Notes under the pieces: model-generated
What the model was told of the DNA's origin: nothing
The model's database searches: none
Seen by the model: the letters and a program-made list of their open reading frames with translations, nothing else
Program-made: the position numbers and the translations under genes
Source: Naegleria gruberi
Lineage: Eukaryota
DNA length: 64,000 bases
Direction: 5' to 3' (one strand)
NCBI GenBank assembly: GCA_000004985.1
Contig: GG738845.1
In this document: piece by piece, positions 1 to 64,000 of the stretch
How positions within the stretch are numbered: the first letter of the stretch is position 1
How the letters are laid out: every line of letters begins with the position of its first letter

Positions 1-188
1 GTAGTGTTTTAATTGATGAACGCCACTTTTATCAACATAGTGATGAAGAGTCTGAGCATGATGAAAAAACTGATTCATCTGTTGAAGACATTCCAGTGGA
101 AATAATAGCTTCCTCTCTTAACAGGGCATCTTATCCAGCCCACAATTTGTAATTGTACATTATGAGAAATTGTTACACAACTATGGAT

Positions 189-898
189 TTATTTAGAGTC
201 ATTTCCAAACACTAATTTTTGATTTAGGATATAATTTTGTTCCTTAACAGGCTGAAGAGTTTTTTTGGCCGATTTTGTAAAGTATGTATGCTTTGTAAGG
301 AAATCCAAATTAGAAATGTGCCATTCTCTTGGTGGGAATGGTTTTTTGTTTACCCTTTCTAATTCAAGTCTTAATGATTCGGATTTCAAAAAGTAAAGAT
401 CAGTTCCTAAATGAGCTAAATCGGCATCACAAATAATTTGGCACAATAAACAATCACCTGGATTTTGTGGTACTTGTGTAGCCATAATACATTTACAAAT
501 TCTATCTATTTGATCTTGAGTGTAACCAAATTGTGGCAAATATTTACGAGCTCTATCTGCTCCAAAAGGTTCATTCTTTGGATATTGATCGAGATATCCA
601 GTATCATGGAACAAGGCAGCAGTTTTTCTATTTAATTGTATTATTATCGGAGGAAGAATATTGTCAGCTGCTCTTAACAGTTTAAAAAAACCTACAAAAT
701 TAATGTATCTTCCTCGTTGAGACCTTCTTCTTGTGCCAATTTAATAGAATAACCAATAACATCTTCAAAAGTGTGATTTATGGAGTGATAGAACAAATTC
801 TTATCCAAAGCTTGCATTTGTTCATGTACAAGTTTGTATGCACCTTCATAGTCTGGCGTGGTAGCTGATGAGGTCATTTTTTGTATCTTTACTCCCAT
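189..898 (-). CDS. HD-domain metal-dependent phosphohydrolase. Two exons, 696..898 and 189..627, with a 68-nt GTAGGT..AATAG intron at 628..695.
   Basis: ORFs 692..898 and 189..614 join across the intron as ..FYHSINHTFEDVIGYSIKLAQEEGLNEEDTLIL|KTAALFHDTGYLDQY.., a canonical H..HD..D motif. Both junctions are anchored on ORF-track frames. The track shows the TTG at 612..614 as M. Confidence 0.65.
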
Positions 899-1129
899 AT
901 AGCGTCAAGCGTTTTTTAATAAGCTGTTGATCAGAATTATTAGAATTATTATTATTTTCTAAGGAGAACTTGATACTGATGAACTTGTCATGTTCAAGAG
1001 GAAGGTGTTAAGGTTGGCACAAGTGAAATAAGTAGATTATTTAAAACAATTTCATGCACTATTTCTATTTAACGTTTGTTTGTAATTCAAAAACTATAAA
1101 TATGAATATTAATAAAATTATTTTTAAAA

Positions 1130-3529
1130 ATGAAGAACACAAGCAGTGGAAGAAACCTGTGTTCGTTGTTGATGAAGAAAAACCATCATCGGGTTACTGC
1201 TTCCAGACTTTCAGGAACCATTTCATCTCTTCACAACAATATATCAACATGGAAAAGTGTTCCTTCCTTCATTAATAACTCTATCACCATGGCTAGTAAT
1301 AATAATAATTGCAAATTCTATAGTATCATCTCCAATAATAATTTACAATCCGACAAGGAAGACAGGGATGATGATTTTATGGATGACAATTTAATTGAAG
1401 GATTTATTGTTGAATATTTTGATAAGAGTAGTAAAACCATCAAATTAGGCTTGTTGGATGAACATGAATCTGTTATTTATCAAGAGAATTTTACAAATGT
1501 TAAAAACAAGGATGTTGTCATTATAGAAAAGTGGTCAAACATGTTGACTACTTTGAATGATTTACGAGAAATTAGAGAAAAGGCTAATTATATGGTATTG
1601 GATGAAACCTATCAAGCAGATTTTGAACTAAGATTGGAAAATCTATTAATTGAAGGATTTACATCTGGAAAGAAATTTTCATCATCAACATTATCGAATG
1701 AATTATTTGAAATTCAAAGTATGATTACCAGATATATTGCTTTTTATTTATTTGAAAATTCTGGATGTTTCAAATATGATACAAGATCCAACAAGTATAT
1801 TGTTATTGAAACAGATTCTAGTCAGATTAGAGTTAAAGATTTTATAAGGAGAGCTAAGAAGCGTATTCAGGAAATTAATGACTTGAAACAAAAGAATGGT
1901 CAAATAGAAAACAATTCACAGCTTCTCAATGCGAATCTTCATACTAAATGGGATCCAATTATTGATGTGCCACTTTTGAGAAAAATGGAGTTTTTCATCC
2001 TTTCCAACTTTTTGAACTCTAAAAACAAGACTATCATTGAATCAATTTTAGAATCTTTCAGATATCCAAAGAATAGACGTGGAGCTGCCCAATTTCTACA
2101 TGCTGTTGGTCATATGCATTTTGAAAAGTCTTCAAATCTCATGGAAGAGAGTATGGACCCAGATTTTGAAAATGTAAAAAATCTCCCATCGATAGTCAAG
2201 CCATTCCCAAACCAAGTTGAAAGTGCTTCTCAAATCATGCTCAAACAAGTTACTTCATTGATTGAAAAGGAAAAGGAAAATATTTCGAGAAGAGACTTAA
2301 GAAAATTGAAATGTATTGCTATTGACGATATTTCTACACAGGCATACGATGATGCTGTCAGTATTGAAAAGACTGTGAATGGATATAAGATTTATATTCA
2401 TGTTTGTGATGTTTCCTCATTTATTACTAAGAATGATGCCCTTGAAACAGAATCTCGTTCCAGAGTTAAAACAATCTATGGAAAGAATGGTGTCCGTTTA
2501 ATGTTGCATCCTTGTGCTATCAGAGCTATCACGCTTTCACCAGAGAGAGAAAACCTAGGGTTCACTCTTGAACTCAGTCTTATAAAGAGTGGCTCAGAAC
2601 TTAAATTGGACAAGTATGAATTTTACAAATCCATTCTTCCAAAGGTTGAAATATTCACTTATAACACTGTAGACTCACTCTTCAATCAATTTGTAAAGAA
2701 AAAGATGGGCAACAAGTCAACTGATATGGATCAATCTCATCAATTGCTGATAGAAATGCTTCATATTTCAATCAATGTAGATAAGAGTTTGAATTTGGGG
2801 TTAATTTCCAAAACAAAATCAACTCCTGCTCACGATACTGTTGCAATTATTATGAGTATTGCCAATAGTGTCTTGGCTGCTCACATCAAGCAAGTAGATA
2901 TACAAAATCTATTCCCACAATCCAATTCATACTATAGATTTACTTCTCCTATGAGAAGGTATGCTGATTTGGTTACCCACATCCAATATAACTCATTACT
3001 GAACAATAGCAAGGAGCCTATCTATTCAGATAAGGAAATTAAGAATATTTGTACAGAAATTCAATCATTTGAAAAGGATATTTTGGAAACTCAACTAATG
3101 ATGGATAAGAAAAAGAGAGATTTGGCAACATCAAAAAATAAGAATCAATCGGTCAATAATAGCAATCAAAAGCAATCCAATAAGGTGATTGGTAAGGTTG
3201 TTAAAAAGAGAAAGGGTATGAGCTCTGTTTACATCCCATCTATGGATAAAACAATTTCTCTTCACTTGGTTGAATTTGACGAAGTGAAAATGATAGAGCT
3301 ATTGTCTGGCATTCTTCCCGAAACTGAAAAATCATCAATGGATATGCTTGGATGGCCTGCCCTTACTAAGAAAATGAAGGAAAATAGATCTCCAAATGAT
3401 ATTATGGAAGGTTCCAAAGTTGTCTTGAACATCAAACACATTGAATATTACGAAAACGATACTTACAAACCAAAGGTTATTGTTGCTGAACATTGTTTTG
3501 AAGAAAAGGTTGACAATTATACCATTTAA
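1130..3529 (+). CDS. RNB-domain 3'-5' exoribonuclease of the RNase II/R/Dis3 family
   Basis: Single 799-aa ORF. RNB motifs are present: IAIDDISTQAYDDAVSIEK..KIYIHVCDVSSFI and the C-terminal FTSPMRRYADLVTHIQ. The N-terminus is N-rich and the true start Met is uncertain. Confidence 0.75.
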   Translation: MKNTSSGRNLCSLLMKKNHHRVTASRLSGTISSLHNNISTWKSVPSFINNSITMASNNNNCKFYSIISNNNLQSDKEDRDDDFMDDNLIEGFIVEYFDKSSKTIKLGLLDEHESVIYQENFTNVKNKDVVIIEKWSNMLTTLNDLREIREKANYMVLDETYQADFELRLENLLIEGFTSGKKFSSSTLSNELFEIQSMITRYIAFYLFENSGCFKYDTRSNKYIVIETDSSQIRVKDFIRRAKKRIQEINDLKQKNGQIENNSQLLNANLHTKWDPIIDVPLLRKMEFFILSNFLNSKNKTIIESILESFRYPKNRRGAAQFLHAVGHMHFEKSSNLMEESMDPDFENVKNLPSIVKPFPNQVESASQIMLKQVTSLIEKEKENISRRDLRKLKCIAIDDISTQAYDDAVSIEKTVNGYKIYIHVCDVSSFITKNDALETESRSRVKTIYGKNGVRLMLHPCAIRAITLSPERENLGFTLELSLIKSGSELKLDKYEFYKSILPKVEIFTYNTVDSLFNQFVKKKMGNKSTDMDQSHQLLIEMLHISINVDKSLNLGLISKTKSTPAHDTVAIIMSIANSVLAAHIKQVDIQNLFPQSNSYYRFTSPMRRYADLVTHIQYNSLLNNSKEPIYSDKEIKNICTEIQSFEKDILETQLMMDKKKRDLATSKNKNQSVNNSNQKQSNKVIGKVVKKRKGMSSVYIPSMDKTISLHLVEFDEVKMIELLSGILPETEKSSMDMLGWPALTKKMKENRSPNDIMEGSKVVLNIKHIEYYENDTYKPKVIVAEHCFEEKVDNYTI

Positions 3530-3646
3530 TTAAAATTTTAATTTTTTACCCACCCTTTCTAATAAATTAATAAATCCAAGTTGAAACCTGAGCTATTACA
3601 TAAATCCATGTGAAGGCTCTCCTGTCAATATTTCCTCCATCCAGGA

Positions 3647-6624
3647 TTATAGTTTTCGTTTAATGGTTCCTGGGTTAGATATTTCAATCAAATCTCTAAA
3701 GCAAAGAGCTCGCACCTGAACATTGAATAGAGATTGTAGTTTAGAATCATCCTTCTTTGCTTTTTTCATTTGTGCAAATCTCTCCAACCATTCAGCCACT
3801 TCAATTTCATACCTTACATTCATTTTACATTGTTCCAAGGTGTTTTTTGCCATGTACAAGTCTGGTGTTTCATGTTTTTCTTTTGTATTGTCACATAGGA
3901 ATAGAGTTGGATGGTAAAAGGCTAGATTGTACTCATAGCCTTCCCTCTTTGTGAGAGGTCTGATGAATTGATTGAGAGATTGTCCTTTCATAGGTTGAAT
4001 GAAAAATAATTCATTGAGCACCAACTTTTCGATCCATGGCCTTTTCGAATATTCTTTCGTATTGATGGAAATGAATTCGGTTTGATATATCGTAGAAGGA
4101 CTTGTAAACATGTCCGTAAATAGAGTTTTGAGCTTGCTTTGGACCTTCTTCCATGTTTCTTGAGAGATTTGTTCTGATGTTTCTGCTGTATCGATCTGAG
4201 AGGAGAGAATTGACTTTCTCTTTTGCTTTCTACCTTTGAAAATCGTTTCATCTTTGTATGTAGAGCAACATCCCTCACAATAATACTTGATAATGGTGTT
4301 GACTTCCTCTGGTGTAATGTCAATACATGAAAAGTGATAGTGATTTCTGCATCTTTCACACATAACCATTTCATTGGTTTTCCAAGATCCTCCACATTTA
4401 CAAAAAGTATTCTTCTTTCTTTTAGAGACTGATTTACCGGATTGGTGCTCTTTCAAAGCTTTACAATATTTACAATTAAATGCTCGTTTTTCACTGTAAT
4501 CAGTGGCCTTTTCCCCTACACATTTGCAGTGATACCAAATCTCACAACTCTCACACTGTATCATATCATCTCTTGAGCTATCATATATACCTCTACAGAA
4601 ACAATAATTTGTATCTTGTTGTTCAGTTCTAACACAAGTATTACAGTGGAAGGTTTTGGAAGGTGGGTTGTGAACTCCAACGCATGATTTGTGGAATACA
4701 TTATTGCAAAGATTACACTCAACCTTATCTCTTGGCTTGAGCTCGAGTTGACAAAAACAACTAGTCTTAGATTTGGGAATGAGTTGTTTTGGATCAAATT
4801 CTTCCTCATCGTCAGACATGTACTTAGCTGATTCAGAATTGGATTGGAATTGCTTTGTAAGATAATTCATTGTTTCTAGCGGTAAACTACTACTATCACC
4901 ACTGCTGATTAATTGTTCAGCAGTGGTATCGCTTGTTTGAATAGTTACATCTTTGAAAATGGAAGATAATGTATTATATTCCTCTTCAAATAGACCTTGG
5001 TTGCTTCTTATTTCATCAATTTTGACTTGCCAACAAGCTAAAAAGTCAACAATGTTTTCCTTTGGTATATCACCTCTATTATTGTTGGCATCATAAAGAA
5101 AAATATGATTAACTTACTTTAGTGCTGTAATAATCTTCTTGAACCAAGATTGCTCTTTGAAACTTCTTGGAGAAATAATGGACTGATGGATAATTAGGAC
5201 AAGATCGTCATTCTTCTCTTCACCAATTATTTCCAAGGTTTGTTTAACATTTTGCTCTTTAAAAACCAAGCAACGCAGGGCTATTTCGATCAATTCAACA
5301 ATGAGAGGATGAATGTAAAAGAAAAATCTGAATTGAGTTATACAGGGACTTATATCTTCTTCAGTAACATTGTTTCCACTTTAAACAACAACATTCTTAT
5401 CCAAACATTGATAAGGCTATTAACTTACAATTTCGATTTTACAGAAGGTAATGATTTCAATAGTGGCAATAACTCTTTAGAAAAGAGAATTTGTAAACAT
5501 TTTTCGTCTGGTAATGTGAAAAAAGCTCTAGTAAAAATAGAGAGTGGGCAATAGTGGAAATGTCTAGTATACAAATGCTATTCCATTTCAATAATTTCAG
5601 TAATCACATTGAAACTTACCTTGAGAGAGTTGGAAAAATGTTTGAGGGATGTAAAATCGTTCATTAAAAATTTCAAAACTTCATAGCTAGGTCTTAAATT
5701 AACATTGAAATTTTTCTGAATAAAGAGATCATTGGTACATTTCAAAAATAGTGGCTTTGCTAATGATTGAGTTTTGAACGTTTTGATTTGAAATCTGCTC
5801 AACTGTTGTACAATATTAGTTTGTTCAATTAAAAATAGTTTAACTTACATCAACATTCATCCCTTCCAAAATATCAACTCCCTTCTCATCCACTCTCAAG
5901 ATATTAATGATTGGAAATCTTGAAGAATATGATGAACACAACTCTAACCATTTTCCAATTTGAGGTACATTGTGAGTATTCTCGAAAACAAATACGATTG
6001 CCTTCTTTCCACCAGGTGAAGAATATGTCATTTCTTTAAGGGCGTCGGGTAATCCAAATACTTTGTTTGTATACTTTTGTGCAATTAGTGTCAATAGAGC
6101 TTTTAAGGTTGGAAACATTGTCTCTGATCTGAAAATGCAAACATGAAATCCGTCCAATTTTTGTCCTTTTTTTGGAGCTTCTTCCTCATAATCTTCATAG
6201 TCCTCGTATTCATCATATTCGTCATCATATTCCACATATGAATCTCTAATGAAAAATGATTCCATTAATTTGTCTATTATTTCGAAACAATTAACATTCG
6301 AAATGTGACATTTAACCTACTTGTTGTTGTTTTCAAAATGATTACAGGTGAAATACATTTACTCAAGCCTTTATCAAATCTTTCTGCAATATCCTGTAAC
6401 TCTTCAATAATTAACTCTTCAGTGTGGGTATTTTCTTCAGCACTTGCCTTTCTATTGATAAACTCTTCCACATTATGAATTGATGAATCTATAATTTTCT
6501 GATATTTATCATGTTTTAAAAAGTCCTTTCTTGCCTCCGATAAGTCTTGTTCTTCAAGAATCAACTTCTTCTTGTGTGATCTCCGCCTAGAACGAACAGG
6601 TATTGTCAAAGAGTTGTTTATCAT
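3647..6624 (-). CDS. Multi-exon gene encoding a protein with three C-terminal PHD-type zinc fingers. Proposed exons: 6363..6624, 5849..6273, 5620..5802, 5429..5472 (microexon), 5118..5327, 3647..5075.
   Basis: The 407-aa ORF 3647..4870 has three Cys4-His-Cys3 fingers: CFCQLELKP..CNLCNNVFHKSCV, CFCRGIYD..CESCEIWYHCKCV and CKCGGSWK..CERCRNHYHFSCI. The reading frame continues upstream through exons bounded by repeated GTAAGTT donors, which appear as aacttac at 5111-5117, 5421-5427, 5613-5619 and 5843-5848. Exon frames were checked against ORFs 5578..5802, 5840..6265 and 6277..6624. The N-terminal part contains an acidic tract, EYDDEYDEYEDYEDYEEE. Confidence 0.55.
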
Positions 6625-6653
6625 TTTTTTAAAAACTAATTTTTTGAATAAAT

Positions 6654-6662
6654 TTTGGCGGG
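6654..6662 (-). promoter_or_regulatory. E2F-like motif CCCGCCAAA on the minus strand, about 30-38 bp upstream of the PHD-finger gene ATG at 6624
   Basis: Seen on the plus strand as aaattttggcgggtaaaac. It lies in the 66-bp gap between the exonuclease gene stop and the PHD-finger gene start. Confidence 0.45.
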
Positions 6663-6690
6663 TAAAACATTATTGTTGCTTCCAAGAAAA

Positions 6691-8343
6691 CTATTGAGTA
6701 TTGAACTTTATTGGAATGTTGTACTTGTTGGAAATGTGATCCTCATAGTGATGATGACCTGAATCGAAAAATTCCATCAGATTTTCCTTCACTCGTTTAG
6801 ATCTCTCCTCAATTTGTTGTTCAAAGTTTGGAATTTGCATCTTGATTCTGAAAAGATTACTTGCTGGATTTGAGATATGTTTGAAAAAGTAATAACCTGC
6901 CAGTACATCAAGGGCAGCATATTCAATTCTTATGTTTCCTTTGGATGTTGAGGGCCTCATATCTTTTGGATTCCAAATCAAATCATTGTACTTTAAATTA
7001 TTTTCAAATTTGTGATAAATCTTTGGTGCACAGAAGGAGAATAGTTTTTGTAGACCTAATACTAGAGGATCACCTTCAACCCATCCATGTTCGTTCACAT
7101 TCAGGTCGGTTTGCAGGTTTGAATCAACTAATTGTTCATGCTTGTGATGTTGCAACCAATTATTGACCTTTTTAATGTCACCACTCAATGAATAACCAAT
7201 TTTCAAAATTTTTGGACTTCGAAAGAAATCGAGAAGGAATTTAGGAATGGGCTGTTTAAAATCAATTAGTAACACAAGACATACATCCAATGTCGATATT
7301 TGTAAGAGTCTGATACCGTGATCATTTTCATCATTGAAATTCCATTCTGTATCAACAACAAAAATTGAAGATTGATCTGCTGTATCCATGAATGAGTTCC
7401 AAATTCTCTTTTCCAATTTGCTCAATCTAGAGACAATTATCAGCTTGTCAGAATAGTCCAAATGAGTTAGAGATGTTCCAACCAGATGTTTCTTTTCTGG
7501 AATTGCTGATAATTTTTGTTTAATGTCTGTATTCCAAACTGAGAATCCATTCTTTGTTTTCTTTTTCAAATATAATTCATTATTATCCAACAAACCAGAA
7601 ATATATTCCACAAATTTAGAACGGTCGAGACCAAAATAATTAGTATTAGAGTAGACATTGCCAATATTAAAACATGCATCACCACTATTTACATTGAAAA
7701 TTCCCACAAATGAAGAGCAAATCTGTCCAAACAATCGATCCTTAAACTCTTGGCTTGTATTATCCTTTTTGGAAAAGAATGGTGCGATTTTTTTGCAAAC
7801 AATGGTGTCATCTTGAATTTCAGTAATATTGAGCTCTTTGGAATGTTGCTCAACAAATGTTTTGCTTAATAAATAATGTAATCTAGGTAGAATTTGTTTA
7901 AGTTTTGTTGTCATTTCTTTCATAGAACATGAGACAATTCCCTTCTCTTCTTTTCCACAATATTTTAAATAGTTGAAAATAAAAATTACTAATTGTGTAT
8001 CATCACTGCCATAAATTGTGTCAATAATTCTTTTAACAGTAGCAAGTTTATGCAATTCCTTCTTTCCTAATCTCTTTTCCGAGTCGTTTACATCCTCAGT
8101 AGCAACTAAGTCGATATCTTTTTCAAGTACAAAAGATGATGTTATTTGTTCATCCCTTTCATTCTTTTCCTCCGAAGTATGCTTTTTCTTTTTTGTTTTA
8201 GGTTCCAATTTATGTGGTTTTTCTTGTTGTTTAATTTGTGTTGATGATTTTTTCTTCTTATCTTTGTTATGTTGTTTCGATGATGAAGAATTGTTTCCCT
8301 TTTTCAACAGTTGGGATTTAACTTCCTCTCTTCCTCTTTTCAT
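6691..8343 (-). CDS. Protein with a DEDDy-type 3'-5' exonuclease domain (WRN-exo or Mut-7/EXD-like) and a Lys-rich N-terminus
   Basis: 550-aa ORF. Exo I is VVDTEWNF, Exo II is ILKIGYSLSGDIKKV and Exo III is EYAALDVLAGYY. The basic N-terminal region, KKGNNSSSSKQHNKDKKKK, looks like an NLS. Confidence 0.65.
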   Translation of the reverse strand: MKRGREEVKSQLLKKGNNSSSSKQHNKDKKKKSSTQIKQQEKPHKLEPKTKKKKHTSEEKNERDEQITSSFVLEKDIDLVATEDVNDSEKRLGKKELHKLATVKRIIDTIYGSDDTQLVIFIFNYLKYCGKEEKGIVSCSMKEMTTKLKQILPRLHYLLSKTFVEQHSKELNITEIQDDTIVCKKIAPFFSKKDNTSQEFKDRLFGQICSSFVGIFNVNSGDACFNIGNVYSNTNYFGLDRSKFVEYISGLLDNNELYLKKKTKNGFSVWNTDIKQKLSAIPEKKHLVGTSLTHLDYSDKLIIVSRLSKLEKRIWNSFMDTADQSSIFVVDTEWNFNDENDHGIRLLQISTLDVCLVLLIDFKQPIPKFLLDFFRSPKILKIGYSLSGDIKKVNNWLQHHKHEQLVDSNLQTDLNVNEHGWVEGDPLVLGLQKLFSFCAPKIYHKFENNLKYNDLIWNPKDMRPSTSKGNIRIEYAALDVLAGYYFFKHISNPASNLFRIKMQIPNFEQQIEERSKRVKENLMEFFDSGHHHYEDHISNKYNIPIKFNTQ

Positions 8344-8376
8344 TTTTTTTGATGAAGTTGACTTTGAAAAGTTTTA

Positions 8377-9159
8377 TTAGGCACATTTTTCAATAAATTG
8401 TGCATCTATTATGTAATCATCGTCGAATGTTTTCTTTTTGGATTTAGACTTTTTCTTTTTCGATTTTTTCAAACCTGAACTGTTTCTAGTTGTTTCTTCA
8501 GTGAATTCCTGATCCTCACCAAAGGATGATTCGAAATTTTCTTGGTCATTAGTGGATTCACTTTCTTGTTTTCTAATCATGATACAAATACCTTCTGCTC
8601 CATCATATTCAGAACGTTCTACATTGAGATCTGTTATGTGAGGTTTAGCCTCAATTTTAGCACCTTCTGGTAATGGAACTCGTCTGTGAAATGTCACAGA
8701 CTCCATCATGCCACTCAAAGGTTTGAGTTTACCCTTTACAACCAGGCAATTTTCATCTATTGAAACTTGAGCTCTCTTTTTTGATAAACCTGGACAAGTT
8801 ACAACTAATTCAAAATGATCGTTTTCCTCATGCCAATTAATAGCAACCGAGTCATGGTTTTGATGTTCTTGTTCATAGACAAAAGCTTGTTTTAGCATTT
8901 CGGGAGCCATTCCTAAAATTGGATGTTCAAAATACATCATATCCTCACTAGGTCCATCTCTTATTCCTTGTTGTTGAATTATTTGAAATGGATCCATAGA
9001 AAATATATCTTCTATGGATCGTCTCTTTTTCAAGCTACTTGATTTTTTCTTTTTTGCCATTAATTTTTGTCCTATTGAAAAACTTCTATTATTCATAATC
9101 GTACATCCAAGCTGTTCTCCGATAAAACGACTTTTAGACAAGTTGTGTAATTTTAGCAT
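8377..9159 (-). CDS. Small heat-shock protein with an HSP20/alpha-crystallin domain
   Basis: The alpha-crystallin-domain pattern is present: INWHEENDHFELVVTCPGLSKKRAQVSIDENCLVVKGKL...VTFHRRVPLPEGAKIEAKPHITDLNVE. Which Met is the true start is uncertain. Confidence 0.55.
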   Translation of the reverse strand: MLKLHNLSKSRFIGEQLGCTIMNNRSFSIGQKLMAKKKKSSSLKKRRSIEDIFSMDPFQIIQQQGIRDGPSEDMMYFEHPILGMAPEMLKQAFVYEQEHQNHDSVAINWHEENDHFELVVTCPGLSKKRAQVSIDENCLVVKGKLKPLSGMMESVTFHRRVPLPEGAKIEAKPHITDLNVERSEYDGAEGICIMIRKQESESTNDQENFESSFGEDQEFTEETTRNSSGLKKSKKKKSKSKKKTFDDDYIIDAQFIEKCA

Positions 9160-9263
9160 TTTTTTTGAATATTTAATATAATTAAATTTAGAATGAAAAA
9201 AATTAGAACCAATAATTTTTGGTTACCATTTAGAAATGGTTAAAATAATTTTCATCTCAATCT

Positions 9264-12111
9264 CTAGAGAAACTCTAACATTAATTCGTTTTCTTCTGGC
9301 AATGGAGCAATTCTGAAAGCCTTGACATGCATTGCTAAAGTTCTATCTGTTGTAAGGTAGTGTTCATTGATGTGAGCTAGGAGGTATAAAAGAAATTCTT
9401 CTAGAATAAATTCAGAACCATGTTGTTTGAATTCATCATGCAATTCATAAATAATTTCAATGAATTTTTCATGCTCCTTGAAATGTTCTTCCAACAAGTC
9501 GTTTTTAAGTAAGCATTCAATAAAGAGTCGTCTTTCTGCTTCAAAGGATTCTTGTAATGATTCAATGGCATCTTCCAAAATATAAATCCCAATATTCCAC
9601 TCCACTAGAGACACATTCTTGTTGGCTTTTGCCATTCTGAAAATTGATTTGGTCAAGTTATTAATTGTATCGAATAATTTCATGTAGCAAGTATCAATAA
9701 CACCTAAATTATAACCCAACTGATTAGTCCAAGCAATCAATTGTTCTCTAGGCAACACTGTAAGATTATTAATGGTTACCAAGTGTTGAGATTGTGTTGA
9801 GGTTGGTATTGTTCCACTCACAACATTACTTCCTCCATTCAGGTTATTACTTGCTGAGGAACCAGCTGTTGAACCATTTAGAACAGCACTGAAATCATCC
9901 ATAGATGAAGTCTGTCTGTGTGGAGTGGCAGATCCACTACTTTGACCGCTTTCTCCTCTATTTTTTGTAATCTTCTTGAATAGTCCAGCAAATCGATTAG
10001 AATCCTTGGTATCATCATTAATGATAATTCCCATTTCTTTTGCAACTTTCTTGCATGATTTGTGTTGCTTGTTTTGAATTTTTACATTGGCACCTCCAAT
10101 AGTAATCAAGAGATTGGAAGTTGATGGATTATTCAATTTCAATGAGAGATGAAGCCCCGTATCACCATCATTATTTTGTTCATCAATAGACATTTCATTA
10201 CTTGATATCAAAACCCAAAAGAATGCCTCATTGGGAATATCATGATTGTACAGGTAGCATTTTGAAGCAGAGAATGGAATGTGTACTGGTGTATTAGTAA
10301 TATTACTGCTATTATCTCCATAATACGATGGAGAATCACTGCTACTATTGCTGTTATTATCTGCACTGCCTGTTGAATCATTTTCATTACTGTTTTGGAA
10401 GGAGAAATTATTATTGACAGTTGGCGTTGAAATAATAGTTGCAGAATCAATTGGTTCACTTCCACTATTTGGTGTAATAATATTTGAGTTGACAACATTG
10501 GAGATGGAATTACCAACCAAGTTGACTGTATAGTGAAGAACAGTATTTCCCTTAACTCTATCTTTGAAATTTAAAAAGGCCTGAATTCTATCTAATGGTA
10601 TGAATTGAATTAAAATGCAAAACGAAATGAAATAACCCTGTTGAGCACATATATGAAGGAGAGTTTTGCCTAGTTGATCATCAGATCGAATCCATCTCTG
10701 AAACTCATCCAATGCATAATTTTTACAGAACCAATCACACAATTTGAACAACAATGAAGGGAATGGAAGTGAGCAGAATAGACAATTTTCCTCGAATCGG
10801 TTCTTTGTTGCAATGTTAATATTTGGCTGTTTAAGAATGAATTGAACTCGAGGCCAATCGTTCGATTCACATGCATCGTGTAAAATGGTATTTCCTCTCT
10901 TTCCCTTAAAATTGACATCAGCTCCAAACAGAATAAGAGCATCTGCTGTTTCAAAAAACCCTCCCGACAAGGCTATACCTAATGGAAAATTTTCATAAGC
11001 ATCACGAATATTAACTTGAGCTCCTTTTGATGCCAGAACATGACAGGCATCAGTGTGTCCATGAGCACTTGCTAAGAAAATTGGAGTACTATCCGATTTG
11101 TCAACAATATTAGGATTAGCTCCATACTTGTCAATTAAATATTCAATAATATGAGTATGACCAAATCTTGAAGCAATATGTAATAGTGATCTATCATTCT
11201 TTGTCTTGTCTCTAAATATTTGATTAATATCAAATAGTATGCCACCTCCTCCACCACTAGAAAATGAAGTATTTGACGGAACAAATAGGGATGTTGAATT
11301 GCTACTGGTAGAATTACCACCAGATGGTGACGAAGAGCCACCACTAGCCACTCTAGGTGAAATTGGATAAGTATTGTTTTTAATTGAATCCAGTAATCGA
11401 ACCAATTCATCCAAATACCCATACTCAATGCAGGCCAATACACGTTGTTCCATTGATAATTTAACATGTTCAAAATCTATTAATTGATCTCCTAATTATT
11501 ATTCAAAGTATTAACATGTGAATGTTGAATTAGATAGACATACCTGTATATAAATTATTTCCCAAATGTGGAGCTTCTAAAGTTAACAAAATTGGAGAGG
11601 ATCCAATTTCCAAATCATTCAGTTTAATCATGATGGATGGATTTGAATCTTTCAACCTATCATTTTGATGATTATCTGTAATATTTTCATCACAATCCAA
11701 TTTCTCTCCAAATTCATGGTAATGCATCTGCTGATTTTGAGAAGAGGAATCACTGAGTTGTGTGTCTTCTTGTTTCTTGTTGATTTTTTCATATTTTTCA
11801 CTTAGAATTTCACTACTCAGTGAGTGAACGCTCATATTTTCTATGAGCATTAAATCATCAGATTTTAATCTGTGATATGGAATGGTATTGTCCCCTAGCA
11901 TACACCTCCTAATACAATACAAGTCAAAGTGATATTTACATAGTGTTTTAATGGAGTGTTTTCCGGAAATTAGATTGTAATGAATGCTACTGGTACTTGA
12001 GAGAGATGTTAAATTATTATTGTTTGATGATGAGATGTTCATTGATGAAGAGGAAGGAAAAAGATTGGCAGATGATGAGTGTGGAGATGGTTGAGACATT
12101 TTTTGTAACAT
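9264..12111 (-). CDS. Ankyrin-repeat protein. Two exons, 11544..12111 and 9264..11491, with a 52-nt GTATGT..TTAG intron.
   Basis: Ankyrin repeats are present: LLHIASRFGHTHIIEYLIDKYGANPN, TPIFLASAHGHTDACHVLASKGAQVN and GNTILHDACESNDW. ORF 11530..12111 ends ..LEAPHLGNNLYTG at a GTATGT donor. The acceptor joins in frame to ..DQLIDFEHVKLSMEQRVLA of ORF 9264..11453. The Ser/Asn-rich linker is low complexity. Confidence 0.7.
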
Positions 12112-12264
12112 TTGACATGATGAATGGTGGGCATTGGTAACTTATATGATAATAAACATTTGTACAACACCAACAAACAATTCTCTTAAAAAATAAGGTA
12201 TTGCAATACTCTTTTGTTGTTTCGAAGAAAACTCAAATAATCTTTTTATTAATATCAATCAATG

Positions 12265-13329
12265 TTAATAATACAAATCCCAATCCATATTGATAGCTTT
12301 TTCCCTTAGTTTGATGTCGTCTATCAAGTTTGGACTGGCTTGTATTGTCAATGAGAAATCTCTAGGGGTAATGACATGCTTATCAATTTCATGGATGGCA
12401 TTGGTGCTGAACTCTTCTTCTTCCTCTTCTTCTGGCAGAGGCAGTTCATAGTGTCTATAACTGTGTGTATATTTTCCATCTTTCACTAAATAGGATCCTA
12501 TCTGAGGTTTTTTGTAATTTTCATATTTTTGCTTTTTTTGTTGCAGACATTTTGTTATTAAATTTTTCAAATAGTACTCTGTGGCATAATATAACAAGTT
12601 GATACTTTCACCATCAACATTCATTACGCCCAAATCATTCGCAATCTTATTCATTTTACTTTCGAATAAATCTTTTGTATAGTGTTTTTCATTAGATAAA
12701 TTTACAGATTTGGAAGGGTTATAAGATGTTGAAGTGTGTAAACATAAATTATCAAATATCAAATTTTGGCTCGACAAGTGTAGTAATTCCTTTTCCATTA
12801 GCATCATCATATTATTAATTCCTCTATTTTTACGTTTAGCTCCATCTGTTGAGCTAGTTCCATTCAAATGATGGAATGTCGAAATCTTGGCATTGCACAG
12901 TAAGCTCTTAATAAAGTAATTATGGAGTGCAATAAATTCATATCCAAAAGTAATTTTAATGAAATGGTCCCATTCAGTTTTTGATAATTTAGCTTGTAAA
13001 TATTTAATAAATGTATTCCAATACAAGCCCTTTCTATCATCTAAATGTTTATCTATTGCTTTTTTAATTTGTATCAAATTTATACGTTGTTGTATTGGTT
13101 GATGATGTTCTTTTTTCGTGATTCCTATTTTCCACATTAAATAATATTTAGGATCCAAAATGATGATAATCATGATCCGATAAAAAATATCGTGGTGAAT
13201 AATAATTTTACACTCTCACAATAACATACCACCCTTTGAAAGCATTAACGATGATTTTTGATTTGCTCCTCTTAGTGATGCTGCTCCCGAGGAGGAGAGA
13301 AGTGTCGACGATGTATGTGGGTTGAGCAT
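12265..13329 (-). CDS. Hypothetical protein. Model has a 33-aa first exon at 13230..13329 and an intron at about 13125..13229. An alternative is a single exon from the ATG at 13173.
   Basis: 302-aa ORF 12265..13173. The upstream ATG at 13327-13329 opens MLNPHTSSTLLSSSGAASLRGANQKSSLMLSKG, then a GTATGT donor. An AATAG acceptor rejoins in frame at ..ITKKEHHQ. No domain was recognised confidently. Confidence 0.35.
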
Positions 13330-13504
13330 TTTTTATTATTTTAAATTTAAAAATATTATGTCACAGGTTGCCGCTAAATTTTTGGCTATTGTGAAACCGT
13401 CACAGAATTAGTAGTGTATTAATAACGGAAAACAAGAAACAAGCTTTACACAGTTTGATCCAATAGAGAAATTTTCCATTTGTGATTAATTGCAATTATA
13501 AAAA

Positions 13505-13996
13505 ATGTTTAAAAGAACAATTACTGTACGAAAGTTTATTTCTTCGTCCAGGTTGTTTAACAACTCGTTTCCTAAAACCCAATCCACAAATTACTCAACC
13601 ACACAGAGTAATGCAGATCAAGAAGGCAACACTCAATCAAATATTCATACTGCTGCTGCTGCTTTGGATTATGATGTTAAAGCAGAGAGGAAGCAATTGA
13701 AGAAAGATATGAGAGGCTTGAGTGACAAATATTTTGTTCCTCCACAGGTTGGGGTGGATGATGAGCAATATATCAGGTCCATGGAGACTCTAGAGCAACA
13801 GAGACAAGATGGCTCTACATCTGTAGAAGAATTTGTTTCGCTCACAACAACTACTTTGGAAGTAAAAGAAGTGGAACAAGACCACTCCAAACCACACCAC
13901 AAAAAACGTGGTTTACAACCACAACTTGCCAAAGGGAGCCTTATTAACAACACTAACCAAGATCCATCAAAAGACACTACCATCGATGAAGAATAG
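13505..13996 (+). CDS. Small hypothetical protein of 163 aa. The N-terminus looks like an organellar presequence.
   Basis: ORF starts MFKRTITVRKFISSSRLFNNSFPK and has no recognised domain. It is divergent from the upstream minus-strand gene. Confidence 0.35.
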   Translation: MFKRTITVRKFISSSRLFNNSFPKTQSTNYSTTQSNADQEGNTQSNIHTAAAALDYDVKAERKQLKKDMRGLSDKYFVPPQVGVDDEQYIRSMETLEQQRQDGSTSVEEFVSLTTTTLEVKEVEQDHSKPHHKKRGLQPQLAKGSLINNTNQDPSKDTTIDEE

Positions 13997-14286
13997 TTAT
14001 TGTAAACATGGATTATTGTATTAATACCTCAATTCCCAAGATTCCGTCAATAAACATATATTGGTACTGATGTTTTCTACAAGACTATCTCCATCGCAAG
14101 GTCATCTCTGATGCTTCTGAAGGGATGAACTTTCTGTAGTCGGTTGCTGTTGTTCTCAATATAATAACTCAAAAGTTTAAGGTCAAACCAAACAACTACA
14201 AAAAAAATAATAGTGTTGTGTTCTCTTTCCAAAGGATTGAATTTGCCTCACGCTCTTAATAGATCTCCTTCGCAAGCTCTCAAAAA

Positions 14287-17200
14287 ATGTATTCCCAACA
14301 ACAATACTATCACGAGCAACAACATCACCAACAAATGATGATGGCTCAGCAACAACAAGCCTATAATCCTCAACAAGTTGTTGTTGTGCAAACTACAACT
14401 ACTACTTACCATCAACAGCCAATGTATCAACAATACAATATGTATGGCCAATATAATACGATGGAACAAAACTATGGTACGATTAATACAAACTATGAAC
14501 AACCAAGATCATTAGATACTTTGCCATTCTTTACAACAACTGAGTCGACTGATAGTCACAGTGACTTTGTTCCTCCTCCATTGTTCAATTTTGATAACTT
14601 GAATGTGGAAGCCCTTATTCAACCAACCTATCTTCCAATTGCAACCACTCAAATCAATAATGAGGTTACAAATACCAATAACGTTATAACCAACAATACT
14701 ACCATTAATAAGACCAATATTGTCAATACTGAAATTACAAATAACACTACAACCATTAATAACAATGTTACAAATCAAACTAATAAGATTAACAATGTTG
14801 CCAACACTAATAAGCAAGTTGTAAAAACAGTGGAAAAGAAGTCTGTCGTTAACAATCAAAATACTACAACAAACACTGTTAACAATCAAGTTATCAATAA
14901 TGTCACAACCAACAATATCTCAAAAACCGTTAATAACTCTGTCACTGTTAACGACACTACAGTTAATATTCAAAAGAATCATAATATCCAAACAGTAGAA
15001 ACTTCTGAAAATAATAAGAAAAATGTTACCACCAATGTTAGCGAAACAACAAAGGCTTCTGTCACAGTCCCAACCGTAGATCAAACTAGTAAGGTCACCA
15101 CTAGTAAGACTGTTGAAAAGAACACTACTATTGTGAATAACAGTGTTCCTGTTACTACCACTACAAGTACTCAAAAAACCGTAACTAGACCTCAATCAGC
15201 AACAAAAACAATTACCAATGCAACTACAAATGTTGTCAATAATCAAACAACAAATGTTGTTAACTCAAATACCACCAATACTGTTGTTAATAATACAGTT
15301 AATGTCACAAACAATACAACAACCACAGAAAACACCAAAACATTAGTCAGAACAAATACACAACCAAAACCAATCAGCCCAAGACCTACAAGTCCTGCAG
15401 GAAAGAAGGTTGTCGAAAACAATTCCACTATTGTTAACAATAATGCATCCAACGTGGTTAATAATACTGTTACCAATACCACTAAGGTTGTTGAAAATAA
15501 CACTGTTATCAATAATAATTCGACCAATGTAAAAACAATTGATACCAATACTCTTCAACCAACCACAACAACTCCAAGAAGACCAGTCAGTCCAAGGTTG
15601 AGTAATACCACTACTGCTACTAACACTGTTAAAGCTGTAAATCAAGTTGTTGAAAATAAGGCTGTAGTTAATAATAATCAGACAACGAATGTTGTTAATA
15701 ACACAACCAACAATGTTGTCAATAACAACACAACCACTAGTACTGAAACCACCAAGACTTTGGTTAGAACAAATACTCAACCAAGACCAATTAGTCCAAG
15801 ACCTCCAAGTCCTTCATGCAATAAGGTTGTTGAAAACACGTGCTCTAACGTTGTTAATAATTCTTCTAATGTTGTAAATAATGTGACCAATACAGTCACC
15901 AATAATACTACAACAAATGTTGTCAAAAACACAAACATTGTCAACAATACCAATGTTGTCAATAATAATACCAGTACAACATCTCAAAATACCAAGACTT
16001 TGGTTAGAACAAATACTCAACCAAAACCTATTAGCCCAAGACCAATTGTGGAAACTAATTGCTCCTCAGTTGTTGAAAATAATTCATGTAAGGTTGTTGA
16101 TAATGATTCAACTAAGGTAGTCAATAATTGCTCAAATGTAGTTAACAATGTCTCAACAACAGTAACCCAAAATGTTGTTACTAATACAGTAACAAACATT
16201 ACTAATACCACAAATACAGTGATTAGTAACACAAAGGTCGTTGAAAATAAGACTGTTATTAACAATGACTGCACAAACGTAAAGACCATTGAAAACAACA
16301 CCAATACTTCAACCCTTCAAGCAACCACCACAACTCCAAGAAGACCTGTCAGTCCAAGAGTCAATAGCTCTGCTAATGTAACAAGGACAGAACAAAACGT
16401 TGTTCAAAACTCTGTGACTAACAATGTTACAAATAATGTCACAAAGAATGTCGAAAATAATACTATTGTAAAGAATGAATCAAATTGTGTTAAAACAGTT
16501 ACTAACAATACAAAGGTTGAAAACAATACACTCCAAAACACCACCACAACTCCAAGAAGACCAGCAAGCCCTTCCCCTCAAACCACCACCAATTCAACTA
16601 GTAACACTGTTACAAAAACTATTGTCAATAACACTACAACAAACAGTAATACTACCATTATTAATAACAATGTTGTCAATAATACCTCTAATCAAACATC
16701 CAACACAACCAAATCCGTCAAACTTGAAAGTACAGTTAACAATAACCAACCAACTTCAATTACAGCAACCAAAACAGTGGAAACCAATACAAGTATTGTT
16801 AATAACAAGGCACCTGTCTCCACAACCACCACAACTCAAACTGCCTCAATTACAAGACCACAAAGTGCCACTAAGACGGTATCAAACACTACAACTGTAA
16901 CCAATAACCAAGAAATTAACAAGACCATTGTGAACAATACCACCAATAACATTATTAATAATACTATTATTGAAAAGAATATTACCAATAATGTTACAAA
17001 CAATGTTGTCAATAACCAGACAGTTAACAAGTCTATTGAACAAAATAATAACTCAACTGTAGAATGTATCAATAACAAGAAATGTAACATTACTAATACA
17101 GTTGAAAAGGTCAATGTTATTAATAATGTTACTTCAAATGTTACAAACAATATTACTCATGTCACTAACACAACCAACACTGTTACCAATAATGTTATTA

Positions 17201-18783
17201 ACAACACTAATGTGATCAACAACTCCACAGTTAATAAGAATGTTAGTGAAACAAACAATTCTTCCAAGTGCATTACAGATGAGACAAACATTTGCAATAA
17301 TAAGGCTATCACCAACCAAACCAACAAGTGCTCCGTTGAAAATAGTGAAAGAAAATGGGTAATTGAAGTTACAATTACCAACTTTAAATCAAACTTTTCT
17401 CACTTGATGGGAGTTTCTCCTCTCTATTCTTCAACTTTACAAACTTTGGAGAAGTATCAAGCCAATCTCATGAAGACTCTTGAATTGGCAACTGGAGATA
17501 ATACTCACAAGTTTATGACTTTGGCCAATCAAATCGATTCTGAATTTGAAAAGAATATAGGTTGGTTGACTAGAACAATTGTCATGCTCGAAAGAGAAAA
17601 GATTGCGTTCAACAACTGGACTGATAACCCTAATATTCCAAAATTTTTGTCTATGAATGTTGAACAACTCATTGAGGAGTGTAGAAAGCTACCTTCTGAT
17701 CCAAAATTTGATTCATCAGTCAAGACTCTTATTGAATACTTCCAAAAGTATGGCAAATTAGTACAATACTTGGTTCTTTTAAGATATTATTATACTAGTA
17801 TCCATAAAAAGTATGACGCCCCAAAGGTTGTCCTTGAAAGAACTACAAGATGTGGAGTTTCAAAGATGTATTCGGACAATGATTTTGACTTTACTGTTGA
17901 TTCCCTCAAGGTCAGTGTTGCCTATTGGTTAAGGCCTTGTCAATTCAGTGATAAGCCAATCTTGGTTGATTCTGCCGCTGGTATTGAAGTAAAGAATATC
18001 AGAAAGGGTCTTATCAACAATGCCTATTTTATCTCTGCACTCTATGCCATTTCATCAAAGAGACCAGAAATTATCAAGAATAGTTTTGTTGAAACTGATT
18101 TTGTTACGGGAAGACATACCATGAAGCTCTACAATTCTAATGGTCACCAAAAGTTTGTTTCAATTGATGATAGCATTCCTATTGAATATTTGGGTAAGCC
18201 TATTGGTGCCATCTCTGGAAATCCAAATGAATTCTGGGTGCAATTGTTAGAAAAATCTTACGCAAAACACTTGGGAGGTTATCATATGTATTGCCATGGT
18301 GGTAGACCCCAAGATGCTCTCCAATCATTGTTTGGAACGAAGATTAGCTTTGAAACCAAGTTAGGAAGTAGTTGCGACGTTTCATCTGTTTGGTCAAGAG
18401 TCGTTTCAGAATTCAACAATGGAAATCTCCTTCTTGTTTCAAATACTAAGGGCTACAATGAAATTACTGAAAATGATTGTCATGCTTATATTGTCCAACA
18501 AGTTGTTGAAGTAGAAGATGATAATAAGGTTGTTCACAAGCTTGTAAAGTTATTCAACCCATGGGGTTTCGCTTACAGCTCAAATGAGCAATTAACTGAG
18601 AAGGCATATGCTTGCATGGAATGGAAAGGTAAATACTCTGACAATGATTCATCATGGAATGAATCACTCTTGAAAAAACTTGATGTTAAGAGTGCTAATG
18701 ATGGCATATTTTGGATGTGTTGTGAAGATTTCTGTCGTCACTGGACTGAGGTAGTATCTGTTACTCTTCCTCGTGCTAAGTAA
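14287..18783 (+). CDS. Calpain-like protein with the catalytic Cys replaced by Ala (likely an inactive pseudoprotease). It is preceded by about 1000 aa of Q-rich and T/N/V-rich repetitive low complexity.
   Basis: Single 1498-aa ORF. The C-terminal calpain core has WLRPCQF, then IRKGLINNAYFISALYAIS where calpains have QGALGDCWLLAA. Other core motifs are EFWVQLLEKSYAKHLGGY, CHAYIV (His kept), LFNPWG (Asn kept) and IFWMCCEDF. The N-terminal region carries tandem protein repeats TKTLVRTNTQP[KR]PISPRP (three copies) and TTTTPRRP[VA]SP (three copies). There is no signal peptide. Confidence 0.8.
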   Translation: MYSQQQYYHEQQHHQQMMMAQQQQAYNPQQVVVVQTTTTTYHQQPMYQQYNMYGQYNTMEQNYGTINTNYEQPRSLDTLPFFTTTESTDSHSDFVPPPLFNFDNLNVEALIQPTYLPIATTQINNEVTNTNNVITNNTTINKTNIVNTEITNNTTTINNNVTNQTNKINNVANTNKQVVKTVEKKSVVNNQNTTTNTVNNQVINNVTTNNISKTVNNSVTVNDTTVNIQKNHNIQTVETSENNKKNVTTNVSETTKASVTVPTVDQTSKVTTSKTVEKNTTIVNNSVPVTTTTSTQKTVTRPQSATKTITNATTNVVNNQTTNVVNSNTTNTVVNNTVNVTNNTTTTENTKTLVRTNTQPKPISPRPTSPAGKKVVENNSTIVNNNASNVVNNTVTNTTKVVENNTVINNNSTNVKTIDTNTLQPTTTTPRRPVSPRLSNTTTATNTVKAVNQVVENKAVVNNNQTTNVVNNTTNNVVNNNTTTSTETTKTLVRTNTQPRPISPRPPSPSCNKVVENTCSNVVNNSSNVVNNVTNTVTNNTTTNVVKNTNIVNNTNVVNNNTSTTSQNTKTLVRTNTQPKPISPRPIVETNCSSVVENNSCKVVDNDSTKVVNNCSNVVNNVSTTVTQNVVTNTVTNITNTTNTVISNTKVVENKTVINNDCTNVKTIENNTNTSTLQATTTTPRRPVSPRVNSSANVTRTEQNVVQNSVTNNVTNNVTKNVENNTIVKNESNCVKTVTNNTKVENNTLQNTTTTPRRPASPSPQTTTNSTSNTVTKTIVNNTTTNSNTTIINNNVVNNTSNQTSNTTKSVKLESTVNNNQPTSITATKTVETNTSIVNNKAPVSTTTTTQTASITRPQSATKTVSNTTTVTNNQEINKTIVNNTTNNIINNTIIEKNITNNVTNNVVNNQTVNKSIEQNNNSTVECINNKKCNITNTVEKVNVINNVTSNVTNNITHVTNTTNTVTNNVINNTNVINNSTVNKNVSETNNSSKCITDETNICNNKAITNQTNKCSVENSERKWVIEVTITNFKSNFSHLMGVSPLYSSTLQTLEKYQANLMKTLELATGDNTHKFMTLANQIDSEFEKNIGWLTRTIVMLEREKIAFNNWTDNPNIPKFLSMNVEQLIEECRKLPSDPKFDSSVKTLIEYFQKYGKLVQYLVLLRYYYTSIHKKYDAPKVVLERTTRCGVSKMYSDNDFDFTVDSLKVSVAYWLRPCQFSDKPILVDSAAGIEVKNIRKGLINNAYFISALYAISSKRPEIIKNSFVETDFVTGRHTMKLYNSNGHQKFVSIDDSIPIEYLGKPIGAISGNPNEFWVQLLEKSYAKHLGGYHMYCHGGRPQDALQSLFGTKISFETKLGSSCDVSSVWSRVVSEFNNGNLLLVSNTKGYNEITENDCHAYIVQQVVEVEDDNKVVHKLVKLFNPWGFAYSSNEQLTEKAYACMEWKGKYSDNDSSWNESLLKKLDVKSANDGIFWMCCEDFCRHWTEVVSVTLPRAK
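15330..16600 (+). repeat. Imperfect tandem coding repeats inside the calpain-like gene
   Basis: The DNA segment accaagactttggttagaacaaatactcaaccaa(a/g)accaattagtccaagacc recurs near 15340, 15751 and 15990. A second family encoding TTTTPRRPVSPR recurs near 15557, 16322 and 16547. Confidence 0.7.
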
Positions 18784-18852
18784 AAATAATTTAGAATAAA
18801 TTATATTTCTGAAATTTCCTGAAAATTAATAAATAACCTTTGTAAACCTTTT

Positions 18853-19857
18853 TTATTGTTTGTTGGCCTTCTTTGCTTTTGCCAAAAAGTCGTCCTTCAT
18901 CTTGATAGTAAGCATGTATTCATTCTTTTGCTTGAATGGTTTATCTTCTTCAAGGGCTTTCTTTAAATCCATACCAGGGAATTCATTAGCAAGTTTTTCC
19001 TTAGCTTTACCAACAAAGTCTTTTAACATTTGGAAAGCTTGTTCTTCATTTTCAACACGGAAACACAAAATCTTTACCTTTTTTCCTGTCACCAAAAACT
19101 TGATCATTTTCTTCATCTTGACATCCAAATCATGAGTATCAATATTAGCAGAAAATCTAATTTCCTTAGTCTTCTTCTCTTCCAATTCCTTTTCTAAATC
19201 CTTCAACTGGCTCAACTTGTCCTTGATAATTGCATGTTTTAAAAATACAACATAATCACCCAATTTAACAACTGGTGGGCTAACAGAATCTACAACTAGG
19301 ATTAAATCTAATCCTTCATTGAGTGCAATTTCTTCTGCTGATTCTCTATCAATTTTATCGGCAATCATTGTACCATCACTGACACGAATAAGTCTATAGT
19401 GTGTAAATTCTTCTGGAATTTCATAATTTACAGGTTTAGTAATTTGGTCAATTCCGAGTTCCTCTTCCTTGGCTACAAGAATGGTCTTGCTTGTTCGGAG
19501 AGCCTTTTCTTTTTTAGAAGATGTTGTTCTAGCTTTGAAATAATTGGACCATTTAATATCAAGTTCTTGAGCAACACGATCCAAGTAAGCTGCCTCATCT
19601 TCTCCTTCATTGGCACTCTTAGGAACAGCAGTAGTATGATACATCATTTGTTGACCAGTACTTGTTGTTGTATTCATAAATAATGCATTATTATTAACAA
19701 ATTGTTTAGTATTCAAAGATAGTTGTTGATGTACAATATTCAAAAATCTATTATTATTATTATTGTTAATAATAATAGGAAGGATGGAATTTACACTAGG
19801 AGAGGAAGCGGATTTGAAAATTCCTCTGATATTATTTACAAGGCTTAACCTTTTCAT
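18853..19857 (-). CDS. Translation initiation factor IF-3 homolog, organellar and most likely mitochondrial
   Basis: The IF3 N-domain is RLIRVSDGTMIADKIDRESAEEIALNEGLDLILVVDSVSPPVVKLGDY. The C-domain is KEIRFSANIDTHDLDVKMKKMIKFLVTGKKVKILCFRVENEE. A long N/S-rich presequence begins MKRLSLVNNIRGIF. Confidence 0.75.
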   Translation of the reverse strand: MKRLSLVNNIRGIFKSASSPSVNSILPIIINNNNNNRFLNIVHQQLSLNTKQFVNNNALFMNTTTSTGQQMMYHTTAVPKSANEGEDEAAYLDRVAQELDIKWSNYFKARTTSSKKEKALRTSKTILVAKEEELGIDQITKPVNYEIPEEFTHYRLIRVSDGTMIADKIDRESAEEIALNEGLDLILVVDSVSPPVVKLGDYVVFLKHAIIKDKLSQLKDLEKELEEKKTKEIRFSANIDTHDLDVKMKKMIKFLVTGKKVKILCFRVENEEQAFQMLKDFVGKAKEKLANEFPGMDLKKALEEDKPFKQKNEYMLTIKMKDDFLAKAKKANKQ

Positions 19858-20059
19858 TTTTTTTGTTTGTGAGTTATTTTTAAAACTTGATTGCTTCTTT
19901 CTAATTGCATCAAGCTTTTATTAAGAAATTCGCAACTTGTTATCAAAGGAAGAGAGATAATTGTAATATTGTTGAATTTAAAGGTTCATTGCATTACTTA
20001 TTGAAATTTAAATGATGAAAAAAGTAGGAATAGAATGTGAAAAAAAGTTAGTTCAAAAT

Positions 20060-20932
20060 TTATTGTTTGAGACCCAATCTTCTAGAAGCGAACAATGGAA
20101 GAACAAAGCTTGAAGCATGGAGACCTGGGTTATAGTATTGGAGGGTATCCTTAGCAGATTCGAACCATTCAGTTCTCTTAGCAACCTTGACGTCATTGGA
20201 TTCATCCTTAGAACAAATGAAGAAACCAATAGCACCAGATGGATAAGTTGGAATGGAAATAGTAGAGTAGGAGACATTTGGGAAAATATCAACAATGAAA
20301 TCCTTCATACCAGCAATAATGTCCAAGTGCAACCACATGGATTCAGCTTGAGTACACAAAATACCATTTTCGTTCAAAGCTTCCTTGCAGGACTTGTAGA
20401 ATTCAGGTCCGAACAATGATGAAGCAGGACCAACTGGATCAGAAGAGTCAACAATGACAACATCAAAGCAATTCTTGTGTTCCTTCAAGAAGACAGCACC
20501 ATCATAAATGTGGAGCTTGAGCTTTGGACTTTCGAAAGACATATTCATGTGTGGGAGGAACTTCTTGGAAGCATTAACGACACCTTCATCAATTTCACAC
20601 AAGTGGACTTCTTCAACAGATGGATGCTTCAAAATTTCTCTAACGACACCACCGTCACCACCACCAATAACACAAACCTTCTTTGGGTCAGTCTTGAGAG
20701 CAGCCAATGGGATGTGAGCCATCATTTCTTGATAAGCACATTCATCTCTTTCAGTTTGTTGGATGACACCATCCAAAACCAAAACTCTTCCGTAATTTTC
20801 AGAGTCAAAGACCAAAATATCTTGGAACTTGGACTTTTCTTCGTGCAAAACTTGCTTGACCTTCAAGCTGAAACATTCTCCTGGCCACATAGTGGAGAGT
20901 TCTGAGAACCAACCTTCCTTTAAAGCGTTCAT
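20060..20932 (-). CDS. Spermidine synthase
   Basis: Starts at the ATG for MNALKEGWF inside ORF 20060..21166. The full aminopropyltransferase signature is present: VLVLDGVIQQTERDECAYQEMMAHIPL, KVCVIGGGDGGVVREI, VVIVDSSDPVGPASSLF and YPSGAIGFF. Confidence 0.9.
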   Translation of the reverse strand: MNALKEGWFSELSTMWPGECFSLKVKQVLHEEKSKFQDILVFDSENYGRVLVLDGVIQQTERDECAYQEMMAHIPLAALKTDPKKVCVIGGGDGGVVREILKHPSVEEVHLCEIDEGVVNASKKFLPHMNMSFESPKLKLHIYDGAVFLKEHKNCFDVVIVDSSDPVGPASSLFGPEFYKSCKEALNENGILCTQAESMWLHLDIIAGMKDFIVDIFPNVSYSTISIPTYPSGAIGFFICSKDESNDVKVAKRTEWFESAKDTLQYYNPGLHASSFVLPLFASRRLGLKQ

Positions 20933-21236
20933 ATTGTTTTGTTGTTGTTGTTTGGGTGTTGTGTTAATATTTTTTTTGAACAGCAAATATTTTGAATAGG
21001 TTTTAACGGGTTGTTTTGCGTTGTTGTTGCGGTGCCAACTTCTGCTTGGTTGATGTTTGTGATGGTCCAACAAAAGGATTCTTGTTGAGGCACAAAGATG
21101 TTTCTTCATGAAAAGATAGAGAGATCTCCAACACAGGTGGTGACTTGCTTTTTTAATTATGTGCAATAGAGGTTGGTTTGTTTACAAAAAGAATGCATTG
21201 TAAAGTTTTCTTATGAGAAAAAACTGGATTTAAAAT

Positions 21237-23277
21237 TTATTTAGAAGCTTCTCTAATTTCCTTAATGAGCTTCTTCTTGTAAGCATCAATGTTATCCTTA
21301 TAAATCTTGACAGTACCCTTTTCAACTTGCCAGATTTGCTTATTTTCTATCTTATCAATCAATCTAAAATCGTGAGAAACTAAAACAACACCGCCAGAGT
21401 AGCAGTTGATAGCTTCAGCAAGAGAGTCAATTGTTTCAATATCAAGATGGCTGTAAAAAGATAAATTAGAAATTAAATTCAATCTAATATACTTACTTAG
21501 TAGGTTCGTCAAGGAACAAAATAAATGGCTTCTTAAGAGCTAACCAAGCAAAAATCAATCTTGATTTCAAACCATCTGAGAGACATTTAATTGGAGCAGT
21601 TTGACGTGTACCACTGATACCATAAGTACCAATAGCAGCTCTCATCATTTCTGTACCATTAGAGTTATTTTCAATAAGGTCTGGGAATTCCTTAAACATC
21701 CATTCTAAAGGAGTCATGTCTTCATCTAATTGCTAAATAAATAGTTAAAATTATTGACAGGTTATTAAAAACATACTTCAGTCAAATGTTGGTGGTAGTG
21801 ACCAATCTTCAAGTGGGAGTGAAGATTAATATCTCCAGAGACAGGTTTAAGTTGCTTAACCATGAGTTTCATCAATGTAGATTTACCAGCACCATTCTAT
21901 AAAGAGTGTTAAAAATTTCAATTAAGGATATACTATTGACTACTTACTGGACCGACGAGAGCAATACGGGAATCCATATCAACACCCAAAGATAGCTTAC
22001 TGAATAACAATGGAGGTTCTGGCATAATTTCAGTAGCTGGGTAGTGGAATGAGACTTCGTTAAATTGCAAAACTGGTGGTGGCAACTTTGGAACATCTGG
22101 GAATGTGAATTTGAAAATCTTGTCAGCAGTAACCTTTTCAGTTAAACCACTTCTCATCATCTTTTCAAGTTGTTTTTCCTTAGATTTGGCTTGTCTAGAC
22201 ATTTTGATGGATGTTTGACCGAACTTGGCAATATATTCCTTCATTCTACTGATATCATCTTGTTCAGATTGATATCTCTTCATTTGATTGACTTCTAATT
22301 CTTCTCTAGTCTTGCAGTAGGTATCATAATTACCTCCGTAATAAGTTAATCTTTGATCTTTGAGATGGATAATTGATGTACAGACATTGTTAAGGAAATC
22401 TTGAGAGTGGGAAATGATAATTAAAGAGTTTTCATATTCTTTGAGGTACATTTCAAGCCAGACACAAGTTTCAAGATCAAGATGGCTGTATATTATTAAT
22501 GGATGGAAATAAGATTGTAATTATATGAAAATAAGAATTAGGTCAAAAATCATAAAACACTTACTTTGTAGGTTCATCGAGAAGCAAAACATCAGGTTCA
22601 ATGAAAAGAGCTTCGGCCAACTTGATTCTCATTCTCCAACCACCGGAGAAATCCTTAGTTGCCTTCAATTGCATTTGAGGAGTAAAACCCAAACCGTGCA
22701 AAAGTTTAGCAGCCTTAGGTTTCGTCCATTCTGGATCTAATTCTTCCAACTTATCCATGATGAGTTCTTGTCTTTCAGTTGTTGTCTTTGGATCGTTCAA
22801 TTCCTTTTCTAATCTTTTACGTTCCTTATCGACACTTGATAAAACATAGTCAAGTGCACTCATATCGGTTGGTTTAGCTTCACCTTGTAAGTGATAAATT
22901 GAAATTTGCTTTGGAATAGGAATCATTCTTCTACCCAAAACTTTGAGAAGAGTGGATTTACCTGAACCATTCAAACCGATTAAACCGTATTTAACACCTC
23001 TATTCAAACAAAATTCAGTGTCATCAATAAGATCAACTGAGGCAGAGAGTTGTGGTGAAGAAATGGATATAGAAAAGTGTTCAAATTTCAAGTCCATAGA
23101 AAGTGGGTGAGAAACCAAATTACCAGTGGCTGAAATGTGAAGAGTTGTTGTGGAAGCATCTTGTTGAAGTTCGTGATTTTCGTCATCACTATCATAATCA
23201 ACCTTTGTTGGAGTGGTACTAGCAGGAGAAGGAGTATTGGATTTACCACCTTTCTTGTTATTCTTCTTTGGAGGCAT
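21237..23277 (-). CDS. ABCF-family ATP-binding cassette protein (GCN20/ABC50-like), with two NBDs and no TMD. Five exons: 22565..23277, 21948..22485, 21777..21896, 21497..21732, 21237..21450.
   Basis: Walker A motifs [12 protein letters not shown] and GPNGAGKST are present. ABC signatures and D-loops span the introns: [19 protein letters not shown] and [17 protein letters not shown]. Introns are 79, 51, 44 and 46 nt, with GTAAGT or GTATGT donors and CAG or TAG acceptors. All junctions were frame-checked against ORF-track coordinates. Confidence 0.85.
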
Positions 23278-23478
23278 GTTGGGTGATGAGTGGTAATGTG
23301 GTGGTGGTGGTTAGTCTTTTGACTTTTTTTTGTTCAAACAATTTCCAGATAGATGGTTGGTTTTTGTTGAAGCGAGAATCCTCCAATAAATGTTTTACAT
23401 TTGGCTTTTCTTGCCTGGTACCTAGGTAATGATGTTGTTTAAATAAATTGAATAATAAATAATTAATAATTTAAAAAA

Positions 23479-24591
23479 ATGTTTGTCAAAGCTCAACACA
23501 ATAAGCAAAATGTTTCATTAATTGCTGGAGGACATTATTTTGGAGGAGAGGAAAATTCAATTGAAAAGACAACAAGACTAGTAAAGGATTTGAGTAAAAT
23601 TGAAAAGGTGATTGCTTTGAATGAACAAGTACCAATAGTTTGTCAATTTTCAATCTTTTCCGAAGGAGAAGGTTTTGAAGAATTGTTTAAATCTGTGAGA
23701 GAACAAATATCTCAATTTTATTCTGCTTTGGATGATGAAAATAGCTATTATGGAACAAATACTTTGCATGATGCATTCACAACATTTAAATCATCCTATT
23801 CTTTTTATGAGTATGAGGGAGAAATTATTGATTTATTGAAAAAGAGATTTGGCATTTCTTATAGAAATGAAAATCATACACAAAAACTCATCAAATTAAA
23901 CAAATTTATCAAAAAGAATATGGGAAGATTATCAGGAAAGGAATTGAGAATTTTAATTGCAAAACTAGATCATGAAATGAATATTGAAAAGGATAAAAAG
24001 AGATTTGAGATTACATTTAATTCAATTAATACCATAATGGATACAGTGGATGAATGTTTATTTACAATATTGCAAATGTCACAAACTTTAAAGTATATAC
24101 AGAATGTACTTTTGGAAATAGCTCAAGAAATTTATCAAAAATTGAATATTGCTTTCAGATCATTTGTAATGCCTTGGATGATATTCTTATCAATAACTGC
24201 CAGATTATACAGTATTACCTTGGAGAATATGAAAGTTGTAGAGTTAATTTATAACAAATTTAAAAAGTGGTGCAATTGTCTTCCAACTAGAGAACAAGTT
24301 GCATCCTATCTCATGAAAGAGGTATCTATTATTTTCCTTACAAAAACTAATAGAATGGATTTTCCATCTCCATTTCCAGAAAGCTTGATAGAATTTACAA
24401 AGAATAATGAATCGTCAGATCTTTCTCAATTCCTACTCAATGAATCAATCAAGAAGGAGAATCAAGAATTAGTATTTTCACTTGTCGAACAAGTCAAGAT
24501 ACAGAAAAAACTATCACTAGAGAATGCCTCTAACATGTCTTCTGCTCCATCTTCGACGAGTAAGAAAAATAAACAGAAAAAGAAGAAATAA
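23479..24591 (+). CDS. Hypothetical protein of 370 aa with a C-terminal Lys-rich tail
   Basis: Single ORF with no confidently recognised domain. It is divergent from the ABCF gene across an intergenic region of about 200 bp. Confidence 0.45.
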   Translation: MFVKAQHNKQNVSLIAGGHYFGGEENSIEKTTRLVKDLSKIEKVIALNEQVPIVCQFSIFSEGEGFEELFKSVREQISQFYSALDDENSYYGTNTLHDAFTTFKSSYSFYEYEGEIIDLLKKRFGISYRNENHTQKLIKLNKFIKKNMGRLSGKELRILIAKLDHEMNIEKDKKRFEITFNSINTIMDTVDECLFTILQMSQTLKYIQNVLLEIAQEIYQKLNIAFRSFVMPWMIFLSITARLYSITLENMKVVELIYNKFKKWCNCLPTREQVASYLMKEVSIIFLTKTNRMDFPSPFPESLIEFTKNNESSDLSQFLLNESIKKENQELVFSLVEQVKIQKKLSLENASNMSSAPSSTSKKNKQKKKK

Positions 24592-24658
24592 AGGTATTGA
24601 AAGAATTAAACAGATTTAATCGAGCGGTGTTATTAATAGTTGTAGGTTTGTACGAACA

Positions 24659-24670
24659 TTCCCGCCAAAT
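24659..24670 (+). promoter_or_regulatory. E2F-like motif TTCCCGCCAAAT, 30-41 bp upstream of the RIIa/EF-hand gene ATG
   Basis: Seen in the sequence as acattcccgccaaatttg. It matches the E2F consensus TTTSSCGC with a CAAA extension. Confidence 0.45.
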
Positions 24671-24699
24671 TTGTAGTTTAAAAAAACAACTTTAAAAAA

Positions 24700-25728
24700 A
24701 TGAGTCACAAATATCAAAAGGATTTCTCTCTGCCCAATAACTTTCAAGAGACTTTACGGGACTTTACTAGAGAGGTTTTAAGATCTCAACCTGGTAACAT
24801 TTATCGATTTGGATATGATTATTTTATGAAGCTGGCTAAGGAAATGGGAGAAAGTACACCTGTGGTTACTGCTGGAAACAATGCCTCCAAAGTTAATGAG
24901 GAGGAACCAGAACAAGAATACAAGGTTGTACATACAAATAATAATGATTTACATACTTTGGATGAATCTCTGAACGCTAGTAGTATTAAACCAAACGAAG
25001 ACGACTACCAAAATATTTCCAGCATTTCCATACAAGATAAACCTGTGAGCATTAAATCTCAAGACAAATTCGAAGACAATGATGTCGAAGAGGAGGGTGT
25101 AGATGAAGATCCAGAAGGTGGTGCAAATTCTGCTTTTGAAGGAGACATGCTCCAAGCTATTGTACAAATTTCAGACCAAGAGCTTTTAAATATTATCTAT
25201 AATCAATTAAGCTCGTTCGGATATGAAAATCTTCCTATGGATGTCATTAAGGATGAAATCAAAAAAGTTTTCAACTATCAACTCCCTGAAGCAATCATGC
25301 TCTTTGTTATGGCAGAATCAGAAATTTCAGAGGATGGTACAATTGAAATTGGTCAATTCTCTCAACAAGTGACAAATGTTTTGAAAACAATTGTGGGAGT
25401 AGAGTCGTTTATGGAAGAAATTAATGTCAATGAGGCCGATGTTGTTCATGGACTCAACAAGATGGAACTGGATGAAGAATTGAAGGCCATTTTCGAAAGA
25501 GCTGACGAAGGCCAAACAGGTGCCATTTCATTCGCCAAGTTCAGAAGAGAATTGTTGGAAGCAGACTTGGACCTTTCTAGAAGAGAGGTGAATATTGTTC
25601 TCTCTGAGGCTGAGTCAGATGAGCATGGTCAAGTTCTGTATGAGAAGAGTATTAATAGTGCTCACAGACTTTTATTCATTGCAAATATGTTTGATGATTT
25701 TTGTAATGAAAATGATTTACATTTCTAA
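24700..25728 (+). CDS. Protein with an RIIa (PKA-RII/Dpy-30-like dimerisation-docking) domain and a C-terminal EF-hand-like region, resembling flagellar radial-spoke or AKAP-binding proteins
   Basis: The N-terminus PNNFQETLRDFTREVLRSQPGNIYRFGYDYFMKLAKE fits the RIIa consensus. The C-terminal ADEGQTGAISFAKF looks like a degenerate EF loop. An E2F-like motif lies 30 bp upstream of the ATG. Confidence 0.55.
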   Translation: MSHKYQKDFSLPNNFQETLRDFTREVLRSQPGNIYRFGYDYFMKLAKEMGESTPVVTAGNNASKVNEEEPEQEYKVVHTNNNDLHTLDESLNASSIKPNEDDYQNISSISIQDKPVSIKSQDKFEDNDVEEEGVDEDPEGGANSAFEGDMLQAIVQISDQELLNIIYNQLSSFGYENLPMDVIKDEIKKVFNYQLPEAIMLFVMAESEISEDGTIEIGQFSQQVTNVLKTIVGVESFMEEINVNEADVVHGLNKMELDEELKAIFERADEGQTGAISFAKFRRELLEADLDLSRREVNIVLSEAESDEHGQVLYEKSINSAHRLLFIANMFDDFCNENDLHF

Positions 25729-25921
25729 TTGGATCATTTAAAATTATTGTACATTTATAAAACTAATATTAACTAATTGATTTAATCTCAATGTTATTTG
25801 AACGACCATCATGACAAGAAAATGAGGAGATTTTACTTTTTCAAAATTTTAACGTTGACTTCCAATTACTGGCTAATAGAAGATTTCATTTGAATGTAAA
25901 TAAAAATAAATTTTAAAAAAA

Positions 25922-26695
25922 ATGAACTCTGCTGATCCGTTCGACCTGGTGAAAGACAAGGTCAGAGAAAAGCTGGCCTCCATCAAAGTTTTACAGGAGA
26001 TGTATATTGATCCAACAAGTCAAGAACAATGGAGAGGAATAGAAACCGAATTACAAAGTAATATTAAATCGGTTGATTTATTTTTGGGGGATCTGCAATC
26101 AACAATTGATATTGTAGAGAAGAATCCGCAACGTTTTAAAAACATTTCAAAGGAAGAAATCGGAAAACGTAAATTATTTATTTCGACAACATCACAACAA
26201 ATGAGACAAATAGAACAACAAATTAAAACTAGAAAACAAAAACAGCAACAACAGAAAAAAGAAACCTTGCTGACAAACGACGAGGATGAACAACCAATAC
26301 AACCAAAACCAACAGGAAAAGGTTCATCAAAATATTCTAGATTGGAAGAATCATACATTCAAGATAATCAAAAATTTATCGACCAACAATTACAAGTTCA
26401 GGATCAAGTCAAGAAAAATCAAGACCAACAATTGGATAAGATGGCAACTACTGTTCAACGTGTTGGGCAAATCGCTCAAGATATGGGTGATGAACTCGAT
26501 GAACAACACAGAGAGTTGGAGGATATGGAGCAACATGTCGATAAAACAAAAGGATTATTGGAAAGAACGAATAAGAGATTGAGCAACATGTTAAATAATA
26601 CCTCTGATAAGTGGAAAATTATTATCATTGTAACTCTGATTGTTGTGATTTGTATTTTATTTGGCTTGTTATTCATTCCAATTAAATTTAATTAA
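25922..26695 (+). CDS. Qc-SNARE of the syntaxin-6/Tlg1 family
   Basis: There is a syntaxin-6-type N-terminal domain, a SNARE heptad segment with a central Gln (QLDKMATTVQRVGQIAQDMGDELDEQHRELEDM), and a C-terminal TM anchor IIIVTLIVVICILFGLLFI. Confidence 0.7.
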   Translation: MNSADPFDLVKDKVREKLASIKVLQEMYIDPTSQEQWRGIETELQSNIKSVDLFLGDLQSTIDIVEKNPQRFKNISKEEIGKRKLFISTTSQQMRQIEQQIKTRKQKQQQQKKETLLTNDEDEQPIQPKPTGKGSSKYSRLEESYIQDNQKFIDQQLQVQDQVKKNQDQQLDKMATTVQRVGQIAQDMGDELDEQHRELEDMEQHVDKTKGLLERTNKRLSNMLNNTSDKWKIIIIVTLIVVICILFGLLFIPIKFN

Positions 26696-26714
26696 ATAAA
26701 TCAATTGTACATTT

Positions 26715-29700
26715 TTAAACAATTTCTGGTTTATCATTGACTGTTCTGTGGTGGGTTAAGGTTTGTCCAATTCCAACTGAGCTAGAGGTACCTGCTGTAA
26801 TCGGTTGACCAATGCTTGTTTGATCCTTTTCATCTGTGAAACTAGTACCCATATTTGTTTGATTTTTAAAGTTTCTGCCACTCTTATTTCCACCCTTTGA
26901 TTTGAACAATTTTCTTACAATTAAACAACAGCAACAAATAAAGCAAATCACACCGACAATAATAGCGTCATAAACATAACGATTATATCGAACATTATTG
27001 TAGTGCTCCATCAATTCATCAATATAGAGGAATGGATTTTCTTCACTGTCTTGTAATTCAAATTGGGATCTATTTGGGAAGTACCAATTGTAAAAGTTGT
27101 GTAACATTTCAACAACCTGTTCATTTGGTTTGGTTTGATTCATATCATCATTCAAACAAATGAATTTAGGTCTGTTTCTTCTCAATTCGTCCAATTGATC
27201 TCCAACTTTATCTTCATCATCTCTAATCATGTGGAATCCTACTTGAGATAAATCTTCCAATGTAAATGGAAAACGTTGTTCGCTCTTGTGTGCCTTTGTT
27301 TTAACAATATCGCTTAGGCCACTATTAACAAAATCTTCAAGAATTGGTTTAGTTCTGAATGCAGAGTCATCCATTGCTTGATATCGTGACAATACAAGCC
27401 TTGTATAATTGAGATGGCCATACAGGATATTTCTTACTGTTTGATGATACTCCTTAAATTCAGAAAAATCTTCAAAATAGGACCAAGATTTCCACTTCTT
27501 GTTACTCTTTGTACTGGCCCAGAAATAGGAACCAAATTCATCATCTTCTGAATTTTTTGTACTGTTTGTTGTTGCAGTTGTGTTAATAGGTGATGTACTA
27601 ATTTCTGGTGTTGGAGTCTTCTTTTTGCCCTTCTTAGTTTTCTTTTTTGGTTTTTCTAATCCTCCTCTTTCCTTTTTCATTTCATCATTAATTGTATTAA
27701 TACTAGATGTAATATTGGTATGTAAATCAGTTAATTTGGAGAGAGGTATCTTGTACTTGTGATACATCAAGTTAGCTAAATTTCTAATTTCATAATTATC
27801 CAAAACATTATCATTGTTTGTATCAACATGTTCCCTCAAAAATCTAGAGACATTATAGTGAATACCTTCATGCATTAAATAGTAGAAATAGGTAAATGTA
27901 TACTGCATATCACTTGAGGATCTAAATCTATTGGATGATGTGACATTGAATTCATATTCCCATTTCTTTTGAAGTTCGAACATAATGTCCCTATCAATCA
28001 TGTGAGGCATGTGAGCTGGTACCTTACGAGAGGCCCTACCATATTCTCTATTCAACAACTTATTCACATGAATTAAACTATCTCCAAACTTATCGAGGAG
28101 TTTTCTACCGATTCTAACAGGTGTGGAGCTTTCTGTGGTGACGCTGTTACTGCTGTCATCATAGTTTTCACTCTTGATTTCTCTTTCAATTCTCTTTTTG
28201 ATATTTTCATATTTTTCTTGATTCTTTTCCTTTTCTGCTAGATTGAAACGGAGGGAATTAACAATTTCTTCAGGATGAGATTGAACAATAGGAATTCTGT
28301 TAGAGTATGATGGTCGAATATTTGATGGAGACGAGATGCCCAATAACTTTCTGTTTTTCTTTTTTAACAACTTTTTCAAATATCTCAATTCATCACTATT
28401 GAGATTATCGATATTATAATTGTCGGCTTCTTGAGTTGGAGACTTTTCTGGTGTTTTAGGAACTTGCTGCTTCTCGGTTGCAATGACTGGATTGGTTTTG
28501 ATAACATTTTCAGAGATGTCATCAATTTCTGTTGCCTTTTCTTTTTGTTTGGTTTCTGTCTTGATATCAACAACTTTTTTAGTCAAATCATCTTCAATCT
28601 TTTTAGTGACAGGTTTGATTTCAGTATCCTTTTTAGCTTGTATAGTGTCGAGTGTACTAGTTGGGGTTTCTTTGGTGACAGTTTCCAAAGTATTCTTCAT
28701 TGGTTCAGTTTTCTTTTCCTCCAATTTAACTTGAGCTTTTTTGGTGTCAATAGATGCAGGACGAACAGCTTGGTTTTCAGTAATGACTGGATTGGTTTTG
28801 ATAACATTTTCAGAAATATCGTCAATTTCTGTTGCCTTGGTTTCTAACTTGGATCCAGATTGTTTCTTGGTATTTGTAACTGACTTGTCATTTTCTTGAG
28901 TATCAGAATTGATATTGTTCCAACTATTAAACCAATCAGTTTCAGGAGTTGTCTTGGTGGCTTTTTCTGCAGGTTTGGTGCTATTGTTCTTTCCAACAAT
29001 AGCATTAAGCTGAGTTTTAGAAAAGTAGGTAGAAACCACCAATGCCTTATTGTAGTTCTTGTCAGCTGCTAACTCTGATTCTTGTGATTCATGAATACCA
29101 AAAATGCTTGTTTCATTTGATAAGTTAAATTTTTTGGCAATGTAATTGAATGTATGATTTGAAACAACCTTTACGATGAAAGATTTTGTAATTGTCAATT
29201 TAGTGCCCAATTGTTCAAAAGTAGTGGAGTGAGTGTTTTGGAATGTATCAGTTTTGGAGGTATCATTAAGAACTCTCTCAGCTTCCAAAGAAACCGGGAC
29301 ATGTTCTTCATAGAAATTGGTATTGTTACTGTACTTGGTAACATTGGACTTGAGAGATTGATAATTAAAAGTGAATATGAGGAGCTTTTCCTTTTGTGAA
29401 ATTGTTGAACTTCTAACTAGCTTTTCATTTTCGTGATTGCCATTAGTAATTTGAGCATCTTTGAATATCTTACTCAAATCCAAGTAAATGGAAGGTTCTA
29501 TATTACGGACATAGATAACTGAAATGCTATTTTCCAATTGTACATGCTCCAATTCTGTCTTTAATTCCTTAAACTCGCAATCTCCAGCATCATAACCACA
29601 TTCTTTAACGTTACATGGTCTATCACAAAAACGATCACCAATCCATGAATCAGAACAAGAGGCTGAGCAATAATTCTTAGTATTAGTGGATGACCAAAAA

Positions 29701-31285
29701 CTATTAGAATTACTACCATAATTATAGTTACCACCATAGTTGCCATAACTTGATGAAGAGCTTGAAGATCCGTAAGAGAATCTCACATTTGGACCAACGC
29801 AATCACCACCATCAAAATCACATTGAGTAACATTGCAAGAAACGTCACAATAACCATCACCTAACCAAGATTCTTGGCATCCTTCATGGCATGGAGGAAC
29901 TTCCCAACTGAGGAATACTTTTTGTCCAGTTGAGTGACTATAAAAATCCTCTGGATACACATCGTTACCAAACATGACATCATCATTCAAGTAAATAAAC
30001 TTTTTAGAAAGGCCAGGAATTCTATGAATTTGAGATTCAATAGAAGGTGAGCTGAAAACTGGTAAATGGATTGGATTTCTGTAAACATCGGCATGTTTAA
30101 CAATTTTAACCTTTGGATTCTTTACGTTTAACCAGCTTGGCACTTGACCACTTGTCACAATATAAACATTTCTGACCCATGGAGCAAATCGTTCCAAACT
30201 ACGTAAACTGTATCTCAACTCATCATTATCTCTAAATCTGTTACTACTATTGGTATCATCAGTTTTGGTAGCATTCTTAGTTGTTGTACCATTGTTGATA
30301 ATTTCTGAGTCATTTTTAACTTTAGGAGTATTTTCCTTCTTTGATTTCTTAGTGGTCTTTTTTGTCAAAGCCTTGTTAGTTTTTGCTTTCTTTCCAGTGG
30401 CACCCTTTTTTTCAACCTTAGTATGTTGTTGTTTGGTAACTGGTGGTTTGGTTGTCTTTTTTGATGAATTGGTTTTCTTTGTAACAGGTGCTTTAGTCTT
30501 TTTGGTTACTTTGGCATTCTTATTGGTTTGAGGAATTGATTTCTTATTAGTTTCTTGTTTCTTCTTGCTTGTGGATTTCACAGAGAGTAATCTTCTTCTC
30601 TTCTTTGTTTTGTTTTCTTGTGTTTTCACATGTGCATTTCCTACTCCTTTCAAATGGTAATTATTGGTTGTTTTCTGATTGGATTTGCTAGAATCAGTAG
30701 TACTAGTAGTAGTAGTATTGGAAGACGTCTTGGTAGCAGCACTTTCAATTGTTTTAGTATTGTCAACATTAGATTTTTCTTCCTTCTCCTTTTCCAAAGC
30801 ATTAAATCGTTTCACTAAATTCTTGTGTATTGGATCGGAACCATTGACCCAAGTATAAACAATATCCATAGGTTCATAACACAATTTAGAAACTGAATTA
30901 ATTTTCATAATATTATCTCTATACATCCTATTACAATAATTTCCCAATTGTGATGCTTCATCATCCTATATTAAATATTTAAATAAATAATTTAAAAATT
31001 GAAATGTTAAAATTATTGAGAATAAATTCATTCGCATTATTATAAACTTACCACAAGGGTAGTCTTATCAGTGATGGAAATATCCAAAATAGATTGTAAC
31101 AAGTGCAATGCCGTATTTAAAGTAATAAATGTAATAATAATCAACAATATAGCACCCCATTTAGATGTTGCAAAGGAATAGAATGAACGTTGAATAGACT
31201 TTGAAAATTGATCATTAAAACAGGAACAACATTTCTTTCCTCTCTTATGATCCAATCCGACATTAGCAGTCGATGAGGGTAACAT
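26715..31285 (-). CDS. UDP-GlcNAc:lysosomal-enzyme GlcNAc-1-phosphotransferase alpha/beta homolog (GNPTAB, Stealth family). Two exons, 31052..31285 and 26715..30965, with an 86-nt intron.
   Basis: Stealth CR1 is DIVYTWVNGSDP. CR2 and CR3 are ELRYSLRSLERFAPWVRNVYIVTSGQVPSWLN..FIYLNDDVMFG. There are two Notch/LNR repeats, CHEGCQESWLGDGYCDVSCNVTQCDFDGGDC and CSASCSDSWIGDRFCDRPCNVKECGYDAGDC. CR4 is VPAHMPHMIDRDIMFELQKKW, and a C-terminal TM segment is present. The first exon encodes the N-terminal signal-anchor WGAILLIIITFITL and ends at a GTAAGT donor. Splice frames match ORFs 31040..31285 and 26715..30947. Confidence 0.85.
28481..28845 (-). repeat. Internal direct duplication inside GNPTAB, two ~70-nt copies about 290 nt apart
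   Basis: The segment aatgactggattggttttgataacattttcag(a/g)(g/a)at(g/a)tc(a/g)tcaatttctgttgcctt occurs at about 28481-28552 and again at about 28771-28845. Both copies encode ..KATEIDDISENVIKTNPVI... Confidence 0.75.
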
Positions 31286-31645
31286 ATTTTCCGATTCAAA
31301 AAAAGCAAAATTCTCTCTTTAACAACAACCTTCTTCTCTGTTGTTGTTGTTGTTTTCTTTAAAATAGTGTACGTTTACTCAGAGCAGTGTCTCCTTCGAC
31401 TACTTGGATGACACGTGTATGGTACGCCGTGTGAGTGTGGATTTCTTTTTTTTAATGGAGTTTAAGTGAGTGGATATACAGGAGTTTCAATTTGAAACGG
31501 TGAAGAAATAATGATACAATGATACAATTGAATCTACTTACAAGCTTGTTAACTCTCCTCTAGAAACATTCATACAAACAATTTTATTGCATCAAATAAT
31601 AATACACTGTTCAATAATTATTCAATAAAATCAAAGAAGAAAAAA

Positions 31646-33240
31646 ATGGGTCTTCCCAGAAGTACAGTCACATCAGTGTTGAGTTTCATTCTCGGAACGA
31701 ATGATGCCTCCATGAATATGATTGCATCAAAGAAGCAACCACAATTGGAAGGTGGTGGTGATGGTGCAGGAGGAGCCACTATGGAAACTGTTATTTATAT
31801 TGATGGAAATTCATTAATTTATCACAAATTGCAAGATGTTATTCCTGTAGATGCTACTGCTTCAACATTGTTTGCTGAGAAGAGTGTTTTGAAAATTGTG
31901 GAGCAAGTTAAGGATTCTGTAATTGGTCAATTGAATCATATTTATTTGGAGAATAGACCATTTTCAAAGATTGTACTAGTTTTTGATGGTCCTTGCCCAT
32001 TGTAAGTATAGTTTCCTTGCTATCATAATTATGAATTTGGAAAAGTGCTAAAAATCAAGAACAAAGAAAACGTAGATTTGCCAATGTTTCCAGTTTGATG
32101 GCAAGTCCAGGAACTTTTTTCATGTTTAAAATTTGCCAGGAGATTTATAAATGGGCAGATGATGTGTTCTATTCACATGCCACAAAGGGAGTAGATATTA
32201 AGGTGGAATTTTCTGATTGTTTCGTACCTGGAGAGGGTGAAATTAAAATTTTAGAGGCTATAAGAAATAATCCAAATTGTAGACATGTTGTCTATACTAA
32301 GGATAGTGATTTTGTATTGCTCTTATTGACATCATGTGAGGAGAATATCATTCTTGTAAATGATTATCAGAAAATAGAAAAGATTATTCTGGTAAAGAGA
32401 GTTAGAGATCAGTTTGGATTATTTGATAATCAACAATATAAGGAAAAATTGAATAGCATACTGTTGGATATGGTATTTCTATCAATAAGTTTTGGAAATG
32501 ATTACTTGAAACCAATGTCACACGAACAAAAATTGTTAAACCTATTATTGAGATACAAGAAAAAGAAGCAAAAATATCCAGAAAAGTCTCTCGTTCATAT
32601 TGAGAAGAATACAATTGGACTAGATTTGGAGTTTTTCACCAAGATTTTAATTAAATCGAAGGATGTACAACCCTCCATGAAACGATCAGAGGAAGAAACT
32701 CTTTTAACGCTTAATTATTTGAAGAGTTTGTTGTGGTGTATTGGCACTTATGAGAGTGGAGTCTGTAGAAATTACTCACAATTCTCACATTGCACACCAC
32801 CAGTACTTTTGTCTCAAATGATTCAAGATATGAGAATTTTAGCGAAAAGGGATAAGATATTAATGTTGCCAACAATTGGTGATTCAAGCTTGTTACCAGT
32901 TACATTTTTAATGTCCATAATGCCTTTCACTGTATTTAGACAGGCGATACCAAAGAATATCATTTCATTAATTGAGTCGGATAGGTCTCTAATTGTAGAG
33001 TATCAGAATCACTCTTTAAAGCCATCAAGTTTCTTCCAATTGAAAACAATTGAACAAAAGCTACAGTCCTCCATCTCCAAGGAGAAAACAATCCAAGAGG
33101 ATGACCAGATTTGGTGTGAAAAATTACTCTATCCACCCAATACAGTGTTCAAAGTTTCGAAAAATAGAATTGAGGATATCTATCTCAGAACCAAAAAAAT
33201 AGCTAAAATCCTTAAAAAGAGCAAGTCAAATAGTAAATAA
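31646..33240 (+). CDS. XRN-family 5'-3' exoribonuclease-like protein containing the catalytic core only (~510 aa). Two exons with a short intron near 32002..32046.
   Basis: Exon 1 starts MGLPRS and contains VIYIDGNSLIYH and LVFDGPCP. A GTAAGT donor follows CCATT. Exon 2 continues ..AKNQEQRKRRFANVSS, matching the XRN AKMNQQRSRRF motif. Later motifs are VPGEGEIKILE (GEGEHKI), TKDSDFVLLLL (DxD), DMVFLSISFGNDYL and YLKSLLWCIGTYESGV, a CR2-like segment. The exact acceptor position is uncertain. Confidence 0.65.
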
Positions 33241-33393
33241 TTTGAATGTGCAAAATTGTATTTATTTTGGTTGCGAACAGACTTGTCAGTGACTTTAGTT
33301 ATTTTACAAAGTTGTGCTTAGAAATTGGCTCGTGCCAAACCTAGATTAGTATTATTAATTGGTATCTCAAATAGTTCTTGAAATTGGAAATAT

Positions 33394-33993
33394 CTAGTCA
33401 TCCCACGACGACTGTTGTTTTGGAACATTCTCAAAATCTACTTCCTTATCATACTCATATCCCTCATCACCAGGTCTGATAACGTTGAATTTCTTGTCCA
33501 TCTCTGCCTTTACTCTCCTTAGGGTGACATCATCTAGCTTGTTCAAGTCTTTCTGTTGTGTTTCACTGTCTTCCTCATCCTCGTCAAAGTTATCGTCATC
33601 ACCTTGGTGATGGTACTTAGAGGTTGTATTATTGGTATTTGGGGAAGGTTTACTTTGGTTTTGTATAGATTGAGGCCTATTATCTGGAGGTAAAAATGAT
33701 TTTGTAGTAAAATCGACCAGTTTTCTGATCATTTTTGTAGTTTGATTTTCTGGAATGTGGGAGGCTAAATTCTTATGGTGCTTCATCAGGACATTAGACT
33801 TGATGTGTTCAACCAATTCATCTTCCTCTAATTCCGGATAGTTTTGTACAATGTAGTCTTCCAAGTAAATTTTTCGATGTCTGAGTTCCTTCTTTCCTTT
33901 CTTTGAAATTGTTGTATATTCAATTACGAGAGCACATAATTTCAATCTAATTCCAATTCTTAAAACATTTACATCATCGTTATTTGAGGGCAT
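33394..33993 (-). CDS. CEP19-like centrosomal/ciliary protein
   Basis: The 199-aa ORF contains DLNKLDDVTLRRVKAEMDKKFNVIRPGDEGYEYDKEVDFENVPKQQSSWDD. This closely resembles human CEP19 [42 protein letters not shown]..SCGWD, and the N-terminal IRL..LVIEY segment matches as well. Confidence 0.65.
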   Translation of the reverse strand: MPSNNDDVNVLRIGIRLKLCALVIEYTTISKKGKKELRHRKIYLEDYIVQNYPELEEDELVEHIKSNVLMKHHKNLASHIPENQTTKMIRKLVDFTTKSFLPPDNRPQSIQNQSKPSPNTNNTTSKYHHQGDDDNFDEDEEDSETQQKDLNKLDDVTLRRVKAEMDKKFNVIRPGDEGYEYDKEVDFENVPKQQSSWDD

Positions 33994-34171
33994 TTTTTTT
34001 GTAGATTTTTGGAGGCAAAAATTTCGTTCAAATAAGCTTCAGTGCTACATTAAGGGAGCCTAAATATGGTAAAAACAATTCTTGTTTGTGGAAAAATTCT
34101 TCTTCTTGAAACCTATAACATGCAATATGTGTTGTTGATACATCCTACAAAGTAGTGAAACATGCTTGTTA

Positions 34172-34867
34172 TTATTCTCTCTCTGTATTATTCAATATGT
34201 ATTTTAAGGAGAGAGGATAGAAATTCTCAAAGAAATCATATTTTCTATAATCTAGATAATTGTGGGGCCACTTATCAATTCCAATCTTTTCCTTGATCTG
34301 ATAAAATTTTCTTTTAAGAGTTGATAAACTACATCCAAGAACATTGCATGCTTGCTGTTGAGTAAGATGCAAGAGACGTATCATCTCATCATCTGTAATA
34401 CTATCCACACTTCTTTTTCCTCTTTTTCCAATCATGGATGCATCGACTCGAATTATGGAAACATGTTGATCCTTTGAATAATTAAAATATGAATTCTTAT
34501 GAACATCTACTGGGCTTAACATTTGATTTTCCATGAATGTATAAACAACTTGTTCAAAGGGTTTTTCGCTAGTATTCGAACTATTGGAATCTCTATTCTT
34601 CATTTCGTACTTTCTTTTGATTTTTTTAGTTTTTTTCACTCCACCAATCCTGAATTTCGACATGTATTCGAATTGTGAGTTGGATGTTAAGCATGTGTCA
34701 TCAACATCCTCATGCACATGCATGCCATCCGTTGTCACATTAGCAGATGTGTTGTACGCAGATTCTGGTGATGGTAATCTCATACTATTGTTGTGTTGGT
34801 GTTGTTGTTGATTTCCCCTATTAATGTTTAAATAGATGTTATGGTTTGATGTTGTTTGATGCATCAA
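34172..34867 (-). CDS. RWP-RK domain transcription factor
   Basis: The C-terminal ITDDEMIRLLHLTQQQACNVLGCSLSTLKRKFYQIKEKIGIDKWPH matches the RWP-RK domain, with a KWP variant of the RWP triplet. The N-terminus is Q/N-rich. Confidence 0.55.
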   Translation of the reverse strand: MMHQTTSNHNIYLNINRGNQQQHQHNNSMRLPSPESAYNTSANVTTDGMHVHEDVDDTCLTSNSQFEYMSKFRIGGVKKTKKIKRKYEMKNRDSNSSNTSEKPFEQVVYTFMENQMLSPVDVHKNSYFNYSKDQHVSIIRVDASMIGKRGKRSVDSITDDEMIRLLHLTQQQACNVLGCSLSTLKRKFYQIKEKIGIDKWPHNYLDYRKYDFFENFYPLSLKYILNNTERE

Positions 34868-35855
34868 GGCTGCGGAGGAGGATGTTATATTGGCTAGTGT
34901 TGAGATTTGTAGATGGATTCAAAAGCTCTGAGTACTCCATTGATGTGAAGTTGTGTTTTTTGTTGGTTTTTAATGATGGCAATGACTAGAAGAAAGAACA
35001 TAGATGAGCGAGTAAAGCTCGTCAGTGTAGATCGTTCGTTATTGGTTGGGAAGTTTTTTTGTTGTGTGTTGTTGGTGGTTCAAGGGTTGATTTCTTTGGA
35101 AAGAATAGACCTTTACTGGCCCAATTTATTATCGTTGCAACACTGGTTGAAGACAGAGAGTGTCCTTGACAATTCCATCGATTATCTTTTGGGTAATGGT
35201 GTTTTTGTGGTTTGAGATAATTTTGTTTAAGAAACTAACCAATCACATTATTCATTGTAAAATACACAACAAAAATTGAACCCAAATCATGTTTCAGATT
35301 TCTTATTATCAAGCAATGTGATATGACAGAACTATTTATTAATAATTTACATAAAATGTGATTCAAAATTTAAAACTCAAGAAAGATATTCTTCATAGTC
35401 TTCCTTCGAACTGTTAGAGAGGGATTAATTTAGAGTGATGAGGAAAAGCTATAAACGAAATAAACAATCAAGCTAATGATGGAGAGGTAAATAAAATCTA
35501 TTTAACAAGTCCGATTATTAATTATTAAAATATAATTGTTATTAAATTATCAATATCAACAACAACACATACTCATCAAAATAATTTCCCACGGTTCCAA
35601 CATGTAGTTAACACTCATAATTTGATAGTGTTTGAATTTTCTCTGAAGAAAGCCGATCATCTTGTTGCAATTTTTTATTTGATTTTAATGTCCTTGCTGC
35701 GAAAGGCAAACAGAAAAGTTATCGTTGAAAGTAATATCCTCTATCACCCTTCAACTAATTGGATGATAGAATTGTCGGTTCATGTAAGGAACGAGTAATA
35801 AGAAGAGCAAGATATAAGTAATTGGAGGAAACAACATTAAATAGATGATAAATAT

Positions 35856-35866
35856 TTCCCGCCAAG
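35856..35866 (+). promoter_or_regulatory. E2F-like motif TTTCCCGCCAAG, 29-39 bp upstream of the GAS8/DRC4 ATG
   Basis: Seen in the sequence as aatatttcccgccaagtg. It is a perfect match to TTTCCCGC. Confidence 0.5.
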
Positions 35867-35894
35867 TGTTATTTACGAAAAAACATCAAAAAAA

Positions 35895-37295
35895 ATGAGC
35901 TCAAACCGAAGACCCAACAATAATAACACAGCACCTCCCCAACCCACAACAGCCGCTGCTAATCCAGCTGATGCTAAGAATTATGAAGAGTTGAAGGCGG
36001 AATTGGAGGAGACAAAGAGAAATAGAAATTACTACCAATTGGAAAGGGATAGAATAAATTCCTTCTGGGATATTACAAAGAAGGAAGTGGAAAATCTCAA
36101 GGGCGAGGTAAGGAACATGCAGAGGGAGATGGAAGAAAATGAAGAAAGACATCAGGTAGAATTAAAAGTGTACAAACAAAAAGTTAGACATCTTCTCTAT
36201 GAACAAAAGATCACCATTGATAGATTAAAAATTGAAAGTGAGAATGCTTTAAAGATCCAAGCTGATGAATTTAGGCAAAAATTAGCTCAATTGAAATCGG
36301 ATAAGAGAAAATTAAAAAGAGAACTCCACTCTATGGAAATAGCTTACCAAGAAGAAATCAAGGGGCTTAAAACGAATCAAGACAAAAACTTGACAAAACA
36401 AACTGAGACATTTGCAAGAAAACTTAAAGAGACCCAACTGAAATATGAAATGAAAATGAAAAAATTAAGAGAAGATTTAGAATTGAGAGGGAGAAAAGAA
36501 ACTGAAGAAATTGAAGAAAGAAAAAATACTCACATCAAACAATTAATGGAAAAACACAAACTTGCCTTTCAACAAATGAAGGATTACTATATAACTATTA
36601 CTAGAAATAACTTGGAATTAATCAAAACTCTGAAAGATGAAGCTGCACTGATGAAACAGGAAGAAGCAGACAATGAAAAACTCATGTTGGAAATTGCTCA
36701 AGACAATAAGAGATTGAGTGAACCTCTTGTTAAGGCTCTGGCAGAAGTTAAAAAGCTCAGAAATGAATTGGCCAACTACCAAAAGGACAAGCTATCTCTC
36801 AAAAATGCCAAGAGCAGGCTGGTCATGATGGAAGATCAATTGAAGAAATTGAAATGGGAACATGAGATTTTAGAACAAAGCCATAAGCAAGTGCACAGAG
36901 AACGTGACGATCTTTACGATAAGTTTGAAAAAACTATTCATGAAGTTCAACAAAAAACACTGTTCAAGAATCAAGTTCTTGAAACAAAGGTTTATGCACT
37001 TCAAGAAACTTTGGAAAAGAAGGATGCCCAAATTCATGAAATACTCAAAGCTTGTAACATAGATGAACACACAGCCGAAGAAATCTCTGAAGGTCTTGAT
37101 AATGTCATTGAAGAAAAGAACAACACGATACGAGAACTCAAATTTGAAATTGAAAAGATGAAGAAGAGTTATAATGATTTGATACGAGTAATTAATGCCA
37201 AGATGCAACAGTATGGAATTGAGGATGAGTTAGGTATTGAACCAATCGCTAACGTTGTTGATGAAGGTGTCCCAGGTAGAGTATGGGTAAAATAA
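35895..37295 (+). CDS. GAS8/DRC4, nexin-dynein regulatory complex subunit 4 (axonemal)
   Basis: Single 466-aa coiled-coil ORF. It contains RNYYQLERDRINSFWDITKK...EERHQVELKVYKQKVRHLLYE, close to the human GAS8 segment [41 protein letters not shown]. Collinear similarity continues through the C-terminus: KWEHEILEQ.., ELYDKF..IHEVQQKT.FKN.VLE.K. Confidence 0.85.
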   Translation: MSSNRRPNNNNTAPPQPTTAAANPADAKNYEELKAELEETKRNRNYYQLERDRINSFWDITKKEVENLKGEVRNMQREMEENEERHQVELKVYKQKVRHLLYEQKITIDRLKIESENALKIQADEFRQKLAQLKSDKRKLKRELHSMEIAYQEEIKGLKTNQDKNLTKQTETFARKLKETQLKYEMKMKKLREDLELRGRKETEEIEERKNTHIKQLMEKHKLAFQQMKDYYITITRNNLELIKTLKDEAALMKQEEADNEKLMLEIAQDNKRLSEPLVKALAEVKKLRNELANYQKDKLSLKNAKSRLVMMEDQLKKLKWEHEILEQSHKQVHRERDDLYDKFEKTIHEVQQKTLFKNQVLETKVYALQETLEKKDAQIHEILKACNIDEHTAEEISEGLDNVIEEKNNTIRELKFEIEKMKKSYNDLIRVINAKMQQYGIEDELGIEPIANVVDEGVPGRVWVK

Positions 37296-37401
37296 GTAGC
37301 ACTAAATTCAACAAACACTAGGTTTTTTATCTTGTAAATAAAGTTAACAATTGTTATTGATTGACTATTTGCAGAATAATTGTTTTTCTATTATTAAAAA
37401 A

Positions 37402-38209
37402 ATGACAATACATCATACTTCTGATGGTATCAGAGAGGGTTATCAATTTAAAGATCCCTATATTAAAAATCTATTTAATATGATTGCAAAACAATCACCT
37501 TGTTTTCCAATTGAACCTGATCATGTTCAAGTTATCGAAACACCATCACAATTTTATGATGATTTATTGGAGGGAATTAAACATGCAAAAGACAGAGTTG
37601 TATTGAGTAGTTTATATCTAGGAACAGGAGAACAAGAGAAGAAAATTATTCAAGTCTAAGGACTCTTCTATAGCTCTCACTAGCGCCTATTTTAACTTTA
37701 CAGATGAATATATGGAAAGAGTATTGACTACACCATGTACAGACATTTCAATACTCACTGCCTCACCGGCTGCAAATGGATTTTTTACAGCAACTGGCAT
37801 TTCAAAGAATATTCCAATGGCATATGATACTATGGAGCAATCATTTTTTTCTGCAGTTGAGAGAAATCAAAAATTGGGATCCATCAAATTATTCGAATAC
37901 AATAGAGAGAAGTGGACTTTCCATGCCAAAGGATTGTGGCTCTATTCTCCAAACAAAACTATTAATGCACCATTTCTAACCATGATTGGAAGTAGTAATT
38001 TTGGACAACGATCAACAGAAAGAGATGTCGAATCTCAAATAATTTTAATGACTGAGGATGAAAAGTTAATGCAAACATTAGAGAAGGAGAGACAAGGTCT
38101 CGCCAATTACTCCAAACTTGTAACAAGAGCTACTTTTGCCTCTCCTGAGAGAAAGATTGGCAAAGTTTCACAGTTTTTAGTTTCCAAGTTTTTCCATAAA
38201 TTCCTTTAA
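37402..38209 (+). CDS. PGS1-like (CDP-diacylglycerol--glycerol-3-phosphate phosphatidyltransferase) gene that lacks the first HKD domain. Model has two exons, 37402..37606 and 37674..38209.
   Basis: ORF 37351..37659 gives the PGS1 N-terminal segment ..IKHAKDRVVLSSLYLGTGEQE. ORF 37712..38209, open from 37622 in its frame, gives the PGS1 C-terminal half: LTSAYFNFTDEYMERVL..WTFHAKGLWLY..MIGSSNFGQRS (second HKD). The two frames differ by +1. A GTAGTT..TATAG intron of about 67 nt, or a frameshift, is needed to join them. The ~280-aa region carrying HKD1 is absent. Confidence 0.5.
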
Positions 38210-38212
38210 TTT

Positions 38213-41200
38213 TTATTCCAAATCTTTGAAATACTTTTCCATCTCGGCACTAGCTTTGAGATTCTTTGGATTTAATGGATAAGGATACAAATCGCCCTTA
38301 AGAGTCTTTCTCAAGTATTTATAACCTTGCTTTCCATCAGCTTTAGAAATGATTACTTTTGATAAAGTACCTTCAGGTAAGCACATTGAAGTAATTACGT
38401 GACCTCCTCTCTTGAGTGGAGTATCAGTAATACGAGGCCATCTAAATGATTGAAGAGAAAATTCTCTTGCATAACCTCTCAATTCCTTTCTAAGTGCAAT
38501 TTCCTTTTCCACAACAGAATCTGGAAGTTGCTCTCTTATTTGTTTCTTTCTCATTTCTTCTTCTTCTTCTTTTTCTACTTGCTCTCCATATTTAAATCCA
38601 TCAAGTCCATGTCTCTTGAAAGCAATGAATGAGTAATTTTCATTTTCATATTGTTTTTTAGCTTGCTTGGTCAACTTTTGGAATTCTTCGCGCTCCACTC
38701 TTTGTGCAAAGTGACACCATTTTGGAGTGCCGGCCATTGGACAAACTGAATCATGAGGGCATGGGGCCAATATTGTTGGCTTATCATTAATGTTAATGTA
38801 TTTTTGTGTGAGTACTGTTGATCTAGCCTCTCTGATAAAATCAAATCCAACAGGTGTACCTGGTTCAATAATTATCAAAACACCAGATGTTAGTTTCCAC
38901 AGTGCCTTTACAATTCTTTCTCTTTCTTGAGAGTTAGACAATTCATTCATTACAAATGAGGCAACAACAAGGTCATATTGCTTACTAGAATGTTCATTCA
39001 AAAAACGTCTCCATGTAATGTGTGGTTTGTTGTTCATATATTCGAATAATCTGGAAGCAACGTCCATCATTGCAGTAGACGGTTCAACAGCCATCACTTC
39101 TTTCACACTTCCTCCAAAAGCTTCATGAGCTGCCCAAATGGTAGTACCTGGTCCAGTACCAAAATCAAGCATTGTCTTTGGTTCAAAGTCAGGCATTCTC
39201 ATTACAGCCTCTGAAAATACTCTATATGATGTACCATAGATGGCAGGAAGTCTGTGGGCAATATATGCAGCAGATTCCAACTCCTTATAAATAATTTGAG
39301 GATTATAAGTTCTATTAAATTCCTCTTCACTATCCTTTTTCATCTTTTCAATATCAATAGGTCTCTTCTTTTTTTTTGAGGTTTCCTTGTAACTTCTCAA
39401 ATGTTTGAGAACTTCCAATTGTTCCCTGAATAATTCATCTTCAGGACTTTCATCCTTATTCAATTTCTTTTCTTCATCAGATCTGCTGAAAACTTTTGGA
39501 TTCTTATCCAAGCCATTAGTTCTCAATCTAAAGGCAGCACTTAGAATTTGAGCAGTTCTTTGAATCAAATTCTTTGGATATTCAGATACAATCTCAGATA
39601 CACCCTCAACAAGTTCTGGAGGAAGACTAATAGAACCAATACTCATATTGGCTATTTCCTTTCTAAGCTTATCCTCGTTTTCTTTTGTAGATTTCTTCAA
39701 GTATGGGTGTATATCCTCTGAAAACATTGCATATTCTGATTTGGTTTCATATTCAGATAATAGTAAATTCTTTTCTTCCAACGATTGGAAAATTTGGTTT
39801 GGGTCATCATCCCCCAAGTATTCATCCAAAAGATTCGAAATTGGTGTCTCATTCTCTTCATTTTCCAATTCGTCTTGCAGTTTATCATAAGCTGTAGTTT
39901 TTTCTATTTTTTTAGGTTGAGTTTTTTCCTTCTTCTTTTTAATGATTTCATCATCTTTAAGAATGGTATTAAGATCTGAAATATCATATCCATATTCTAA
40001 AAAGTAGTTTTTAGCATCTATCAATTTCTTCTCCAAATCTCTCTCATCAAAATTTGAGCTTTCCAAATCTACCTCATCCTTGGTACTTTCATCAACTAGT
40101 AAATCTCTTAGAGGTATTCTTCCCTTTGATCCTGCAACTATAAGTGGTTTCGTTTGGTCCTTATTGGTGGCATTTTTAACCTTTTCCACAACTTTCTTTG
40201 TATTGGTTCCAATTGGGTAGAGGATTAATATTTTTCTACCATGATTGTTTTGTATTACTGGTGAGTATCCCTTTAATTCCCATTGTTTGTTAAATTCAAC
40301 TGGATTTGACATGGCATTACTATATTGTTCATCTGTTAAATTCAAGATGGTTGTGGAGAATGTTGGACTAGATTCATTTTGATCCACTTCTGGTTTTTCT
40401 TTACTTGAGTCCATTGTTTCTTTGTGAGCTAATTCTTCATAACTAGATGGTTTCTTATTGACGGTGGAGAGTCTTTGGGATAATTTTTGGAGATCGGTCT
40501 TTTTGTGAGGTTTTGAGGAGAGCTTATCACTCTCAACAATTTCAATATTCTTTGGCAATTGTTTCTTTGGTCTTTCGACATCCTCTTCCTCTTCCTCAGT
40601 AATACTATTTACAAATTGTTTGAATGAAATATCTTCTTTTCCTCTCTTCTCCTCCTCTTCCTCTGGTACAGAATTCACATAGTCTTCGTATGCTTTTTTG
40701 AGTTCTGCCTTCTTTTTCTTTTTTTCTTCAATTTCCTCTGGTGTACTGTCCATGTCAGGGAGAAGAATATTTTCCAAATTGTATCTGACATCATGTTTAA
40801 TACCCCATTCAACAACTTTCGAGATGTCATCCTCAGTGTTTACCTTATTTTGTAAGAGGTTTGCAAATTTCTTATCTTGTAATTTAGTTGTTGTGTATTC
40901 TGCAACAGGCATTGAGCTTGTATCTATTTGATCTCGTTTAGGTTTGTTAACAAGAATTTTGAATGATGATTCATCTTTCTTTCTAGATTCCTCCTTTTTC
41001 TTTTCTAGTTCCTTTGCTTCCTTCAACCTGGATTCTTTCATCTCTTTCCTCAATTTTTGAACAAGTGCTACAACATCCTCTTCCTCCATATTATTTTTTC
41101 CATCAGTTACCTTTTGATTTGTGATAGTAGTGGTATTTGGTTGTTGTGGGTTGGATAATTTTGTGGTACTTTTTGGAATCTCTGAAGATACCTTCTTTTT

Positions 41201-41452
41201 CGTTTTGTTGCTGGCTTGTTCTATTTTCTTATTGTTGGATTTAGTTGTGTTCATTGGTTTGTTGTTACTATTCTTTTTAATTCCCGATGATTTTTCCATG
41301 GATGAAAGTAGAGAATCAATAGAAGATTTCTTCTCTAGAAAAAGTGTTGTAGAGAATAACCTATTGTTATTTCCAATCAGAGGCAATTTTCTAGAAAGAG
41401 GCAATCCCGACAAGGAAGCTACTACTGATGACTTTCCAACGAATCTCTTCAT
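38213..41452 (-). CDS. Rsm22/METTL17-family mitochondrial small-subunit methyltransferase-like protein with a long Lys/Glu-rich N-terminal extension
   Basis: The C-terminal half contains LDFGTGPGTTIWAAHEAFG (SAM-binding), then VVASFVMNELSNSQERERIV, then the Cys cluster ILAPCPHDSVCP..KWCHFAQRV typical of Rsm22/METTL17. The N-terminal ~550 aa are low-complexity K/E-rich. Confidence 0.65.
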   Translation of the reverse strand: MKRFVGKSSVVASLSGLPLSRKLPLIGNNNRLFSTTLFLEKKSSIDSLLSSMEKSSGIKKNSNNKPMNTTKSNNKKIEQASNKTKKKVSSEIPKSTTKLSNPQQPNTTTITNQKVTDGKNNMEEEDVVALVQKLRKEMKESRLKEAKELEKKKEESRKKDESSFKILVNKPKRDQIDTSSMPVAEYTTTKLQDKKFANLLQNKVNTEDDISKVVEWGIKHDVRYNLENILLPDMDSTPEEIEEKKKKKAELKKAYEDYVNSVPEEEEEKRGKEDISFKQFVNSITEEEEEDVERPKKQLPKNIEIVESDKLSSKPHKKTDLQKLSQRLSTVNKKPSSYEELAHKETMDSSKEKPEVDQNESSPTFSTTILNLTDEQYSNAMSNPVEFNKQWELKGYSPVIQNNHGRKILILYPIGTNTKKVVEKVKNATNKDQTKPLIVAGSKGRIPLRDLLVDESTKDEVDLESSNFDERDLEKKLIDAKNYFLEYGYDISDLNTILKDDEIIKKKKEKTQPKKIEKTTAYDKLQDELENEENETPISNLLDEYLGDDDPNQIFQSLEEKNLLLSEYETKSEYAMFSEDIHPYLKKSTKENEDKLRKEIANMSIGSISLPPELVEGVSEIVSEYPKNLIQRTAQILSAAFRLRTNGLDKNPKVFSRSDEEKKLNKDESPEDELFREQLEVLKHLRSYKETSKKKKRPIDIEKMKKDSEEEFNRTYNPQIIYKELESAAYIAHRLPAIYGTSYRVFSEAVMRMPDFEPKTMLDFGTGPGTTIWAAHEAFGGSVKEVMAVEPSTAMMDVASRLFEYMNNKPHITWRRFLNEHSSKQYDLVVASFVMNELSNSQERERIVKALWKLTSGVLIIIEPGTPVGFDFIREARSTVLTQKYININDKPTILAPCPHDSVCPMAGTPKWCHFAQRVEREEFQKLTKQAKKQYENENYSFIAFKRHGLDGFKYGEQVEKEEEEEMRKKQIREQLPDSVVEKEIALRKELRGYAREFSLQSFRWPRITDTPLKRGGHVITSMCLPEGTLSKVIISKADGKQGYKYLRKTLKGDLYPYPLNPKNLKASAEMEKYFKDLE

Positions 41453-41582
41453 TTTTTTTGATGTGAATATTGACTTGAAGAAATTATTGTAGAAAGTATC
41501 ACTCTAGGCCTTTATTGTCTTTGTCACATCTACTGCAAGGTGGAGCAGCTTGATAAAATACACAACACTGTTAATTTACAAT

Positions 41583-43382
41583 TTAAAGATCTCCATCGTT
41601 TGGATCTTTTTGATTCTTATATTTGTGGAATAATCTCAATGTTTCCAGTGTTCTGGCAAATCTTTCTTTGGGATCTGAAATATGTGGACCATCAGATTCA
41701 TTCTCTCTTTCTGGAGATTTAGATGGTGAAGGTTCAACCTCTTTCTTTGGAGACCAACTCGTGTTTGGAATGTCAGTGTCCAATTCATACTGCTTAATAA
41801 TGGCAAAAATTTGGTCATCTGTCAAACTAAAGTTACTGTCAGAAGTACCTGCACTAATATTGTCATCATCTCCAAAGTAAGAATCATCATCCTTATGGAT
41901 AATACCTTGGCCTCTTTTTTGGTAAAAATTATGAAGGAAAGTTTCTCTGAACTTCTCCTTCTTTTCGAGACCTTCTAGACCTTGCTTATATAGCCTATCA
42001 CCGAAAGGTTCAGATCTTTTCAAGTTGGAAGCCTTACTTGTGATATTAGGGTTGTGTTGGGCTTTCTCTTGCTTGATGTAAGACTCTATATATTTTCGTT
42101 TCTTATGGTTTTTGATGAACTCCCATTCGTAATTCCTCTCAAAAACGTCGTTTGAGGTCTGAAATGTGCTTGGTGTCTTTTTTGTTTGTTCTGCTATCTT
42201 TCTGGATCTACTACTTAAATTTGGTCTGAATGTACATCCATCAACTTCCTTTTGTTTAACTTGATCCTTTAGGCTTTTGAGGCGTTCTTTCTTTTCTTCT
42301 CTCCAATTAAGAAGAACTGTCACATCTCTATTCATCTTTTGAGACTTTTTAGTTATTTCAGGTTTGAATTTTAGCTCATTCTCCTCAATTTTGGAAAATT
42401 CTTGTTTCTTCTTTTCAATATGTTTCATCTTTTCTACTACAAAGGTGGATACTCTGTCGTCAAGTGTACTTCCTGGAGAGATCAATTGTCGTGATCTTTC
42501 ATTGATAACTGGTTGAAATGTATTATTCTTACAATAGTCCTCCTCTCTTTCATTAACAATTTTCTCTATTTTCTTTGCCTTTTTTTCGTATGGTCTATTT
42601 AATCTTTGCGCCAACTCGTCCCACTTTTCTTGACCAACTTCCTTCTTTGGTTTCTCTTCATTGATTTCACTGTTTATCTTATTCAATATGTAAATGGTTT
42701 CGTTTGGATCTTCTGTTTGGTTTAAATGCTCTCTAAAGGCGGATATAGATCTTTGCATTCTTGACTTAATGCTTGGAGCGACTGACTCCCATACGGGGCC
42801 TAACACAGCATCCTTCTTAGGTGAATCTTCCTTGTTTTTAGAATGACTCTCTAGATAACTTTTAAAATCTACAACACTACTGTTCATATTTTGCAATCCT
42901 ATTTTCGATAAATTATGTGAAATTCTAGAGTTACTAATCTCCAATGCCTTGCTATTATTTAAATCTGTATCTCCGAGAAGCTTTACCAATTGATTCACTG
43001 CTAATTCAAATTCATGATCACCAACATCAACTTGATCCGAATTTTCTTCCATTGTTGAAAGTTTCTGAACAAATTCATCATCAGACATGTCTTGGTAAAG
43101 TCCTAGCTGTTGAAATAACCTAGATGTATTCTTAGGGGAGTCTCTTCTCTCTGATAAAGGATTTCCTGGGCTTAATTGTATTGTTAAATTATTCTTATTA
43201 ATAGGAGAGGGTGGGCTTAAGGCCTTATTATTTGTAAGCTCTCCATCAGACTCATAATTCCTAACTTTTGATAAGGCGTTGTTACGAACGCTTAGTTTGA
43301 ACAAATCGGTCTGATTATGACTCATTAGCGTAACGGTATTTTTTTTAAGGTAATACTGTGCAATGTTGTAACTTGGTTGCAA
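41583..43382 (-). CDS. Hypothetical protein of 599 aa with repeated F-x-P motifs
   Basis: Single ORF. It contains TFQPVINERSRQL and TFRPNLSSRSRKIAE in charged, low-complexity context. No domain was confidently recognised. Confidence 0.4.
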   Translation of the reverse strand: MQPSYNIAQYYLKKNTVTLMSHNQTDLFKLSVRNNALSKVRNYESDGELTNNKALSPPSPINKNNLTIQLSPGNPLSERRDSPKNTSRLFQQLGLYQDMSDDEFVQKLSTMEENSDQVDVGDHEFELAVNQLVKLLGDTDLNNSKALEISNSRISHNLSKIGLQNMNSSVVDFKSYLESHSKNKEDSPKKDAVLGPVWESVAPSIKSRMQRSISAFREHLNQTEDPNETIYILNKINSEINEEKPKKEVGQEKWDELAQRLNRPYEKKAKKIEKIVNEREEDYCKNNTFQPVINERSRQLISPGSTLDDRVSTFVVEKMKHIEKKKQEFSKIEENELKFKPEITKKSQKMNRDVTVLLNWREEKKERLKSLKDQVKQKEVDGCTFRPNLSSRSRKIAEQTKKTPSTFQTSNDVFERNYEWEFIKNHKKRKYIESYIKQEKAQHNPNITSKASNLKRSEPFGDRLYKQGLEGLEKKEKFRETFLHNFYQKRGQGIIHKDDDSYFGDDDNISAGTSDSNFSLTDDQIFAIIKQYELDTDIPNTSWSPKKEVEPSPSKSPERENESDGPHISDPKERFARTLETLRLFHKYKNQKDPNDGDL

Positions 43383-43557
43383 GATTAAATATTTGGGATA
43401 AAATGGTCAAGTCTTCAAATACTCCCCTATGCATCCTTTTGGTGATTTTCAACTTTTTTTGACCAGGTAATGTTCTGTTAACAATAAACATATGATGTTA
43501 TTATGTTTCAAATAATAAATAATATTATCCAATGGAACAAATAACATTAAATAAAAA

Positions 43558-44340
43558 ATGGACAGAAAATCATCATCAATGATGTTCGATCCAATCATCA
43601 CAACAGACGTCGATGACTTGGTGGAGGAAGAAGAAAACGATCAATTATTAGCAACAAAAACATGGAGAGATGAACTCTTCTTACGTTTTAGACCAATAGT
43701 TAATGAGGATACAGCATTGGAGTATTTTTGCAATAGATCAAACCCTTTCTATTCGAAAAAGTCTGTCAATGAAACACTCCGAATGCAACAAACAGGAGGT
43801 ATCATTGATAGGAATGCTCTCCTAGAATCAACAGAGGGTATTCGATATTCTGTTGACTCTAAACGATCAAAACCTCCTTCCCTCTTCATCATTAAAAAAG
43901 AGAAGGTGGAAAAGAAGGATAGGAATGCTCCAAAATTATTGAATTTGTACTATATAGCTGCGGAAGCTGGTGTTGTTTATCAGTCACCTTCTGTTTATGA
44001 CGTGATACAAGCAAGATCTTTTAATTCTCTTTCTCTGTTGAATCAAACTTTCAAGGAAATACAACCTCATGTTGAATACACAACAAATGATGTGACTGTT
44101 CTCTCTAGTCCATTAGCAAAAAAGGATGGAAACAAATCGGAGGAAGAGGATCGTTTTGTTGTTGCCAACTTACCTCCTTATTCTGTAGAGATGCAAAACC
44201 ATGTTTCCCGACTTATCGACCTGTTAGATATTGACACAAACACATTGATACAAAACAAACAAAACAAGAATGCCTTCCAAATTCAACCATCAATAGATCC
44301 AAATTATCAACAACCTGCCACAATAAAGGAAGAGCATTGA
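43558..44340 (+). CDS. Mediator complex subunit MED6
   Basis: LEYFCNRSNPFYS, PPSLFIIKKEK and LYYIAAEAGVVYQSPSVYDV match the MED6 signature segments LDYFSERSNPFYD, EPILFIIRKQQR and YYIIAGVIYQAP. Confidence 0.7.
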   Translation: MDRKSSSMMFDPIITTDVDDLVEEEENDQLLATKTWRDELFLRFRPIVNEDTALEYFCNRSNPFYSKKSVNETLRMQQTGGIIDRNALLESTEGIRYSVDSKRSKPPSLFIIKKEKVEKKDRNAPKLLNLYYIAAEAGVVYQSPSVYDVIQARSFNSLSLLNQTFKEIQPHVEYTTNDVTVLSSPLAKKDGNKSEEEDRFVVANLPPYSVEMQNHVSRLIDLLDIDTNTLIQNKQNKNAFQIQPSIDPNYQQPATIKEEH

Positions 44341-44385
44341 GAATTGAATTATTAATTATTTGAAATTTGAATAATACTTTAAAAA

Positions 44386-44868
44386 ATGTCACCACAAGAG
44401 GAAAGTGTGGAGGATAATTCTGATGATAATAGTGTTGATGATGATAATGCAAAGTCTGACACAACACACAACAGCAATGACACTATTGGAGGTGATGATA
44501 CAACTACCAATCAAGAGGATATCCATAGAAGAAATGATCGCTTGATGGCTAAACAATTCCGAAAGTCAGCCATCGAAACTATTGACGAGAAGAGAGAATT
44601 ATTTATTGAATATAAGAAGGAACAAAAAGGAAGAATGATTTCTTTTCTCACATGTATTTTAACAGATCCTCTTACCCCAATATTTAATCAATTCTTTAAC
44701 GAATATTTGACTCCGATCAACTTTTCAATCTTTGAGGGGATTCAAGCTGAACAAGTTAAGAAGCTCATAGTATCCCAAGAACAAATTGAAATGTTGCAAC
44801 ATGCCTTTCAGAAAGGGGATGAAGAAAAGAACATTTTTCAAATTCAAACAAAACCTAAAATGGAATGA
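44386..44868 (+). CDS. Hypothetical acidic protein of 160 aa
   Basis: ORF only. The N-terminus is D/S/N-rich and no domain was recognised. Confidence 0.3.
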   Translation: MSPQEESVEDNSDDNSVDDDNAKSDTTHNSNDTIGGDDTTTNQEDIHRRNDRLMAKQFRKSAIETIDEKRELFIEYKKEQKGRMISFLTCILTDPLTPIFNQFFNEYLTPINFSIFEGIQAEQVKKLIVSQEQIEMLQHAFQKGDEEKNIFQIQTKPKME

Positions 44869-45078
44869 TACAATTTTTCCCCATGGAAAAATAAGAGTTT
44901 TGTCAAATGTTGATTATATGAGATATTTAACAAGGGTATTATTTAAATCTCAAAAGGAAGAGATTGAAATCAATCATATTGTATGGACATTGAGTTTCAA
45001 TAGTAGTTACTGAAGAGTAGAGTACAAGAAAAAACCTCAAACAATCTTGAGAAGAATTATAAATGTAATAATTTTAAA

Positions 45079-45090
45079 ATCCCGCCAAAA
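45079..45090 (+). promoter_or_regulatory. E2F-like motif ATCCCGCCAAAA, 38-49 bp upstream of the ATG of the coiled-coil gene at 45128
   Basis: Seen in the sequence as aaaatcccgccaaaatt. Confidence 0.45.
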
Positions 45091-45127
45091 TTATTACATT
45101 TTGCACAAACTTTGACAAAAAAAACAT

Positions 45128-46291
45128 ATGGCCATCGCTACCTCTCCAAAGTCTTCAGTGCTAAAAGCCACAAACACAAGCACGGGAGCAACCTCAACTC
45201 CACCAACATCACATACATCCCCGAAGAGAAATAATAACAACAATAAGGATGGACAACAAGTGTTGAGGAAGATTTATAGGTGCGACTCTGAAATTAAACG
45301 TATGAAGGAACAAGATGAAAAGCAACTACGAATAGAAAGATTAAAACAAGTCAGACAAATGGCTATGGATATTGCAAAAAACAAGACAAAACAATATGCA
45401 CAAGCAAAGGAAAAGGAAAATCAAAGTAATTTGAAGGTAATCAAAAAAGCATGGGAAGAAAGAAAGGAAGAAGAGATTGATCAACTCCAAACAGAGTTGG
45501 ATTATGCTAGAAAAAAAGCTGGTGAAGCCAATAGGAATGCACTCCAATTTAATAAGGAATTCCATCTTCAACAACAGAAGAAACATGAGCAAAATAAGGC
45601 AAACGCTTTAATAGCTCAACAGAGGTTTGATAAATGTGTCAGTATTGTCAAACAAAGACAGGTCGAGAATCAAAAGAAAAAGGATAATCTCTTTGAAAGA
45701 ATTGAAAAATCAAAGAACATGGAATATCCAGAAATTGAGCCTGTCCACAATGGATATGAAAAGTTGTTTGCAGTTCCATCTCGTGACCTGAATGATGTAG
45801 TGGCTGGTTGGAATCCTACCAAAAAGAGAGAAGACCAGGGAATTTACGAGACGACGTTTAATCACCAAATGGTTTTAGAACCAACCTCACCAGAAAAGCA
45901 AACAGCTATTAAAGTTAATCAACATGTGGTCAAACATTTTGATAAACAGGCTGGTGTTGATGTAAATAATGAACAAGCCGAATTGACCTTAGAGGAAAAA
46001 AAGAGGACAGCTTTGCAAAGAGCATTTTCAGAAAAGAGATTTGCAAGAAAAGCCGCAGAAAAGGTGCGAAATGAAAAATTTAATGAGATTATTGTTGAAG
46101 AATTAGAACGAGTATCCAAAATTGATAGACAACTTAAAGTTGAGTCCATACAGAATCCTTCTAGAAATACTCTGGCAGACAATCAATACAAGAAGAAAAA
46201 GCAAATGGAACTGGAAAGAAAATTTGAAGAGCTCTTCAGAAATAGGGTCCATTTTGCAGATAAACCAGAAGAAAAGAGCAGTTACTTTTAA
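45128..46291 (+). CDS. Hypothetical coiled-coil protein, K/E/Q-rich
   Basis: 387-aa ORF. An E2F-like motif, ATCCCGCCAAAA, lies 38-49 bp upstream of the ATG. Confidence 0.4.
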   Translation: MAIATSPKSSVLKATNTSTGATSTPPTSHTSPKRNNNNNKDGQQVLRKIYRCDSEIKRMKEQDEKQLRIERLKQVRQMAMDIAKNKTKQYAQAKEKENQSNLKVIKKAWEERKEEEIDQLQTELDYARKKAGEANRNALQFNKEFHLQQQKKHEQNKANALIAQQRFDKCVSIVKQRQVENQKKKDNLFERIEKSKNMEYPEIEPVHNGYEKLFAVPSRDLNDVVAGWNPTKKREDQGIYETTFNHQMVLEPTSPEKQTAIKVNQHVVKHFDKQAGVDVNNEQAELTLEEKKRTALQRAFSEKRFARKAAEKVRNEKFNEIIVEELERVSKIDRQLKVESIQNPSRNTLADNQYKKKKQMELERKFEELFRNRVHFADKPEEKSSYF

Positions 46292-46295
46292 TAAA

Positions 46296-47006
46296 TTATT
46301 GTTTTACAAATTCTCCTGAATCAGTTTGGTCGTAATCTTCATTGAAAGTTGCATTGCCCTTATTGGAAGTAGTTGGTGCAGCTCTCACTTGCTCATTGGT
46401 TTCATAATACTTGACAGCTCTCTTGGAATCAACATAATTGAAAAGTCTTTCCATAATATCAGAATCCCTCCATCGTTCTGGTAATTTTTCTTTCCATTCA
46501 GGATCTTGTCTATCAGTTTCAGTTGCAATAAGCCAATTATACAAGTCACTGTCATGTTCACAGAGTAAATCATAAAATTCCTCAAGATCTGACCATTGAG
46601 TCATCTTTGGAACATTCTCTCTAGCAAAACCACCCAAGAAGAGTTCAGTTTCAACACGACCTCTATTTCTACAATACATGAGGATACGACGTTTTATATT
46701 GTCCATAAAAGCTTGTTCCTCTACTGGTGTCATATCTTTGATTGATTTTCCTTCTGTTACTGCCTTTTCTAAAATTTCATGAAAATATGGTGGACGGAAG
46801 TCTGGAATACTCTTGATAATCTCTTCATCAGTTAAATATTCTTCTTGTTGTTCATTTTCGGAAATGTCTTCTTCCGCATTATTATTTGAAAATTTAATAC
46901 ATTGTGTTGAAAAACGTGCCAATGAGAGATGATTAAAATTCTTGGTGAGAGGTATGTGGTTAAATTTCTTGATTGAGCAAAATTGATACTTGATTAAACG
47001 ATTCAT
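46296..47006 (-). CDS. Succinate dehydrogenase assembly factor 2 (SDHAF2/Sdh5, FAD-insertion factor) with an N-terminal presequence
   Basis: KRRILMYCRNRGRVETELFLGGFARENVPKMTQWSDLEEFYDLLCEHDSDLYNWLI matches the flavinator domain RR.LYESRKRGMLE..LL..F....M....L..YD.LL...D.D...W. Confidence 0.7.
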   Translation of the reverse strand: MNRLIKYQFCSIKKFNHIPLTKNFNHLSLARFSTQCIKFSNNNAEEDISENEQQEEYLTDEEIIKSIPDFRPPYFHEILEKAVTEGKSIKDMTPVEEQAFMDNIKRRILMYCRNRGRVETELFLGGFARENVPKMTQWSDLEEFYDLLCEHDSDLYNWLIATETDRQDPEWKEKLPERWRDSDIMERLFNYVDSKRAVKYYETNEQVRAAPTTSNKGNATFNEDYDQTDSGEFVKQ

Positions 47007-47160
47007 TTTTTTTTTAAATTGATAGTAAAATTAATTGAATATTTAATTTTCATTCTCCGAAATTTATTGGGTTAAATACAAAATCAAGAAATTGAAAAGA
47101 ATAATAAAGAGAATGAATTAATAAGGTTGGTGGTTAGTGTTTTATTGGTACAATTTATAT

Positions 47161-47628
47161 TTACTTTTGCATCATCATCTTGACGAATTCAGTATAGTTG
47201 ATTTGGTTATCACCGTCAATATCGGCTTCACGAATCATTTCATCAACTTCTTCGTCTGTGAGTTTTTCACCTAGGTTGCACATAACGTGTCTGAGTTCTT
47301 GAGCAGAAATGAAACCGTTTCCGTCCTTATCGAAAACTTTGAAAGCTTCCTTGATTTCTTCTTCGTTATCAGTATCCTTCATCTTCTTGGCCATCATTGT
47401 CAAAAATTCAGTGAAATCTATTGTTCCATTACCATCAGCATCAACTTCGTTAATCATGTCGTGGAGTTCTGCTTCAGTTGGGTTTTGTCCCAATGATCTC
47501 ATAACAGTTCCCAATTCGCTTGTAGTAATAGTACCATCACCGTCCTTATCGAACAGAGAGAAGGCTTCCTTAAATTCAGCGATTTGTTCTTCAGTTAATT
47601 CGTTATTGCTAATAGCTTCTCTACTCAT
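47161..47628 (-). CDS. Calmodulin of 155 aa with a 7-10-residue N-terminal extension, the flagellar CaM-1 type
   Basis: [72 protein letters not shown]... carries four canonical EF-hands. The ORF track begins at 47730 only because it treats the TTG at 47728-47730 as a start. The first ATG is at 47626-47628. Confidence 0.9.
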
Positions 47629-47719
47629 TTTGTATACAAGGGTCTTCGTTAGGGATTTTTTTAAGGTTATGTTTTTATTCGGTTGATGTATTGGCCAATT
47701 TATTGTAACTACAGTATTT

Positions 47720-47731
47720 TTTGGCGCCAAA
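47720..47731. promoter_or_regulatory. Perfect 12-bp palindromic E2F-type site, TTTGGCGCCAAA, in the divergent calmodulin / CCRK-like promoter
   Basis: Seen directly in the sequence. It matches the E2F consensus TTTSGCGC on both strands. It lies about 92 bp upstream of the calmodulin ATG. A second half-site, TTTGGCGC on the minus strand (gagcgccaaac), lies at about 47843-47852. Confidence 0.45.
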
Positions 47732-48257
47732 GATTTACAACGTTGTTTTCGTAGGCGAACTGGTTAGAAAGCGCGTCTTCTAGATTAATTGGCCTTTCAT
47801 CGCTAATCACACTCACTACAAAATTCAGAACCACAAGAGATGAGCGCCAAACAAGTGCTATCAGTGCGACAATTAGGAAAATAGCGAACCCTTAATGAAT
47901 GGAAGGTTATTATCTTCTCATAAACAATGATCACTTTATAAACCAATACTTTTTCTCATCAGCATATATGGTTTTAACATTGTTTTTTTTGAAATATGTC
48001 GTAATGGGTTATGGTTGAATACAGGTCCTACTACTAGTTCCTTATTGGATGTTTCCCTCATGTGGAAGTTGTGCCCCATGAGTTGAACTTTGTTAAGGTA
48101 CTTTGTCATCCCTATATTCACAACTTTTGAAGAGTGACCAATTGTTATCTTTGAGTATTGGTGGGTTTAAAAGGATGATTTTTGTTCGAACACGCTCATA
48201 CAATGGTTTCATACAAATGAATCAAAGAAGTTGGTTTTGTATGCAACAAAGTAAAAA

Positions 48258-49285
48258 ATGGCCACAAACTACTTGATGGAAAATTATACAATTATTGAGA
48301 AGATTGGTGAGGGAACATTCGGACAAGTATTAAAAGCAAAAAGGTAAGTAGTAAAAGGAAGATAATGATCTTTAATATAATTTAGGAAGGCTGATGGACG
48401 AGTTGTGGCCTTAAAGAAAATTAGAATTAGGAAACAAGAATTTGAAGACTTTCCGAAAAATGTAATTAGAGAAGCAAAAAGTCTTCAACATGTGTGCCAC
48501 AATAATGTCATCAAGTTGTATGATGTCTTTGTGAATGGATCATCTCTTGTTCTCTCATTAGAATTTATGAAAACAGATTTGGCAAGAATTATTAAAGCCC
48601 AAAGGACACCCTTCCTTGAGTCTCATATCAAATGTATAATGCTAATGATGTTAAAGGGTCTCCACAATTGTCACACCAATAGTATCATGCACAGAGTATG
48701 TAGGAAAGTGTAATTATTTAGAAATTAATTATGTGGAATTATTAGGACATCAAACCTGCCAACTTACTTTTCAATCACAACGGAGAGTTAAAACTGGGAG
48801 ATTTTGGATTGGCTACGTTGTATCTTGGAAAGAATGAATCTTACTCACATCAAGTTGCAACAAGATGGTACAGAGCTCCAGAACTTTTGTATGGAAGTAG
48901 ATCTTATGATTGTAAAGTAGATATTTGGGCAGCTGGTTGTGTCATGGCAGAATTGTACAATCTTTGTCCCTTATTCACTGGTGAAAATGATATTGATCAA
49001 TTATATAAGGTACTTTCACTTTTGGGAATTCCTTCAGAAAATAATTGGCCAGGAGTTTCCAAGTTGCCAGATTTTGGCAAGATAACCTTCTCGAAAATTA
49101 AAGTGAGAACGATCAGTGAACTAGTTCCAGGAGCTCCTGATTTGGCTCTTGATCTTATGTCACATCTATTAAGATTTGACAATGATGAAAGATATAGTGC
49201 TGAGGAGGCCTTAAGACATCCATACTTTTTTAGTGAACCTTTGCCTTGTGATTTTTCAGAGCTTAAATTGCCAAACAAGATGTAG
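48258..49285 (+). CDS. CDK20/CCRK-like cyclin-dependent kinase. Three exons: 48258..48343, 48386..48695, 48746..49285.
   Basis: The spliced protein is MATNYLMENYTIIEKIGEGTFGQVLKAKR|KADGRVVALKKIRI...NSIMHR|DIKPANLL..LGDFGLA..YSHQVATRWYRAPELLYG. The introns are 42 and 50 nt, with GTAAGT or GTATGT donors and a TTTAG or ATTAG acceptor. The sequence is closest to CDK20/CCRK in the PNxxxRE-type regulatory-helix region NVIREAKSL. Confidence 0.8.
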
Positions 49286-49357
49286 TCGTACTTTGAGAGC
49301 TTTGAGAATAGCTAATCATTTCTTTTTTCAGGATGTATTGATACATTTTATTTACAA

Positions 49358-50620
49358 TTATTCTACAAGGGCTTCAAACTTATCAATTGGATCAGCATTG
49401 ATTGGTTCTGTATTGGAATTCCAATCAAACTTGAGAGAGACATACACTCCCTTATTATTACAAACGAGAATGGATTCATCATTAGTCTCAAAAGTACAAA
49501 CTGACACACCATCAATATTTGGATATTTAAATGTGCTAGTAGGTGTAGTTTCAAGAGGTTCATAAATTGTGGTTGTTACATAGCTCCAAATTGTTGATAG
49601 ACTAGAATTGGCAGAATTTTCAGTGTTGCTTGCTAGTCTGGCTTTCCACTCTTTAAAGTCTACTACAAACACATGGAGTGTCTCTCTAGAAACACACGAT
49701 ATCAAGTCTCCCTTATGATTAAAAGTGAGAGAATAAATTTCCTTTGCCAAATTACCTCTTCTGAATTCATGAATTTTCACACCTGTATCAATGTTGAACA
49801 CTCTTACCAACGTTCCCTTCTCAGAAACAGTTGCCAACATGGATCCATCCTGATTCAAGGCAACACATCTTATTGAAGATTCATGAGCTCTAATTGTAAT
49901 TTCAGAAATTATTTCATAATTTTCGTGGCCAATGGTAACAACCTTTACCTCTCCAACTTGTTCATCCAAAATAGCCAGCAAGTACTCTTTCTTTTGCTTA
50001 TTGTAAATAAAGGTGGATATACCATATGAATTGAGGGTTGTCTTCCATGAGTGTACTTGTCGTTTGGTTTGTAAATCAAAAATATACACCATATCCTCAG
50101 CAACAACAGCAAATCTGATAATTCAAGTTTGATTATTACAATAAATCAATTAAATATAATTAAAATCAAATAATAAACTTACAAATTCTTCTTTGAATGA
50201 ATACTTATAATATTCCTTGGGCAAATCAACTCATTTGTGACCTTTCTTTCTTTATAATTGTAAAAAACAACCTTATTCATTGCAAATGCTGGTCGAGAAC
50301 CTCCTCCGACAAGGGCAACTGTGCCCTTATCCTCATCCATGAAACAAACAAATGAAATTCCTCCATCAATAAATTCTAATGTTACGATGATGATTAGTCT
50401 AATCAACAATTTAAAACTCACTATGATCAAATACCCTCTCACAAAATCCGTAAGCACACGAAATAATTCTAAACCCTTGATCCTTTCCGTAGGCTAACAT
50501 TGTAGAATCTTGGTTAAATCCGATGAATAGAGTATTATTATTATTGGTGTTGCTATTCGATTGCTCTCCAACAGCATTGTCAGAACCAACATTACTTCTC
50601 GGAACGACCACAAAAGACAT
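49358..50620 (-). CDS. WIPI/Atg18-type PROPPIN WD40 protein. Three exons: 50422..50620, 50183..50375, 49358..50114.
   Basis: The FRRG phosphoinositide-binding motif is present in IHEFRRGNLAKEIYSLTF. Exon 1 is MSFVVVP..LFIGFNQDSTMLAYG..FCERVFDH with a GTGAGT donor. Exon 2 is ..KFIDGGISFVCFMDEDKGTVALVGGGSRP.. and exon 3 is ..LFAVVAEDMVYIFDLQT... The introns are 46 and 68 nt. All junctions were frame-checked against the ORF track. Confidence 0.75.
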
Positions 50621-50874
50621 TTTTTACTTTTAGTTGTTTGAAACGTGTTATAACTAGATTTAAAAATAGGAAGGAATTGGAAGCAGTAATAACCATATGT
50701 TTAATTGATAAGAAAAAGGGAGGTTACATTTGGAGAGAAGGAAGAAAGGCAGTCCTCAATATGCAGATGAGACTTGGATCTTTGTAATTGAAAGAATGCT
50801 CTACTCTATTGTTTTAATTGTTTTAAAATGATGAAACGGTAACTTTTAAAAGAAACAATCACCATTTTAAAAAA

Positions 50875-52455
50875 ATGTTCCACAACACCTTAGACGTTGT
50901 TGATAAGCCTTACATTCTCAGTAAAAAAATTAAATTTGATGAGGACGACGATAGTGAGGAGAATAGGGATGATTCCGAGCAGGATTATTCATCAGAGGAT
51001 GACTACTCTTCTGAAGAGTCTTCAAATAATCAACAACAACAGGAACAATTAACAATTCATACAGCTCTTCCACAACCAGAATCTAAGAAACCCACCAAAT
51101 CCAGTATCACTGATGTGTTGATAGATAAATTCTATTATGAAACAATGATAGAGATGAATATTAAGGATATTAACTCCAGTAACGGACACTTGCCTGACTT
51201 TAAAGCAAATATTAACAATGTGAATAATGCCAAAAAGAAGTCCCTAGAAGAAATTAATGAGGATGAAATAACGAGTAAAGCCCTTTTGCTTTCCCTGAAG
51301 AAGGATTTGGAGAATGAAATTAGATTTGCAGAGAATGATCTTAGTGATCTCAATGAACAGGAAACCATTTTGTTGATGGGAAATTCAAGATTACAATCGG
51401 AAATTAACTTTAACAAAACTCTTGCTGAGGAAGAAACATCAAATATTTCAGATCTTGGAGAGTTGTCTAAAATAGTGGAGATGGAAGTTGAAAAGAAGGA
51501 GTCTTCAGAACAGAAAAAAATCATAACAAACTTGGAAAACTCAGACAATGACGCTTTTACAAACTCATCCATTGCTTATAACATGTTGAAATTACAATAT
51601 CAAATAGAGGATGCTTCTAGGAAATTGGAGGAAGTAAATTCCATTCACAATCAACATCTCATGGCAAAGAGAAGAAGGATGATAGAAAAGCTCCACCTCA
51701 AAGAAATTAATCAACAAAAGTTAAATTTTGAGAAGAGGGTCAGCGCAGAAACAAAGAGAATTGAAGATAAACACAATCATGATCTTCAAAAACTATTGGA
51801 AGAAAATAGAAAACTCGAAGAACAGGAGCAAATGTTGGAGAGTAAGCTAGAGTTTGTTGTAAATGAAGATGGTGAACAAATTATGAAAACTATGGAAAGG
51901 GTAATGTCAATGTTAAAAGGAAGAGAGGAACTTCCAGATGGAAACTATATTAGTGTTTCCAGAGCAATTGGGTATTATTCCCAATTAAAAGATGCAACCG
52001 AGAAAAATCAATTCACGGTCAAACTCTTTAAAAAGTTTTTAAGGGAACACAAAGAATTCGGCTTTTTCGTATTTGATTTTGAAGACTTTTACGCAGCAGC
52101 CAAAGTGGAGGGTAGCAGTCTTCAATCAGATCAATTAATGACAACCAGTCGAAACATCGAGGAACCTATTCCACAAAAGGTCATTCTCGATCCAACAGAA
52201 AATTTGTACAATAACAGAGAGGAAATGCCCAAGTTTGTCGAACAGGAAGTGCCATCACAACAACGAACACCCTTGCTTAGAAAGAAATCAATTGGAAACA
52301 ATTCAATGTTGACACGATCATCCAATAATACCTCCAATCAAGGCACCAATAGATCGCTCAATAAGAGTGAGGGAAATGCAACAGCACAAGATGTGCTTAA
52401 AAGAAGTATGGGTGTGCTGTCAAAAATCAATCAGATCAAAAAAAATAATAAATAA
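50875..52455 (+). CDS. Hypothetical coiled-coil protein of 526 aa with an acidic N-terminus
   Basis: ORF only. It contains an acidic DDDSEENRDDSEQDYSSEDDYSSEE tract and long heptad regions. Confidence 0.4.
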   Translation: MFHNTLDVVDKPYILSKKIKFDEDDDSEENRDDSEQDYSSEDDYSSEESSNNQQQQEQLTIHTALPQPESKKPTKSSITDVLIDKFYYETMIEMNIKDINSSNGHLPDFKANINNVNNAKKKSLEEINEDEITSKALLLSLKKDLENEIRFAENDLSDLNEQETILLMGNSRLQSEINFNKTLAEEETSNISDLGELSKIVEMEVEKKESSEQKKIITNLENSDNDAFTNSSIAYNMLKLQYQIEDASRKLEEVNSIHNQHLMAKRRRMIEKLHLKEINQQKLNFEKRVSAETKRIEDKHNHDLQKLLEENRKLEEQEQMLESKLEFVVNEDGEQIMKTMERVMSMLKGREELPDGNYISVSRAIGYYSQLKDATEKNQFTVKLFKKFLREHKEFGFFVFDFEDFYAAAKVEGSSLQSDQLMTTSRNIEEPIPQKVILDPTENLYNNREEMPKFVEQEVPSQQRTPLLRKKSIGNNSMLTRSSNNTSNQGTNRSLNKSEGNATAQDVLKRSMGVLSKINQIKKNNK

Positions 52456-52473
52456 TATCAGAGGAAGAATGTA

Positions 52474-53126
52474 TTACTCTTCATCGCTTTTTGTTTCAGA
52501 TTGTTGAACTTGTTTGTTATTCTCCCTTACTTGACTAACCTTTTTAGAAATGGAAGAAAGAAATGCATCTGCAGACACATTTCCTTTATCATTAGTTGAG
52601 GCAAAAACTCCTTGTTGGGAAACTTCAGGTAATTCCTCTCCTCTTTCAATTCTCCTCTTTTTTTCATTTTCTCCCTATTGATATGTTTTTCAACAATTTA
52701 ATGATAATAACAAATTATTTTTACAATAAATCCACAAATTGAATCCACACTTACAACATAATAAATCAATCCAACAATAAATCCAGCAACAATCATCACA
52801 TTACCCAAATTTTGTGCCAATTTAATTCTTTCTTCTTGTTTTTCCTTTCTCTTACTACCATCCAATTTAGCAGTTAAAAATTCAGATAATTCTCTTTTAA
52901 TATTATACATCTTTTCTTGTGCTTCCTTTCTATCCTTCTTTCTTTCCTCCTCGACATCATTATTCAATAATTTATTCCAAGTTGAAAATGATTTTCCAAA
53001 TTCTTTTCCTGATATTAAATAGTGTTGTCTAAAAGTATCATTGTTGCAACAATTATGTGTTTTAGTTACGATAGTTGCTCGGATTATTCTTCCTTGATTG
53101 AATGCACTTTTTGATTGTTTAATCAT
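52474..53126 (-). CDS. Small hypothetical membrane protein. Two exons, 52755..53126 and 52474..52674, with an 80-nt GTAAGT..AATAG intron.
   Basis: ORF 52698..53126 has a basic N-terminus and a TM segment VMIVAGFIVGLIYYVV, followed by a GTAAGT donor. The downstream exon, GENEKKRRIERGEELPEV..SDEE*, is open in frame. The gene is convergent with the upstream plus-strand gene and only about 19 bp separate the two stop codons. Confidence 0.35.
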
Positions 53127-53204
53127 TTTTTTAGTAAAATTAATTATTTATCAATTAACACAATAATTTACATATGAACAATATTGAGAATAATAAAAGA
53201 AAAA

Positions 53205-54999
53205 ATGAATGAACAAGTATTATCGAGTACACTTTCACATTTTGAAAGTCTATTCGAAGTTCTTTTAGAAAAACAACAAGAAACTTCTGAACAATTACAA
53301 GAAATTATTTCCGAAAGAAATTCAATATGGCACGAAAAGATTATTCCCAAAATTGAACAATTGTATTATAAAAAGAGAGAATTTCATTTAAATAATGAAT
53401 TTCTCTCGTTAAAATCCAATAGGATGGATTCTCTTGTAAAGGAATTAATCGGAAGAGAGGATGAAAAACAAAACAGATTAATTGAGACTAGAAACATTGT
53501 TAAGGATAAATTTCAAGACTTGTTTAAATTGATAGGGATGGAAATGGATTATTTACATAATTTATCTAACTCTTCAAAAATTGGAGAGGATGCCAAGATC
53601 TTTCTGAAAATTCCAAAGAATTTGGATACTGAAGGGAGAATTGATTATTTATTGAATAATGTAGAGGAAAATATTAGAAACGAGTATAAGGATAAAAATC
53701 AATTGAAATATTACGAGATTGGGAAAAAGTTTGTTGAATATTTCAATCAGAGGGAAAATGAAAAAATTAGGAAAAACAACAAGATCGTCCTCAAGGAACA
53801 AAAGGACAAGCCAATGAATGAAAAATTGAACCAGCTGAGAGGGTTCATTGAAGACACATTCCATTTCAGTACAAGAAAAAAGAGTGAGTAATTTAATTGA
53901 GAATATTGATGGAATATTAATAGTTATCCAAAGTGCTAAATATGTATTATATTGCAAGATTAAATTCAATTATCATTACAATTTTCAACAAATACTGAAT
54001 CAGGAATCAACCATAACAACATTTGATGCTTGGTGTGATAAATATTCAATACTGGAACGGTTCAATAATGAAATAAGGGAAGTATATTACAAACGACAAT
54101 TATTTTCCAATAGTGAGGAGTATGATTTGAATATTCTCAAACCTAGTGTTGAAATAACTAATCATTCAACATTCAACCTCTCCAGAAAAATCTCAGAACC
54201 AAGAAATAACAATCCTATGAAAACTATTCTAGGTCTATATTTATTTTCCCTAATACTTTCAGATCCTATTCTACTAGGTCAAGACGAAACAAAAGTACAA
54301 AGCCTAAGAATATTATTTATTGAACTTGTAAATCGAACGCAATTCAAACATTTTTCTCGGTTGTTGCCTGATATGAAATTGTCAATATTAACAACTAATC
54401 TCGTAAAACTGAAAAGTGAAAAACAGAGCTATTTAAGGTACTTAATTAGCAAATATCAAACATCTCCTCAAGATGAAAAACTACTAAGATTAATGTTTAC
54501 TCTACATAATTGTGGAGTCAACAAGCTTTCTCAAACAAAAAAGAGGGAATTGGAGAAAATTGCAATGTCCATGATATTTCGAGAAGCTGCCAATTGTATT
54601 TCCATTAATGATTTCATGGTCATGTCCAAACTGTATAATATTGAAAATATCATTTCACCTTTATTAGTGGGTAAAAATTTGGAGTTTATCCCTACCGTTT
54701 CAAACCAGAAAAATCATGTCGAAGAATTGTTCCAATTATGGGACATCTTCAGTGAGTTGTTAGAAACATTTAAACAGAACCAGGTTGAAATGATTAAAAG
54801 AGCGAGAATGGAAATAACAGAGAGTATCAAATATATTTGTCAAAAATTGACATCACTTGTGATTTCATCTCAAGAGGGTTCCCTTTTACTTGTAGAAGAA
54901 ATGTTTTCACTTTTGGAATCTTCATACCATTCCCTTAAACATTTTCCTGATCTGCAAAATATGATTGAGCACACCCTTCAGTCCATAATAAAACTGTAA
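53205..54999 (+). CDS. Hypothetical protein of about 590 aa. The two overlapping ORFs are probably joined by a ~40-nt GTGAGT..AATAG intron near 53882..53921.
   Basis: ORFs 53184..53891 and 53848..54999 overlap in different frames. A donor A|GTGAGTAATTT and an acceptor TTAATAG|TTATCCAAAG join them as ..HFSTRKK|IIQSAKYVLYCK... The first ATG is at 53205; the track start is a TTG. Confidence 0.4.
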
Positions 55000-55196
55000 T
55001 TCTATTATGATTTCACATTTATTCTTAATAATTATCAGAGTCTCACACAAGTTCTTTAGCATTTCTATAGATTACAAAGTTTAATCACTATTTATCCACA
55101 TAGTACAGATATTCTCCGAATCTGTGATCTATTATGAAAATAGCTAGTGTATTTTCTTACTCACCTCTTTCAGGATGGTAACATCATGATAAGGTG

Positions 55197-56723
55197 TTAT
55201 TGAATTTGTTGTTGGAAAGTCTCAACCTCATTAGAGACAAGTATCTTGATATCCTCAGTTTTAATATCCTCACTGAATTGATAATCAAAATTAGCTTGAC
55301 AAAAGTAAGTATTTTCAGAAGTGTTTGGATCGGTATTATATTCATCCTGATCGAACATTTCTTTCAGATAGGGATGTCTAAGAGCATCTCTAACTGTTAT
55401 TCTCTTTTCAGGATCCCATGTGAGCATTCTTTCAAGCAAATCAATTGCTAATTGATTCGTAACATGTGAAAAGATTTGACCGAAATTCTTCTTTTCATAT
55501 GTTTGCTTAAAGTGAGTCTTCATAAATTTAATTCCTTCACTGCAACCTCTAATTTCCTCATCCTTTGGAGTACCAACCAAACGTAAAATCAATTCCAATT
55601 GATCCTTAAAATCTTTGCCAGGAAACAAAATAGGTCTTCCATTTTTGTGAAGTGGTTTCACTAAGAGTTCCTATTAAAATGACTGTTATTAGAAAGAATA
55701 AAATTATACACATACAGCAAAAATACATCCAATTGACCACATATCCATAGCAGCATGCAATTTGTTCCAATACAAAATCTGATGCAACTATTTAGAAAAT
55801 ACATGTAGATCAGTACTTACAACTTCTGGACTTCTGTACCATCTTGTCACAACATATTTGGAATCTTCTGGATAATCTTGACCAATGGCTCTACTCAAAC
55901 CAAAATCACATATTTGTAAATCCAAATCTCTATTCAGCAGAATATTGCTTGGCTTTAAATCTCTGTGAATTATATTACTGCTATGCATGATATTAACTGC
56001 TTTTAAAATTTCATGAAGAAAGTATTGGATAGATTGTTCACTAAATGTCTGATTACTTGACAAGAGTTTTTCCAAATCAAAATCCATCAAATTGGTGACA
56101 ATATAAATACTTCCAGGTTGATAAGGATCAAAGAATAAATCCTTAAGTAATACAACATTATGGGCACTAAATTGTCTGAAATGTTTCAAAATTTTGATTT
56201 CTCTTAAAATTCTCTTTTGATAATTTCTATCTCTTTCATAGAGACTGGATACTTTTTTAATGGCAACTCTTTCATTATTCTTATTATCCAATGCACTCAC
56301 AACACAACCAAATCCACCAGCTCCTTTTACACCATCCATTGTATATCTCTTTGGTAATGAAAATGTGTTTCCATTTACAGAATATTGTACATATTCCGGA
56401 GAGGAAGTTTGTCTACTTGCTTGTTGACCAGTAAACATTTGATTATTATTCGGATATGATGAATTTCCTCCATTAAATAATTGTTGTTGTTGATTATAGT
56501 ATTGTTGCTGTTGTTGTTGATAGATATCATGTTGATGAGCCTGAATGAATGAAGCTTGATCGGAATATTGTTGTTGAGTATTGTAATTTGAACCATTGTA
56601 TTGCGGTTGTTGTTGTTGTTGATTTCCCATCACCATGTTCATATTGTTCAGTTGTTGGTGTTGGTAGGAATTATTGTTGTTGTGGTGTTGTGGAAGCATT
56701 TTTATTATTTTAATATTCTTCAT
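55197..56723 (-). CDS. CMGC/MAPK-like protein kinase with a polyQ/N-rich N-terminus and an atypical S-K-Y activation-loop motif. Three exons: 55821..56723, 55716..55787, 55197..55670.
   Basis: Kinase motifs are present: GAGGFGCVVSALD..VAIKKV, HRDLKPSNILL and DFGLSRA..EDSKYVVTRWYRSPEV, followed by a GTAAGT donor. A middle 72-nt exon encodes LHQILYWNKLHAAMDMWSIGCIFA and the last exon encodes ELLVKPLHKNGRPILFPGKD... The introns are 33 and 45 nt. The start may be the second ATG, at MLPQHH. Confidence 0.7.
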
Positions 56724-56915
56724 TCAGGAAATGAATCCGTGATGAGTATTTAGGGTGATGTTGAAGGCTTATTGTTGATGTTCACACAAATCAGAATGCT
56801 CACCAAGACCCTTATTTAAAATCTTCCGAACACATGATTCAAGTTGAGAAGTTCCCTTATGAGGAAATATTTTAAGGTTAAGAAGGTGTTTTATTGACTC
56901 ACTCCGAAACTTTGG

Positions 56916-58058
56916 TTAATTAACCAATAATTCAGATCGAATAGAGGATGTAATTTCTTCCCAATTTGAAGCAAAGTGTGGAGAGGGAATGAGAGTTGTT
57001 TGAACTTGTTGAATGCTGCTAGCGGCATTTTGAGGGAGCTTTGAGAGTGGAATGCCCAATCTTTTGAAGAGGGATAGTATAGTTGTTTCCTCATTATTTC
57101 TCGGATGATAAAGTATGCCATTAGTTTCTAGAATGCATCTCAAATCATTGACAGAGTCGCCAATGTATATTGTCTTACTGGTATCTCTACTGATGAAGAG
57201 ATGATGTCTGAGGGACATGAGTTTGTCCATTGAGGTGACACATTGCTTGGAAGAAAATTTTCCAGTTGAAATTCCATTCTCGTTAAATTGTAAATCATTC
57301 GTGTAAATGTAAATGTTTGGAAATGAGCTATTCTCTACACTCCACTGAGTAGGAATGGTTGGAATTACTTCAGGGTTGGTAAGAGTTTCATTAATTCTAT
57401 CTACTGAAAATATATTCAAATGAGTATTTACATGTTTTTGAACATTTTGTTTGATAAATGATTGAATGACATCAAAAGACCAATTACTGGATATAATACA
57501 AAGCTCAATATTTTTCTTCTTTCCAAACTCATAAAGTAATTCGAATAATGACTCACATTGAGGAGCAAGCTCAGTGTGAAATTTTTTTGGCAACTCTTCG
57601 AGATCTTTCTTAGAAAGACCCTCCAATAGATTATTTTGCTCTACTGAATTTACTCCAAATAACTCTACATGATCCATTTCATTCAAGAAATCAGATATAT
57701 TTGACATGGATATATTTCCTTCATATTTTGACAGAATAGTCTCGTATTTCTTTAAAAAGTCGTTTGAAACCATTTCCCAAGCTTGATTCTTTTCTGGATT
57801 TTTTAAAAGTTGTGGAATTAATGTGCAAGTATCAGATTTAGTTATGGTAGAATCAAAATCAACAAATAATCTCAAATTGCTTCTGCTCTTCCTTCCATTA
57901 TTCATTTCGGAATATGAATTATATTTCTTGATTGCATGAAATTTTCTGCACAAATTTTGACCAACTCTGTCTAATGATAACATTTGAGAAGAAGGTCTTT
58001 GCAACAGATGATCAAAGATTATTCTTTTCATGATGAAGGAGTCAAGGTGTGGAGGCAA
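56916..58058 (-). CDS. HAD-superfamily hydrolase/phosphatase
   Basis: Motif I is FVDFDSTITKSDT (DxDxT). The C-terminal IYIGDSVNDL matches the GDxxND motif. Single ORF of 380 aa. Confidence 0.55.
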   Translation of the reverse strand: MPPHLDSFIMKRIIFDHLLQRPSSQMLSLDRVGQNLCRKFHAIKKYNSYSEMNNGRKSRSNLRLFVDFDSTITKSDTCTLIPQLLKNPEKNQAWEMVSNDFLKKYETILSKYEGNISMSNISDFLNEMDHVELFGVNSVEQNNLLEGLSKKDLEELPKKFHTELAPQCESLFELLYEFGKKKNIELCIISSNWSFDVIQSFIKQNVQKHVNTHLNIFSVDRINETLTNPEVIPTIPTQWSVENSSFPNIYIYTNDLQFNENGISTGKFSSKQCVTSMDKLMSLRHHLFISRDTSKTIYIGDSVNDLRCILETNGILYHPRNNEETTILSLFKRLGIPLSKLPQNAASSIQQVQTTLIPSPHFASNWEEITSSIRSELLVN

Positions 58059-58356
58059 TTTTTTGGATATGTTTTCTTCTCTAGAATTTCCGAGAATGGT
58101 CCGTAAGAAGTAAGGATTTTATTTTCCGCACTTTGGAAAATCTCCAATTATTCGTTTGAAGCTTAAATTGAACGTTCTTGTAAGAAATTGTTGAATTTTC
58201 AATAGAATTAGTAAGGAAGTGACAAGTATTCAACGTTAAACAAGGTTCGAATTAAGGTCGATTGGTTTTGGTTGACCAATTCCAACAGACAAATTATGAT
58301 CGATAAAAATTATCATTTTTGAACAGGAAAATTGTTGTGAAATAATTATTGATAAT

Positions 58357-59358
58357 TTATTTCTTACGTCTAAGATTAGCAACGAAACCTTGCTTAACAG
58401 CTTGCACAGTTCTTGAAGCTTGGCAGTTAGAACAGTGAATAGAATAGAGACGAGTTGTGGAATCACGGTTGAGTCTAGTGTCCAAACTATTACAAATCTT
58501 ACAAACAACATATTCGGTAATGTACTTTCTCAACAAGTTTTCAATATCCTTACTCTTGAATGCACCACGAATAACAAGTCTGTTGCTACCATCCAAGTTA
58601 CCAGTTGTACCCAATTCGGCGAACAAGTAGTCCAAGACGTGTTGTTCAGCACGATGTAAGTTGGCACAAATTTCAGTAAAGTTGATAAGAACAGTCTTCT
58701 TTGGACCGTCTCTGGCAACTTGTGGAGTTTTAACCTTGATTGGCTTTCTCTTACCACCACCCAATTCTGGGTTGTTCTTCTTGAGTGTATCGAAAATACG
58801 TTCTAAAAGTTCTGGGTACTTGTAGTCACGATCAGACTTGTTCCAAGCGAGTGGACCATGGTCTTCATCCTTGGCCAAAAGTGAAGCCAAATCTCTTCCA
58901 GAATTTTCCATATCACCTTCACCTTCCTTATCTTCACTCCAGTAGGATCCTCCAGTGCTTTGGGATTGTTGTTTCTTGCTGAGAATTTGAGCAACTTCGG
59001 TACTCTTCTTTGTCTTTAACAAATCAATAATTTCTGATACTTGTTCATCATCTTCAACATTAATATCAATGTCTTGAGAGTTATCAGTTGGAAGAACCTT
59101 TTCCAAAGCTTCCTTGAAAAGTTTGGCCTATTTTAAAATATTAATTTAATAAATTGATGATGATTAAAAACTTACAGCATCCTTGAGAATGACTTGCAAT
59201 TCTTCGGAGTCTACCTTATCTTCAGAGGATTTCTTCTTCTTTTCGGTTTTTTCAGTCTTTTCTGTCTTTTCAGTCTTTTCAGCTTTTTCTGATGACTTTT
59301 TTGTGGTCTTCTTCTTCTTCAAGTCGAGACCGAGGGCCTTTTCGTCTACAACGCTCAT
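58357..59358 (-). CDS. Translation initiation factor eIF2 beta. Two exons, 59176..59358 and 58357..59127, with a 48-nt intron.
   Basis: The C-terminal C2-C2 zinc ribbon is CKICNSLDTRL..YSIHCSNCQASRTVQ. The core eIF2B/eIF5-binding segment is YKYPELLERIFDTLKKNNPEL. Exon 1 is MSVVDEKALGLDLKKKKTTKKSSEKAEKTEKTEKTEKTEKKKKSSEDKVDSEELQVILKDA with a GTAAGT donor. The acceptor TTTAAAATAG joins it to AKLFKEALEKVLPTD... Confidence 0.85.
59240..59290 (-). repeat. Tandem 9-bp coding repeat (TTTTCWGYC on the plus strand) encoding (EKT)n inside eIF2 beta exon 1
   Basis: Seen as ttttcagtc ttttctgtc ttttcagtc ttttcagct at about 59248-59285. Confidence 0.7.
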
Positions 59359-59750
59359 TTTTTTATTCAATTTTATTTTAAAATTTTAAAATGTTTTTGT
59401 TTTTTAATATTCTTACAGGTGTAAAACGAGAAATGTACCTCTATTTTTATAATTGTGTTATCATTAAATTCAATGTGAAAGTGTATCATATTTTGAGATT
59501 TTCAATATTTGTGTTTCATTTTCTTAGTGTATTTTTAATAGCTCTTGTTTTTTAAAAATTGTTTTGCACTGTAATTTGGAACAGTAATTGTGAATTGAGT
59601 CAATGGGTCTTTTCAAATCTAAAGTAAATTGTACGATTCCTATGAATGTACCAAGTTACACTTGTGGAACTTACCAAACACGCAAAATACAAACGGCTGA
59701 TATTACATTAGAAACGATTTCTGAGGTTTCGAAGAAACTAAGTAAAAAAT

Positions 59751-61124
59751 ATGTCCTTCGCCAAAGGCTGTCTTACATACATTCTGGTCTCGTTACTCAT
59801 ACTATCGCTTCTATTGAACTTTTTTCTCACTATAAAGCATTCAAGAAAGGAGACGAAACGAGCCGAATCCAAACCATCATTTATTGATAAATCGGAAAAT
59901 GAAACACTTCCACCTTCTTCACGTGAAGAAGAATTAATCGACCATTCTGATAAGCTATCATCATCATCGGCACTACTTATTAATAATACAAATAATACAA
60001 CAACCAATAGAACAACAAAGTGTCCCACTCGCTTCGGAAACTTTATGAAACCTGAAGTATTTGAACAAGAGAAGAAGAGAAAGAGGCTACCACCCAATGA
60101 ATCACCCATCGTAACACTACCAACCTTTATTCCGATGGAAGTTAAGAAGGATAAAAAGAGGTATGCCATTCTGAATGAATATTGGATACCTAAGGATGAA
60201 GAGTTTGATTTGATTGTATTAATGCCAACTATGGCTCGTAAAGATAATGGAACTGATACACTACTCACCTATTTGAATAGTACAATTTATGGATATTATC
60301 ATCAGTTGAGGGTTGAGCCAGATCCCATCATTCAGGGAAAGAAAATTCTATTCATTATTCAAGCATTTGTCAATGAGATGGAACATGAATTATTTTATGA
60401 ACTTAGGGAACAGTATAGTCATGTGAAGGAGTTTGTGTTTTTTGTTCCACCTTTCAGATTTACTGATCCATATAGAGATGTTCCAAAAGTTAACTATAGA
60501 GATCCAAATAATCCATATCCTGGAAAGATGGCTCGACAACAAACGTGTGATATTGCCTTTCTGACAGATTTCATTTTGAGAAATTTCAAATTCAAATATT
60601 TAATGTATACAGAGGATGATTTTGTTCCATGCAATAACCTTTTAAAAACCACATTCGAAACTTTAAATGATATTGAATGGTTCTATTCTGAAGAGAATGC
60701 GGATAGACAAGAGTTTGATAAGGGATTCTGTTCATTGAAATTGGCAACAGGATTGGGAGGATTAATTCTCAGCCCAGTTTCTGCTGAAATTTTTCTGAAA
60801 CACATTAAGGATAACATTCAATTAGAACCAATTGACATTCTCGTTATATTTGTACTTTATAGCAGAGAAATGACATCATCATATGATACCTGTGTGAGAA
60901 GGGGTCTCAGCTCCTATGTCTATCGTAAAAGTCAATTGGAACACATTGGAGGAATTAGTAATTGGGTCGAGAGAAATAATCATTCCAAGTTTGGTAATCG
61001 TTTATACTCTTGTGGATGGGGTTTGGAAGGAGGTGTCTTATGGGATGTTGGACATGCCAATAAGTTTAACCCAACTCACAGAAAATGTCCAAGGAATAAT
61101 CGAAAGCTAGTACCATGTGTTTAG
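59751..61124 (+). CDS. Type II membrane protein with an N-terminal signal anchor. The lumenal domain may be glycosyltransferase-like.
   Basis: MSFAKGCLTYILVSLLILSLLLNFFL is a signal anchor. The acidic YTEDDF could be a DxD-type motif, but no family was confidently recognised. Confidence 0.4.
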   Translation: MSFAKGCLTYILVSLLILSLLLNFFLTIKHSRKETKRAESKPSFIDKSENETLPPSSREEELIDHSDKLSSSSALLINNTNNTTTNRTTKCPTRFGNFMKPEVFEQEKKRKRLPPNESPIVTLPTFIPMEVKKDKKRYAILNEYWIPKDEEFDLIVLMPTMARKDNGTDTLLTYLNSTIYGYYHQLRVEPDPIIQGKKILFIIQAFVNEMEHELFYELREQYSHVKEFVFFVPPFRFTDPYRDVPKVNYRDPNNPYPGKMARQQTCDIAFLTDFILRNFKFKYLMYTEDDFVPCNNLLKTTFETLNDIEWFYSEENADRQEFDKGFCSLKLATGLGGLILSPVSAEIFLKHIKDNIQLEPIDILVIFVLYSREMTSSYDTCVRRGLSSYVYRKSQLEHIGGISNWVERNNHSKFGNRLYSCGWGLEGGVLWDVGHANKFNPTHRKCPRNNRKLVPCV

Positions 61125-61258
61125 TTAGAGCTGTTCTCAAATCTTTAAGAAATCTTAATAAAACACAAACGAACAAAACACGAACATTGTACCAATTTCA
61201 ACAATATTTAATGCATTTCATTGTGAACTCATATTAGATCAAGCAAGTTGTAAAAAAA

Positions 61259-62518
61259 ATGGGTAATTCATCTTCGGGTGGAGGAGGTTCCTCTTCAACA
61301 ACCACAACCAATCCATCTGCAAGTCAAGTTGCTGATTTAAAGATACAATCAACAGAGTATGATTTTGCATCTAAATTGTTCAAGAGCTTGATTGGAGTGG
61401 CTGGACATGGTAATAATTTGATAATTTCTCCTCTATCAATTTTTGTTGCATTATCGATGGTTATGTGTGGCGCCAATGGTAAAACTCTTCTTGAGATGAG
61501 TAATGCACTTTCATATGGAGATTCTGATTTCTCTCAAGTGAAAGATAATCAATTGAAGCAGTTTATTGATGGAATTGTGGAACATTTATCTTATTCTGAG
61601 AATACATTATCATTGGCCAATAATATTTATATTTCCAATAGTATTGAATTACAAGATGCTTTTAAAAACACAATGAAGGAAATATTCAAAGCAGATTTGA
61701 AGCAGACAGATTTCACTCATTCAACTAAAGCTGCTAATGAAATTAATGAATGGGTTTCTGAAAAGACGGCTGAAAAAATTAAGGATCTCATTAATCCATC
61801 ATCCATTAATGCAAGTACGAAATTAATTTTGGTGAATGCCATAACTTTCTTTGGATCCTGGAAAAATACATTCGATATCAAACAAACAGATGAAGATGGA
61901 GAATTTTACACAGTGAATGGAGTGGTTAAGAGTGTGCCACTCATGAAAAAACGATTTGTAAAATTGCCATACGGAGAAGATGATTCTTACAAATGGGTCA
62001 CATTAGAATATTCAGAATATAATTTTGCAATGAAATTGTTTCTTCCCAAGACACCAAACACAAAAGTTTCTGATAAGGTAGAATCAAAATTTGATGAGTG
62101 GATTACTAAGAAACTATCTCAAAGATCGAATCTATCCAAATTTCCAACGAGTGAGAAAAAACTCGAATCGTTCATTCTTCCAAGATTTGAGGCTGAATAT
62201 TCATCCTCACTAAATGAAATTCTTCAAAAGGCTCCCTTTTCGATGACATCTGCATTCTCAGCAGGTGCTGATTTCAGTCAAATGGACAAGAATAATTCTG
62301 TAATGATTGATAAGGTTTTTCACAAAGCTGTCATTAAGGTTAATGAGGAAGGTACAGAGGCTGCAGCTGCCACTTATGTGAGTATGAGAGCGAAATCTAA
62401 AAAGGTAAAGAAAGAGGTTGTTTATTCATTTAAAGCTGACCAACCTTTCTTTTATATGATTACATATAAGGATCACATCTTATTCCTTGGCAAGACTAAT
62501 AATCCTAATAAAAAATAG
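61259..62518 (+). CDS. Serpin (serine protease inhibitor) with an N-terminal MGNSSSG motif
   Basis: The hinge is NEEGTEAAAATYV. The Lys-rich reactive-centre region is SMRAKSKKVKKE, and the C-terminal serpin signature is FKADQPFFYMI. The N-terminal MGNSSSGGGGSSS fits the N-myristoylation pattern MGxxxS. Confidence 0.85.
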   Translation: MGNSSSGGGGSSSTTTTNPSASQVADLKIQSTEYDFASKLFKSLIGVAGHGNNLIISPLSIFVALSMVMCGANGKTLLEMSNALSYGDSDFSQVKDNQLKQFIDGIVEHLSYSENTLSLANNIYISNSIELQDAFKNTMKEIFKADLKQTDFTHSTKAANEINEWVSEKTAEKIKDLINPSSINASTKLILVNAITFFGSWKNTFDIKQTDEDGEFYTVNGVVKSVPLMKKRFVKLPYGEDDSYKWVTLEYSEYNFAMKLFLPKTPNTKVSDKVESKFDEWITKKLSQRSNLSKFPTSEKKLESFILPRFEAEYSSSLNEILQKAPFSMTSAFSAGADFSQMDKNNSVMIDKVFHKAVIKVNEEGTEAAAATYVSMRAKSKKVKKEVVYSFKADQPFFYMITYKDHILFLGKTNNPNKK

Positions 62519-62543
62519 AAAAATATTTCAGATAAAGAGAATT

Positions 62544-63659
62544 TTAATATCTATAATCCCCTCCATGTGAATCTTGTCTCGAATGATGATGGTGATTGTC
62601 GTATGATCCTCGTTGATGATGATTATCTCTATAGTAGCTTCCACCTCTATCACGATCGCCACCAGATTTATAATAGCTTCCACCTCTCCTATCTGAATAT
62701 GAAGATGATCCACTCTGATAGCTGTTGTGTCTGTAATCTCTTTGAGTGTTAACGTTGGTTGATCCACTTTCTGATGAGGAACTGGATATATTTTCAGGTT
62801 TTTTAAAACTCTCAGGATCCTTTTCATACATTTCCAACTTATTTGTGAGATATTTGAAAGCGTCATTAAACTTTTTTTCCTCTTGTGGAGCAAGTCTAGC
62901 CACATGTTTAGCAATTGACTTTTTCGATCGGTTGACTTTAATTTCCTTATCTAGTAATTTAGCTCCTGATAACAAAATAGCCTTGTTGGCAGCTTCAATC
63001 TCTAAAAATTCAATAAATGCAAATCTACATGGATGTTTATCATCTCCAGCCAATCTTATGCAAGCAACTGGTCCACACGAACTGAAAAAATCCACAAGAT
63101 CATTATGATTAGCTCTCAAATTAATATTTCCAACATAGATCGTCCTCGCAATTTCTTTATCCTTTTCAACATCACCAGTACTATATACAAGATTATTATC
63201 TACATTTGGATCACCAATTTGTTGAATGAATGGATTTAAAGCCTTTGAAGATGATTCTTGGGATGCTCCAATCAAAATTTCAGCTGCCGTATTTCCACTC
63301 GACAATTGAAATGATGAAGATGATGAAGATTGTGCAGAATTATCATTCAATCCCGTTATTTGTAATTTAAATCCTAACATTGGTGTTCCATTTAATTTTA
63401 TAGCTTTTTGAGCAGAACTCTCCTCCATAAAAATTATTTTAAATTTTGTATCTGATGAAGAACTATTCGGAAATTATTATTACAAACATATTTTAAAAAA
63501 CATTAGAAATTAAAAATCACCACCATAAAATACATACTTTAATTGTTCCATCATTTCAATTTCTCCACAATAATTAAAAAATGTTTGTAGAGTACTTTCG
63601 GAAATGGTTGGGGCAATATTAGAGACGAGAACAGTTCTCTCTGATGTATGGCTTGACAT
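62544..63659 (-). CDS. SR-like RNA-binding protein with two RRMs and a C-terminal R/S/D/Y/G-rich tail. Two exons, 63538..63659 and 62544..63462, with a 75-nt GTATGT..AATAG intron.
   Basis: Exon 1 is MSSHTSERTVLVSNIAPTISESTLQTFFNYCGEIEMMEQLK, an RNP2-like start. Exon 2 continues ..AIKLNGTPMLGFKL.., ..TIYVGNINLRANHNDLVDFFSSCGPVACIRLAGD..CRFAFIEF (RRM2) and the tail ..DRRGGSYYKSGGDRDRGGSYYRDNHHQRG.. Confidence 0.7.
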
Positions 63660-64000
63660 TTTTTTTTTGTAAATTTAAAATTTTCAAAATTTGATCCTCC
63701 ACATTGTTGGCTGTATTGATTCTCCTCTTGCCACAAGAAGATGCCAAACTACCTGGAACGGGTTAAGGAACACATCATACATAAGTTGGATTGAATTAAA
63801 ATTTCATTTAAATTCTGAAATGCAACATTGTTTAAAAATAACCTTATTGTAAAAAACTGTTGAAATCTATTCTTAATTTCTCAATGCTATTATTTTTAGA
63901 TGGCTAACACCATACAAAGTAATCAGTAACATTGAAAATTACATCTATTCTAATAGAAATTTAAAATAAATACTTGCCTCCGTAACAACAACATTTTCAA

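Follow-up and report, generated by a model that had tools for sequence, protein, structure and literature searches.

Structural roles of non-catalytic calpains have precedent in the literature (PMC3563603, PMC4631099, PMC3214072, PMC7912814). In kinetoplastids, calpain-like proteins have been reported to play structural roles in the flagellum attachment zone and the subpellicular cytoskeleton (PMC3214072, PMC7912814), and in animals CAPN6, in which the nucleophilic Cys is replaced by Lys, stabilises microtubules and acts non-proteolytically (PMC3563603, PMC4631099). Inactive calpains, some of them with repeat arms, are well documented and common in protists, and the gene analysed here, from a 64,000-nucleotide stretch of contig GG738845.1 of Naegleria gruberi (hereafter the window), is a new example and not a new kind.

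Gene structure and domain organization

The gene is one frame without interruption whose product consists, in this order, of a head, a low-complexity region (LCR) rich in N, T and V, a helical region and a calpain core, the protein ending nine residues past the core (Table 1). No other Pfam domain besides PF00648 was detected in the whole protein at E ≤ 1. The C2-like domain III and the penta-EF-hand domain of classical calpains are both absent from the 1498 residues, and no MIT domain, the hallmark of calpain-7/PalB, was found at the N-terminus. As for the features that characterize kinetoplastid calpain-like proteins, DUF1935 had no Pfam match in the protein and 68-aa tandem repeats were not found, TRF giving only short arrays of 12-24 nt. 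Neither a transmembrane segment nor a signal peptide was detected (mean KD of -1.95 over the first 30 aa, maximum 19-aa KD of 0.73), the latter in agreement with the first-pass annotation.

Neither the exact product nor any of ten Met-truncated versions is in the public protein collection, as might be expected if the arm were sequence joined in error or an intron left unspliced, or if the gene were a pseudogene that drifts since catalysis was lost. However, the LCR maintains 890 in-frame stop-free codons in DNA of 33% GC, for which a rough calculation from base composition gives a chance of ~(1-0.075)^890, or ~1e-30, and the orthologue from N. lovaniensis (C9374_009236, XP_044544587.1, here P0005; 1017 aa, ‘hypothetical protein’) is annotated as a single exon with the same domain order, including a conserved head upstream of the LCR. 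This long open frame and the single-exon orthologue refute the intron alternative. The same layout recurs in a third lineage, the metagenomic P0002, and pN lies far below saturated pS in every segment of the protein, so that artefact or decay is essentially refuted. The LCR is coding and specific to this gene.

Table 1. Features of the calpain-like gene and its neighbours (positions are those of the window)
Feature	Position	Strand	Amino acids	Remarks
Upstream neighbour	13505-13993			Exact match to N. gruberi XP_002683208.1
Pseudo-calpain CDS, N. gruberi	14287..18783	+	1-1498	Complete, single exon, TAA stop
Conserved Q/Y/M-rich N-terminal head	14287..14661	+	1-125	Three-way alignment
Invariant head block QVVVVQTTTTTYHQQP	14377-14421	+
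Invariant head block SLDxLPFF	14509-14532	+
Invariant head block LFNFDNL	14581-14601	+
N/T/V-rich LCR	14677..17346	+	131-1020
Module A copy 1, core RPQSATKT	15187..15210	+	301-308	In block aa ~272-312, SKTVEKNTTIVNNSVPVTTTTSTQKTVTRPQSATKT
Module B copy 1, TKTLVRTNTQPKPISPRP	15334..15387	+	350-367	Followed by TSP; repeat family D3
Module C copy 1, TTTTPRRPVSP	15562..15594	+	426-436	TPRR + PxSP; repeat family D4
Module B copy 2, TKTLVRTNTQPRPISPRP	15751..15804	+	489-506	Followed by PSP
Module B copy 3, TKTLVRTNTQPKPISPRP	15991..16044	+	569-586
Module C copy 2, TTTTPRRPVSP	16324..16356	+	680-690
Module C copy 3, TTTTPRRPASP	16540..16572	+	752-762
Module A copy 2, core RPQSATKT	16855..16878	+	857-864
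Family-specific all-helical region	17347..17871	+	1021-1195	Precedes core
Calpain protease core (CysPc/Peptidase_C2)	17872..18753	+	1196-1489	Pfam, phmmer, Foldseek
Remodelled active-site segment	17995..18024	+	1237-1246	N1237-IR-K1240-GLI-N1244-N1245-A1246
Cys1398-His1399	18478..18483	+	1398-1399	Catalytic His kept
Asn1424-Pro-Trp1426	18556..18564	+	1424-1426	Catalytic Asn and conserved Trp kept
Spermidine synthase gene	20060-21166			100% identical to N. gruberi protein

A calpain core with a remodelled active site

The first-pass annotation had aligned the C-terminal ~450 aa with the calpain core; the core is there, but it covers just ~300 aa, the ~175 aa before it being helical. Its match to PF00648 (E 1.7e-37, 129.5 bits; cutoff 23.8) extends over profile positions 2-293 of 297, and with this full-profile CysPc domain above threshold the protein belongs to the calpain fold (MEROPS C2/PF00648). 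Searches of PDB sequences with phmmer matched the core to calpain-5 and calpain-1 (E 4e-14), and the best Foldseek matches were the cores of calpain-3, calpain-9 and calpain-1 (E ~1e-13, TM ~0.7); AF2 modelled the core with no more than moderate confidence (pLDDT 65).

The proposed replacement of the nucleophilic Cys by Ala is borne out by the phmmer alignments. The segment GLINNAYFISA aligns with GALGDCWLLAA and GQVGNCWFVAA in the crystal-structure sequences of calpain-1 and calpain-5, which places Ala1246 opposite Cys115 of calpain-1 and the catalytic Cys of calpain-5. By comparison, 146 of 178 aligned calpain domains have Cys at this position, as do some 93% of the 173 related calpain domains. 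The codon of Ala1246, GCC, is two base changes away from TGY, and the nearest Cys residues are Cys1218, the Cys of an ‘RPC’ motif that is found in active relatives too, and Cys1336, so that the nucleophile cannot be rescued by a register shift. Ala1246 is one of four replacements inside 10 residues (aa 1237-1246), the others being Asp to Asn at a Ca site, Gln to Lys at the oxyanion hole and Gly to Asn. Of 159 aligned domains, 151 have the oxyanion-hole Gln, six residues upstream of the Cys; Lys (Lys1240 here) occurs at this position only in the four family members.

The core of mu-calpain binds Ca2+ at two sites, with Asp106 and Glu185 as side-chain ligands of one and Glu302, Asp309, Asp331 and Glu333 of the other. 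According to the alignments, the equivalent of Asp106 is Asn1237 (Arg in the orthologues), those of Glu185, Glu302, Asp309 and Asp331 are kept, and Glu333 has become Ile, a change also seen in Cys-bearing relatives.

The catalytic His and Asn are retained, as first described: His1399 (HAY) and Asn1424 (NPWG) align with those of the crystal-structure calpains, the His motif reading CHAY rather than the ‘GHAY’ given earlier. Among the residues expected of an active peptidase, the catalytic His and Asn are thus present, and the nucleophilic Cys and the oxyanion Gln are not. From the sequence we infer that the cleft of the core is intact.

These retained residues bear on the possibility that the protein is still a protease with another nucleophile, either Cys1398 of the ‘DCHAY’ motif or, in the basal relative P0001, a Ser (codon TCG) at the canonical position. 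His1399, Asn1424 and Trp1426 are strictly kept, Cys1398 is confined to the pseudo-clade (present in P0001, P0005 and the window protein, absent from P0006, P0007 and P0010), and replacements within the catalytic triad do not in every case abolish activity, according to reviews (PMC7912814). However, all four members have Lys in place of the oxyanion Gln, with the adjoining Gly and Asp changed as well, and three of them carry Ala, which is incapable of acting as a nucleophile. Furthermore, in papain-fold enzymes the residue before the catalytic His provides backbone contacts and is not known to act as a nucleophile, and we know of no precedent for a nucleophile directly before the catalytic His in this fold. 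We therefore regard an alternative nucleophile as highly improbable. The reading of the gene as a calpain-like pseudoprotease is well supported and firmer than first noted, since along with the Cys three further residues are replaced, namely the oxyanion Gln, the Gly next to the Cys segment's Ala1246 and an Asp of a Ca site.

Duplication and purifying selection

The replacement is shared by relatives. The four active-site changes are common to the N. lovaniensis orthologue, which also has the K/N/A signature, and two metagenomic relatives, with Ala, Ala and Ser, respectively, at the nucleophile position; the codon is GCC in three members of this four-member pseudo-clade and TCG in basal P0001. 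By contrast, a 485-aa protein of N. gruberi (NAEGRDRAFT_69449, XP_002675459.1, D2VKM8, here P0006; ‘predicted protein’), a paralogue because the window is also N. gruberi, keeps the Asp, Gln, Gly, Cys, His and Asn and lacks the whole 1020-aa extension. The window protein is 39-40% identical to this paralogue, and 63-66% identical to the N. lovaniensis orthologue in the C-terminal module. In a neighbour-joining tree the pseudo-clade has a bootstrap of 1.0, with P0006 as its sister at 0.995. Since the changes are common to the orthologues and the paralogue has the ancestral residues, the dead copy arose by a duplication that preceded the split between N. gruberi and N. lovaniensis.

The helical region (~175 aa), which is also found in the active-looking P0006, is the best-conserved part of the protein, with a pN of 0.17 compared with 0.27 in the core (pS 0.70-0.80, saturated). 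These values make strong purifying selection on the folded part of the dead copy a well-supported conclusion. With a catalytic residue replaced, the replacement conserved in orthologues and selection of this kind, the protein may be classed as a non-peptidase C2 homologue.

The head and the low-complexity arm

In a three-way alignment with P0005 and P0002 the head is 51-52% identical, with a mean column identity of 71% (pN 0.35, saturated pS 0.70). Besides the blocks in Table 1 it carries the invariant segment VVVVQTTTTTY, and Q makes up 21% of the first 100 aa.

The LCR is N/T/V-rich, as originally noted, with 564 of 890 residues (N 219, T 211, V 134, or 25%, 24% and 15%); Q amounts to 3.5%, Gly occurs once and Met is absent. 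NxS/T sequons are numerous (96 against 65.6 expected from composition, z 5.2), but this excess is mostly a by-product of composition. At the DNA level the region contains slippage-type repeats of 12-24 nt. Eight Pro/Arg islands hold 27 of its 32 Pro and 16 of its 18 Arg. Modules B and C do occur in three copies each, the third copy of C reading PASP, but they are dispersed at spacings of 72-254 aa and not tandem, as had been proposed. The block around module A copy 1 is the top-scoring LCR segment against orthologue LCRs. Modules B and C are found neither in the N. lovaniensis nor in the metagenomic orthologues and hence are not essential to the core function of the family; they are lineage-specific additions that do not define it.

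Copies of the motifs differ by 7-8 synonymous against 0-1 non-synonymous codon changes (six of eight codons synonymously and none non-synonymously between the two module A cores), a pattern which indicates that selection maintains the peptide sequence of the SP/TP islands. [ST]P dipeptides themselves number 12, against 9.9 expected, and thus show no enrichment over composition; eight of the 12 stand in a PxSP context. The likeness to CDK/MAPK sites seen by the first-pass annotation is real as a resemblance: Px[ST]P occurs eight times against 0.4 expected and TPRR three times, and these sites, which match the Px[ST]P or [ST]Px[KR] consensus of MAPK/CDK substrates by resemblance only, are candidate phosphorylation sites.

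The arm itself could be the functional centre, in line with the prion-like reading of the first-pass annotation, as an N-rich, beta-branched (V/T/I) self-associating domain of amyloid-like or condensate type carrying the dead core as cargo. Its composition is extreme and gene-specific, reaching 74% N+T+V per 100 aa, whereas 25 other long ORFs in the window do not exceed 38%, and is conserved in orthologues although the sequence turns over; the Q/Y/M-rich head with its invariant segment would fit such a domain as well. On the other hand, the more than two-fold variation in LCR length between species and the pN of 0.43 also fit a loosely constrained spacer growing by slippage, conservation is highest in the helical region and the core, and no strong beta-type periodicity was seen (V/I/L autocorrelation of -0.23 at lag 2). 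On balance, we find this explanation unlikely.

A proposed role for the dead paralogue

We consider it probable that the gene encodes a Naegleria-specific, catalytically dead calpain paralogue that was duplicated, acquired an arm and no longer cleaves, a structural or regulatory role being the likeliest. It is well supported that an ancestral gene made up of the helical region and the CysPc core, a form for which XP_002675459.1 still stands, was duplicated before the two Naegleria species diverged. One duplicate lost the thiol nucleophile, the likely route being Cys (TGY) to Ser (TCN) to Ala (GCC), together with the oxyanion Gln, the adjacent Gly and the Ca-site Asp, and acquired a ~1000-aa N-terminal extension composed of the conserved Q/Y-rich head and the fast-evolving arm. 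In such a non-cleaving protein the preserved cleft (His, Asn, Trp) and the conserved helical bundle could serve as binding surfaces. The arm, presumably cytosolic, could be a long and flexible scaffold or spacer on which short linear motifs are displayed, namely the conserved motifs of the head and the PxSP/TPRR islands, the latter being candidates for proline-directed phosphorylation or docking. In analogy to CAPN6 and kinetoplastid calpain-like proteins, it might associate with the cytoskeleton or modulate the targets of the active paralogue. Taken as a whole, the first interpretation is partly supported: its pseudoprotease half is well supported, and the scaffold or phospho-regulated function is one that we infer from the sequence.

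A more specific and rather improbable version is that the dead calpain is a cFLIP-like regulator of its active sister NAEGRDRAFT_69449, with which it would pair or compete through the shared, highly conserved helical bundle and/or an intact, non-cleaving substrate cleft, proline-directed phosphorylation of the PxSP/TPRR islands tuning its availability. If true, this would represent calpastatin-independent control of calpain activity in a protist.

Comparison with known calpain-like proteins

The Cpl protein of Dictyostelium (Huang et al. 2003, cited in PMC3563603) is likewise a ‘calpain-like’ protein of an amoeboid protist, but according to PMC3563603 it has no significant CysPc match, whereas the window protein matches PF00648 at 129.5 bits; apart from the label they are unrelated. 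Calpain-7/PalB (MIT-CysPc calpains) are also non-classical; a helical region lies N-terminal to their core, and they have no PEF domain.

Kinetoplastid calpain-like proteins (T. cruzi H49/calpain, T. brucei CAP5.5 and relatives, SKCRP among the group) likewise come from Discoba and fuse an incomplete-triad CysPc to a large repetitive region. However, they have regular tandem units of 68 aa instead of an N/T/V tract with dispersed motifs, and carry DUF1935 and/or domain III; only the CysPc fold is shared, with no specific sequence relationship, which makes the likeness an analogy and not membership. CAPN6 (calpamodulin), androglobin, C. elegans clp-3 and Drosophila calpain C also combine a calpain core with a replaced nucleophile. 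In these animal non-peptidase homologues the loss occurred independently, in calpain subfamilies that are unrelated, and the His is missing from several, whereas the window protein strictly keeps both His and Asn; unlike it, they carry C2L/C2 or globin domains and lack a low-complexity arm.

The closest counterparts are in Naegleria. The N. lovaniensis orthologue shares the helical region and the CysPc core as well as the Q/Y-rich head and an N/T/V arm that, as in the other orthologues, does not reach half the length and lacks modules B and C, and the N. gruberi paralogue shares the helical region, the core and an insert between NPWG and EWKG that is common to all three proteins.

A calpain core without its thiol nucleophile

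The protein encoded by the pseudo-calpain ORF ends in a calpain core that the Peptidase_C2 profile PF00648 matches from end to end (129.5 bits against a Pfam cutoff of 23.8) and that retrieves the calpain-5 and calpain-1 cores in phmmer searches against PDB sequences (E ~4e-14). In these alignments, GLINNAYFISA is placed against GQVGNCWFVAA and GALGDCWLLAA, and the motifs HAY and NPWG against their identical counterparts. The AF2 model of aa 1021-1498 is of moderate confidence only (pLDDT 65), and its best structural matches are the cores of calpain-3, calpain-9 and calpain-1 (E ~1e-13, TM ~0.7). The first-pass annotation had proposed that the catalytic Cys is replaced by Ala, and this is correct: Ala1246, whose codon GCC lies two substitutions from TGY, occupies the nucleophile position, and the protein keeps His1399 and Asn1424. 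A shifted register could in principle hide the true nucleophile; however, the nearest Cys residues, Cys1218 (in an 'RPC' motif that Cys-bearing relatives have too) and Cys1336, cannot supply it by any such shift.

An exhaustive HMMER search was run, and its 150 best representatives gave 178 calpain domains for alignment. In the column of the nucleophile, C occurs in 146 domains, S in six, A in five, G in three and R in one, and the oxyanion-hole column contains Q in 151, with K restricted to the four members of the pseudo-clade (the window protein and its three closest relatives). The protein has a calpain fold lacking both the thiol nucleophile and the oxyanion Gln. Screening for positions conserved in at least 60% of the other 173 domains yet changed in the pseudo-clade yielded four changes, all inside ten residues, at which the closest paralogue keeps the ancestral residue. 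The entrance of the active site has thus been remodelled rather than hit by one isolated point change. In every pseudo-clade member whose sequence covers the site, the residue just before the catalytic His is a Cys ('DCHAY'); this Cys is missing in Cys-bearing relatives (EYHAY, HLHAY, KMHAY).

Features of the pseudo-calpain gene and its surroundings (pN from the comparison with the N. lovaniensis gene)
Feature	Window (nt)	Strand	Protein (aa)	Remarks
Pseudo-calpain ORF	14287-18783	+		single unbroken ORF, 1498 codons, TAA stop
N-terminal head			1-125	pN 0.35; rich in Q/Y/M
LFNFD in head	14581-14595	+	99-103	within block LFNFDNL
Low-complexity arm			131-1020	pN 0.43; N 25%, T 24%, V 15%; Met absent, Gly 1
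Helical region			1021-1195	pN 0.17; aa identity 76%
Calpain core			1196-1489	span of PF00648; pN 0.27; aa identity 60%
Asp to Asn/Arg			1237	matches mu-calpain Asp106, Ca-site-1 ligand, by reading of the phmmer alignment
Gln to Lys			1240	oxyanion hole
Gly to Asn			1244	
Cys to Ala/Ser			1246	nucleophile
Cys before catalytic His	18478-18483	+		'DCHAY'
Strand asymmetry	14001-18000	+		most of the window differs
Five ORFs within arm	14512-17150	-		101-145 aa
Upstream ORF	13505-13993			exact XP_002683208.1 (NAEGRDRAFT_45161), N. gruberi scaffold of 1.56 Mb
IF3_N + IF3_C ORF	18853-19857	-		334 aa; N-rich N-terminal extension
Spermidine synthase gene	20060-21166	-		identity 100% N. gruberi, 79% N. 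lovaniensis, 64% Willaertia
RIIa dimerisation/docking ORF	24700-25728	+		342 aa; weak EF-hand pair match

Relatives and origin of the inactive copy

Four close relatives of the window protein were recovered in the exhaustive search (753-367 bits), after which scores fall sharply to generic calpains (at most 148 bits); a scan of metagenome DNA for further family members gave generic calpains only (at most 31% identity). The substitution is shared by the N. lovaniensis orthologue and the two metagenomic relatives, with Ala in two of the three and Ser in the third. The active-site signature is kept in at least three further lineages. In UniProt, the N. lovaniensis orthologue already bears the name 'Calpain catalytic domain-containing protein'. 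The contig encoding P0002 (L001) carries one frameshift near position 3647, at 1.5x coverage, as a result of which P0002 ends in junk; past it, the calpain core runs on in the +1 frame up to the contig end.

Closest relatives of the window protein
Protein	Source	Length	Identity to window	Nucleophile segment	Remarks
P0005	N. lovaniensis XP_044544587.1	1017 aa	63%	GFINNAYFISA (Ala)	same head, arm, helical region and core layout
P0002	ENA metagenome	808 aa	68-70%	GLINNAYFISA (Ala)	
P0001	JGI metagenome		56%	GFINTSYFISA (Ser, TCG)	fragment, N-terminally truncated
P0006	N. gruberi XP_002675459.1	485 aa	40%	IRQSSIGTCYFLAA (Cys)	no N-terminal extension; Asp, Gln, Gly and Cys intact

If P0006 were the orthologue in N. 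gruberi, the loss of the Cys would be lineage-specific. This reading was rejected, since the window DNA comes from N. gruberi too and P0006 is encoded on a different scaffold: P0006 is a paralogue, and an intact copy is present in the same genome as the dead one. In a neighbour-joining tree (271 columns), the window protein groups with the N. lovaniensis protein and P0001 (bootstrap 1.0), with P0006 as sister (0.995). It follows that the gene was duplicated, and its catalytic residues lost, before N. gruberi and N. lovaniensis split. At the nucleophile site, three pseudo-clade members have the codon GCC and the basal member has TCG, which fits a TGY to TCN to GCN path.

Selective constraint

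The window gene and its N. lovaniensis counterpart were compared segment by segment. Synonymous divergence is saturated in all four segments (pS 0.70-0.80), and the dead enzyme is under purifying selection, being maintained rather than decaying. The best-conserved segment is the helical region, which is common to the window protein and the active-looking paralogue. It is modelled confidently as about seven helices (pLDDT 80), has no Pfam match, and might conceivably serve in dimerisation or partner binding.

The N-terminal head and the low-complexity arm

Several blocks of the head do not vary among the three full-length members: QVVVVQTTTTTYHQQP, SLDxLPFF and LFNFDNLxVxAL. By eye, the LFNFD of the last block resembles the clathrin-box pattern L-phi-x-phi-[DE]. 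The arm that follows reaches 74 N+T+V residues in its densest 100-aa stretch, against at most 38 in 25 other long ORFs of the window, so that this composition is specific to the pseudo-calpain gene; the orthologues carry a similar tract less than half as long. At the DNA level, the arm of the window gene contains short slippage-type arrays of 12-24 nt, e.g., (AATGTCACAAAT)n. Such a tract might be suspected of being an unspliced intron. Against this stand its 890 in-frame codons without a stop (a chance of ~1e-30 at 33% GC by our own calculation), the conserved head upstream and the annotation of the N. lovaniensis gene as a single exon: the arm is coding.

Along the ORF, the plus strand shows a GC skew of -0.19 to -0.28 and an AT skew of +0.20 to +0.22, because AAY, ACN and GTN codons dominate the N/T/V tract. 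The five minus-strand ORFs within the arm are compositional artefacts, not genes, since the reverse complements of these codons seldom yield stops.

No signal peptide was found in the window protein, as the first-pass annotation had stated, nor any transmembrane segment, which predicts a location in the cytosol or nucleus. N-glycosylation of its NxS/T sites (96 observed, 65.6 expected) was rejected on the same grounds, the sequon count being mostly compositional.

The repeat modules described earlier as tandem are real but dispersed, in the order A(301)-B(350)-C(426)-B(489)-B(569)-C(680)-C(752)-A(857), by aa start. The 18-aa B copies differ synonymously at three to eight codons and non-synonymously at none or one, and the A cores (RPQSATKT) differ synonymously at six of eight codons with no non-synonymous change; residues on either side have diverged freely. 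These are old copies whose peptide sequence is selectively maintained. Of the arm's 32 Pro and 18 Arg, 27 and 16, respectively, fall within the Pro/Arg-rich islands that hold the modules. Px[ST]P (8 observed, 0.4 expected) and PxxP (12 against 1.2) are enriched and TPRR occurs in every C module; [ST]P dipeptides are not enriched in the arm (12 against 9.9). The proposed likeness to kinase sites is genuine at the level of sequence only, with PxSP of MAPK type and [ST]Px[KR] of CDK type. Canonical SH3 class I and II motifs were considered for the islands and discarded, the spacing of Arg to PxxP suiting neither class by eye. Modules B and C are not present in the orthologues; module A (SKTVE.NT..NN..PV.TTT.T) is the only one with a recognisable counterpart in their arms (score 104-117; shuffled null, 99th percentile 93, maximum 104).

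Genomic context

Neighbouring genes match N. gruberi proteins exactly, and the window is therefore N. gruberi nuclear DNA. Adjacent ORFs encode ordinary eukaryotic domains (RNB, PHD, ankyrin, SAGA-Tad1, IF3, RIIa/EF-hand). The IF3 ORF, which probably encodes translation initiation factor 3 of an organelle, and the pseudo-calpain gene are convergent, with a stop-to-stop gap of only 69 nt. The mechanical spermidine synthase ORF has 368 aa and a TTG start, and the annotated N. gruberi protein has 290 aa (100% identity over 79% of the ORF); the true start presumably lies at an ATG inside the ORF. Both N. gruberi and N. lovaniensis have a further spermidine synthase paralogue, which is more distant (54-56% identity). 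The pairing of RIIa and EF-hand is typical of flagellar proteins in other organisms, and the RIIa ORF may bear on the Naegleria flagellate stage.

Neither the full 1498-aa translation nor any of ten versions begun at internal Met residues occurs in a collection of 15 billion proteins in which the flanking N. gruberi proteins are present; the gene may be missing from the public annotation of N. gruberi or be modelled there with spurious introns. Within +/-10 kb, nothing but the pseudo-calpain gene itself matches between the window and N. lovaniensis. The neighbours on the N. lovaniensis contig PYSW02000038.1 (Fe-hydrogenase-like, ABC transporter, 2OG-Fe(II) oxygenase, NHL and kinase) have no counterparts in window positions 1-34000, and gene order is not kept.

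Possible role and comparison with known calpain homologues

We infer that the pseudo-calpain would work through binding, without cleaving, its arm possibly forming a flexible scaffold with phospho-regulated or docking motifs. The gene is a clean, datable case of a protease turning into a pseudoenzyme: one genome has both an active-looking copy and a dead one, a basal relative preserves a Ser intermediate, and purifying selection has acted over the long term since the four clustered changes in the active site. The remodelling of the cytoskeleton from amoeboid to flagellate form is studied in Naegleria as a model, and N. fowleri, a pathogen, belongs to the same genus; a scaffold with a calpain fold that is conserved and specific to the genus could for this reason be a useful handle on its cytoskeletal or signalling biology. 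Existing knowledge of calpains is left unchanged.

A dictyostelid origin, with Dictyostelium Cpl as the relative, was suggested by AT-richness and N-rich tracts but rejected, since the neighbouring genes encode exact N. gruberi proteins and Cpl has no significant CysPc match (PMC3563603). Non-peptidase C2 homologues are already common, more than half of protist calpain variants lacking catalytic residues according to published surveys. The new elements are a conserved clade of Naegleria pseudo-calpains, recognised here and bearing a K/N/A signature, its active-looking sister paralogue, the Ser intermediate and the architecture of head, low-complexity arm, helical region and core. By analogy with known pseudo-calpains, such as CAPN6, a microtubule stabiliser in which the Cys is replaced by Lys (PMC3563603), and with trypanosomatid calpains in general (PMC7912814), its role would be structural or regulatory.

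Follow-up and report, generated by a model that had tools for sequence, protein, structure and literature searches.

Genes of the region and their arrangement

The window, i.e., the whole analysed stretch of 64,000 nucleotides, lies on a Naegleria gruberi NEG-M scaffold of 1,555,553 bp that provides an exact match for every window protein tested (identical deposited models are EFC50466-50474, EFC50786 and EFC50789). The heterolobosean amoeboflagellate origin proposed in an earlier note, which was based on the sequence letters, is thus correct, and the mitochondrial genes named there (IF3, Sdh5/SDHAF2 and Rsm22) are all found. Compared with the NEG-M annotation and the classical CaM-1 gene (P53440), the window genes are the same, with no difference in the genes themselves. 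According to our count, about 40 genes are located in the window and about 16 in the region from 24,700 to 49,285. The latter include five flagellum or basal-body genes, i.e., 5 of ~16 genes within 24.6 kb or 5 of ~40 in the window: an RSP7-like gene, CEP19, DRC4/GAS8, CaM-1 and a CDK20/CCRK-like kinase. All five identifications made in the earlier note hold.

The RSP7-like radial spoke protein (NAEGRDRAFT_61455; 24700..25728, plus strand; 342 aa) is an exact match to EFC50467. It shows a Pfam RIIa domain (9.6e-10, residues 14-48) plus a weak EF-hand pair. Its best match among solved structures is Chlamydomonas RSP7 (7jtk_M, E=3.5e-26), with three matched stretches that include EF-hand repeats and with residues 1-59 aligned to RSP7 residues 1-64, while the next RIIa proteins (Sp17, PKA RII) reach only 1e-3 to 1e-2. 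The protein is shorter than Chlamydomonas RSP7 (342 vs. 500 aa) and has fewer EF-hand units; its family comprises 141 representatives at E<=1e-10. We thus assign it to the RSP7 family, with a predicted location in the radial spoke. CEP19, a mother-centriole/basal-body protein (NAEGRDRAFT_56519; 33394..33993, minus strand; 199 aa; exact match to EFC50786), is identified by its domain, since the Pfam CEP19 profile (PF14933, 1.2e-42, positions 2-151 of 151) spans the whole protein; centriolar location and RABL2 binding are predicted from this assignment. For GAS8/DRC4, subunit 4 of the nexin-dynein regulatory complex (NAEGRDRAFT_88226; 35895..37295, plus strand; 466 aa; exact match to EFC50469), the Pfam GAS profile is matched at 200/200 positions (4e-72), and the alignment to Chlamydomonas DRC4 (7ju4_0) covers residues 33-461 with E=3e-128 (human DRC4: 1.9e-103).

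The calmodulin at 47161..47628 (minus strand; 155 aa with N-terminal extension) is identical to P53440/XP_002683533, annotated in UniProt as 'Calmodulin, flagellar', so that its identification as Naegleria flagellar CaM-1 in the earlier note was accurate. CaM-1 is known for its flagellar localisation and a differentiation-specific mRNA (PMC2114234, PMC2114796) that rises and falls coordinately with flagellar tubulin mRNA (PMC2114234). The CDK20/CCRK/LF2-like kinase (48258..49285, plus strand; 311 aa) is encoded by three exons (48258-48344, 48386-48700 and 48746-49285) in our own splice model, the boundaries of which are approximate. In a one-directional best-hit test, every named top match beyond Heterolobosea is a 'cyclin-dependent kinase 20' (50-55% identity, 97-98% query coverage), and these matches come from flagellated lineages including chytrids. 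The orthologues Chlamydomonas LF2 and mammalian CCRK act in cilium length or assembly, and by analogy the N. gruberi kinase may have such a role.

The five genes are found on both strands as separate units with 100-1000-bp spacers and individual upstream regions. They are interleaved with about 11 unrelated genes, among them a syntaxin-6 SNARE, a Stealth/GNPTAB-like enzyme, XRN, RWP-RK, PLD-like, Rsm22, Med6, SDHAF2 and unknowns. An operon or polycistron, i.e., contiguous genes on the same strand with one promoter, is ruled out by the mixed strands and the interleaved genes, as the earlier note had already concluded.

Gene order in related species and chance expectation

In N. fowleri, GAS8 (VFQX01000016), CaM-1 (VFQX01000052) and CDK20 (VFQX01000009) are distributed over different contigs, and in N. 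lovaniensis GAS8 and CaM-1 are on separate contigs as well. In these two species, the 10 kb on either side of GAS8 and CaM-1 contain no other gene of the region. The neighbours of RSP7 and CDK20 in Willaertia magna are unrelated to the N. gruberi region. When all region proteins were compared by tblastn with the fetched loci, each locus returned its own query gene only. The sole surviving adjacency is the CDK20-PROPPIN pair, which served as a positive control for synteny. We therefore reject a functional cluster with conserved gene order, given that the orthologues are on different contigs while the control pair is kept. N. fowleri and W. magna both have TFIIA-gamma upstream of CDK20, so that the side-by-side position of CaM-1 and CDK20 represents a derived state.

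We also evaluated whether the concentration exceeds chance. For an assumed base rate of 450-800 cilium-related genes among 15,727, the probability of at least 5 of 40 genes is 0.005-0.05 per window. For at least 5 of 16 genes it is 6e-5 to 9e-4, and a random 40-gene window contains such a 5-in-16 cluster with a probability of 5e-4 to 6e-3. If the base rate of cilium genes is ~2-3%, a single random window is unlikely to show a grouping as tight as 5 in 16 (P ~5e-4), which leaves some probability for a genuine neighbourhood effect in N. gruberi. This test is post hoc and depends on the assumed base rate, and 0.3-3.4 clusters of this kind are expected by chance per genome. As an empirical control, we compared the 5/40 window genes with 2/68 bystander genes sampled in related genomes, which yields no significant difference (P=0.064). 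The claim that five such genes are more than chance predicts thus stands only nominally; the excess over bystanders is not significant, nor is the grouping conserved. A biologically meaningful concentration is not supported, given a nominal enrichment that was tested post hoc and orthologues that are scattered in the relatives.

The nominal enrichment would fit a co-expression neighbourhood that is selected or maintained in N. gruberi, i.e., one chromatin domain that opens during differentiation, with a bidirectional CaM-1/CDK20 promoter. Such neighbourhoods and bidirectional promoters are known from other eukaryotes, and the region resembles them in having related genes within tens of kb and one head-to-head pair (CaM-1/CDK20). 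It differs in that the cluster is not conserved in the sister species, nor in W. magna, although CDK20-PROPPIN microsynteny is, and in the many unrelated housekeeping genes in between. We consider a selected neighbourhood unlikely on these grounds. The region is best explained as unremarkable nuclear DNA of N. gruberi NEG-M with five independently transcribed cilium-related genes, and not as a functional unit; we read the cluster as a neutral juxtaposition specific to the N. gruberi lineage.

An E2F-like box upstream of axonemal genes

Most of the five genes have a common feature missed by the earlier note, namely a conserved E2F-like promoter box. In RSP7, GAS8 and CaM-1, its core SSCGCCAA is located 32-123 bp before the start codon. 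On the plus strand, we find ATTCCCGCCAAA at 24658..24669 (core 39 bp upstream of the RSP7-like ATG) and TTTCCCGCCAAG at 35855..35866 (core 37 bp upstream of the GAS8 ATG). The 630-bp spacer between the divergent CaM-1 and CDK20 genes contains the perfect palindromic E2F site TTTGGCGCCAAA at 47720..47731, which is 92-103 bp upstream of the CaM-1 ATG and ~530 bp from that of CDK20, as well as a second site TTTGGCGC at 47844-47851 on the minus strand.

Two further copies precede genes without recognisable flagellar homology. The box AATCCCGCCAAA (45078..45089, plus strand) has its core 47 bp upstream of the ATG of NAEGRDRAFT_61464 (45128..46291, plus strand; 387 aa), an orphan coiled-coil protein for which we found neither Pfam or PDB matches nor a homologue beyond N. 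gruberi. The box TTACCCGCCAAA (6654..6665, minus strand), outside the range of the earlier note, has its core 38 bp upstream of the ATG of an unannotated multi-exon gene (5114..6624, minus strand), whose 437-aa product in our own exon model gave no match in Pfam and PDB searches.

CEP19 is preceded by a weak candidate only, the degenerate copy TTTGCCTCCAAA (34008..34019, minus strand; 15-26 bp upstream of the ATG), in which the central CG is lost. It has one mismatch to TTTSSCGCCAAA and is followed by TCTACAA as at GAS8 promoters. For CDK20, no box was found within 250 bp upstream in N. gruberi or within ~200 bp in N. fowleri and W. magna. Because CDK20 has no box and the CEP19 copy lacks the CpG core, the box does not extend to genes with basal-body or regulatory functions. 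None was found at the ~35 housekeeping genes of the window.

These sites also bear on the co-expression neighbourhood. When box-bearing unknowns are counted, 6 of the ~16 region genes become candidates for it, and the palindrome within the CaM-1/CDK20 spacer would be in favour of a shared promoter. On the other hand, the box is in the proximal promoter of only one gene of this pair, CDK20 is without box in three species and the adjacency is derived. Furthermore, physical proximity is unnecessary, since no gene with a box depends on that of a neighbour; each has one of its own at a distance of no more than ~100 bp from the ATG.

Orthologous promoters retain the box despite diverged flanks, in up to four genomes from two genera. 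RSP7 orthologues show TTTCGCGCCAAA at -45 (locus L011) and GATGGCGCCAAAA at -38 in W. magna, where it is the single such site in 21 kb of DNA with 26% GC. GAS8 is preceded by TTTGGCGCCATC at -41 in both N. fowleri and N. lovaniensis, while a fourth Naegleria genome has only the degenerate copy TTTCCCTCGCAAAA. Upstream of CaM-1, ATTGGCGCCAC is conserved in N. fowleri and N. lovaniensis, and an ODAD2-like gene of N. fowleri (ARMC4/ODAD2 match, E=8e-38) shows the variant GCGCGCCAT.

Within the surveyed 241 kb (146 gene calls), SSCGCCAA has 17 matches (16 distinct sites) compared to 3.0 expected. Thirteen of the 16 sites are promoter-proximal (32-123 bp upstream of starts), i.e., within the ~4% of strand-space directly upstream of start codons. 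The genes behind them, and no others, are RSP7 (3 genomes), GAS8 (3), CaM-1 (3), the ODAD2-like gene, LC8 and the two N. gruberi genes of unknown function. Three coding-sequence sites carry the short core as well, and in W. magna (locus L015) its looser version SSCGCSA is found three times within coding DNA, in antisense orientation. For the longer TTSSCGCCA, 5 matches contrast with 0.16 expected. Allowing up to one mismatch, TTTSSCGCCAAA is found at 5 distinct sites (0.43 expected), all in sense orientation and at most 103 bp upstream of an ATG.

Given these numbers, a chance or compositional feature without regulatory role is very improbable. It would be compatible with the 7-mer SSCGCSA, which is not over-represented in the window (8 observed vs. 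7.25 expected under a zero-order model). The longer forms, however, are 12- to 30-fold above dinucleotide shuffles, and the non-palindromic copies are always in sense orientation. The position of the box deviates from expectation with P=8e-7 in the window and P=2.4e-7 when orthologues are collapsed. The retention at promoters with diverged flanks, including the single W. magna site, likewise argues against chance.

Similarity to E2F sites and possible regulation

The E2F consensus is GCGSSAAA (PMC4862756), and the E2F1 consensus 12-mer listed from HT-SELEX is TTTGGCGCCAAA (PMC5449588), i.e., the CaM-1 palindrome. Written as TTTSSCGC, the E2F consensus agrees with the box in its full forms TTTCCCGCCAA and TTTGGCGCCAAA. 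Exact matches are found for N. gruberi GAS8 and CaM-1, the RSP7 genes of locus L011 and W. magna, as well as GAS8 of N. fowleri and N. lovaniensis. One mismatch is observed for N. gruberi RSP7, the gene at 6.6 kb, CaM-1 of N. fowleri and N. lovaniensis, and LC8. N. gruberi and N. fowleri each encode two E2F_TDP proteins and one E2F_TDP+DP protein (PMC8296547 Additional file 5).

We compared box-bearing genes with the remaining ones. Among the box-bearing orthogroups, 5/7 are structural axonemal (RSP7, DRC4, CaM-1, ODAD2-like, LC8) compared to 2 of ~100 genes without box (Fisher P=4.5e-4 for the association with flagellar homology when the discovery genes are left out). The sample is small, with 7 independent promoters and a motif found post hoc from two. 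The use of the box may extend beyond flagellar genes, for instance to cell-cycle genes.

The axonemal link could thus be a small-sample effect, with a box that is real but serves as an ordinary cell-cycle E2F site, present at many S-phase genes too, or binds another factor. Two of the seven orthogroups are without recognisable flagellar homology, the variants CCCGCCAA and GCGCGCCAT deviate from strict TTTSSCGC, and E2F sites classically mark G1/S genes in other eukaryotes (PMC4862756). Other candidate factors belong to large lineage-specific families with 39 RWP-RK, 78 Zn-cluster and 38 Myb proteins (PMC8296547 Additional file 5). Against this, the best sites TTTGGCGCCAAA, TTTCGCGCCAAA and TTTCCCGCC are exact E2F consensus sequences, and both the axonemal bias among box-bearing orthogroups and the lack of boxes at the housekeeping genes point to flagellar function. 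We regard a non-flagellar or non-E2F box as rather improbable.

On balance, we favour a neutral, N. gruberi-specific gene arrangement combined with co-expression of the axonemal genes in trans via E2F-type boxes. Most likely, each axonemal gene would be co-expressed during amoeba-to-flagellate differentiation through its own promoter-proximal box, which, at 30-125 bp before the ATG, probably coincides with the transcription start or slightly precedes it. One of the two Naegleria E2Fs together with the single DP partner may bind the box. This pair would be activated or derepressed once differentiation is triggered, and the box would then act as a functional element that drives differentiation-specific transcription. 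The wider statement that in heterolobosean amoeboflagellates (Naegleria and Willaertia) an E2F/DP site in the proximal promoter serves to turn on the set of axonemal genes is put forward tentatively, as a possibility with somewhat less than even chances.

We found no prior description of the box at Naegleria flagellar genes. The CaM-1 gene paper of Fulton, Lai and Remillard (J Biol Chem, 1995) reportedly describes DNA elements that this gene has in common with the tubulin genes, and may thus already mention the CaM-1 palindrome, albeit not as an E2F site.

The X-box/RFX (FOXJ1) regulons of animals and choanoflagellates likewise rely on a short start-codon-proximal element on dispersed ciliary genes that is predictive of new ones. 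The X-box is a GTTGCC-type inverted repeat; the Naegleria box differs from it in sequence and in the predicted factor family. In Naegleria, RFX and FOXJ1 are reported absent (PMC12183034). XAP5 is likewise reported absent. An E2F-type box may help to explain how Naegleria switches on its flagellar genes, and if the E2F reading is true, E2F rather than RFX, FOXJ1 or XAP5 would be the long-sought regulator of amoeba-to-flagellate differentiation.

It would also parallel, by deep ancestry or convergence, the vertebrate programme in which E2F4/5-DP1-Multicilin (MCIDAS)/GEMC1 drive a burst of centriole and cilium genes outside the cell cycle in multiciliated cells, which form basal bodies without dividing (PMC12183034, PMC5839779). 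De novo formation of basal bodies in the absence of cell division is seen in Naegleria, too. Direct E2F targets in vertebrates are mainly centriole-biogenesis genes plus FOXJ1/RFX, which then activate the axonemal genes. In contrast, the Naegleria box, with E2F binding predicted, is directly on axonemal structural genes (RSP7, DRC4, ODAD2-like, LC8, CaM-1), while it is absent at the regulatory CDK20 and degenerate at the basal-body gene CEP19. If true, the box furthermore nominates new flagellar genes, e.g., the orphan NAEGRDRAFT_61464 and the unannotated 5114-6624 gene, which are predicted from their upstream boxes to be co-regulated members of the flagellar programme.

Identity of the source and of the genes

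The window is AT-rich (33% GC) and carries long ORFs on both strands. An exact-sequence look-up found identical entries in the protein collection for 10 ORF translations, of which 8 are deposited N. gruberi models. Given these exact matches to N. gruberi NEG-M, the heterolobosean amoeboflagellate source proposed in the earlier note is correct. Its five gene identifications are likewise confirmed by Pfam, solved-structure, exact-match and best-hit evidence, and so is the presence of IF3, SDHAF2 and Rsm22 in the window.

The 155-aa calmodulin (47161-47628, - strand), for which identity with flagellar CaM-1 had been claimed, is indeed identical to P53440 / XP_002683533 (UniProt name "Calmodulin, flagellar"). 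CaM-1 is located in flagella, its mRNA comes and goes with flagellar tubulin mRNA in differentiation, and it alone among the genes of the region 24,700-49,285 has expression evidence in the literature (PMC2114234, PMC2114796). The RIIa/EF-hand protein (24700-25728, + strand; Pfam RIIa 9.6e-10) has a single strong solved-structure match, i.e., Chlamydomonas radial spoke protein 7 (RSP7; E=3.5e-26), with an alignment that begins at residue 1 and takes in the EF-hand repeats too. Its family comprises 141 representatives at E<=1e-10 (exhaustive HMMER search), mostly of 420-480 aa with an N-terminal match. CEP19 (33394-33993, - strand) covers the whole Pfam CEP19 profile (1.2e-42), and GAS8/DRC4 (35895-37295, + strand) matches DRC4 of Chlamydomonas (3e-128) and human (1.9e-103) over nearly the full length. 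The CDK20-like kinase (48258-49285, + strand) consists of 3 exons spliced at GTAAGT...TTTAG and GTATGT...TTAG introns. Its named best matches outside Heterolobosea are all "cyclin-dependent kinase 20" (50-55% identity, 97-98% of the query) and come from flagellated lineages, chytrid fungi among them. No identical deposited model of the 311-aa splice product was found in the protein collection; we retained it because it shows 85% identity to N. fowleri CDK20 across 98% of its length.

Chance and conservation of the arrangement

To obtain a gene denominator, the whole window was annotated with Pfam, which gives a total of about 40 genes, about 16 of which fall in the region. The 11 genes interleaved with the five are a syntaxin-6 SNARE, a Stealth/LNR GlcNAc-1-phosphotransferase-like protein, an XRN-type exonuclease, an RWP-RK factor, a PLD-like protein, Rsm22, Med6, SDHAF2 and three unknowns. 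No additional recognisable cilium gene was found by Pfam annotation in the rest of the window. The 1410-aa Stealth/LNR protein (26715-30947, - strand) combines Stealth CR1-CR4 with two LNR/Notch repeats in the layout of GlcNAc-1-phosphotransferase (GNPTAB) and has long low-complexity inserts rich in K/T/S. Elsewhere in the window, a 1506-aa protein (14263-18783, + strand) carries a C-terminal calpain protease domain (Pfam 1.6e-37) behind a long Q/N-rich N-terminal region; across this gene, GC skew is strongly negative and AT skew positive. We also considered whether the unknowns of the region are hidden flagellar genes, which found no homology support: neither the Naegleria-only 599-aa protein nor a 387-aa orphan (45128-46291, + strand), for which no relative was detectable outside N. 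gruberi, has a match among the solved axoneme chains or in Pfam.

For the statistics, we assumed a base rate of 450-800 cilium-related genes among 15,727 (3-5%), in agreement with the ciliome sizes of other organisms. Under this assumption, P(>=5 of 40) is 0.005-0.05 and P(>=5 of 16) is 6e-5 to 9e-4, while random placement yields 0.3-3.4 equally tight clusters per genome of N. gruberi size; all these values are post hoc, i.e., the sub-window and the functional category were picked after inspection. As an empirical control, we used 68 bystander genes from the loci fetched in related genomes. The claim that five flagellar genes exceed chance thus stands as a nominal enrichment, but the window does not differ significantly from the bystanders, two of which are flagellar (5/40 vs. 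2/68, Fisher P=0.064).

There is no sign of the five cilium genes being held together across species. In N. fowleri, GAS8 (VFQX01000016), CaM-1 (VFQX01000052) and CDK20 (VFQX01000009) are found on three separate contigs, and in N. lovaniensis GAS8 and CaM-1 on two. None of the genes called within +-10 kb of these orthologues is related to a window gene. When all region proteins and all window ORFs from 80 aa upwards were compared with the fetched loci by tblastn, only the bait gene matched. A further Naegleria genome (loci L013/L014) shows a GAS8 neighbourhood of the N. fowleri type, the W. magna RSP7 and CDK20 orthologues lie in contexts unrelated to the window, and so does the Naegleria-specific 599-aa gene elsewhere. 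Microsynteny can nevertheless persist between N. gruberi and N. fowleri, since both keep a tail-to-tail pair of CDK20 and PROPPIN (window 48258-50340; L009:10001-13004 in N. fowleri; compared with L015:8203-11142 in W. magna). Upstream of CDK20, N. fowleri and W. magna have TFIIA-gamma, where N. gruberi has CaM-1 instead. The head-to-head arrangement of CaM-1 and CDK20 in N. gruberi is therefore derived, and the spacer between them (47629-48257) contains a rearrangement breakpoint.

The biological meaning attached earlier to the concentration is thus not supported, given an arrangement that is unconserved in N. fowleri, N. lovaniensis and W. magna. On the best reading, genes that each have their own promoter have become neighbours in this lineage by a neutral process, and their proximity is unnecessary for co-regulation. 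The concentration is of little importance in itself, i.e., the genome is annotated, the order is unconserved and no special mechanism is required.

The RWP-RK factor (34172-34867, - strand) lies between CEP19 and GAS8 and is divergent from the latter over a 1-kb spacer. RWP-RK genes are also present in both Willaertia loci, i.e., those of RSP7 (L012:1-81) and CDK20 (L015:18390-18971). The N. gruberi family has 39 members (PMC8296547 Additional file 5), so adjacency is uninformative and we discarded this gene as a local regulator; its presence at these loci is probably due to chance.

A promoter-proximal box upstream of axonemal genes

Most of the five genes are linked by a conserved, E2F-like promoter-proximal box. 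It was first seen when the CaM-1 and GAS8 upstream regions of three species were aligned, where it forms a GC-rich patch within otherwise diverged AT-rich DNA. The respective sequences are TTTGGCGCCA (GAS8) and ATTGGCGCCA (CaM-1) in both N. fowleri and N. lovaniensis, and TTTCCCGCCAAG (GAS8) and TTTGGCGCCAAA (CaM-1) in N. gruberi.

Within the window, TTSSCGCCA occurs 5 times (0.16 expected) and TTTSSCGCCAAA with at most one mismatch at 5 distinct sites (0.43 expected). Each of the latter 5 has the sense orientation and lies no more than 103 bp before the ATG of its gene; the genes are RSP7-like, GAS8, CaM-1, CEP19 (with a degenerate core, TTTGCCTCCAAA) and a multi-exon gene at 5114-6624 (- strand). 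CDK20 lacks the box within 250 bp upstream in N. gruberi and within about 200 bp in N. fowleri and W. magna. Under a zero-order model, the 7-mer core by itself shows no enrichment in the window; the claim for the box therefore depends on its longer forms and on where it lies, how it is oriented and how it is conserved. A palindrome TGGCGCCA at 61466-61477, about 210 bp into the coding sequence of a serpin (61259-62518, + strand; Pfam Serpin 9e-88), most likely matches the core by chance.

A strict palindromic 12-mer was rejected as motif model, since it fails in other species, where the sites are half-palindromic; SSCGCCAA was used instead. Both strands of about 177 kb of other-species DNA and of the window (241 kb in total) were scanned, which yielded 17 matches (16 distinct sites) compared to 3.0 expected from first-order Markov simulations. 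While 13/16 sites precede a start codon by 32-123 bp, the other 3 are within coding sequence. The start-proximal sites belong only to RSP7 (N. gruberi, the Naegleria-like contig L011, W. magna), GAS8 and CaM-1 (three species each), one ARM-repeat gene, the dynein light chain LC8 and two N. gruberi unknowns. The top solved-structure match of the ARM-repeat protein is the outer-dynein-arm docking subunit ARMC4/ODAD2 (8e-38); both this gene and LC8 are bystanders whose loci had been fetched for other reasons. The positional bias is significant in the window (P=8e-7) and once orthologues are collapsed (P=2.4e-7), and genes with the box tend to have flagellar homology even when the discovery genes are left out (Fisher P=4.5e-4). 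The box-bearing genes amount to a sample of seven orthogroups.

The linked genes each carry a copy of their own, which accompanies them into other chromosomal contexts in related species. In the W. magna RSP7 locus (21 kb, 26% GC), for instance, the only site is 38 bp before the RSP7 ATG. The copy at GAS8 in L013/L014 is degenerate, and the N. fowleri ODAD2-like gene has the variant GCGCGCCAT.

The two unknowns with a box are the 387-aa orphan (AATCCCGCCAAA at -47) and the gene at 5114-6624 (-38), which has no Pfam or PDB match and whose spliced model is not among the protein-collection sequences. Judged from their upstream sequence, both are candidate lineage-specific flagellar or differentiation proteins.

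Two public gene models seem to be mistaken at box-bearing promoters. For RSP7 in L011, the public call begins at an in-frame ATG 5' of the box (L011:761-836), while the true MSHKYQK start at 836 is 45 bp downstream of TTTCGCGCCAAAA. In the public N. fowleri ODAD2-like model, a tiny first exon appears to be missing; its ATG, which runs directly into a GT intron, would lie about 35 bp past the box (ODAD2-like loci L002:16437-19144 and L004:16012-19335).

A second short box follows the E2F-like core at a distance of 5-20 bp (24670-24690; 35867-35885; 47690-47715, - strand; 33994-34007, - strand; matching places in the fetched loci L002, L004, L005, L006, L011, L012 and L013). It reads T[CT]TAC[AG]A at GAS8 in four genomes, CaM-1 of N. 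fowleri and N. lovaniensis, and CEP19, and [CT]TGTA[GA] at RSP7 in three genomes, N. gruberi CaM-1 and N. fowleri LC8. This second box may represent an initiator/TSS element.

A possible role of E2F in the control of flagellar genes

Naegleria is the classic model for the de novo formation of basal bodies and flagella, a process that is rapid, synchronous and dependent on transcription. According to a 2025 review, RFX, FOXJ1 and XAP5 are absent from it, so its cilia genes must be controlled by other factors that are yet to be identified (PMC12183034). The E2F family consensus is GCGSSAAA, i.e., TTTSSCGC on the opposite strand (PMC4862756), and the N. gruberi CaM-1 12-mer TTTGGCGCCAAA is exactly the motif listed for human E2F1 from HT-SELEX (PMC5449588). 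According to a curated table, N. gruberi has two proteins of the E2F_TDP type and one of the E2F_TDP+DP type, and so does N. fowleri (PMC8296547 Additional file 5). We infer that the box may be functional: E2F/DP would bind it, and it would drive differentiation-specific transcription. A full-text literature search found no paper tying Naegleria flagellar genes to an E2F-type element. Fulton, Lai and Remillard (J Biol Chem 1995) reportedly described DNA elements that the CaM-1 gene shares with tubulin genes, and the CaM-1 palindrome may be among them.

The closest known analogue is the programme of vertebrate multiciliated cells, in which E2F4/5-DP1 and Multicilin drive centriole and cilium gene expression (PMC12183034, PMC5839779); in contrast, the Naegleria box is found on axonemal structural genes, not on basal-body genes. 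A conserved, position-specific E2F-type box offers a concrete hypothesis for flagellar-gene control in Naegleria that names candidate factors (two E2Fs, one DP), can be used for predicting uncharacterised flagellar genes and possibly ties in with E2F-driven multiciliogenesis in animals. With 6,389 Naegleria genes changing more than 2-fold (RNA-seq preprint, PMC10802493), "induced" is an unspecific label.

The 5' leader of CaM-1 is conserved as well, i.e., the tblastn match continues beyond the ATG into the upstream sequence for about 29 codons (47629-47715, - strand, vs. L005/L006:9926-10000 from related genomes). An RNA element is said to be common to CaM-1 and tubulin mRNAs, and the conserved leader may correspond to it.

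Follow-up and report, generated by a model that had tools for sequence, protein, structure and literature searches.

What form of phosphatidylglycerophosphate synthase (PGS1), if any, is encoded at positions 37402-38209 of the Naegleria gruberi window, that is, the 64,000-nt stretch of contig GG738845.1 (assembly GCA_000004985.1; 33% G+C) analysed here? The original prediction described a PGS1-like gene that keeps only the second of its two HKD motifs and whose two open reading frames would have to be joined by a 67-nt intron or by a frameshift, and it offered three outcomes: a functional single-HKD enzyme acting as a homodimer, a pseudogene, or an assembly collapse. Its description of the locus is correct, in an agreement that goes far beyond chance. 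Which of the outcomes applies depends on how the two reading frames came to lie side by side, and this was followed up by homology searches, alignment to intact orthologues, and comparison with an independent contig that covers the left side of the gene.

Gene identity and orthologues

Full-length PGS1 proteins aligned to the locus in two pieces (tblastn), with residues ~2-71 falling on window positions 37444-37653 (E 1e-9 to 1e-13) and the last ~155-185 residues falling on ~37655-38161 (residues ~273-427 on 37673-38161, E 1e-37 to 1e-60); the middle part of these proteins matched nowhere else in the 64-kb window. Homology to PGS1 thus covers both the N-terminal and the C-terminal regions, with E-values down to 1e-60. 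By sequence the window copy belongs to the PLD-type PGS1 family, since hundreds of the matches are so named, and in a phmmer search the C-terminal half reached E 1e-53 to its best representative. In Pfam the C-terminal part matched PLDc_2 once, with 24.6-26.6 bits and so just under the 27-bit cut-off, and the N-terminal part gave no match. On these alignments we identify the locus as the N. gruberi orthologue of the mitochondrial two-HKD phosphatidylglycerophosphate synthase PGS1.

All features of the gene are on the plus strand. An intact ATG at 37402 stands in an A-rich context (ttaaaaaaATG, 37392..37404) that is usual in the window, and from it an 85-aa ORF (37402..37659) runs in frame 1 to a TAA at 37657-37659. 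The PGS1 5' remnant within this ORF (M...VVLSSLYLGTGEQEKKIIQ, 37402..37654) comprises codons 1-84 and the first base of codon 85. The second ORF lies in the +1 frame, as had been predicted, is open from 37622, and ends with a stop at 38207-38209. Its PGS1 3' remnant (37655..38209, frame 2) encodes 184 residues, SKDSSIALTSAYFNF...KFFHKFL plus the stop, and corresponds to the second PLD domain minus the first strand and helix of that domain. The HKD2 region, FHAKGLW...IGSSNFGQRS (37919..38014), can be read directly from the sequence, and its columns are nearly invariant in the family alignment. Of the two motifs of a two-PLD-domain enzyme, HKD1 (HxK...D...GSxN) and HKD2, only HKD2 is found at the locus and HKD1 is absent from the window, which confirms the earlier identification of a PGS1 gene with HKD2 only. 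A continuous coding sequence of ~410-560 aa is not found, as the two remnants are in different frames and the upstream frame meets the TAA at 37657. An A run (AAAAAAAATG) precedes many start codons in the window (e.g. 37392-37404, 41452, 25922, 61259), and this strong local initiation context could aid gene calling in the N. gruberi genome.

Full-length orthologues were recovered by a profile search from N. lovaniensis (C9374_007670, P0191; 477 aa), a metagenomic Naegleria (P0192; 483 aa), Willaertia magna (P0193; 494 aa, full-length with two HKD motifs), and a JGI metagenome contig (P0045; 497 aa). The genes for P0191, P0192, and P0045 are single exons of 1434, 1452, and 1494 nt (477, 483, and 497 codons plus stop, respectively). 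A single-sequence search with the joined remnants and an exhaustive search of representatives that used the C-terminal ORF had reached 53-54% identity at best, which misleadingly suggested that there were no Naegleria orthologues, as the profile search later recovered the N. lovaniensis, Naegleria sp., and Willaertia proteins. P0191 and P0192 each contain two PLDc_2 stretches and a PLDc active-site match at HKD1 (Pfam). The window copy is orthologous to both and shares with them the HKD2 block and the C-terminal KFFHKFL, but P0191 and P0192 are uninterrupted and contain HKD1 (GVQHMKLYMFD...SGANLS), whereas the window copy lacks residues 82-293 and is frameshifted. In the same way, PGS1 family members are pseudo-dimers of 410-560 aa with two HKD-type motifs, whereas the window copy has the second motif only and a broken frame. 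Apart from this damage, it does not depart from the known PGS1 family. Among solved structures, those closest to the intact Naegleria orthologue are 3HSI (E 4e-16) and 8YR5 (E 3e-13), both of the bacterial two-HKD phosphatidylserine synthase PssA, which shares with that orthologue the two-domain PLD architecture and CDP-diacylglycerol chemistry but is distant and has another head-group substrate; this comparison applies to the intact orthologue and not to the window remnant.

Upstream of the gene, a 466-aa ORF with a GAS8 domain (35895-37292) is letter-for-letter N. gruberi XP_002683213.1 (exact look-up). GAS8 is followed by an L51_S25_CI-B8 gene, not by PGS1, in N. fowleri, N. lovaniensis, and another Naegleria, and PGS1 of N. 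lovaniensis has an unannotated 718-aa gene on one side and a protein kinase on the other; gene order around PGS1 is not conserved across Naegleria. Downstream, the stop of the PGS1 remnant (38207-38209) and that of a convergent 1079-aa ORF (38213-41452, minus strand) are 3 nt apart, so the 3' UTRs of the two must overlap. Exact look-up of the 1079-aa neighbour, the 85-aa ORF, and a 165-aa ORF found no deposited protein.

The junction

In the orthologue alignment, the 5' remnant is 63% identical to residues 1-81 of N. lovaniensis PGS1 and the 3' remnant is 80% identical to residues 294-477. Frame-1 homology reaches 37654 (...GTGEQEKKIIQ) and frame-2 homology begins at 37655 (SKDSSIALTSAYF vs VENSSLAFTSAYF in N. 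lovaniensis), where the frame-2 product opens with SKDSSIALTSAYFNF... and the N. lovaniensis protein reads VENSSLAFTSAYFNF... from residue 294. Because the one homology ends and the other starts there, the breakpoint is placed at 37654/37655, and the window reads ...ATTATTCAAG followed directly by TCTAAGGAC... across it. This placement is based on the orthologue alignment together with the divergence of the independent contig described below.

The missing segment corresponds to N. lovaniensis codons 82-293, which amounts to ~212 residues, in place of the ~280 first estimated, and includes the whole of HKD1 and the start of the second PLD domain. Neither the locus nor any other part of the 64-kb window contains equivalents of these residues, GVQHMK...SGANLS among them. 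On the left the gene breaks off one base into a codon, and on the right it resumes at a codon boundary. The loss is ~635 nt, a length not divisible by three, if the gene is intronless, and more if the intact gene has an intron; reading moves into the +1 frame at the junction, and the premature TAA of the upstream frame (37657..37659) lies one codon past it. No other lesions are seen in the remnants. Because they are otherwise undamaged, have retained the identities given above, and keep the start context, the lesion appears to be young.

Both first-beta-strand motifs, VVLSSLYLG and IALTSAYFN, are kept, so the breakpoints, contrary to what had been proposed, do not lie at equivalent positions of the two internal repeats. 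Recombination between the PLD halves was likewise rejected, because the two halves have no DNA similarity beyond chance words in the intact orthologues and no meaningful repeats were found at the locus or the junction, which makes both homologous recombination and a repeat-driven assembly collapse unlikely.

An independent contig

Exact look-up of the GAS8 protein led to L001, a 5731-nt ENA metagenome contig (ERZ929261, run ERR1078381) that differs from window positions 31922-37654 by only 3 SNPs (33797, 35278, and 35786) in 5.6 kb. It has the same sequence as the PGS1 5' remnant (37402..37654) and departs from the window exactly after 37654, reading ...ATTATTCAAG followed by AATTGGAAAAGG. The next 36 nt (AATTGGAAAAGG...) encode ELEKALERESTL, matching ELEKALEREKDL of N. 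lovaniensis. Read in this way, a near-identical genome contains a longer PGS1 allele extending beyond the left breakpoint, and this argues against the window structure as the only, functional form of PGS1 in the organism.

L001 reaches only 99 nt beyond the breakpoint and is clearly PGS1 in the first 36 nt only. Its tail (the last ~60 nt, 5668-5731) is unlike the intronless orthologues: the expected QVVILLDYLRGTR is not matched, a stop is present, and the sequence was not found in the 64-kb window or in any fetched locus. The tail carries two plausible splice donors (A/GTACGT and G/GTAATA). On the simplest reading it may be a species-specific intron, after which coding would resume with VVILLDYLRGTR; it may also be a second lesion in the longer allele.

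Six indels separate L001 from window 31922-37654, compared with only 3 SNPs. One is a 27-nt in-frame indel in a CEP19-like gene (minus strand; window 33592, L001 1671-1697), in which L001 has nine extra codons forming an acidic stretch; it is flanked by an ATCGTC direct repeat and has the look of a slippage event or a microhomology deletion on the reference side. Another lies upstream of an RWP-RK-like gene (34172-34867, minus strand), where 131 nt are present in the window (34945-35075) and 2 nt instead in L001 (3050-3053), with TGGTT/ATTGGTT repeats at the edges. Three further indels are of 1-2 nt. The window is shorter at the 27-nt indel and longer at the 131-nt indel, so the larger differences run both ways. 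Because there are several deletions in both directions, deletion polymorphism appears to be common between the two genomes, which resemble closely related haplotypes or clones set apart mainly by deletions, and the PGS1 deletion fits this pattern. A difference so dominated by indels is unusual and could reflect haplotypes, lab-clone divergence, or assembly errors.

Interpretation

We favour, with a probability of roughly 0.55, the reading that the locus is an ordinary PGS1 gene carrying a recent out-of-frame deletion, that this deletion is genuine and confined to the haplotype or clone that went into the reference assembly, and that a longer allele supplies the activity. An internal deletion of ~635 nt or longer would have removed PGS1 codons 82-293 and joined 37654 to 37655 out of frame. 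The mRNA of the window copy would then be translated into an 85-residue N-terminal peptide, halted at the TAA at 37657, and the ORF downstream would have neither the first strand and helix of its PLD domain nor an HKD1 partner, making the window copy a predicted null allele. PGP synthase activity would be supplied by a longer allele of the type that begins in L001. We further infer that the strain carries both alleles, that the longer of them is intact throughout, and that the window copy is not rescued by splicing. Of the three outcomes first offered, a pseudogene or an assembly problem is what these results point to, whereas a functional single-HKD homodimer is improbable and a repeat-driven collapse is unlikely.

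It is possible, if doubtful, that the strain contains an intact PGS1 only, and that the 37654/37655 join derives from a deleted or chimeric clone or from a mis-join, with the missing ~0.65-1 kb lost or placed on a small unplaced scaffold. Such an artefact would agree with the continuation of a near-identical independent contig beyond the breakpoint, with the otherwise perfect remnants, and with the fact that PGS1 is normally important to mitochondrial function. It would also agree with pathway surveys that score N. gruberi as having Pgs_pld and the PG-dependent Cls_pld, with no accession given (PMC5573378, PMC3378450), a scoring that is consistent with the existence of a working PGS1 copy. However, the window contains no Ns, the junction has no repeats, the gene halves have no DNA similarity able to mislead an assembler, and several other clean deletions between L001 and the window, in both directions, look like genuine polymorphism. 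Naegleria is described as mainly heterozygous diploid (PMC9928731), and this heterozygosity, the deletion pattern relative to L001, and the absence of repeats make a genuine deletion allele somewhat likelier than an artefact.

Loss of PGS1 in the N. gruberi lineage, with the reference and L001 copies both broken and PG and cardiolipin made by another route, is unlikely. It would explain why the L001 copy stops resembling PGS1 ~36-50 nt past the breakpoint, where the sequence beyond ELEKALERESTL deviates from the QVVILLDYLRGTR of its relatives and runs into a stop, although the two donors in that tail make an intron the simpler reading. It would also explain why the protein collections searched yielded neither an intact N. 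gruberi PGS1 protein nor a central fragment of one, but these searches were demonstrably incomplete: they missed known orthologues, and absences in single-sequence protein searches are for that reason given little weight. A profile of the central region likewise found no N. gruberi-like fragment and missed its own parent proteins. In the JGI metagenomes, the C-terminal peptide patterns and a 23-mer left of the breakpoint had no match, and literature searches on Naegleria PGS1 and on the ENA project of L001 returned nothing specific. The remnants show no decay, and the Pgs_pld and Cls_pld scoring cited above also speaks against a loss.

The candidate intron

The last reading is that the deleted copy itself works. 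Its frame would be restored by a cryptic intron, at either 37607-37673 or 37610-37673, or by a +1 ribosomal frameshift at GTC-TAA-G, and the product would be a protein of ~246-268 aa that fuses the first strand and helix of PLD domain 1 to domain 2 and acts as a putative single-HKD homodimer. For the 67-nt intron first proposed (GTAGTT...TATAG, 37607..37673, plus strand) the arithmetic is sound, as splicing gives an in-frame product of 246 aa (...AKDRVVL joined to TLTSAYFNF...); the acceptor at 37673 (...CTCTTCTATAG) is a pyrimidine-rich YAG, and 67 nt is within the range of the likely introns of the window. The in-frame fit carries no weight, however, because 87 in-frame GT..AG pairs are possible across the junction and do likewise, and splicing would leave the product two residues out of register (RVVL-TL-TSAYF vs IAL-TSAYF).

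Likely introns of the window were chosen as GT[AG][AT]GT sites joining long ORFs (n=8), with such introns at ~48696-48745, ~53884-53923, and 31870-32233 on the plus strand and at ~22486-22564, 55540-55909, ~50115-50182, and 11302-11693 on the minus strand; one interrupts a kinase between HRD and IKPAN, and another an ABC protein between LLLDEPTN and HLD. All eight are 33-80 nt long and have GTAAGT, GTATGT, or GTGAGT donors with G at +5 and T at +6, whereas the candidate donors at the PGS1 junction, GTAGTT (37607) and GTTTAT (37610), have no G at +5 and fall outside the GTRWGT pattern. The interior of the candidate intron encodes SSLYLGTGEQEKKIIQ, which is conserved across the PGS1 family, and the N. 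lovaniensis, Naegleria sp., and P0045 genes are intronless. Although its arithmetic, length, and acceptor stand, an intron at 37607-37673 is unsupported on the evidence of its donor, its coding interior, and its relatives, and we judge that it is not real. The longer allele in L001 also weighs against a functional short form, and exact look-up of ten candidate short gene models (spliced or truncated) in a collection of 15 billion proteins found none of them.

Single-HKD members of the PLD superfamily that form their active site by dimerising are known, such as the Nuc nuclease and Zucchini/MitoPLD, and with one PLD domain and one HKD motif the hypothetical spliced product would in principle resemble them. 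In contrast to the window copy, these enzymes have intact ORFs, and they are nucleases or cardiolipin hydrolases, not CDP-alcohol phosphatidyltransferases. A complete domain of the Nuc/Zucchini type is not present at the locus, as the frame-2 ORF is without the first strand and helix of its domain, and a complete hybrid PLD domain arises only via the non-consensus 37607-37673 splice. A functional single-HKD enzyme from this locus is, on the sequence, improbable, and it is very hard to credit that the deleted copy is expressed and rescued, by the weak GTAGTT donor or a +1 frameshift, as a hybrid single-HKD homodimeric PGP synthase.

Significance

No new type of enzyme is revealed by the locus unless the improbable splice rescue proves real, in which case the short form would be a natural experiment indicating that a two-HKD phosphatidyltransferase can be reduced to the single-domain form presumed to be its ancestor. 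The main value of the finding is for data quality and annotation: the N. gruberi NEG-M reference holds a broken copy of a core gene of mitochondrial lipid synthesis, and reconstructions of the phosphatidylglycerol and cardiolipin pathway for N. gruberi may therefore depend on a truncated PGS1 model. Should the deletion prove to be a real heterozygous allele, the locus would illustrate concretely how near-identical N. gruberi genomes, with very few SNPs between them, can be polymorphic for deletions.

Follow-up and report, generated by a model that had tools for sequence, protein, structure and literature searches.

Two divergent genes of Naegleria gruberi, one encoding a flagellar-type calmodulin and the other a kinase linked to the cilium, are separated by a short region that contains a perfect palindrome. 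A preliminary description of the locus proposed that this palindrome is an E2F site serving both genes in a shared bidirectional promoter, and the question is whether it does so or belongs to one of them. The window referred to here is the whole 64-kb stretch of N. gruberi DNA that was analyzed, and the sample, a small one, comprised this one window and ~100 kb of orthologous loci.

The identities and the arrangement proposed earlier for the two genes were borne out. The calmodulin ORF is intronless, encodes 155 amino acids, and is 100% identical to the N. gruberi flagellar calmodulin P53440, which identifies it as CaM-1 (XP_002683533). The kinase is an orthologue of CDK20/CCRK, as its best named matches outside the heteroloboseans are CDK20. 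The two genes lie head to head, with ATGs at 47628 (minus strand) and 48258 (plus strand) and a gap of 629 bp, i.e., less than 1 kb, between them (Table 1). On balance, we favor reading the palindrome as a putative proximal E2F-type cis-regulatory element of the CaM-1 promoter, within a flagellar gene set, that is not shared with CDK20.

Table 1. Coordinates of the genes and sequence elements discussed (window numbering)
Feature	Position	Strand	Remarks
TACCCGCCAA	6655..6664	-	~31-40 bp before the start codon at 6624 (-)
ATTCCCGCCAAA	24658..24669	+	42 bp before the start codon of the radial spoke protein 7 (RSP7) homologue (24700-25728)
TTGCCTCCAA, one-mismatch version	34009..34018	-	16-25 bp upstream of the CEP19 ATG (33394-33993, -)
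TTTCCCGCCAAG, E2F-type	35855..35866	+	40 bp upstream of the DRC4/GAS8 ATG (gene 35895-37295)
ATCCCGCCAAAA	45079..45090	+	49 bp upstream of the ATG of coiled-coil ORF45128 (45128-46291)
CaM-1 coding sequence	47161..47628	-	Identity to P53440
Conserved 13-mer ACCTTAAAAAAAT (CaM-1 sense strand)	47655..47667	-	63-73 bp downstream of the palindrome core
Perfect 12-bp palindrome TTTGGCGCCAAA, E2F-type	47720..47731	.	Consensus match
GCGCG patch	47771..47775	.	Third GCGC of the gap
Distal E2F-type half-site TTTGGCGC (GCGCCAAA on + strand)	47844..47851	-	216-223 bp upstream of the CaM-1 ATG
TTTTGTATG	48235..48243	+	15-23 bp before the CDK20 ATG; same distance in N. fowleri CDK20
CDK20/CCRK orthologue	48258..49285	+	3 exons: 48258-48343, 48386-48695, 48746-49285

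The palindrome and its conservation upstream of CaM-1

The E2F/DP sites of animal and plant cell-cycle promoters have the consensus TTTSSCGC, with TTTSGCGCSAAA as the symmetric optimum, and the DHFR promoter carries overlapping inverted E2F sites (TTTCGCGCCAAA), located at the transcription start of TATA-less promoters. The 12-bp palindrome, which was found where it had been reported, matches this consensus. It lies 92 to 103 bp upstream of the CaM-1 start codon and 527 bp away from that of CDK20, and the window has no other match to TTTGGCGCCAAA even when one mismatch is allowed (0.09 expected). The second half-site, reported at about 47843 to 47852, was also located and lies 407 bp from the CDK20 ATG. 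The word TTTSGCGC has three matches in the 64 kb (0.35 expected), all of them inside the 629-bp gap, and none of 100 shuffles reached this number.

Conservation in related species, which had been suggested as a check, was examined in N. lovaniensis and N. fowleri, whose CaM-1 orthologue is 98% identical to that of N. gruberi and has the same N-terminal extension. The palindrome core TTGGCGCCA is kept upstream of CaM-1 in both species (L006:4885-4893 in N. lovaniensis and L007:4871-4879 in N. fowleri), about 116 to 130 bp from the ATG, and the sites there read ATTGGCGCCA, matching TTTSSCGC at seven of the eight positions. The promoters were compared by exact words, because the unalignable background keeps global MAFFT alignment from lining up short motifs, and such an alignment failed to do so here. 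Upstream of CaM-1, N. gruberi has 9-mers in common with N. fowleri and N. lovaniensis only within TTGGCGCCA and ACCTTAAAAAAAT, which follow each other in the same order, and a common G+C-rich 9-mer arose by chance in 1% of the shuffles. The conserved 13-mer ACCTTAAAAAAAT would belong to the leader (5'UTR) or else be a TATA-like element. The N. lovaniensis and N. fowleri sequences become alignable from the palindrome onward, and the sole GCGC of the 10.5-kb N. fowleri locus is the palindrome-core site of CaM-1.

Conservation of the distal half-site is partial, since N. lovaniensis has a counterpart, GTGGCGCT, ~190 bp upstream of CaM-1, but the CaM-1 upstream region of N. fowleri has none. In a second N. 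gruberi strain, the distal site is unchanged, although it is flanked by variants. As regards the palindrome, its match to the E2F consensus, its occurrence far above chance, and its phylogenetic conservation make a regulatory role likely.

This element may already have been described by Fulton, Lai, and Remillard (1995, J Biol Chem 270:5839), whose title reportedly names a DNA element common to CaM-1 and the co-expressed flagellar tubulin genes. The element of that paper, from the same gene and the same upstream region, may be the palindrome element. A literature search gave no paper in which E2F is connected with the flagellar genes of Naegleria.

The motif at DRC4 and at other genes

The occurrence of E2F-type sites in the window is non-random and promoter-proximal. 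TTTSSCGC has four matches (0.94 expected), the fourth of which is in the DRC4 promoter (TTTCCCGC at 35855 to 35862), and SCGCCAA has nine (1.46 expected). Six of these nine positions are within 150 bp upstream of an ATG, a space that makes up 9.1% of the window (P = 4e-5). Sites of the TTSSCGCCAA type are located 31 to 54 bp upstream of the ATG at DRC4, the RSP7 homologue, ORF45128, and a PHD-finger gene and 92 to 130 bp upstream at CaM-1. The palindrome belongs to this motif family, TTSSCGCCAA, of which TTTGGCGCCAAA is the fully symmetric form; in Naegleria and related heteroloboseans, its members are found ~30 to 130 bp upstream of the ATG of flagellar genes and a few others, probably just upstream of the transcription start. 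One further match, TGGCGCCA at 61468 to 61475, lies inside the coding sequence of a serpin and was rejected as an instance, being ascribed to coding sequence and chance.

Five genes of the window carry the motif. Three of them are flagellar (CaM-1, DRC4, and RSP7, the last identified by a match to PDB chain 7jtk_M with an E value of 3.5e-26 and by a Pfam RIIa domain), and two are not recognizably so. ORF45128 has no match in Pfam or PDB. The gene starting at 6624 on the minus strand is the 5' part of a PHD-finger gene and is not obviously flagellar, because its homologues are PHD-finger proteins of ~870 amino acids. An exact site is thus present at three of the five recognizable cilium-related genes versus 2 of about 36 to 42 others (hand-calculated hypergeometric P of ~0.01 for this one 64-kb window). 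The cilium-related genes of the window without an exact site are CEP19, which has the one-mismatch version TTGCCTCCAA, a near-match that was left out of the instance count, and CDK20, which has no exact motif within 400 bp upstream. The link to the flagellar program that had been drawn from CaM-1 and its neighbor is supported by these positions and appears to be wider than first proposed, as the site is also found at DRC4/GAS8 and RSP7.

The DRC4/GAS8 site is conserved across species. Five species have it 40 to 54 bp before the ATG: N. gruberi, N. lovaniensis, N. fowleri, Willaertia magna, and a heterolobosean represented by loci L005 and L011. The orthologous sequences are TTTGGCGCCA at -44 in N. 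lovaniensis and N. fowleri, TTTCCCGCCAAA at -54 in W. magna, and TTGGCGCCAA at -42 in L011. N. gruberi and W. magna have the form TTTCCCGCC, and the other three have TTTGGCGCC. The S positions thus swap between G and C at orthologous sites while the CGC core is retained, and this is the interchange that E2F sites tolerate. In each of two 13-kb loci (L012 and L013), the DRC4 site is the sole TTSSCGC, and seven of the nine TTSSCGC matches in 98.8 kb of other heterolobosean loci are in CaM-1 or DRC4 promoters. One Naegleria-like species (L017 to L019) has only a degenerate TTTCCCtCGCAAA at DRC4, and no site was found at two more distant DRC4 loci (L015 and L016). Among ciliary promoters, conservation therefore covers three species for the CaM-1 site and five for the DRC4 site.

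The presence of the motif at the PHD-finger gene and ORF45128 also allows for a different identity of the site. The motif could be functional but bound by a lineage-specific factor other than E2F, or it could be a generic core promoter element of a subset of genes, in which case both the likeness to E2F sites and the flagellar link would be coincidental. The invariant core, which is SCGCCAA and not the full TTTSSCGC, would fit such an element, as would the unusual nearness to the ATG and the ATYTAC-like word that follows downstream of the motif in many instances. However, the instances conform to TTTSSCGC(C)AAA, even in the GG/CC swap at the orthologous DRC4 sites, axonemal genes account for three of the five carriers in the window, and both E2F and DP genes, with the RRIYD motif intact, are present in Naegleria. 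We regard a non-E2F or generic element as a serious possibility, albeit a rather improbable one.

Candidate E2F-family factors and flagellar differentiation

Naegleria forms basal bodies and flagella de novo in ~1 h, and the genes involved are transcribed in a synchronous burst. The classical targets of E2F are S-phase genes, a point against a flagellar E2F site. In the explanation that we favor, an E2F-family protein would bind the site via its RRxYD recognition helix, and this binding would gate the transcription burst that starts ~20 min after amoebae receive the trigger to differentiate into flagellates. We infer from the sites both the identity of the binder and their position adjoining the transcription start, and induction of the genes would be specific to differentiation. 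In line with this, amoebae have no CaM-1 mRNA, and transcription of the gene is highest ~40 min into differentiation (PMC2139841). The candidate binders are two E2F_TDP proteins, one of which has tandem DNA-binding domains like those of E2F7/8, and one DP protein. In a published table, N. gruberi and three N. fowleri strains are each listed with two E2F_TDP proteins and one E2F_TDP+DP protein (PMC8296547, Additional file 5), and the N. fowleri protein Nfowleri986_g10803 has two E2F domains with KRRIYDILNVLE (PMC8296547). A metagenome scan with an alignment of the E2F DNA-binding domain returned 80 loci, all from other organisms, with no heterolobosean contig among them.

The sites resemble the E2F/DP sites of cell-cycle promoters in sequence (TTTGGCGCCAAA and TTTCCCGCCAAA), in their tolerance of G or C, in their occurrence in either orientation, and in their position near the gene start, and the factor family is encoded in the genome. 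They differ in that the carriers here are axonemal or flagellar genes (calmodulin, DRC4, and RSP7) and not replication genes, and the Naegleria sites are putative. The vertebrate E2F4/5-DP1-Multicilin (MCIDAS)/GEMC1 system offers a parallel in which E2F acts outside S phase, in non-dividing cells, and in the mass de novo formation of basal bodies and cilia (PMC12183034), and the cell-biological task of that multiciliated program is the task of Naegleria differentiation. Whereas the main targets of vertebrate E2F4/5 are centriole-biogenesis genes and FOXJ1/RFX, the latter in turn driving the axonemal genes, the E2F-type site in Naegleria is directly on axonemal genes, and there is no RFX or FOXJ1. 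RFX, FOXJ1, and XAP5 are absent from Naegleria according to a 2025 review, which acknowledges the regulators of its cilia genes as an open question (PMC12183034). The animal X-box/RFX and FOXJ1 motifs can be considered functional analogues of the site, as they are short promoter-near motifs that are common to ciliary genes and kept at orthologues, but they are unrelated to it in sequence and factor family, and both factors are reported absent from Naegleria (PMC12183034).

The conservation of the palindrome in other Naegleria species and its recurrence near the start of other flagellar genes mark a factor of the E2F family as a candidate switch for the formation of flagella. A broader and more tentative proposal is that such a factor may directly control the entire amoeba-to-flagellate program in Heterolobosea, as its master activator or as a repressor that is released, acting via TTSSCGCCAA at the transcription starts of genes for basal bodies and axonemes, the flagellar tubulins among them. 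If true, the link of E2F to mass centriole and cilium biogenesis would be ancient or would have arisen again by convergence in a lineage without RFX and FOXJ1; if confirmed, it would bear on whether the part that E2F plays in multiciliogenesis is new to animals or goes back to an older role of these proteins. The element also offers a concrete and cheap test of flagellar regulation, with a site that can be mutated and only three E2F/DP genes in Naegleria.

The same site could also be mainly repressive, with an E2F7/8-like protein or an Rb-bound E2F silencing flagellar genes in cycling amoebae, so that induction would be relief from repression. The preferred site of E2F7/8 is TTCCCGCCAAA, which counts for this reading. 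The tandem-domain E2F of Naegleria resembles the animal repressors E2F7/8, and CaM-1 mRNA is undetectable in growing amoebae (PMC2139841). However, the present data fit activation and repression alike, and a repressive site would be a variant of the E2F explanation and not another identity of the site. We consider a mainly repressive role unlikely.

The intergenic region and CDK20

A single palindromic E2F site driving CaM-1 and CDK20 as the shared bidirectional promoter of two cilium-related genes is suggested by the head-to-head arrangement, with 629 bp between the genes, by the symmetry of the site, and by the cilium link of both products. In addition, the distal GCGCCAAA is oriented to CDK20 as the motif is to RSP7, DRC4, and ORF45128. 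Divergent genes less than 1 kb apart with a symmetric site between them are also what is seen in the bidirectional promoters of compact genomes. However, the arrangement here is not conserved, the element is absent from the orthologues of the second gene, and it lies at one end of the gap. CaM-1 and CDK20 are paired only in N. gruberi and are not neighbors in N. fowleri, N. lovaniensis, W. magna, or the L005 heterolobosean. In N. fowleri, they are on different contigs and have different neighbors: CaM-1 lies downstream of an ABC-transporter gene, as it does in N. lovaniensis, and CDK20 adjoins a small CX9C-type gene and TFIIA-gamma, as it does in W. magna. The motif stays with CaM-1, and neither TTSSCGC nor GGCGCC was found upstream of CDK20 in four other heteroloboseans. 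One of these organisms (L005/L011) has the palindrome at DRC4 and none at CDK20. The CDK20 ATG is 527 bp from one site and 407 bp from the other, whereas all other instances lie 31 to 130 bp from the ATG that they precede. Furthermore, the DNA leading from the sites to CDK20 is the most polymorphic stretch in the comparison of two N. gruberi strains; 7 of the 11 differences, an indel included, fall within 47805 to 48024, indicating that this stretch is not coding. A shared promoter is therefore very improbable, and in annotation, the gap would be better read as two separate promoters than as one.

The gap had also been called unusually GC-rich, which applies to its CpG and GCGC content but not to its GC content as such. 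The GC fraction is 0.350, versus 0.297 for all non-ORF DNA and 0.341 for the ORFs of the 64-kb window, and at least this value is reached by 24% of all 629-bp tiles. On the other hand, the gap contains 15 CpG dinucleotides (observed/expected ratio of 0.79 versus 0.42 for the window), and at least 15 are found in only 3.5% of the tiles. It also has three of the eight GCGC tetramers of the window (Poisson P = 8e-5). The GC-rich patches named in the preliminary description show no conservation; one of them ("gcgcgtcttc") contains the GCGCG patch, which does not fit the E2F consensus and is likewise not conserved.

That the palindrome arose by chance, or as a by-product of a hidden gene, an RNA gene, or a repeat in a long CpG-rich gap, is scarcely credible in view of the shuffle statistics and the cross-species conservation, even though 629 bp is a long gap for this genome and its GC content is coding-like. 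A hidden gene was rejected on the basis of the lack of tblastx or blastn similarity to the orthologous loci and of the strain polymorphism, including an indel, inside the short ORFs. A search of the gap against Rfam gave no match at the gathering score or at an E value of <= 1, and no tRNA was found. A repeat or mobile element was rejected because no second copy of the gap occurs in the window.

CDK20 might have a core promoter element of its own. The sequence TTTTGTATG, which recurs at the same distance upstream of N. fowleri CDK20, gives a weak hint of such a separate element, and it is only a hint because the match is short (E = 0.6).

The gap between CaM-1 and CDK20

The genes flanking the 629-bp gap are, as the preliminary description had proposed, a flagellar calmodulin and a CDK20/CCRK kinase in divergent orientation. 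The first ORF encodes a 155-aa calmodulin with 100% identity to Naegleria gruberi flagellar CaM-1 (P53440 / XP_002683533). The kinase gene has two short introns, and the nearest relatives of its product are in N. fowleri (85%) and Willaertia magna (78%), beyond which the best named matches are the CDK20 proteins of many ciliated eukaryotes. Both E2F-type sites described for the gap, a 12-bp palindrome and a distal half-site, were confirmed. The word TTTSGCGC (S, G or C) has three matches in 64 kb (0.35 expected), all inside the gap, a number reached in none of 100 dinucleotide-preserving shuffles.

The gap had also been called unusually GC-rich. Its G+C content (0.350) is indeed above the non-ORF mean (0.297), but the statement was too strong, as about a quarter of the 629-bp tiles of the window match or exceed this value and coding DNA (0.341) is about the same. 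The compositional anomaly lies in CpG and GCGC content rather than in G+C content: the observed/expected ratio of CpG is 0.42 in the window, a strong depletion, and 0.79 in the gap, which holds 15 CpG (just 3.5% of 629-bp tiles have that many) and three of the eight GCGC tetramers of the window (P = 8e-5). The corresponding ratio of GpC in the same 64 kb is 0.78. The gap escapes the CpG depletion, resembling a small CpG island, a picture that would fit cytosine methylation in Naegleria.

The gap contains no tRNA and has no Rfam hit at a threshold as loose as E <= 1, no second copy of it was found elsewhere in the 64-kb window, and comparison with the orthologous loci at the nucleotide and translated levels revealed no similarity. 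A metagenome contig (L001 / L002; ENA ERZ929261, run ERR1078381) covers window positions 45190-48062 with 99.6% identity, indicating that a close N. gruberi strain was present in that sample. Over these 2.9 kb the two strains have 11 differences, 7 of them within 47805-48024; one of these seven is a single-base indel that falls within the short ORFs of that stretch. No difference occurs in the 176 bp adjoining the CaM-1 ATG, palindrome included, and the second strain keeps the distal site unchanged. This clustering marks the distal half of the gap as fast-evolving non-coding DNA and the CaM-1-proximal part as the constrained portion.

Coordinates of the features discussed (L numbers, loci from other species; other positions, window)
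Feature	Position	Organism	Remark
CaM-1	47161-47628 (-)	N. gruberi	
CDK20, exons	48258-48343, 48386-48695, 48746-49285 (+)	N. gruberi	
Palindrome	47720-47731	N. gruberi	TTTGGCGCCAAA
Distal site	47844-47851	N. gruberi	+ strand GCGCCAAA, - strand TTTGGCGC
Palindrome core	L006:4885-4893	N. lovaniensis	AAATTGGCGCCACA
Palindrome core	L007:4871-4879	N. fowleri	ACATTGGCGCCACA
13-mer ACCTTAAAAAAAT	47655-47667 (-); L006:4955-4967; L007:4944-4956	three Naegleria species	perfectly conserved
Twin-CX9C-type gene	L003:4474-4978 (-)	N. fowleri	upstream of CDK20
Twin-CX9C-type gene	L004:3738-4044 (-)	W. magna	upstream of CDK20
RSP7 (radial spoke protein 7) homologue	24700-25728	N. gruberi	PDB 7jtk_M, E = 3.5e-26
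CEP19	33394-33993	N. gruberi	cilium-related, Pfam/PDB annotation
DRC4/GAS8	35895-37295	N. gruberi	cilium-related, Pfam/PDB annotation
Coiled-coil ORF (ORF45128)	45128-46291	N. gruberi	no assigned function
DRC4 site TTTGGCGCCA	-44	N. lovaniensis (L012), N. fowleri (L013)	
DRC4 site TTTCCCGCCAAA	-54	Willaertia (L010)	
DRC4 site TTGGCGCCAA	-42 from true ATG at 2564	JGI heterolobosean (L011)	10-bp palindrome
ATTTAC/ATCTAC-like word	35871-35877; 34000-34006 (-); 45094-45099	N. gruberi	
ATTTAC/ATCTAC-like word	L012:5971-5977; L013:5971-5977; L010:2462-2467; L006:4898-4903	other species	
PHD-finger gene, ORFs	6277-6624, 5840-6265, 3647-4870 (-)	N. gruberi	probably one multi-exon gene
RWP-RK-domain gene	34172-34867 (-)	N. 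gruberi	between CEP19 and DRC4
Stealth-domain ORF	26715-30947 (-)	N. gruberi	1410 aa
Second palindrome TGGCGCCA	61468-61475	N. gruberi	inside serpin CDS 61259-62518

Orthologous CaM-1 and CDK20 loci

The CDK20 loci of N. fowleri, W. magna, and a heterolobosean from a JGI sample (L005) and the CaM-1 loci of N. lovaniensis and N. fowleri were compared with the window. The CaM-1 orthologues share 98% identity with the window protein, as well as its N-terminal extension. Among the species compared, only N. gruberi has the two genes head to head: CaM-1 of N. lovaniensis and N. fowleri follows an ABC-transporter gene of the same orientation, and CDK20 of N. fowleri and W. magna adjoins a small twin-CX9C-type gene, which is followed by TFIIA-gamma. 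On its downstream side, CDK20 of N. fowleri retains the PROPPIN/WD40 neighbour; with the upstream neighbour changed, this places the breakpoint of the N. gruberi rearrangement in the gap itself.

The comparison across related species suggested in the preliminary description showed that the palindrome core is retained upstream of CaM-1 in both N. lovaniensis (116 bp from the ATG) and N. fowleri (130 bp). Neither TTSSCGC nor GGCGCC nor SCGCCAA was found upstream of the CDK20 orthologues in the loci of other heteroloboseans, and the JGI organism, which contributed both L005 and the DRC4 locus L011, has a palindrome at DRC4 and none at CDK20. Since the core is conserved at CaM-1 and absent at CDK20 and the pairing is restricted to N. 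gruberi, the palindrome element belongs to CaM-1, and the proposal of a shared bidirectional promoter is not supported, although in N. gruberi the palindrome may incidentally influence CDK20 as well. CDK20 has a small block of its own (TTTTGTATG) ~20 bp from the ATG, equally spaced in both N. gruberi and N. fowleri, which hints weakly at a local core promoter.

In an exact-word comparison, the only blocks common to the CaM-1 upstream regions of N. gruberi and N. lovaniensis/N. fowleri were TTGGCGCCA and the 13-mer, which keep their order in all three species at a spacing of 63-73 bp; a shared G+C-rich 9-mer turns up in ~1% of shuffles. The upstream regions of N. lovaniensis and N. fowleri, although these are sister species, become alignable only at the palindrome, which in the N. 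fowleri locus is the sole GCGC in 10.5 kb. The distal site has a weaker counterpart (GTGGCGCT) in N. lovaniensis, and none was found in the N. fowleri CaM-1 locus. The 13-mer, with the palindrome on one side and the ATG on the other, may be an RNA element of the 5' leader or else a TATA-like box; its spacing from the ATG ranges from 26 to 44 bp, a variability that speaks against a fixed-spacing TATA box.

E2F-type sites at other genes

Genes of the window were annotated by Pfam and PDB matches. DRC4 has TTTCCCGCCAAG 40 bp before its ATG, the fourth window match to the E2F consensus TTTSSCGC, the RSP7 homologue has ATTCCCGCCAAA at -42, and at CEP19 a sequence that differs from the motif at one base (TTGCCTCCAA) occupies -16..-25. 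The motif is also carried by the coiled-coil ORF (at -49) and by the gene starting at 6624 (-), whose homologues, about 870 aa long, are PHD-finger proteins. Nine copies of the core SCGCCAA are present in the window, against 1.46 expected, a count that none of 100 shuffles attained; seven copies are outside ORFs, and six are within 150 bp upstream of an ATG, a space comprising 9.1% of the window (P = 4e-5). Axonemal genes (CaM-1, DRC4, and the RSP7 homologue) make up three of the five carriers, a small sample for which the hand-calculated P is about 0.01, taking about 41-47 gene starts with five recognisably ciliary. The second palindrome, which encodes ...CGANG... and has no promoter context, was attributed to chance.

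An E2F-type site is present at the equivalent DRC4 position in N. lovaniensis, N. fowleri, W. magna, and the JGI heterolobosean. In the last, a prokaryotic gene caller chose a TTG start codon 63 bp ahead of the real ATG (L011:2501-2563), so that the palindrome appears inside the called gene. The orthologous sites alternate CC/GG at precisely the two free positions of TTTSSCGC, and this switch is the strongest sequence argument for an E2F-like specificity of the site's reader. The DRC4 site is the sole TTSSCGC in the N. lovaniensis and N. fowleri loci (13 kb each), the L011 palindrome is the sole GCGC in 6.4 kb, and CaM-1 or DRC4 promoters account for seven of the nine TTSSCGC matches in 98.8 kb of heterolobosean DNA from outside the window. 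One further Naegleria-like species (L017-L019) has only a degenerate DRC4 site, TTTCCCtCGCAAA, and no motif was found at two more distant DRC4 loci (L015 and L016).

The RSP7 homologue, CEP19, DRC4, CaM-1, and CDK20 lie within ~25 kb, which is dense for ~45 genes; as these genes have other neighbours in N. fowleri and Willaertia, the grouping is not a conserved cluster. For the putative multi-exon PHD-finger gene (3647-6624; about 870-1000 aa), both parts of which are spanned by homologues P0380 and P0381, a set of 1.8 billion representative proteins yielded only five relatives. The Stealth ORF (CR1-CR4) also contains an LNR (Notch) domain, the architecture of GlcNAc-1-phosphotransferase (GNPTAB). 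RWP-RK transcription factors form a greatly expanded family of 39 genes in N. gruberi (Herman et al. 2021, PMC8296547).

Candidate reader and regulation

The earlier assignment of the palindrome as an E2F site is well supported by sequence match and conservation. By sequence it is a textbook E2F site, unlike known ones in the organism and in the set of genes carrying it. The palindrome is very probably a functional CaM-1 promoter element, its reader is slightly more likely than not an E2F-family protein, and a role in differentiation-specific induction is suggested tentatively; the combination of the three is considered fairly probable. A full-text search for Naegleria and E2F found no literature linking Naegleria flagellar genes with E2F. 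To our knowledge, any notice of the element 30 years ago was not as an E2F site. Such notice may lie in the report of a DNA element common to Naegleria flagellar calmodulin and tubulin genes (Fulton, Lai & Remillard 1995).

A metagenome scan for a heterolobosean E2F gene recovered none and was uninformative. Atypical E2Fs of the E2F7/8/DEL class bind TTCCCGCCAAA without DP. One N. fowleri protein has two tandem E2F domains and the recognition motif KRRIYDILNVLE (PMC8296547), the architecture of this class. In the transcription-factor domain table of Herman et al. 2021 (PMC8296547, Additional file 5), N. gruberi and three N. fowleri strains are each listed with two proteins of the E2F_TDP type and one of the E2F_TDP+DP type, and excavates have E2F, DP, and Rb (Medina et al. 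2016, PMC4862756). RFX, FOXJ1, and XAP5 are absent from Naegleria, where the regulators of cilia genes are unknown according to a 2025 review; in vertebrate multiciliated cells, E2F4/5 activate together with Multicilin (PMC12183034).

CaM-1 mRNA is absent in amoebae and appears ~20 min after the differentiation trigger alongside flagellar tubulin mRNAs, transcription peaking at about 40 min (PMC2139841). These observations lead to a broader testable hypothesis of how Naegleria flagellar genes are switched on: an E2F-family protein would bind the TTSSCGCCAA element immediately upstream of the transcription start, and its activity would change as cells exit the growth cycle, either by activation, as by E2F4/5 with Multicilin, or by relief of repression, so that the flagellar genes are transcribed in one synchronous burst. 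What the sequences show is that the sites exist, are non-random, occupy promoter positions, and are conserved; the factor, the start site, and the regulatory logic are inferred from these properties. In four genes no more than 31-49 bp separate the site from the ATG, and in most instances an ATYTAC/ATTTAC-like word, which could be an initiator, follows it within 2-8 bp (DRC4 in four species, CEP19, ORF45128, and CaM-1 of N. fowleri and N. lovaniensis). Together these suggest a position adjacent to the start, in which case the conserved CaM-1 13-mer would fall in the 5' leader.
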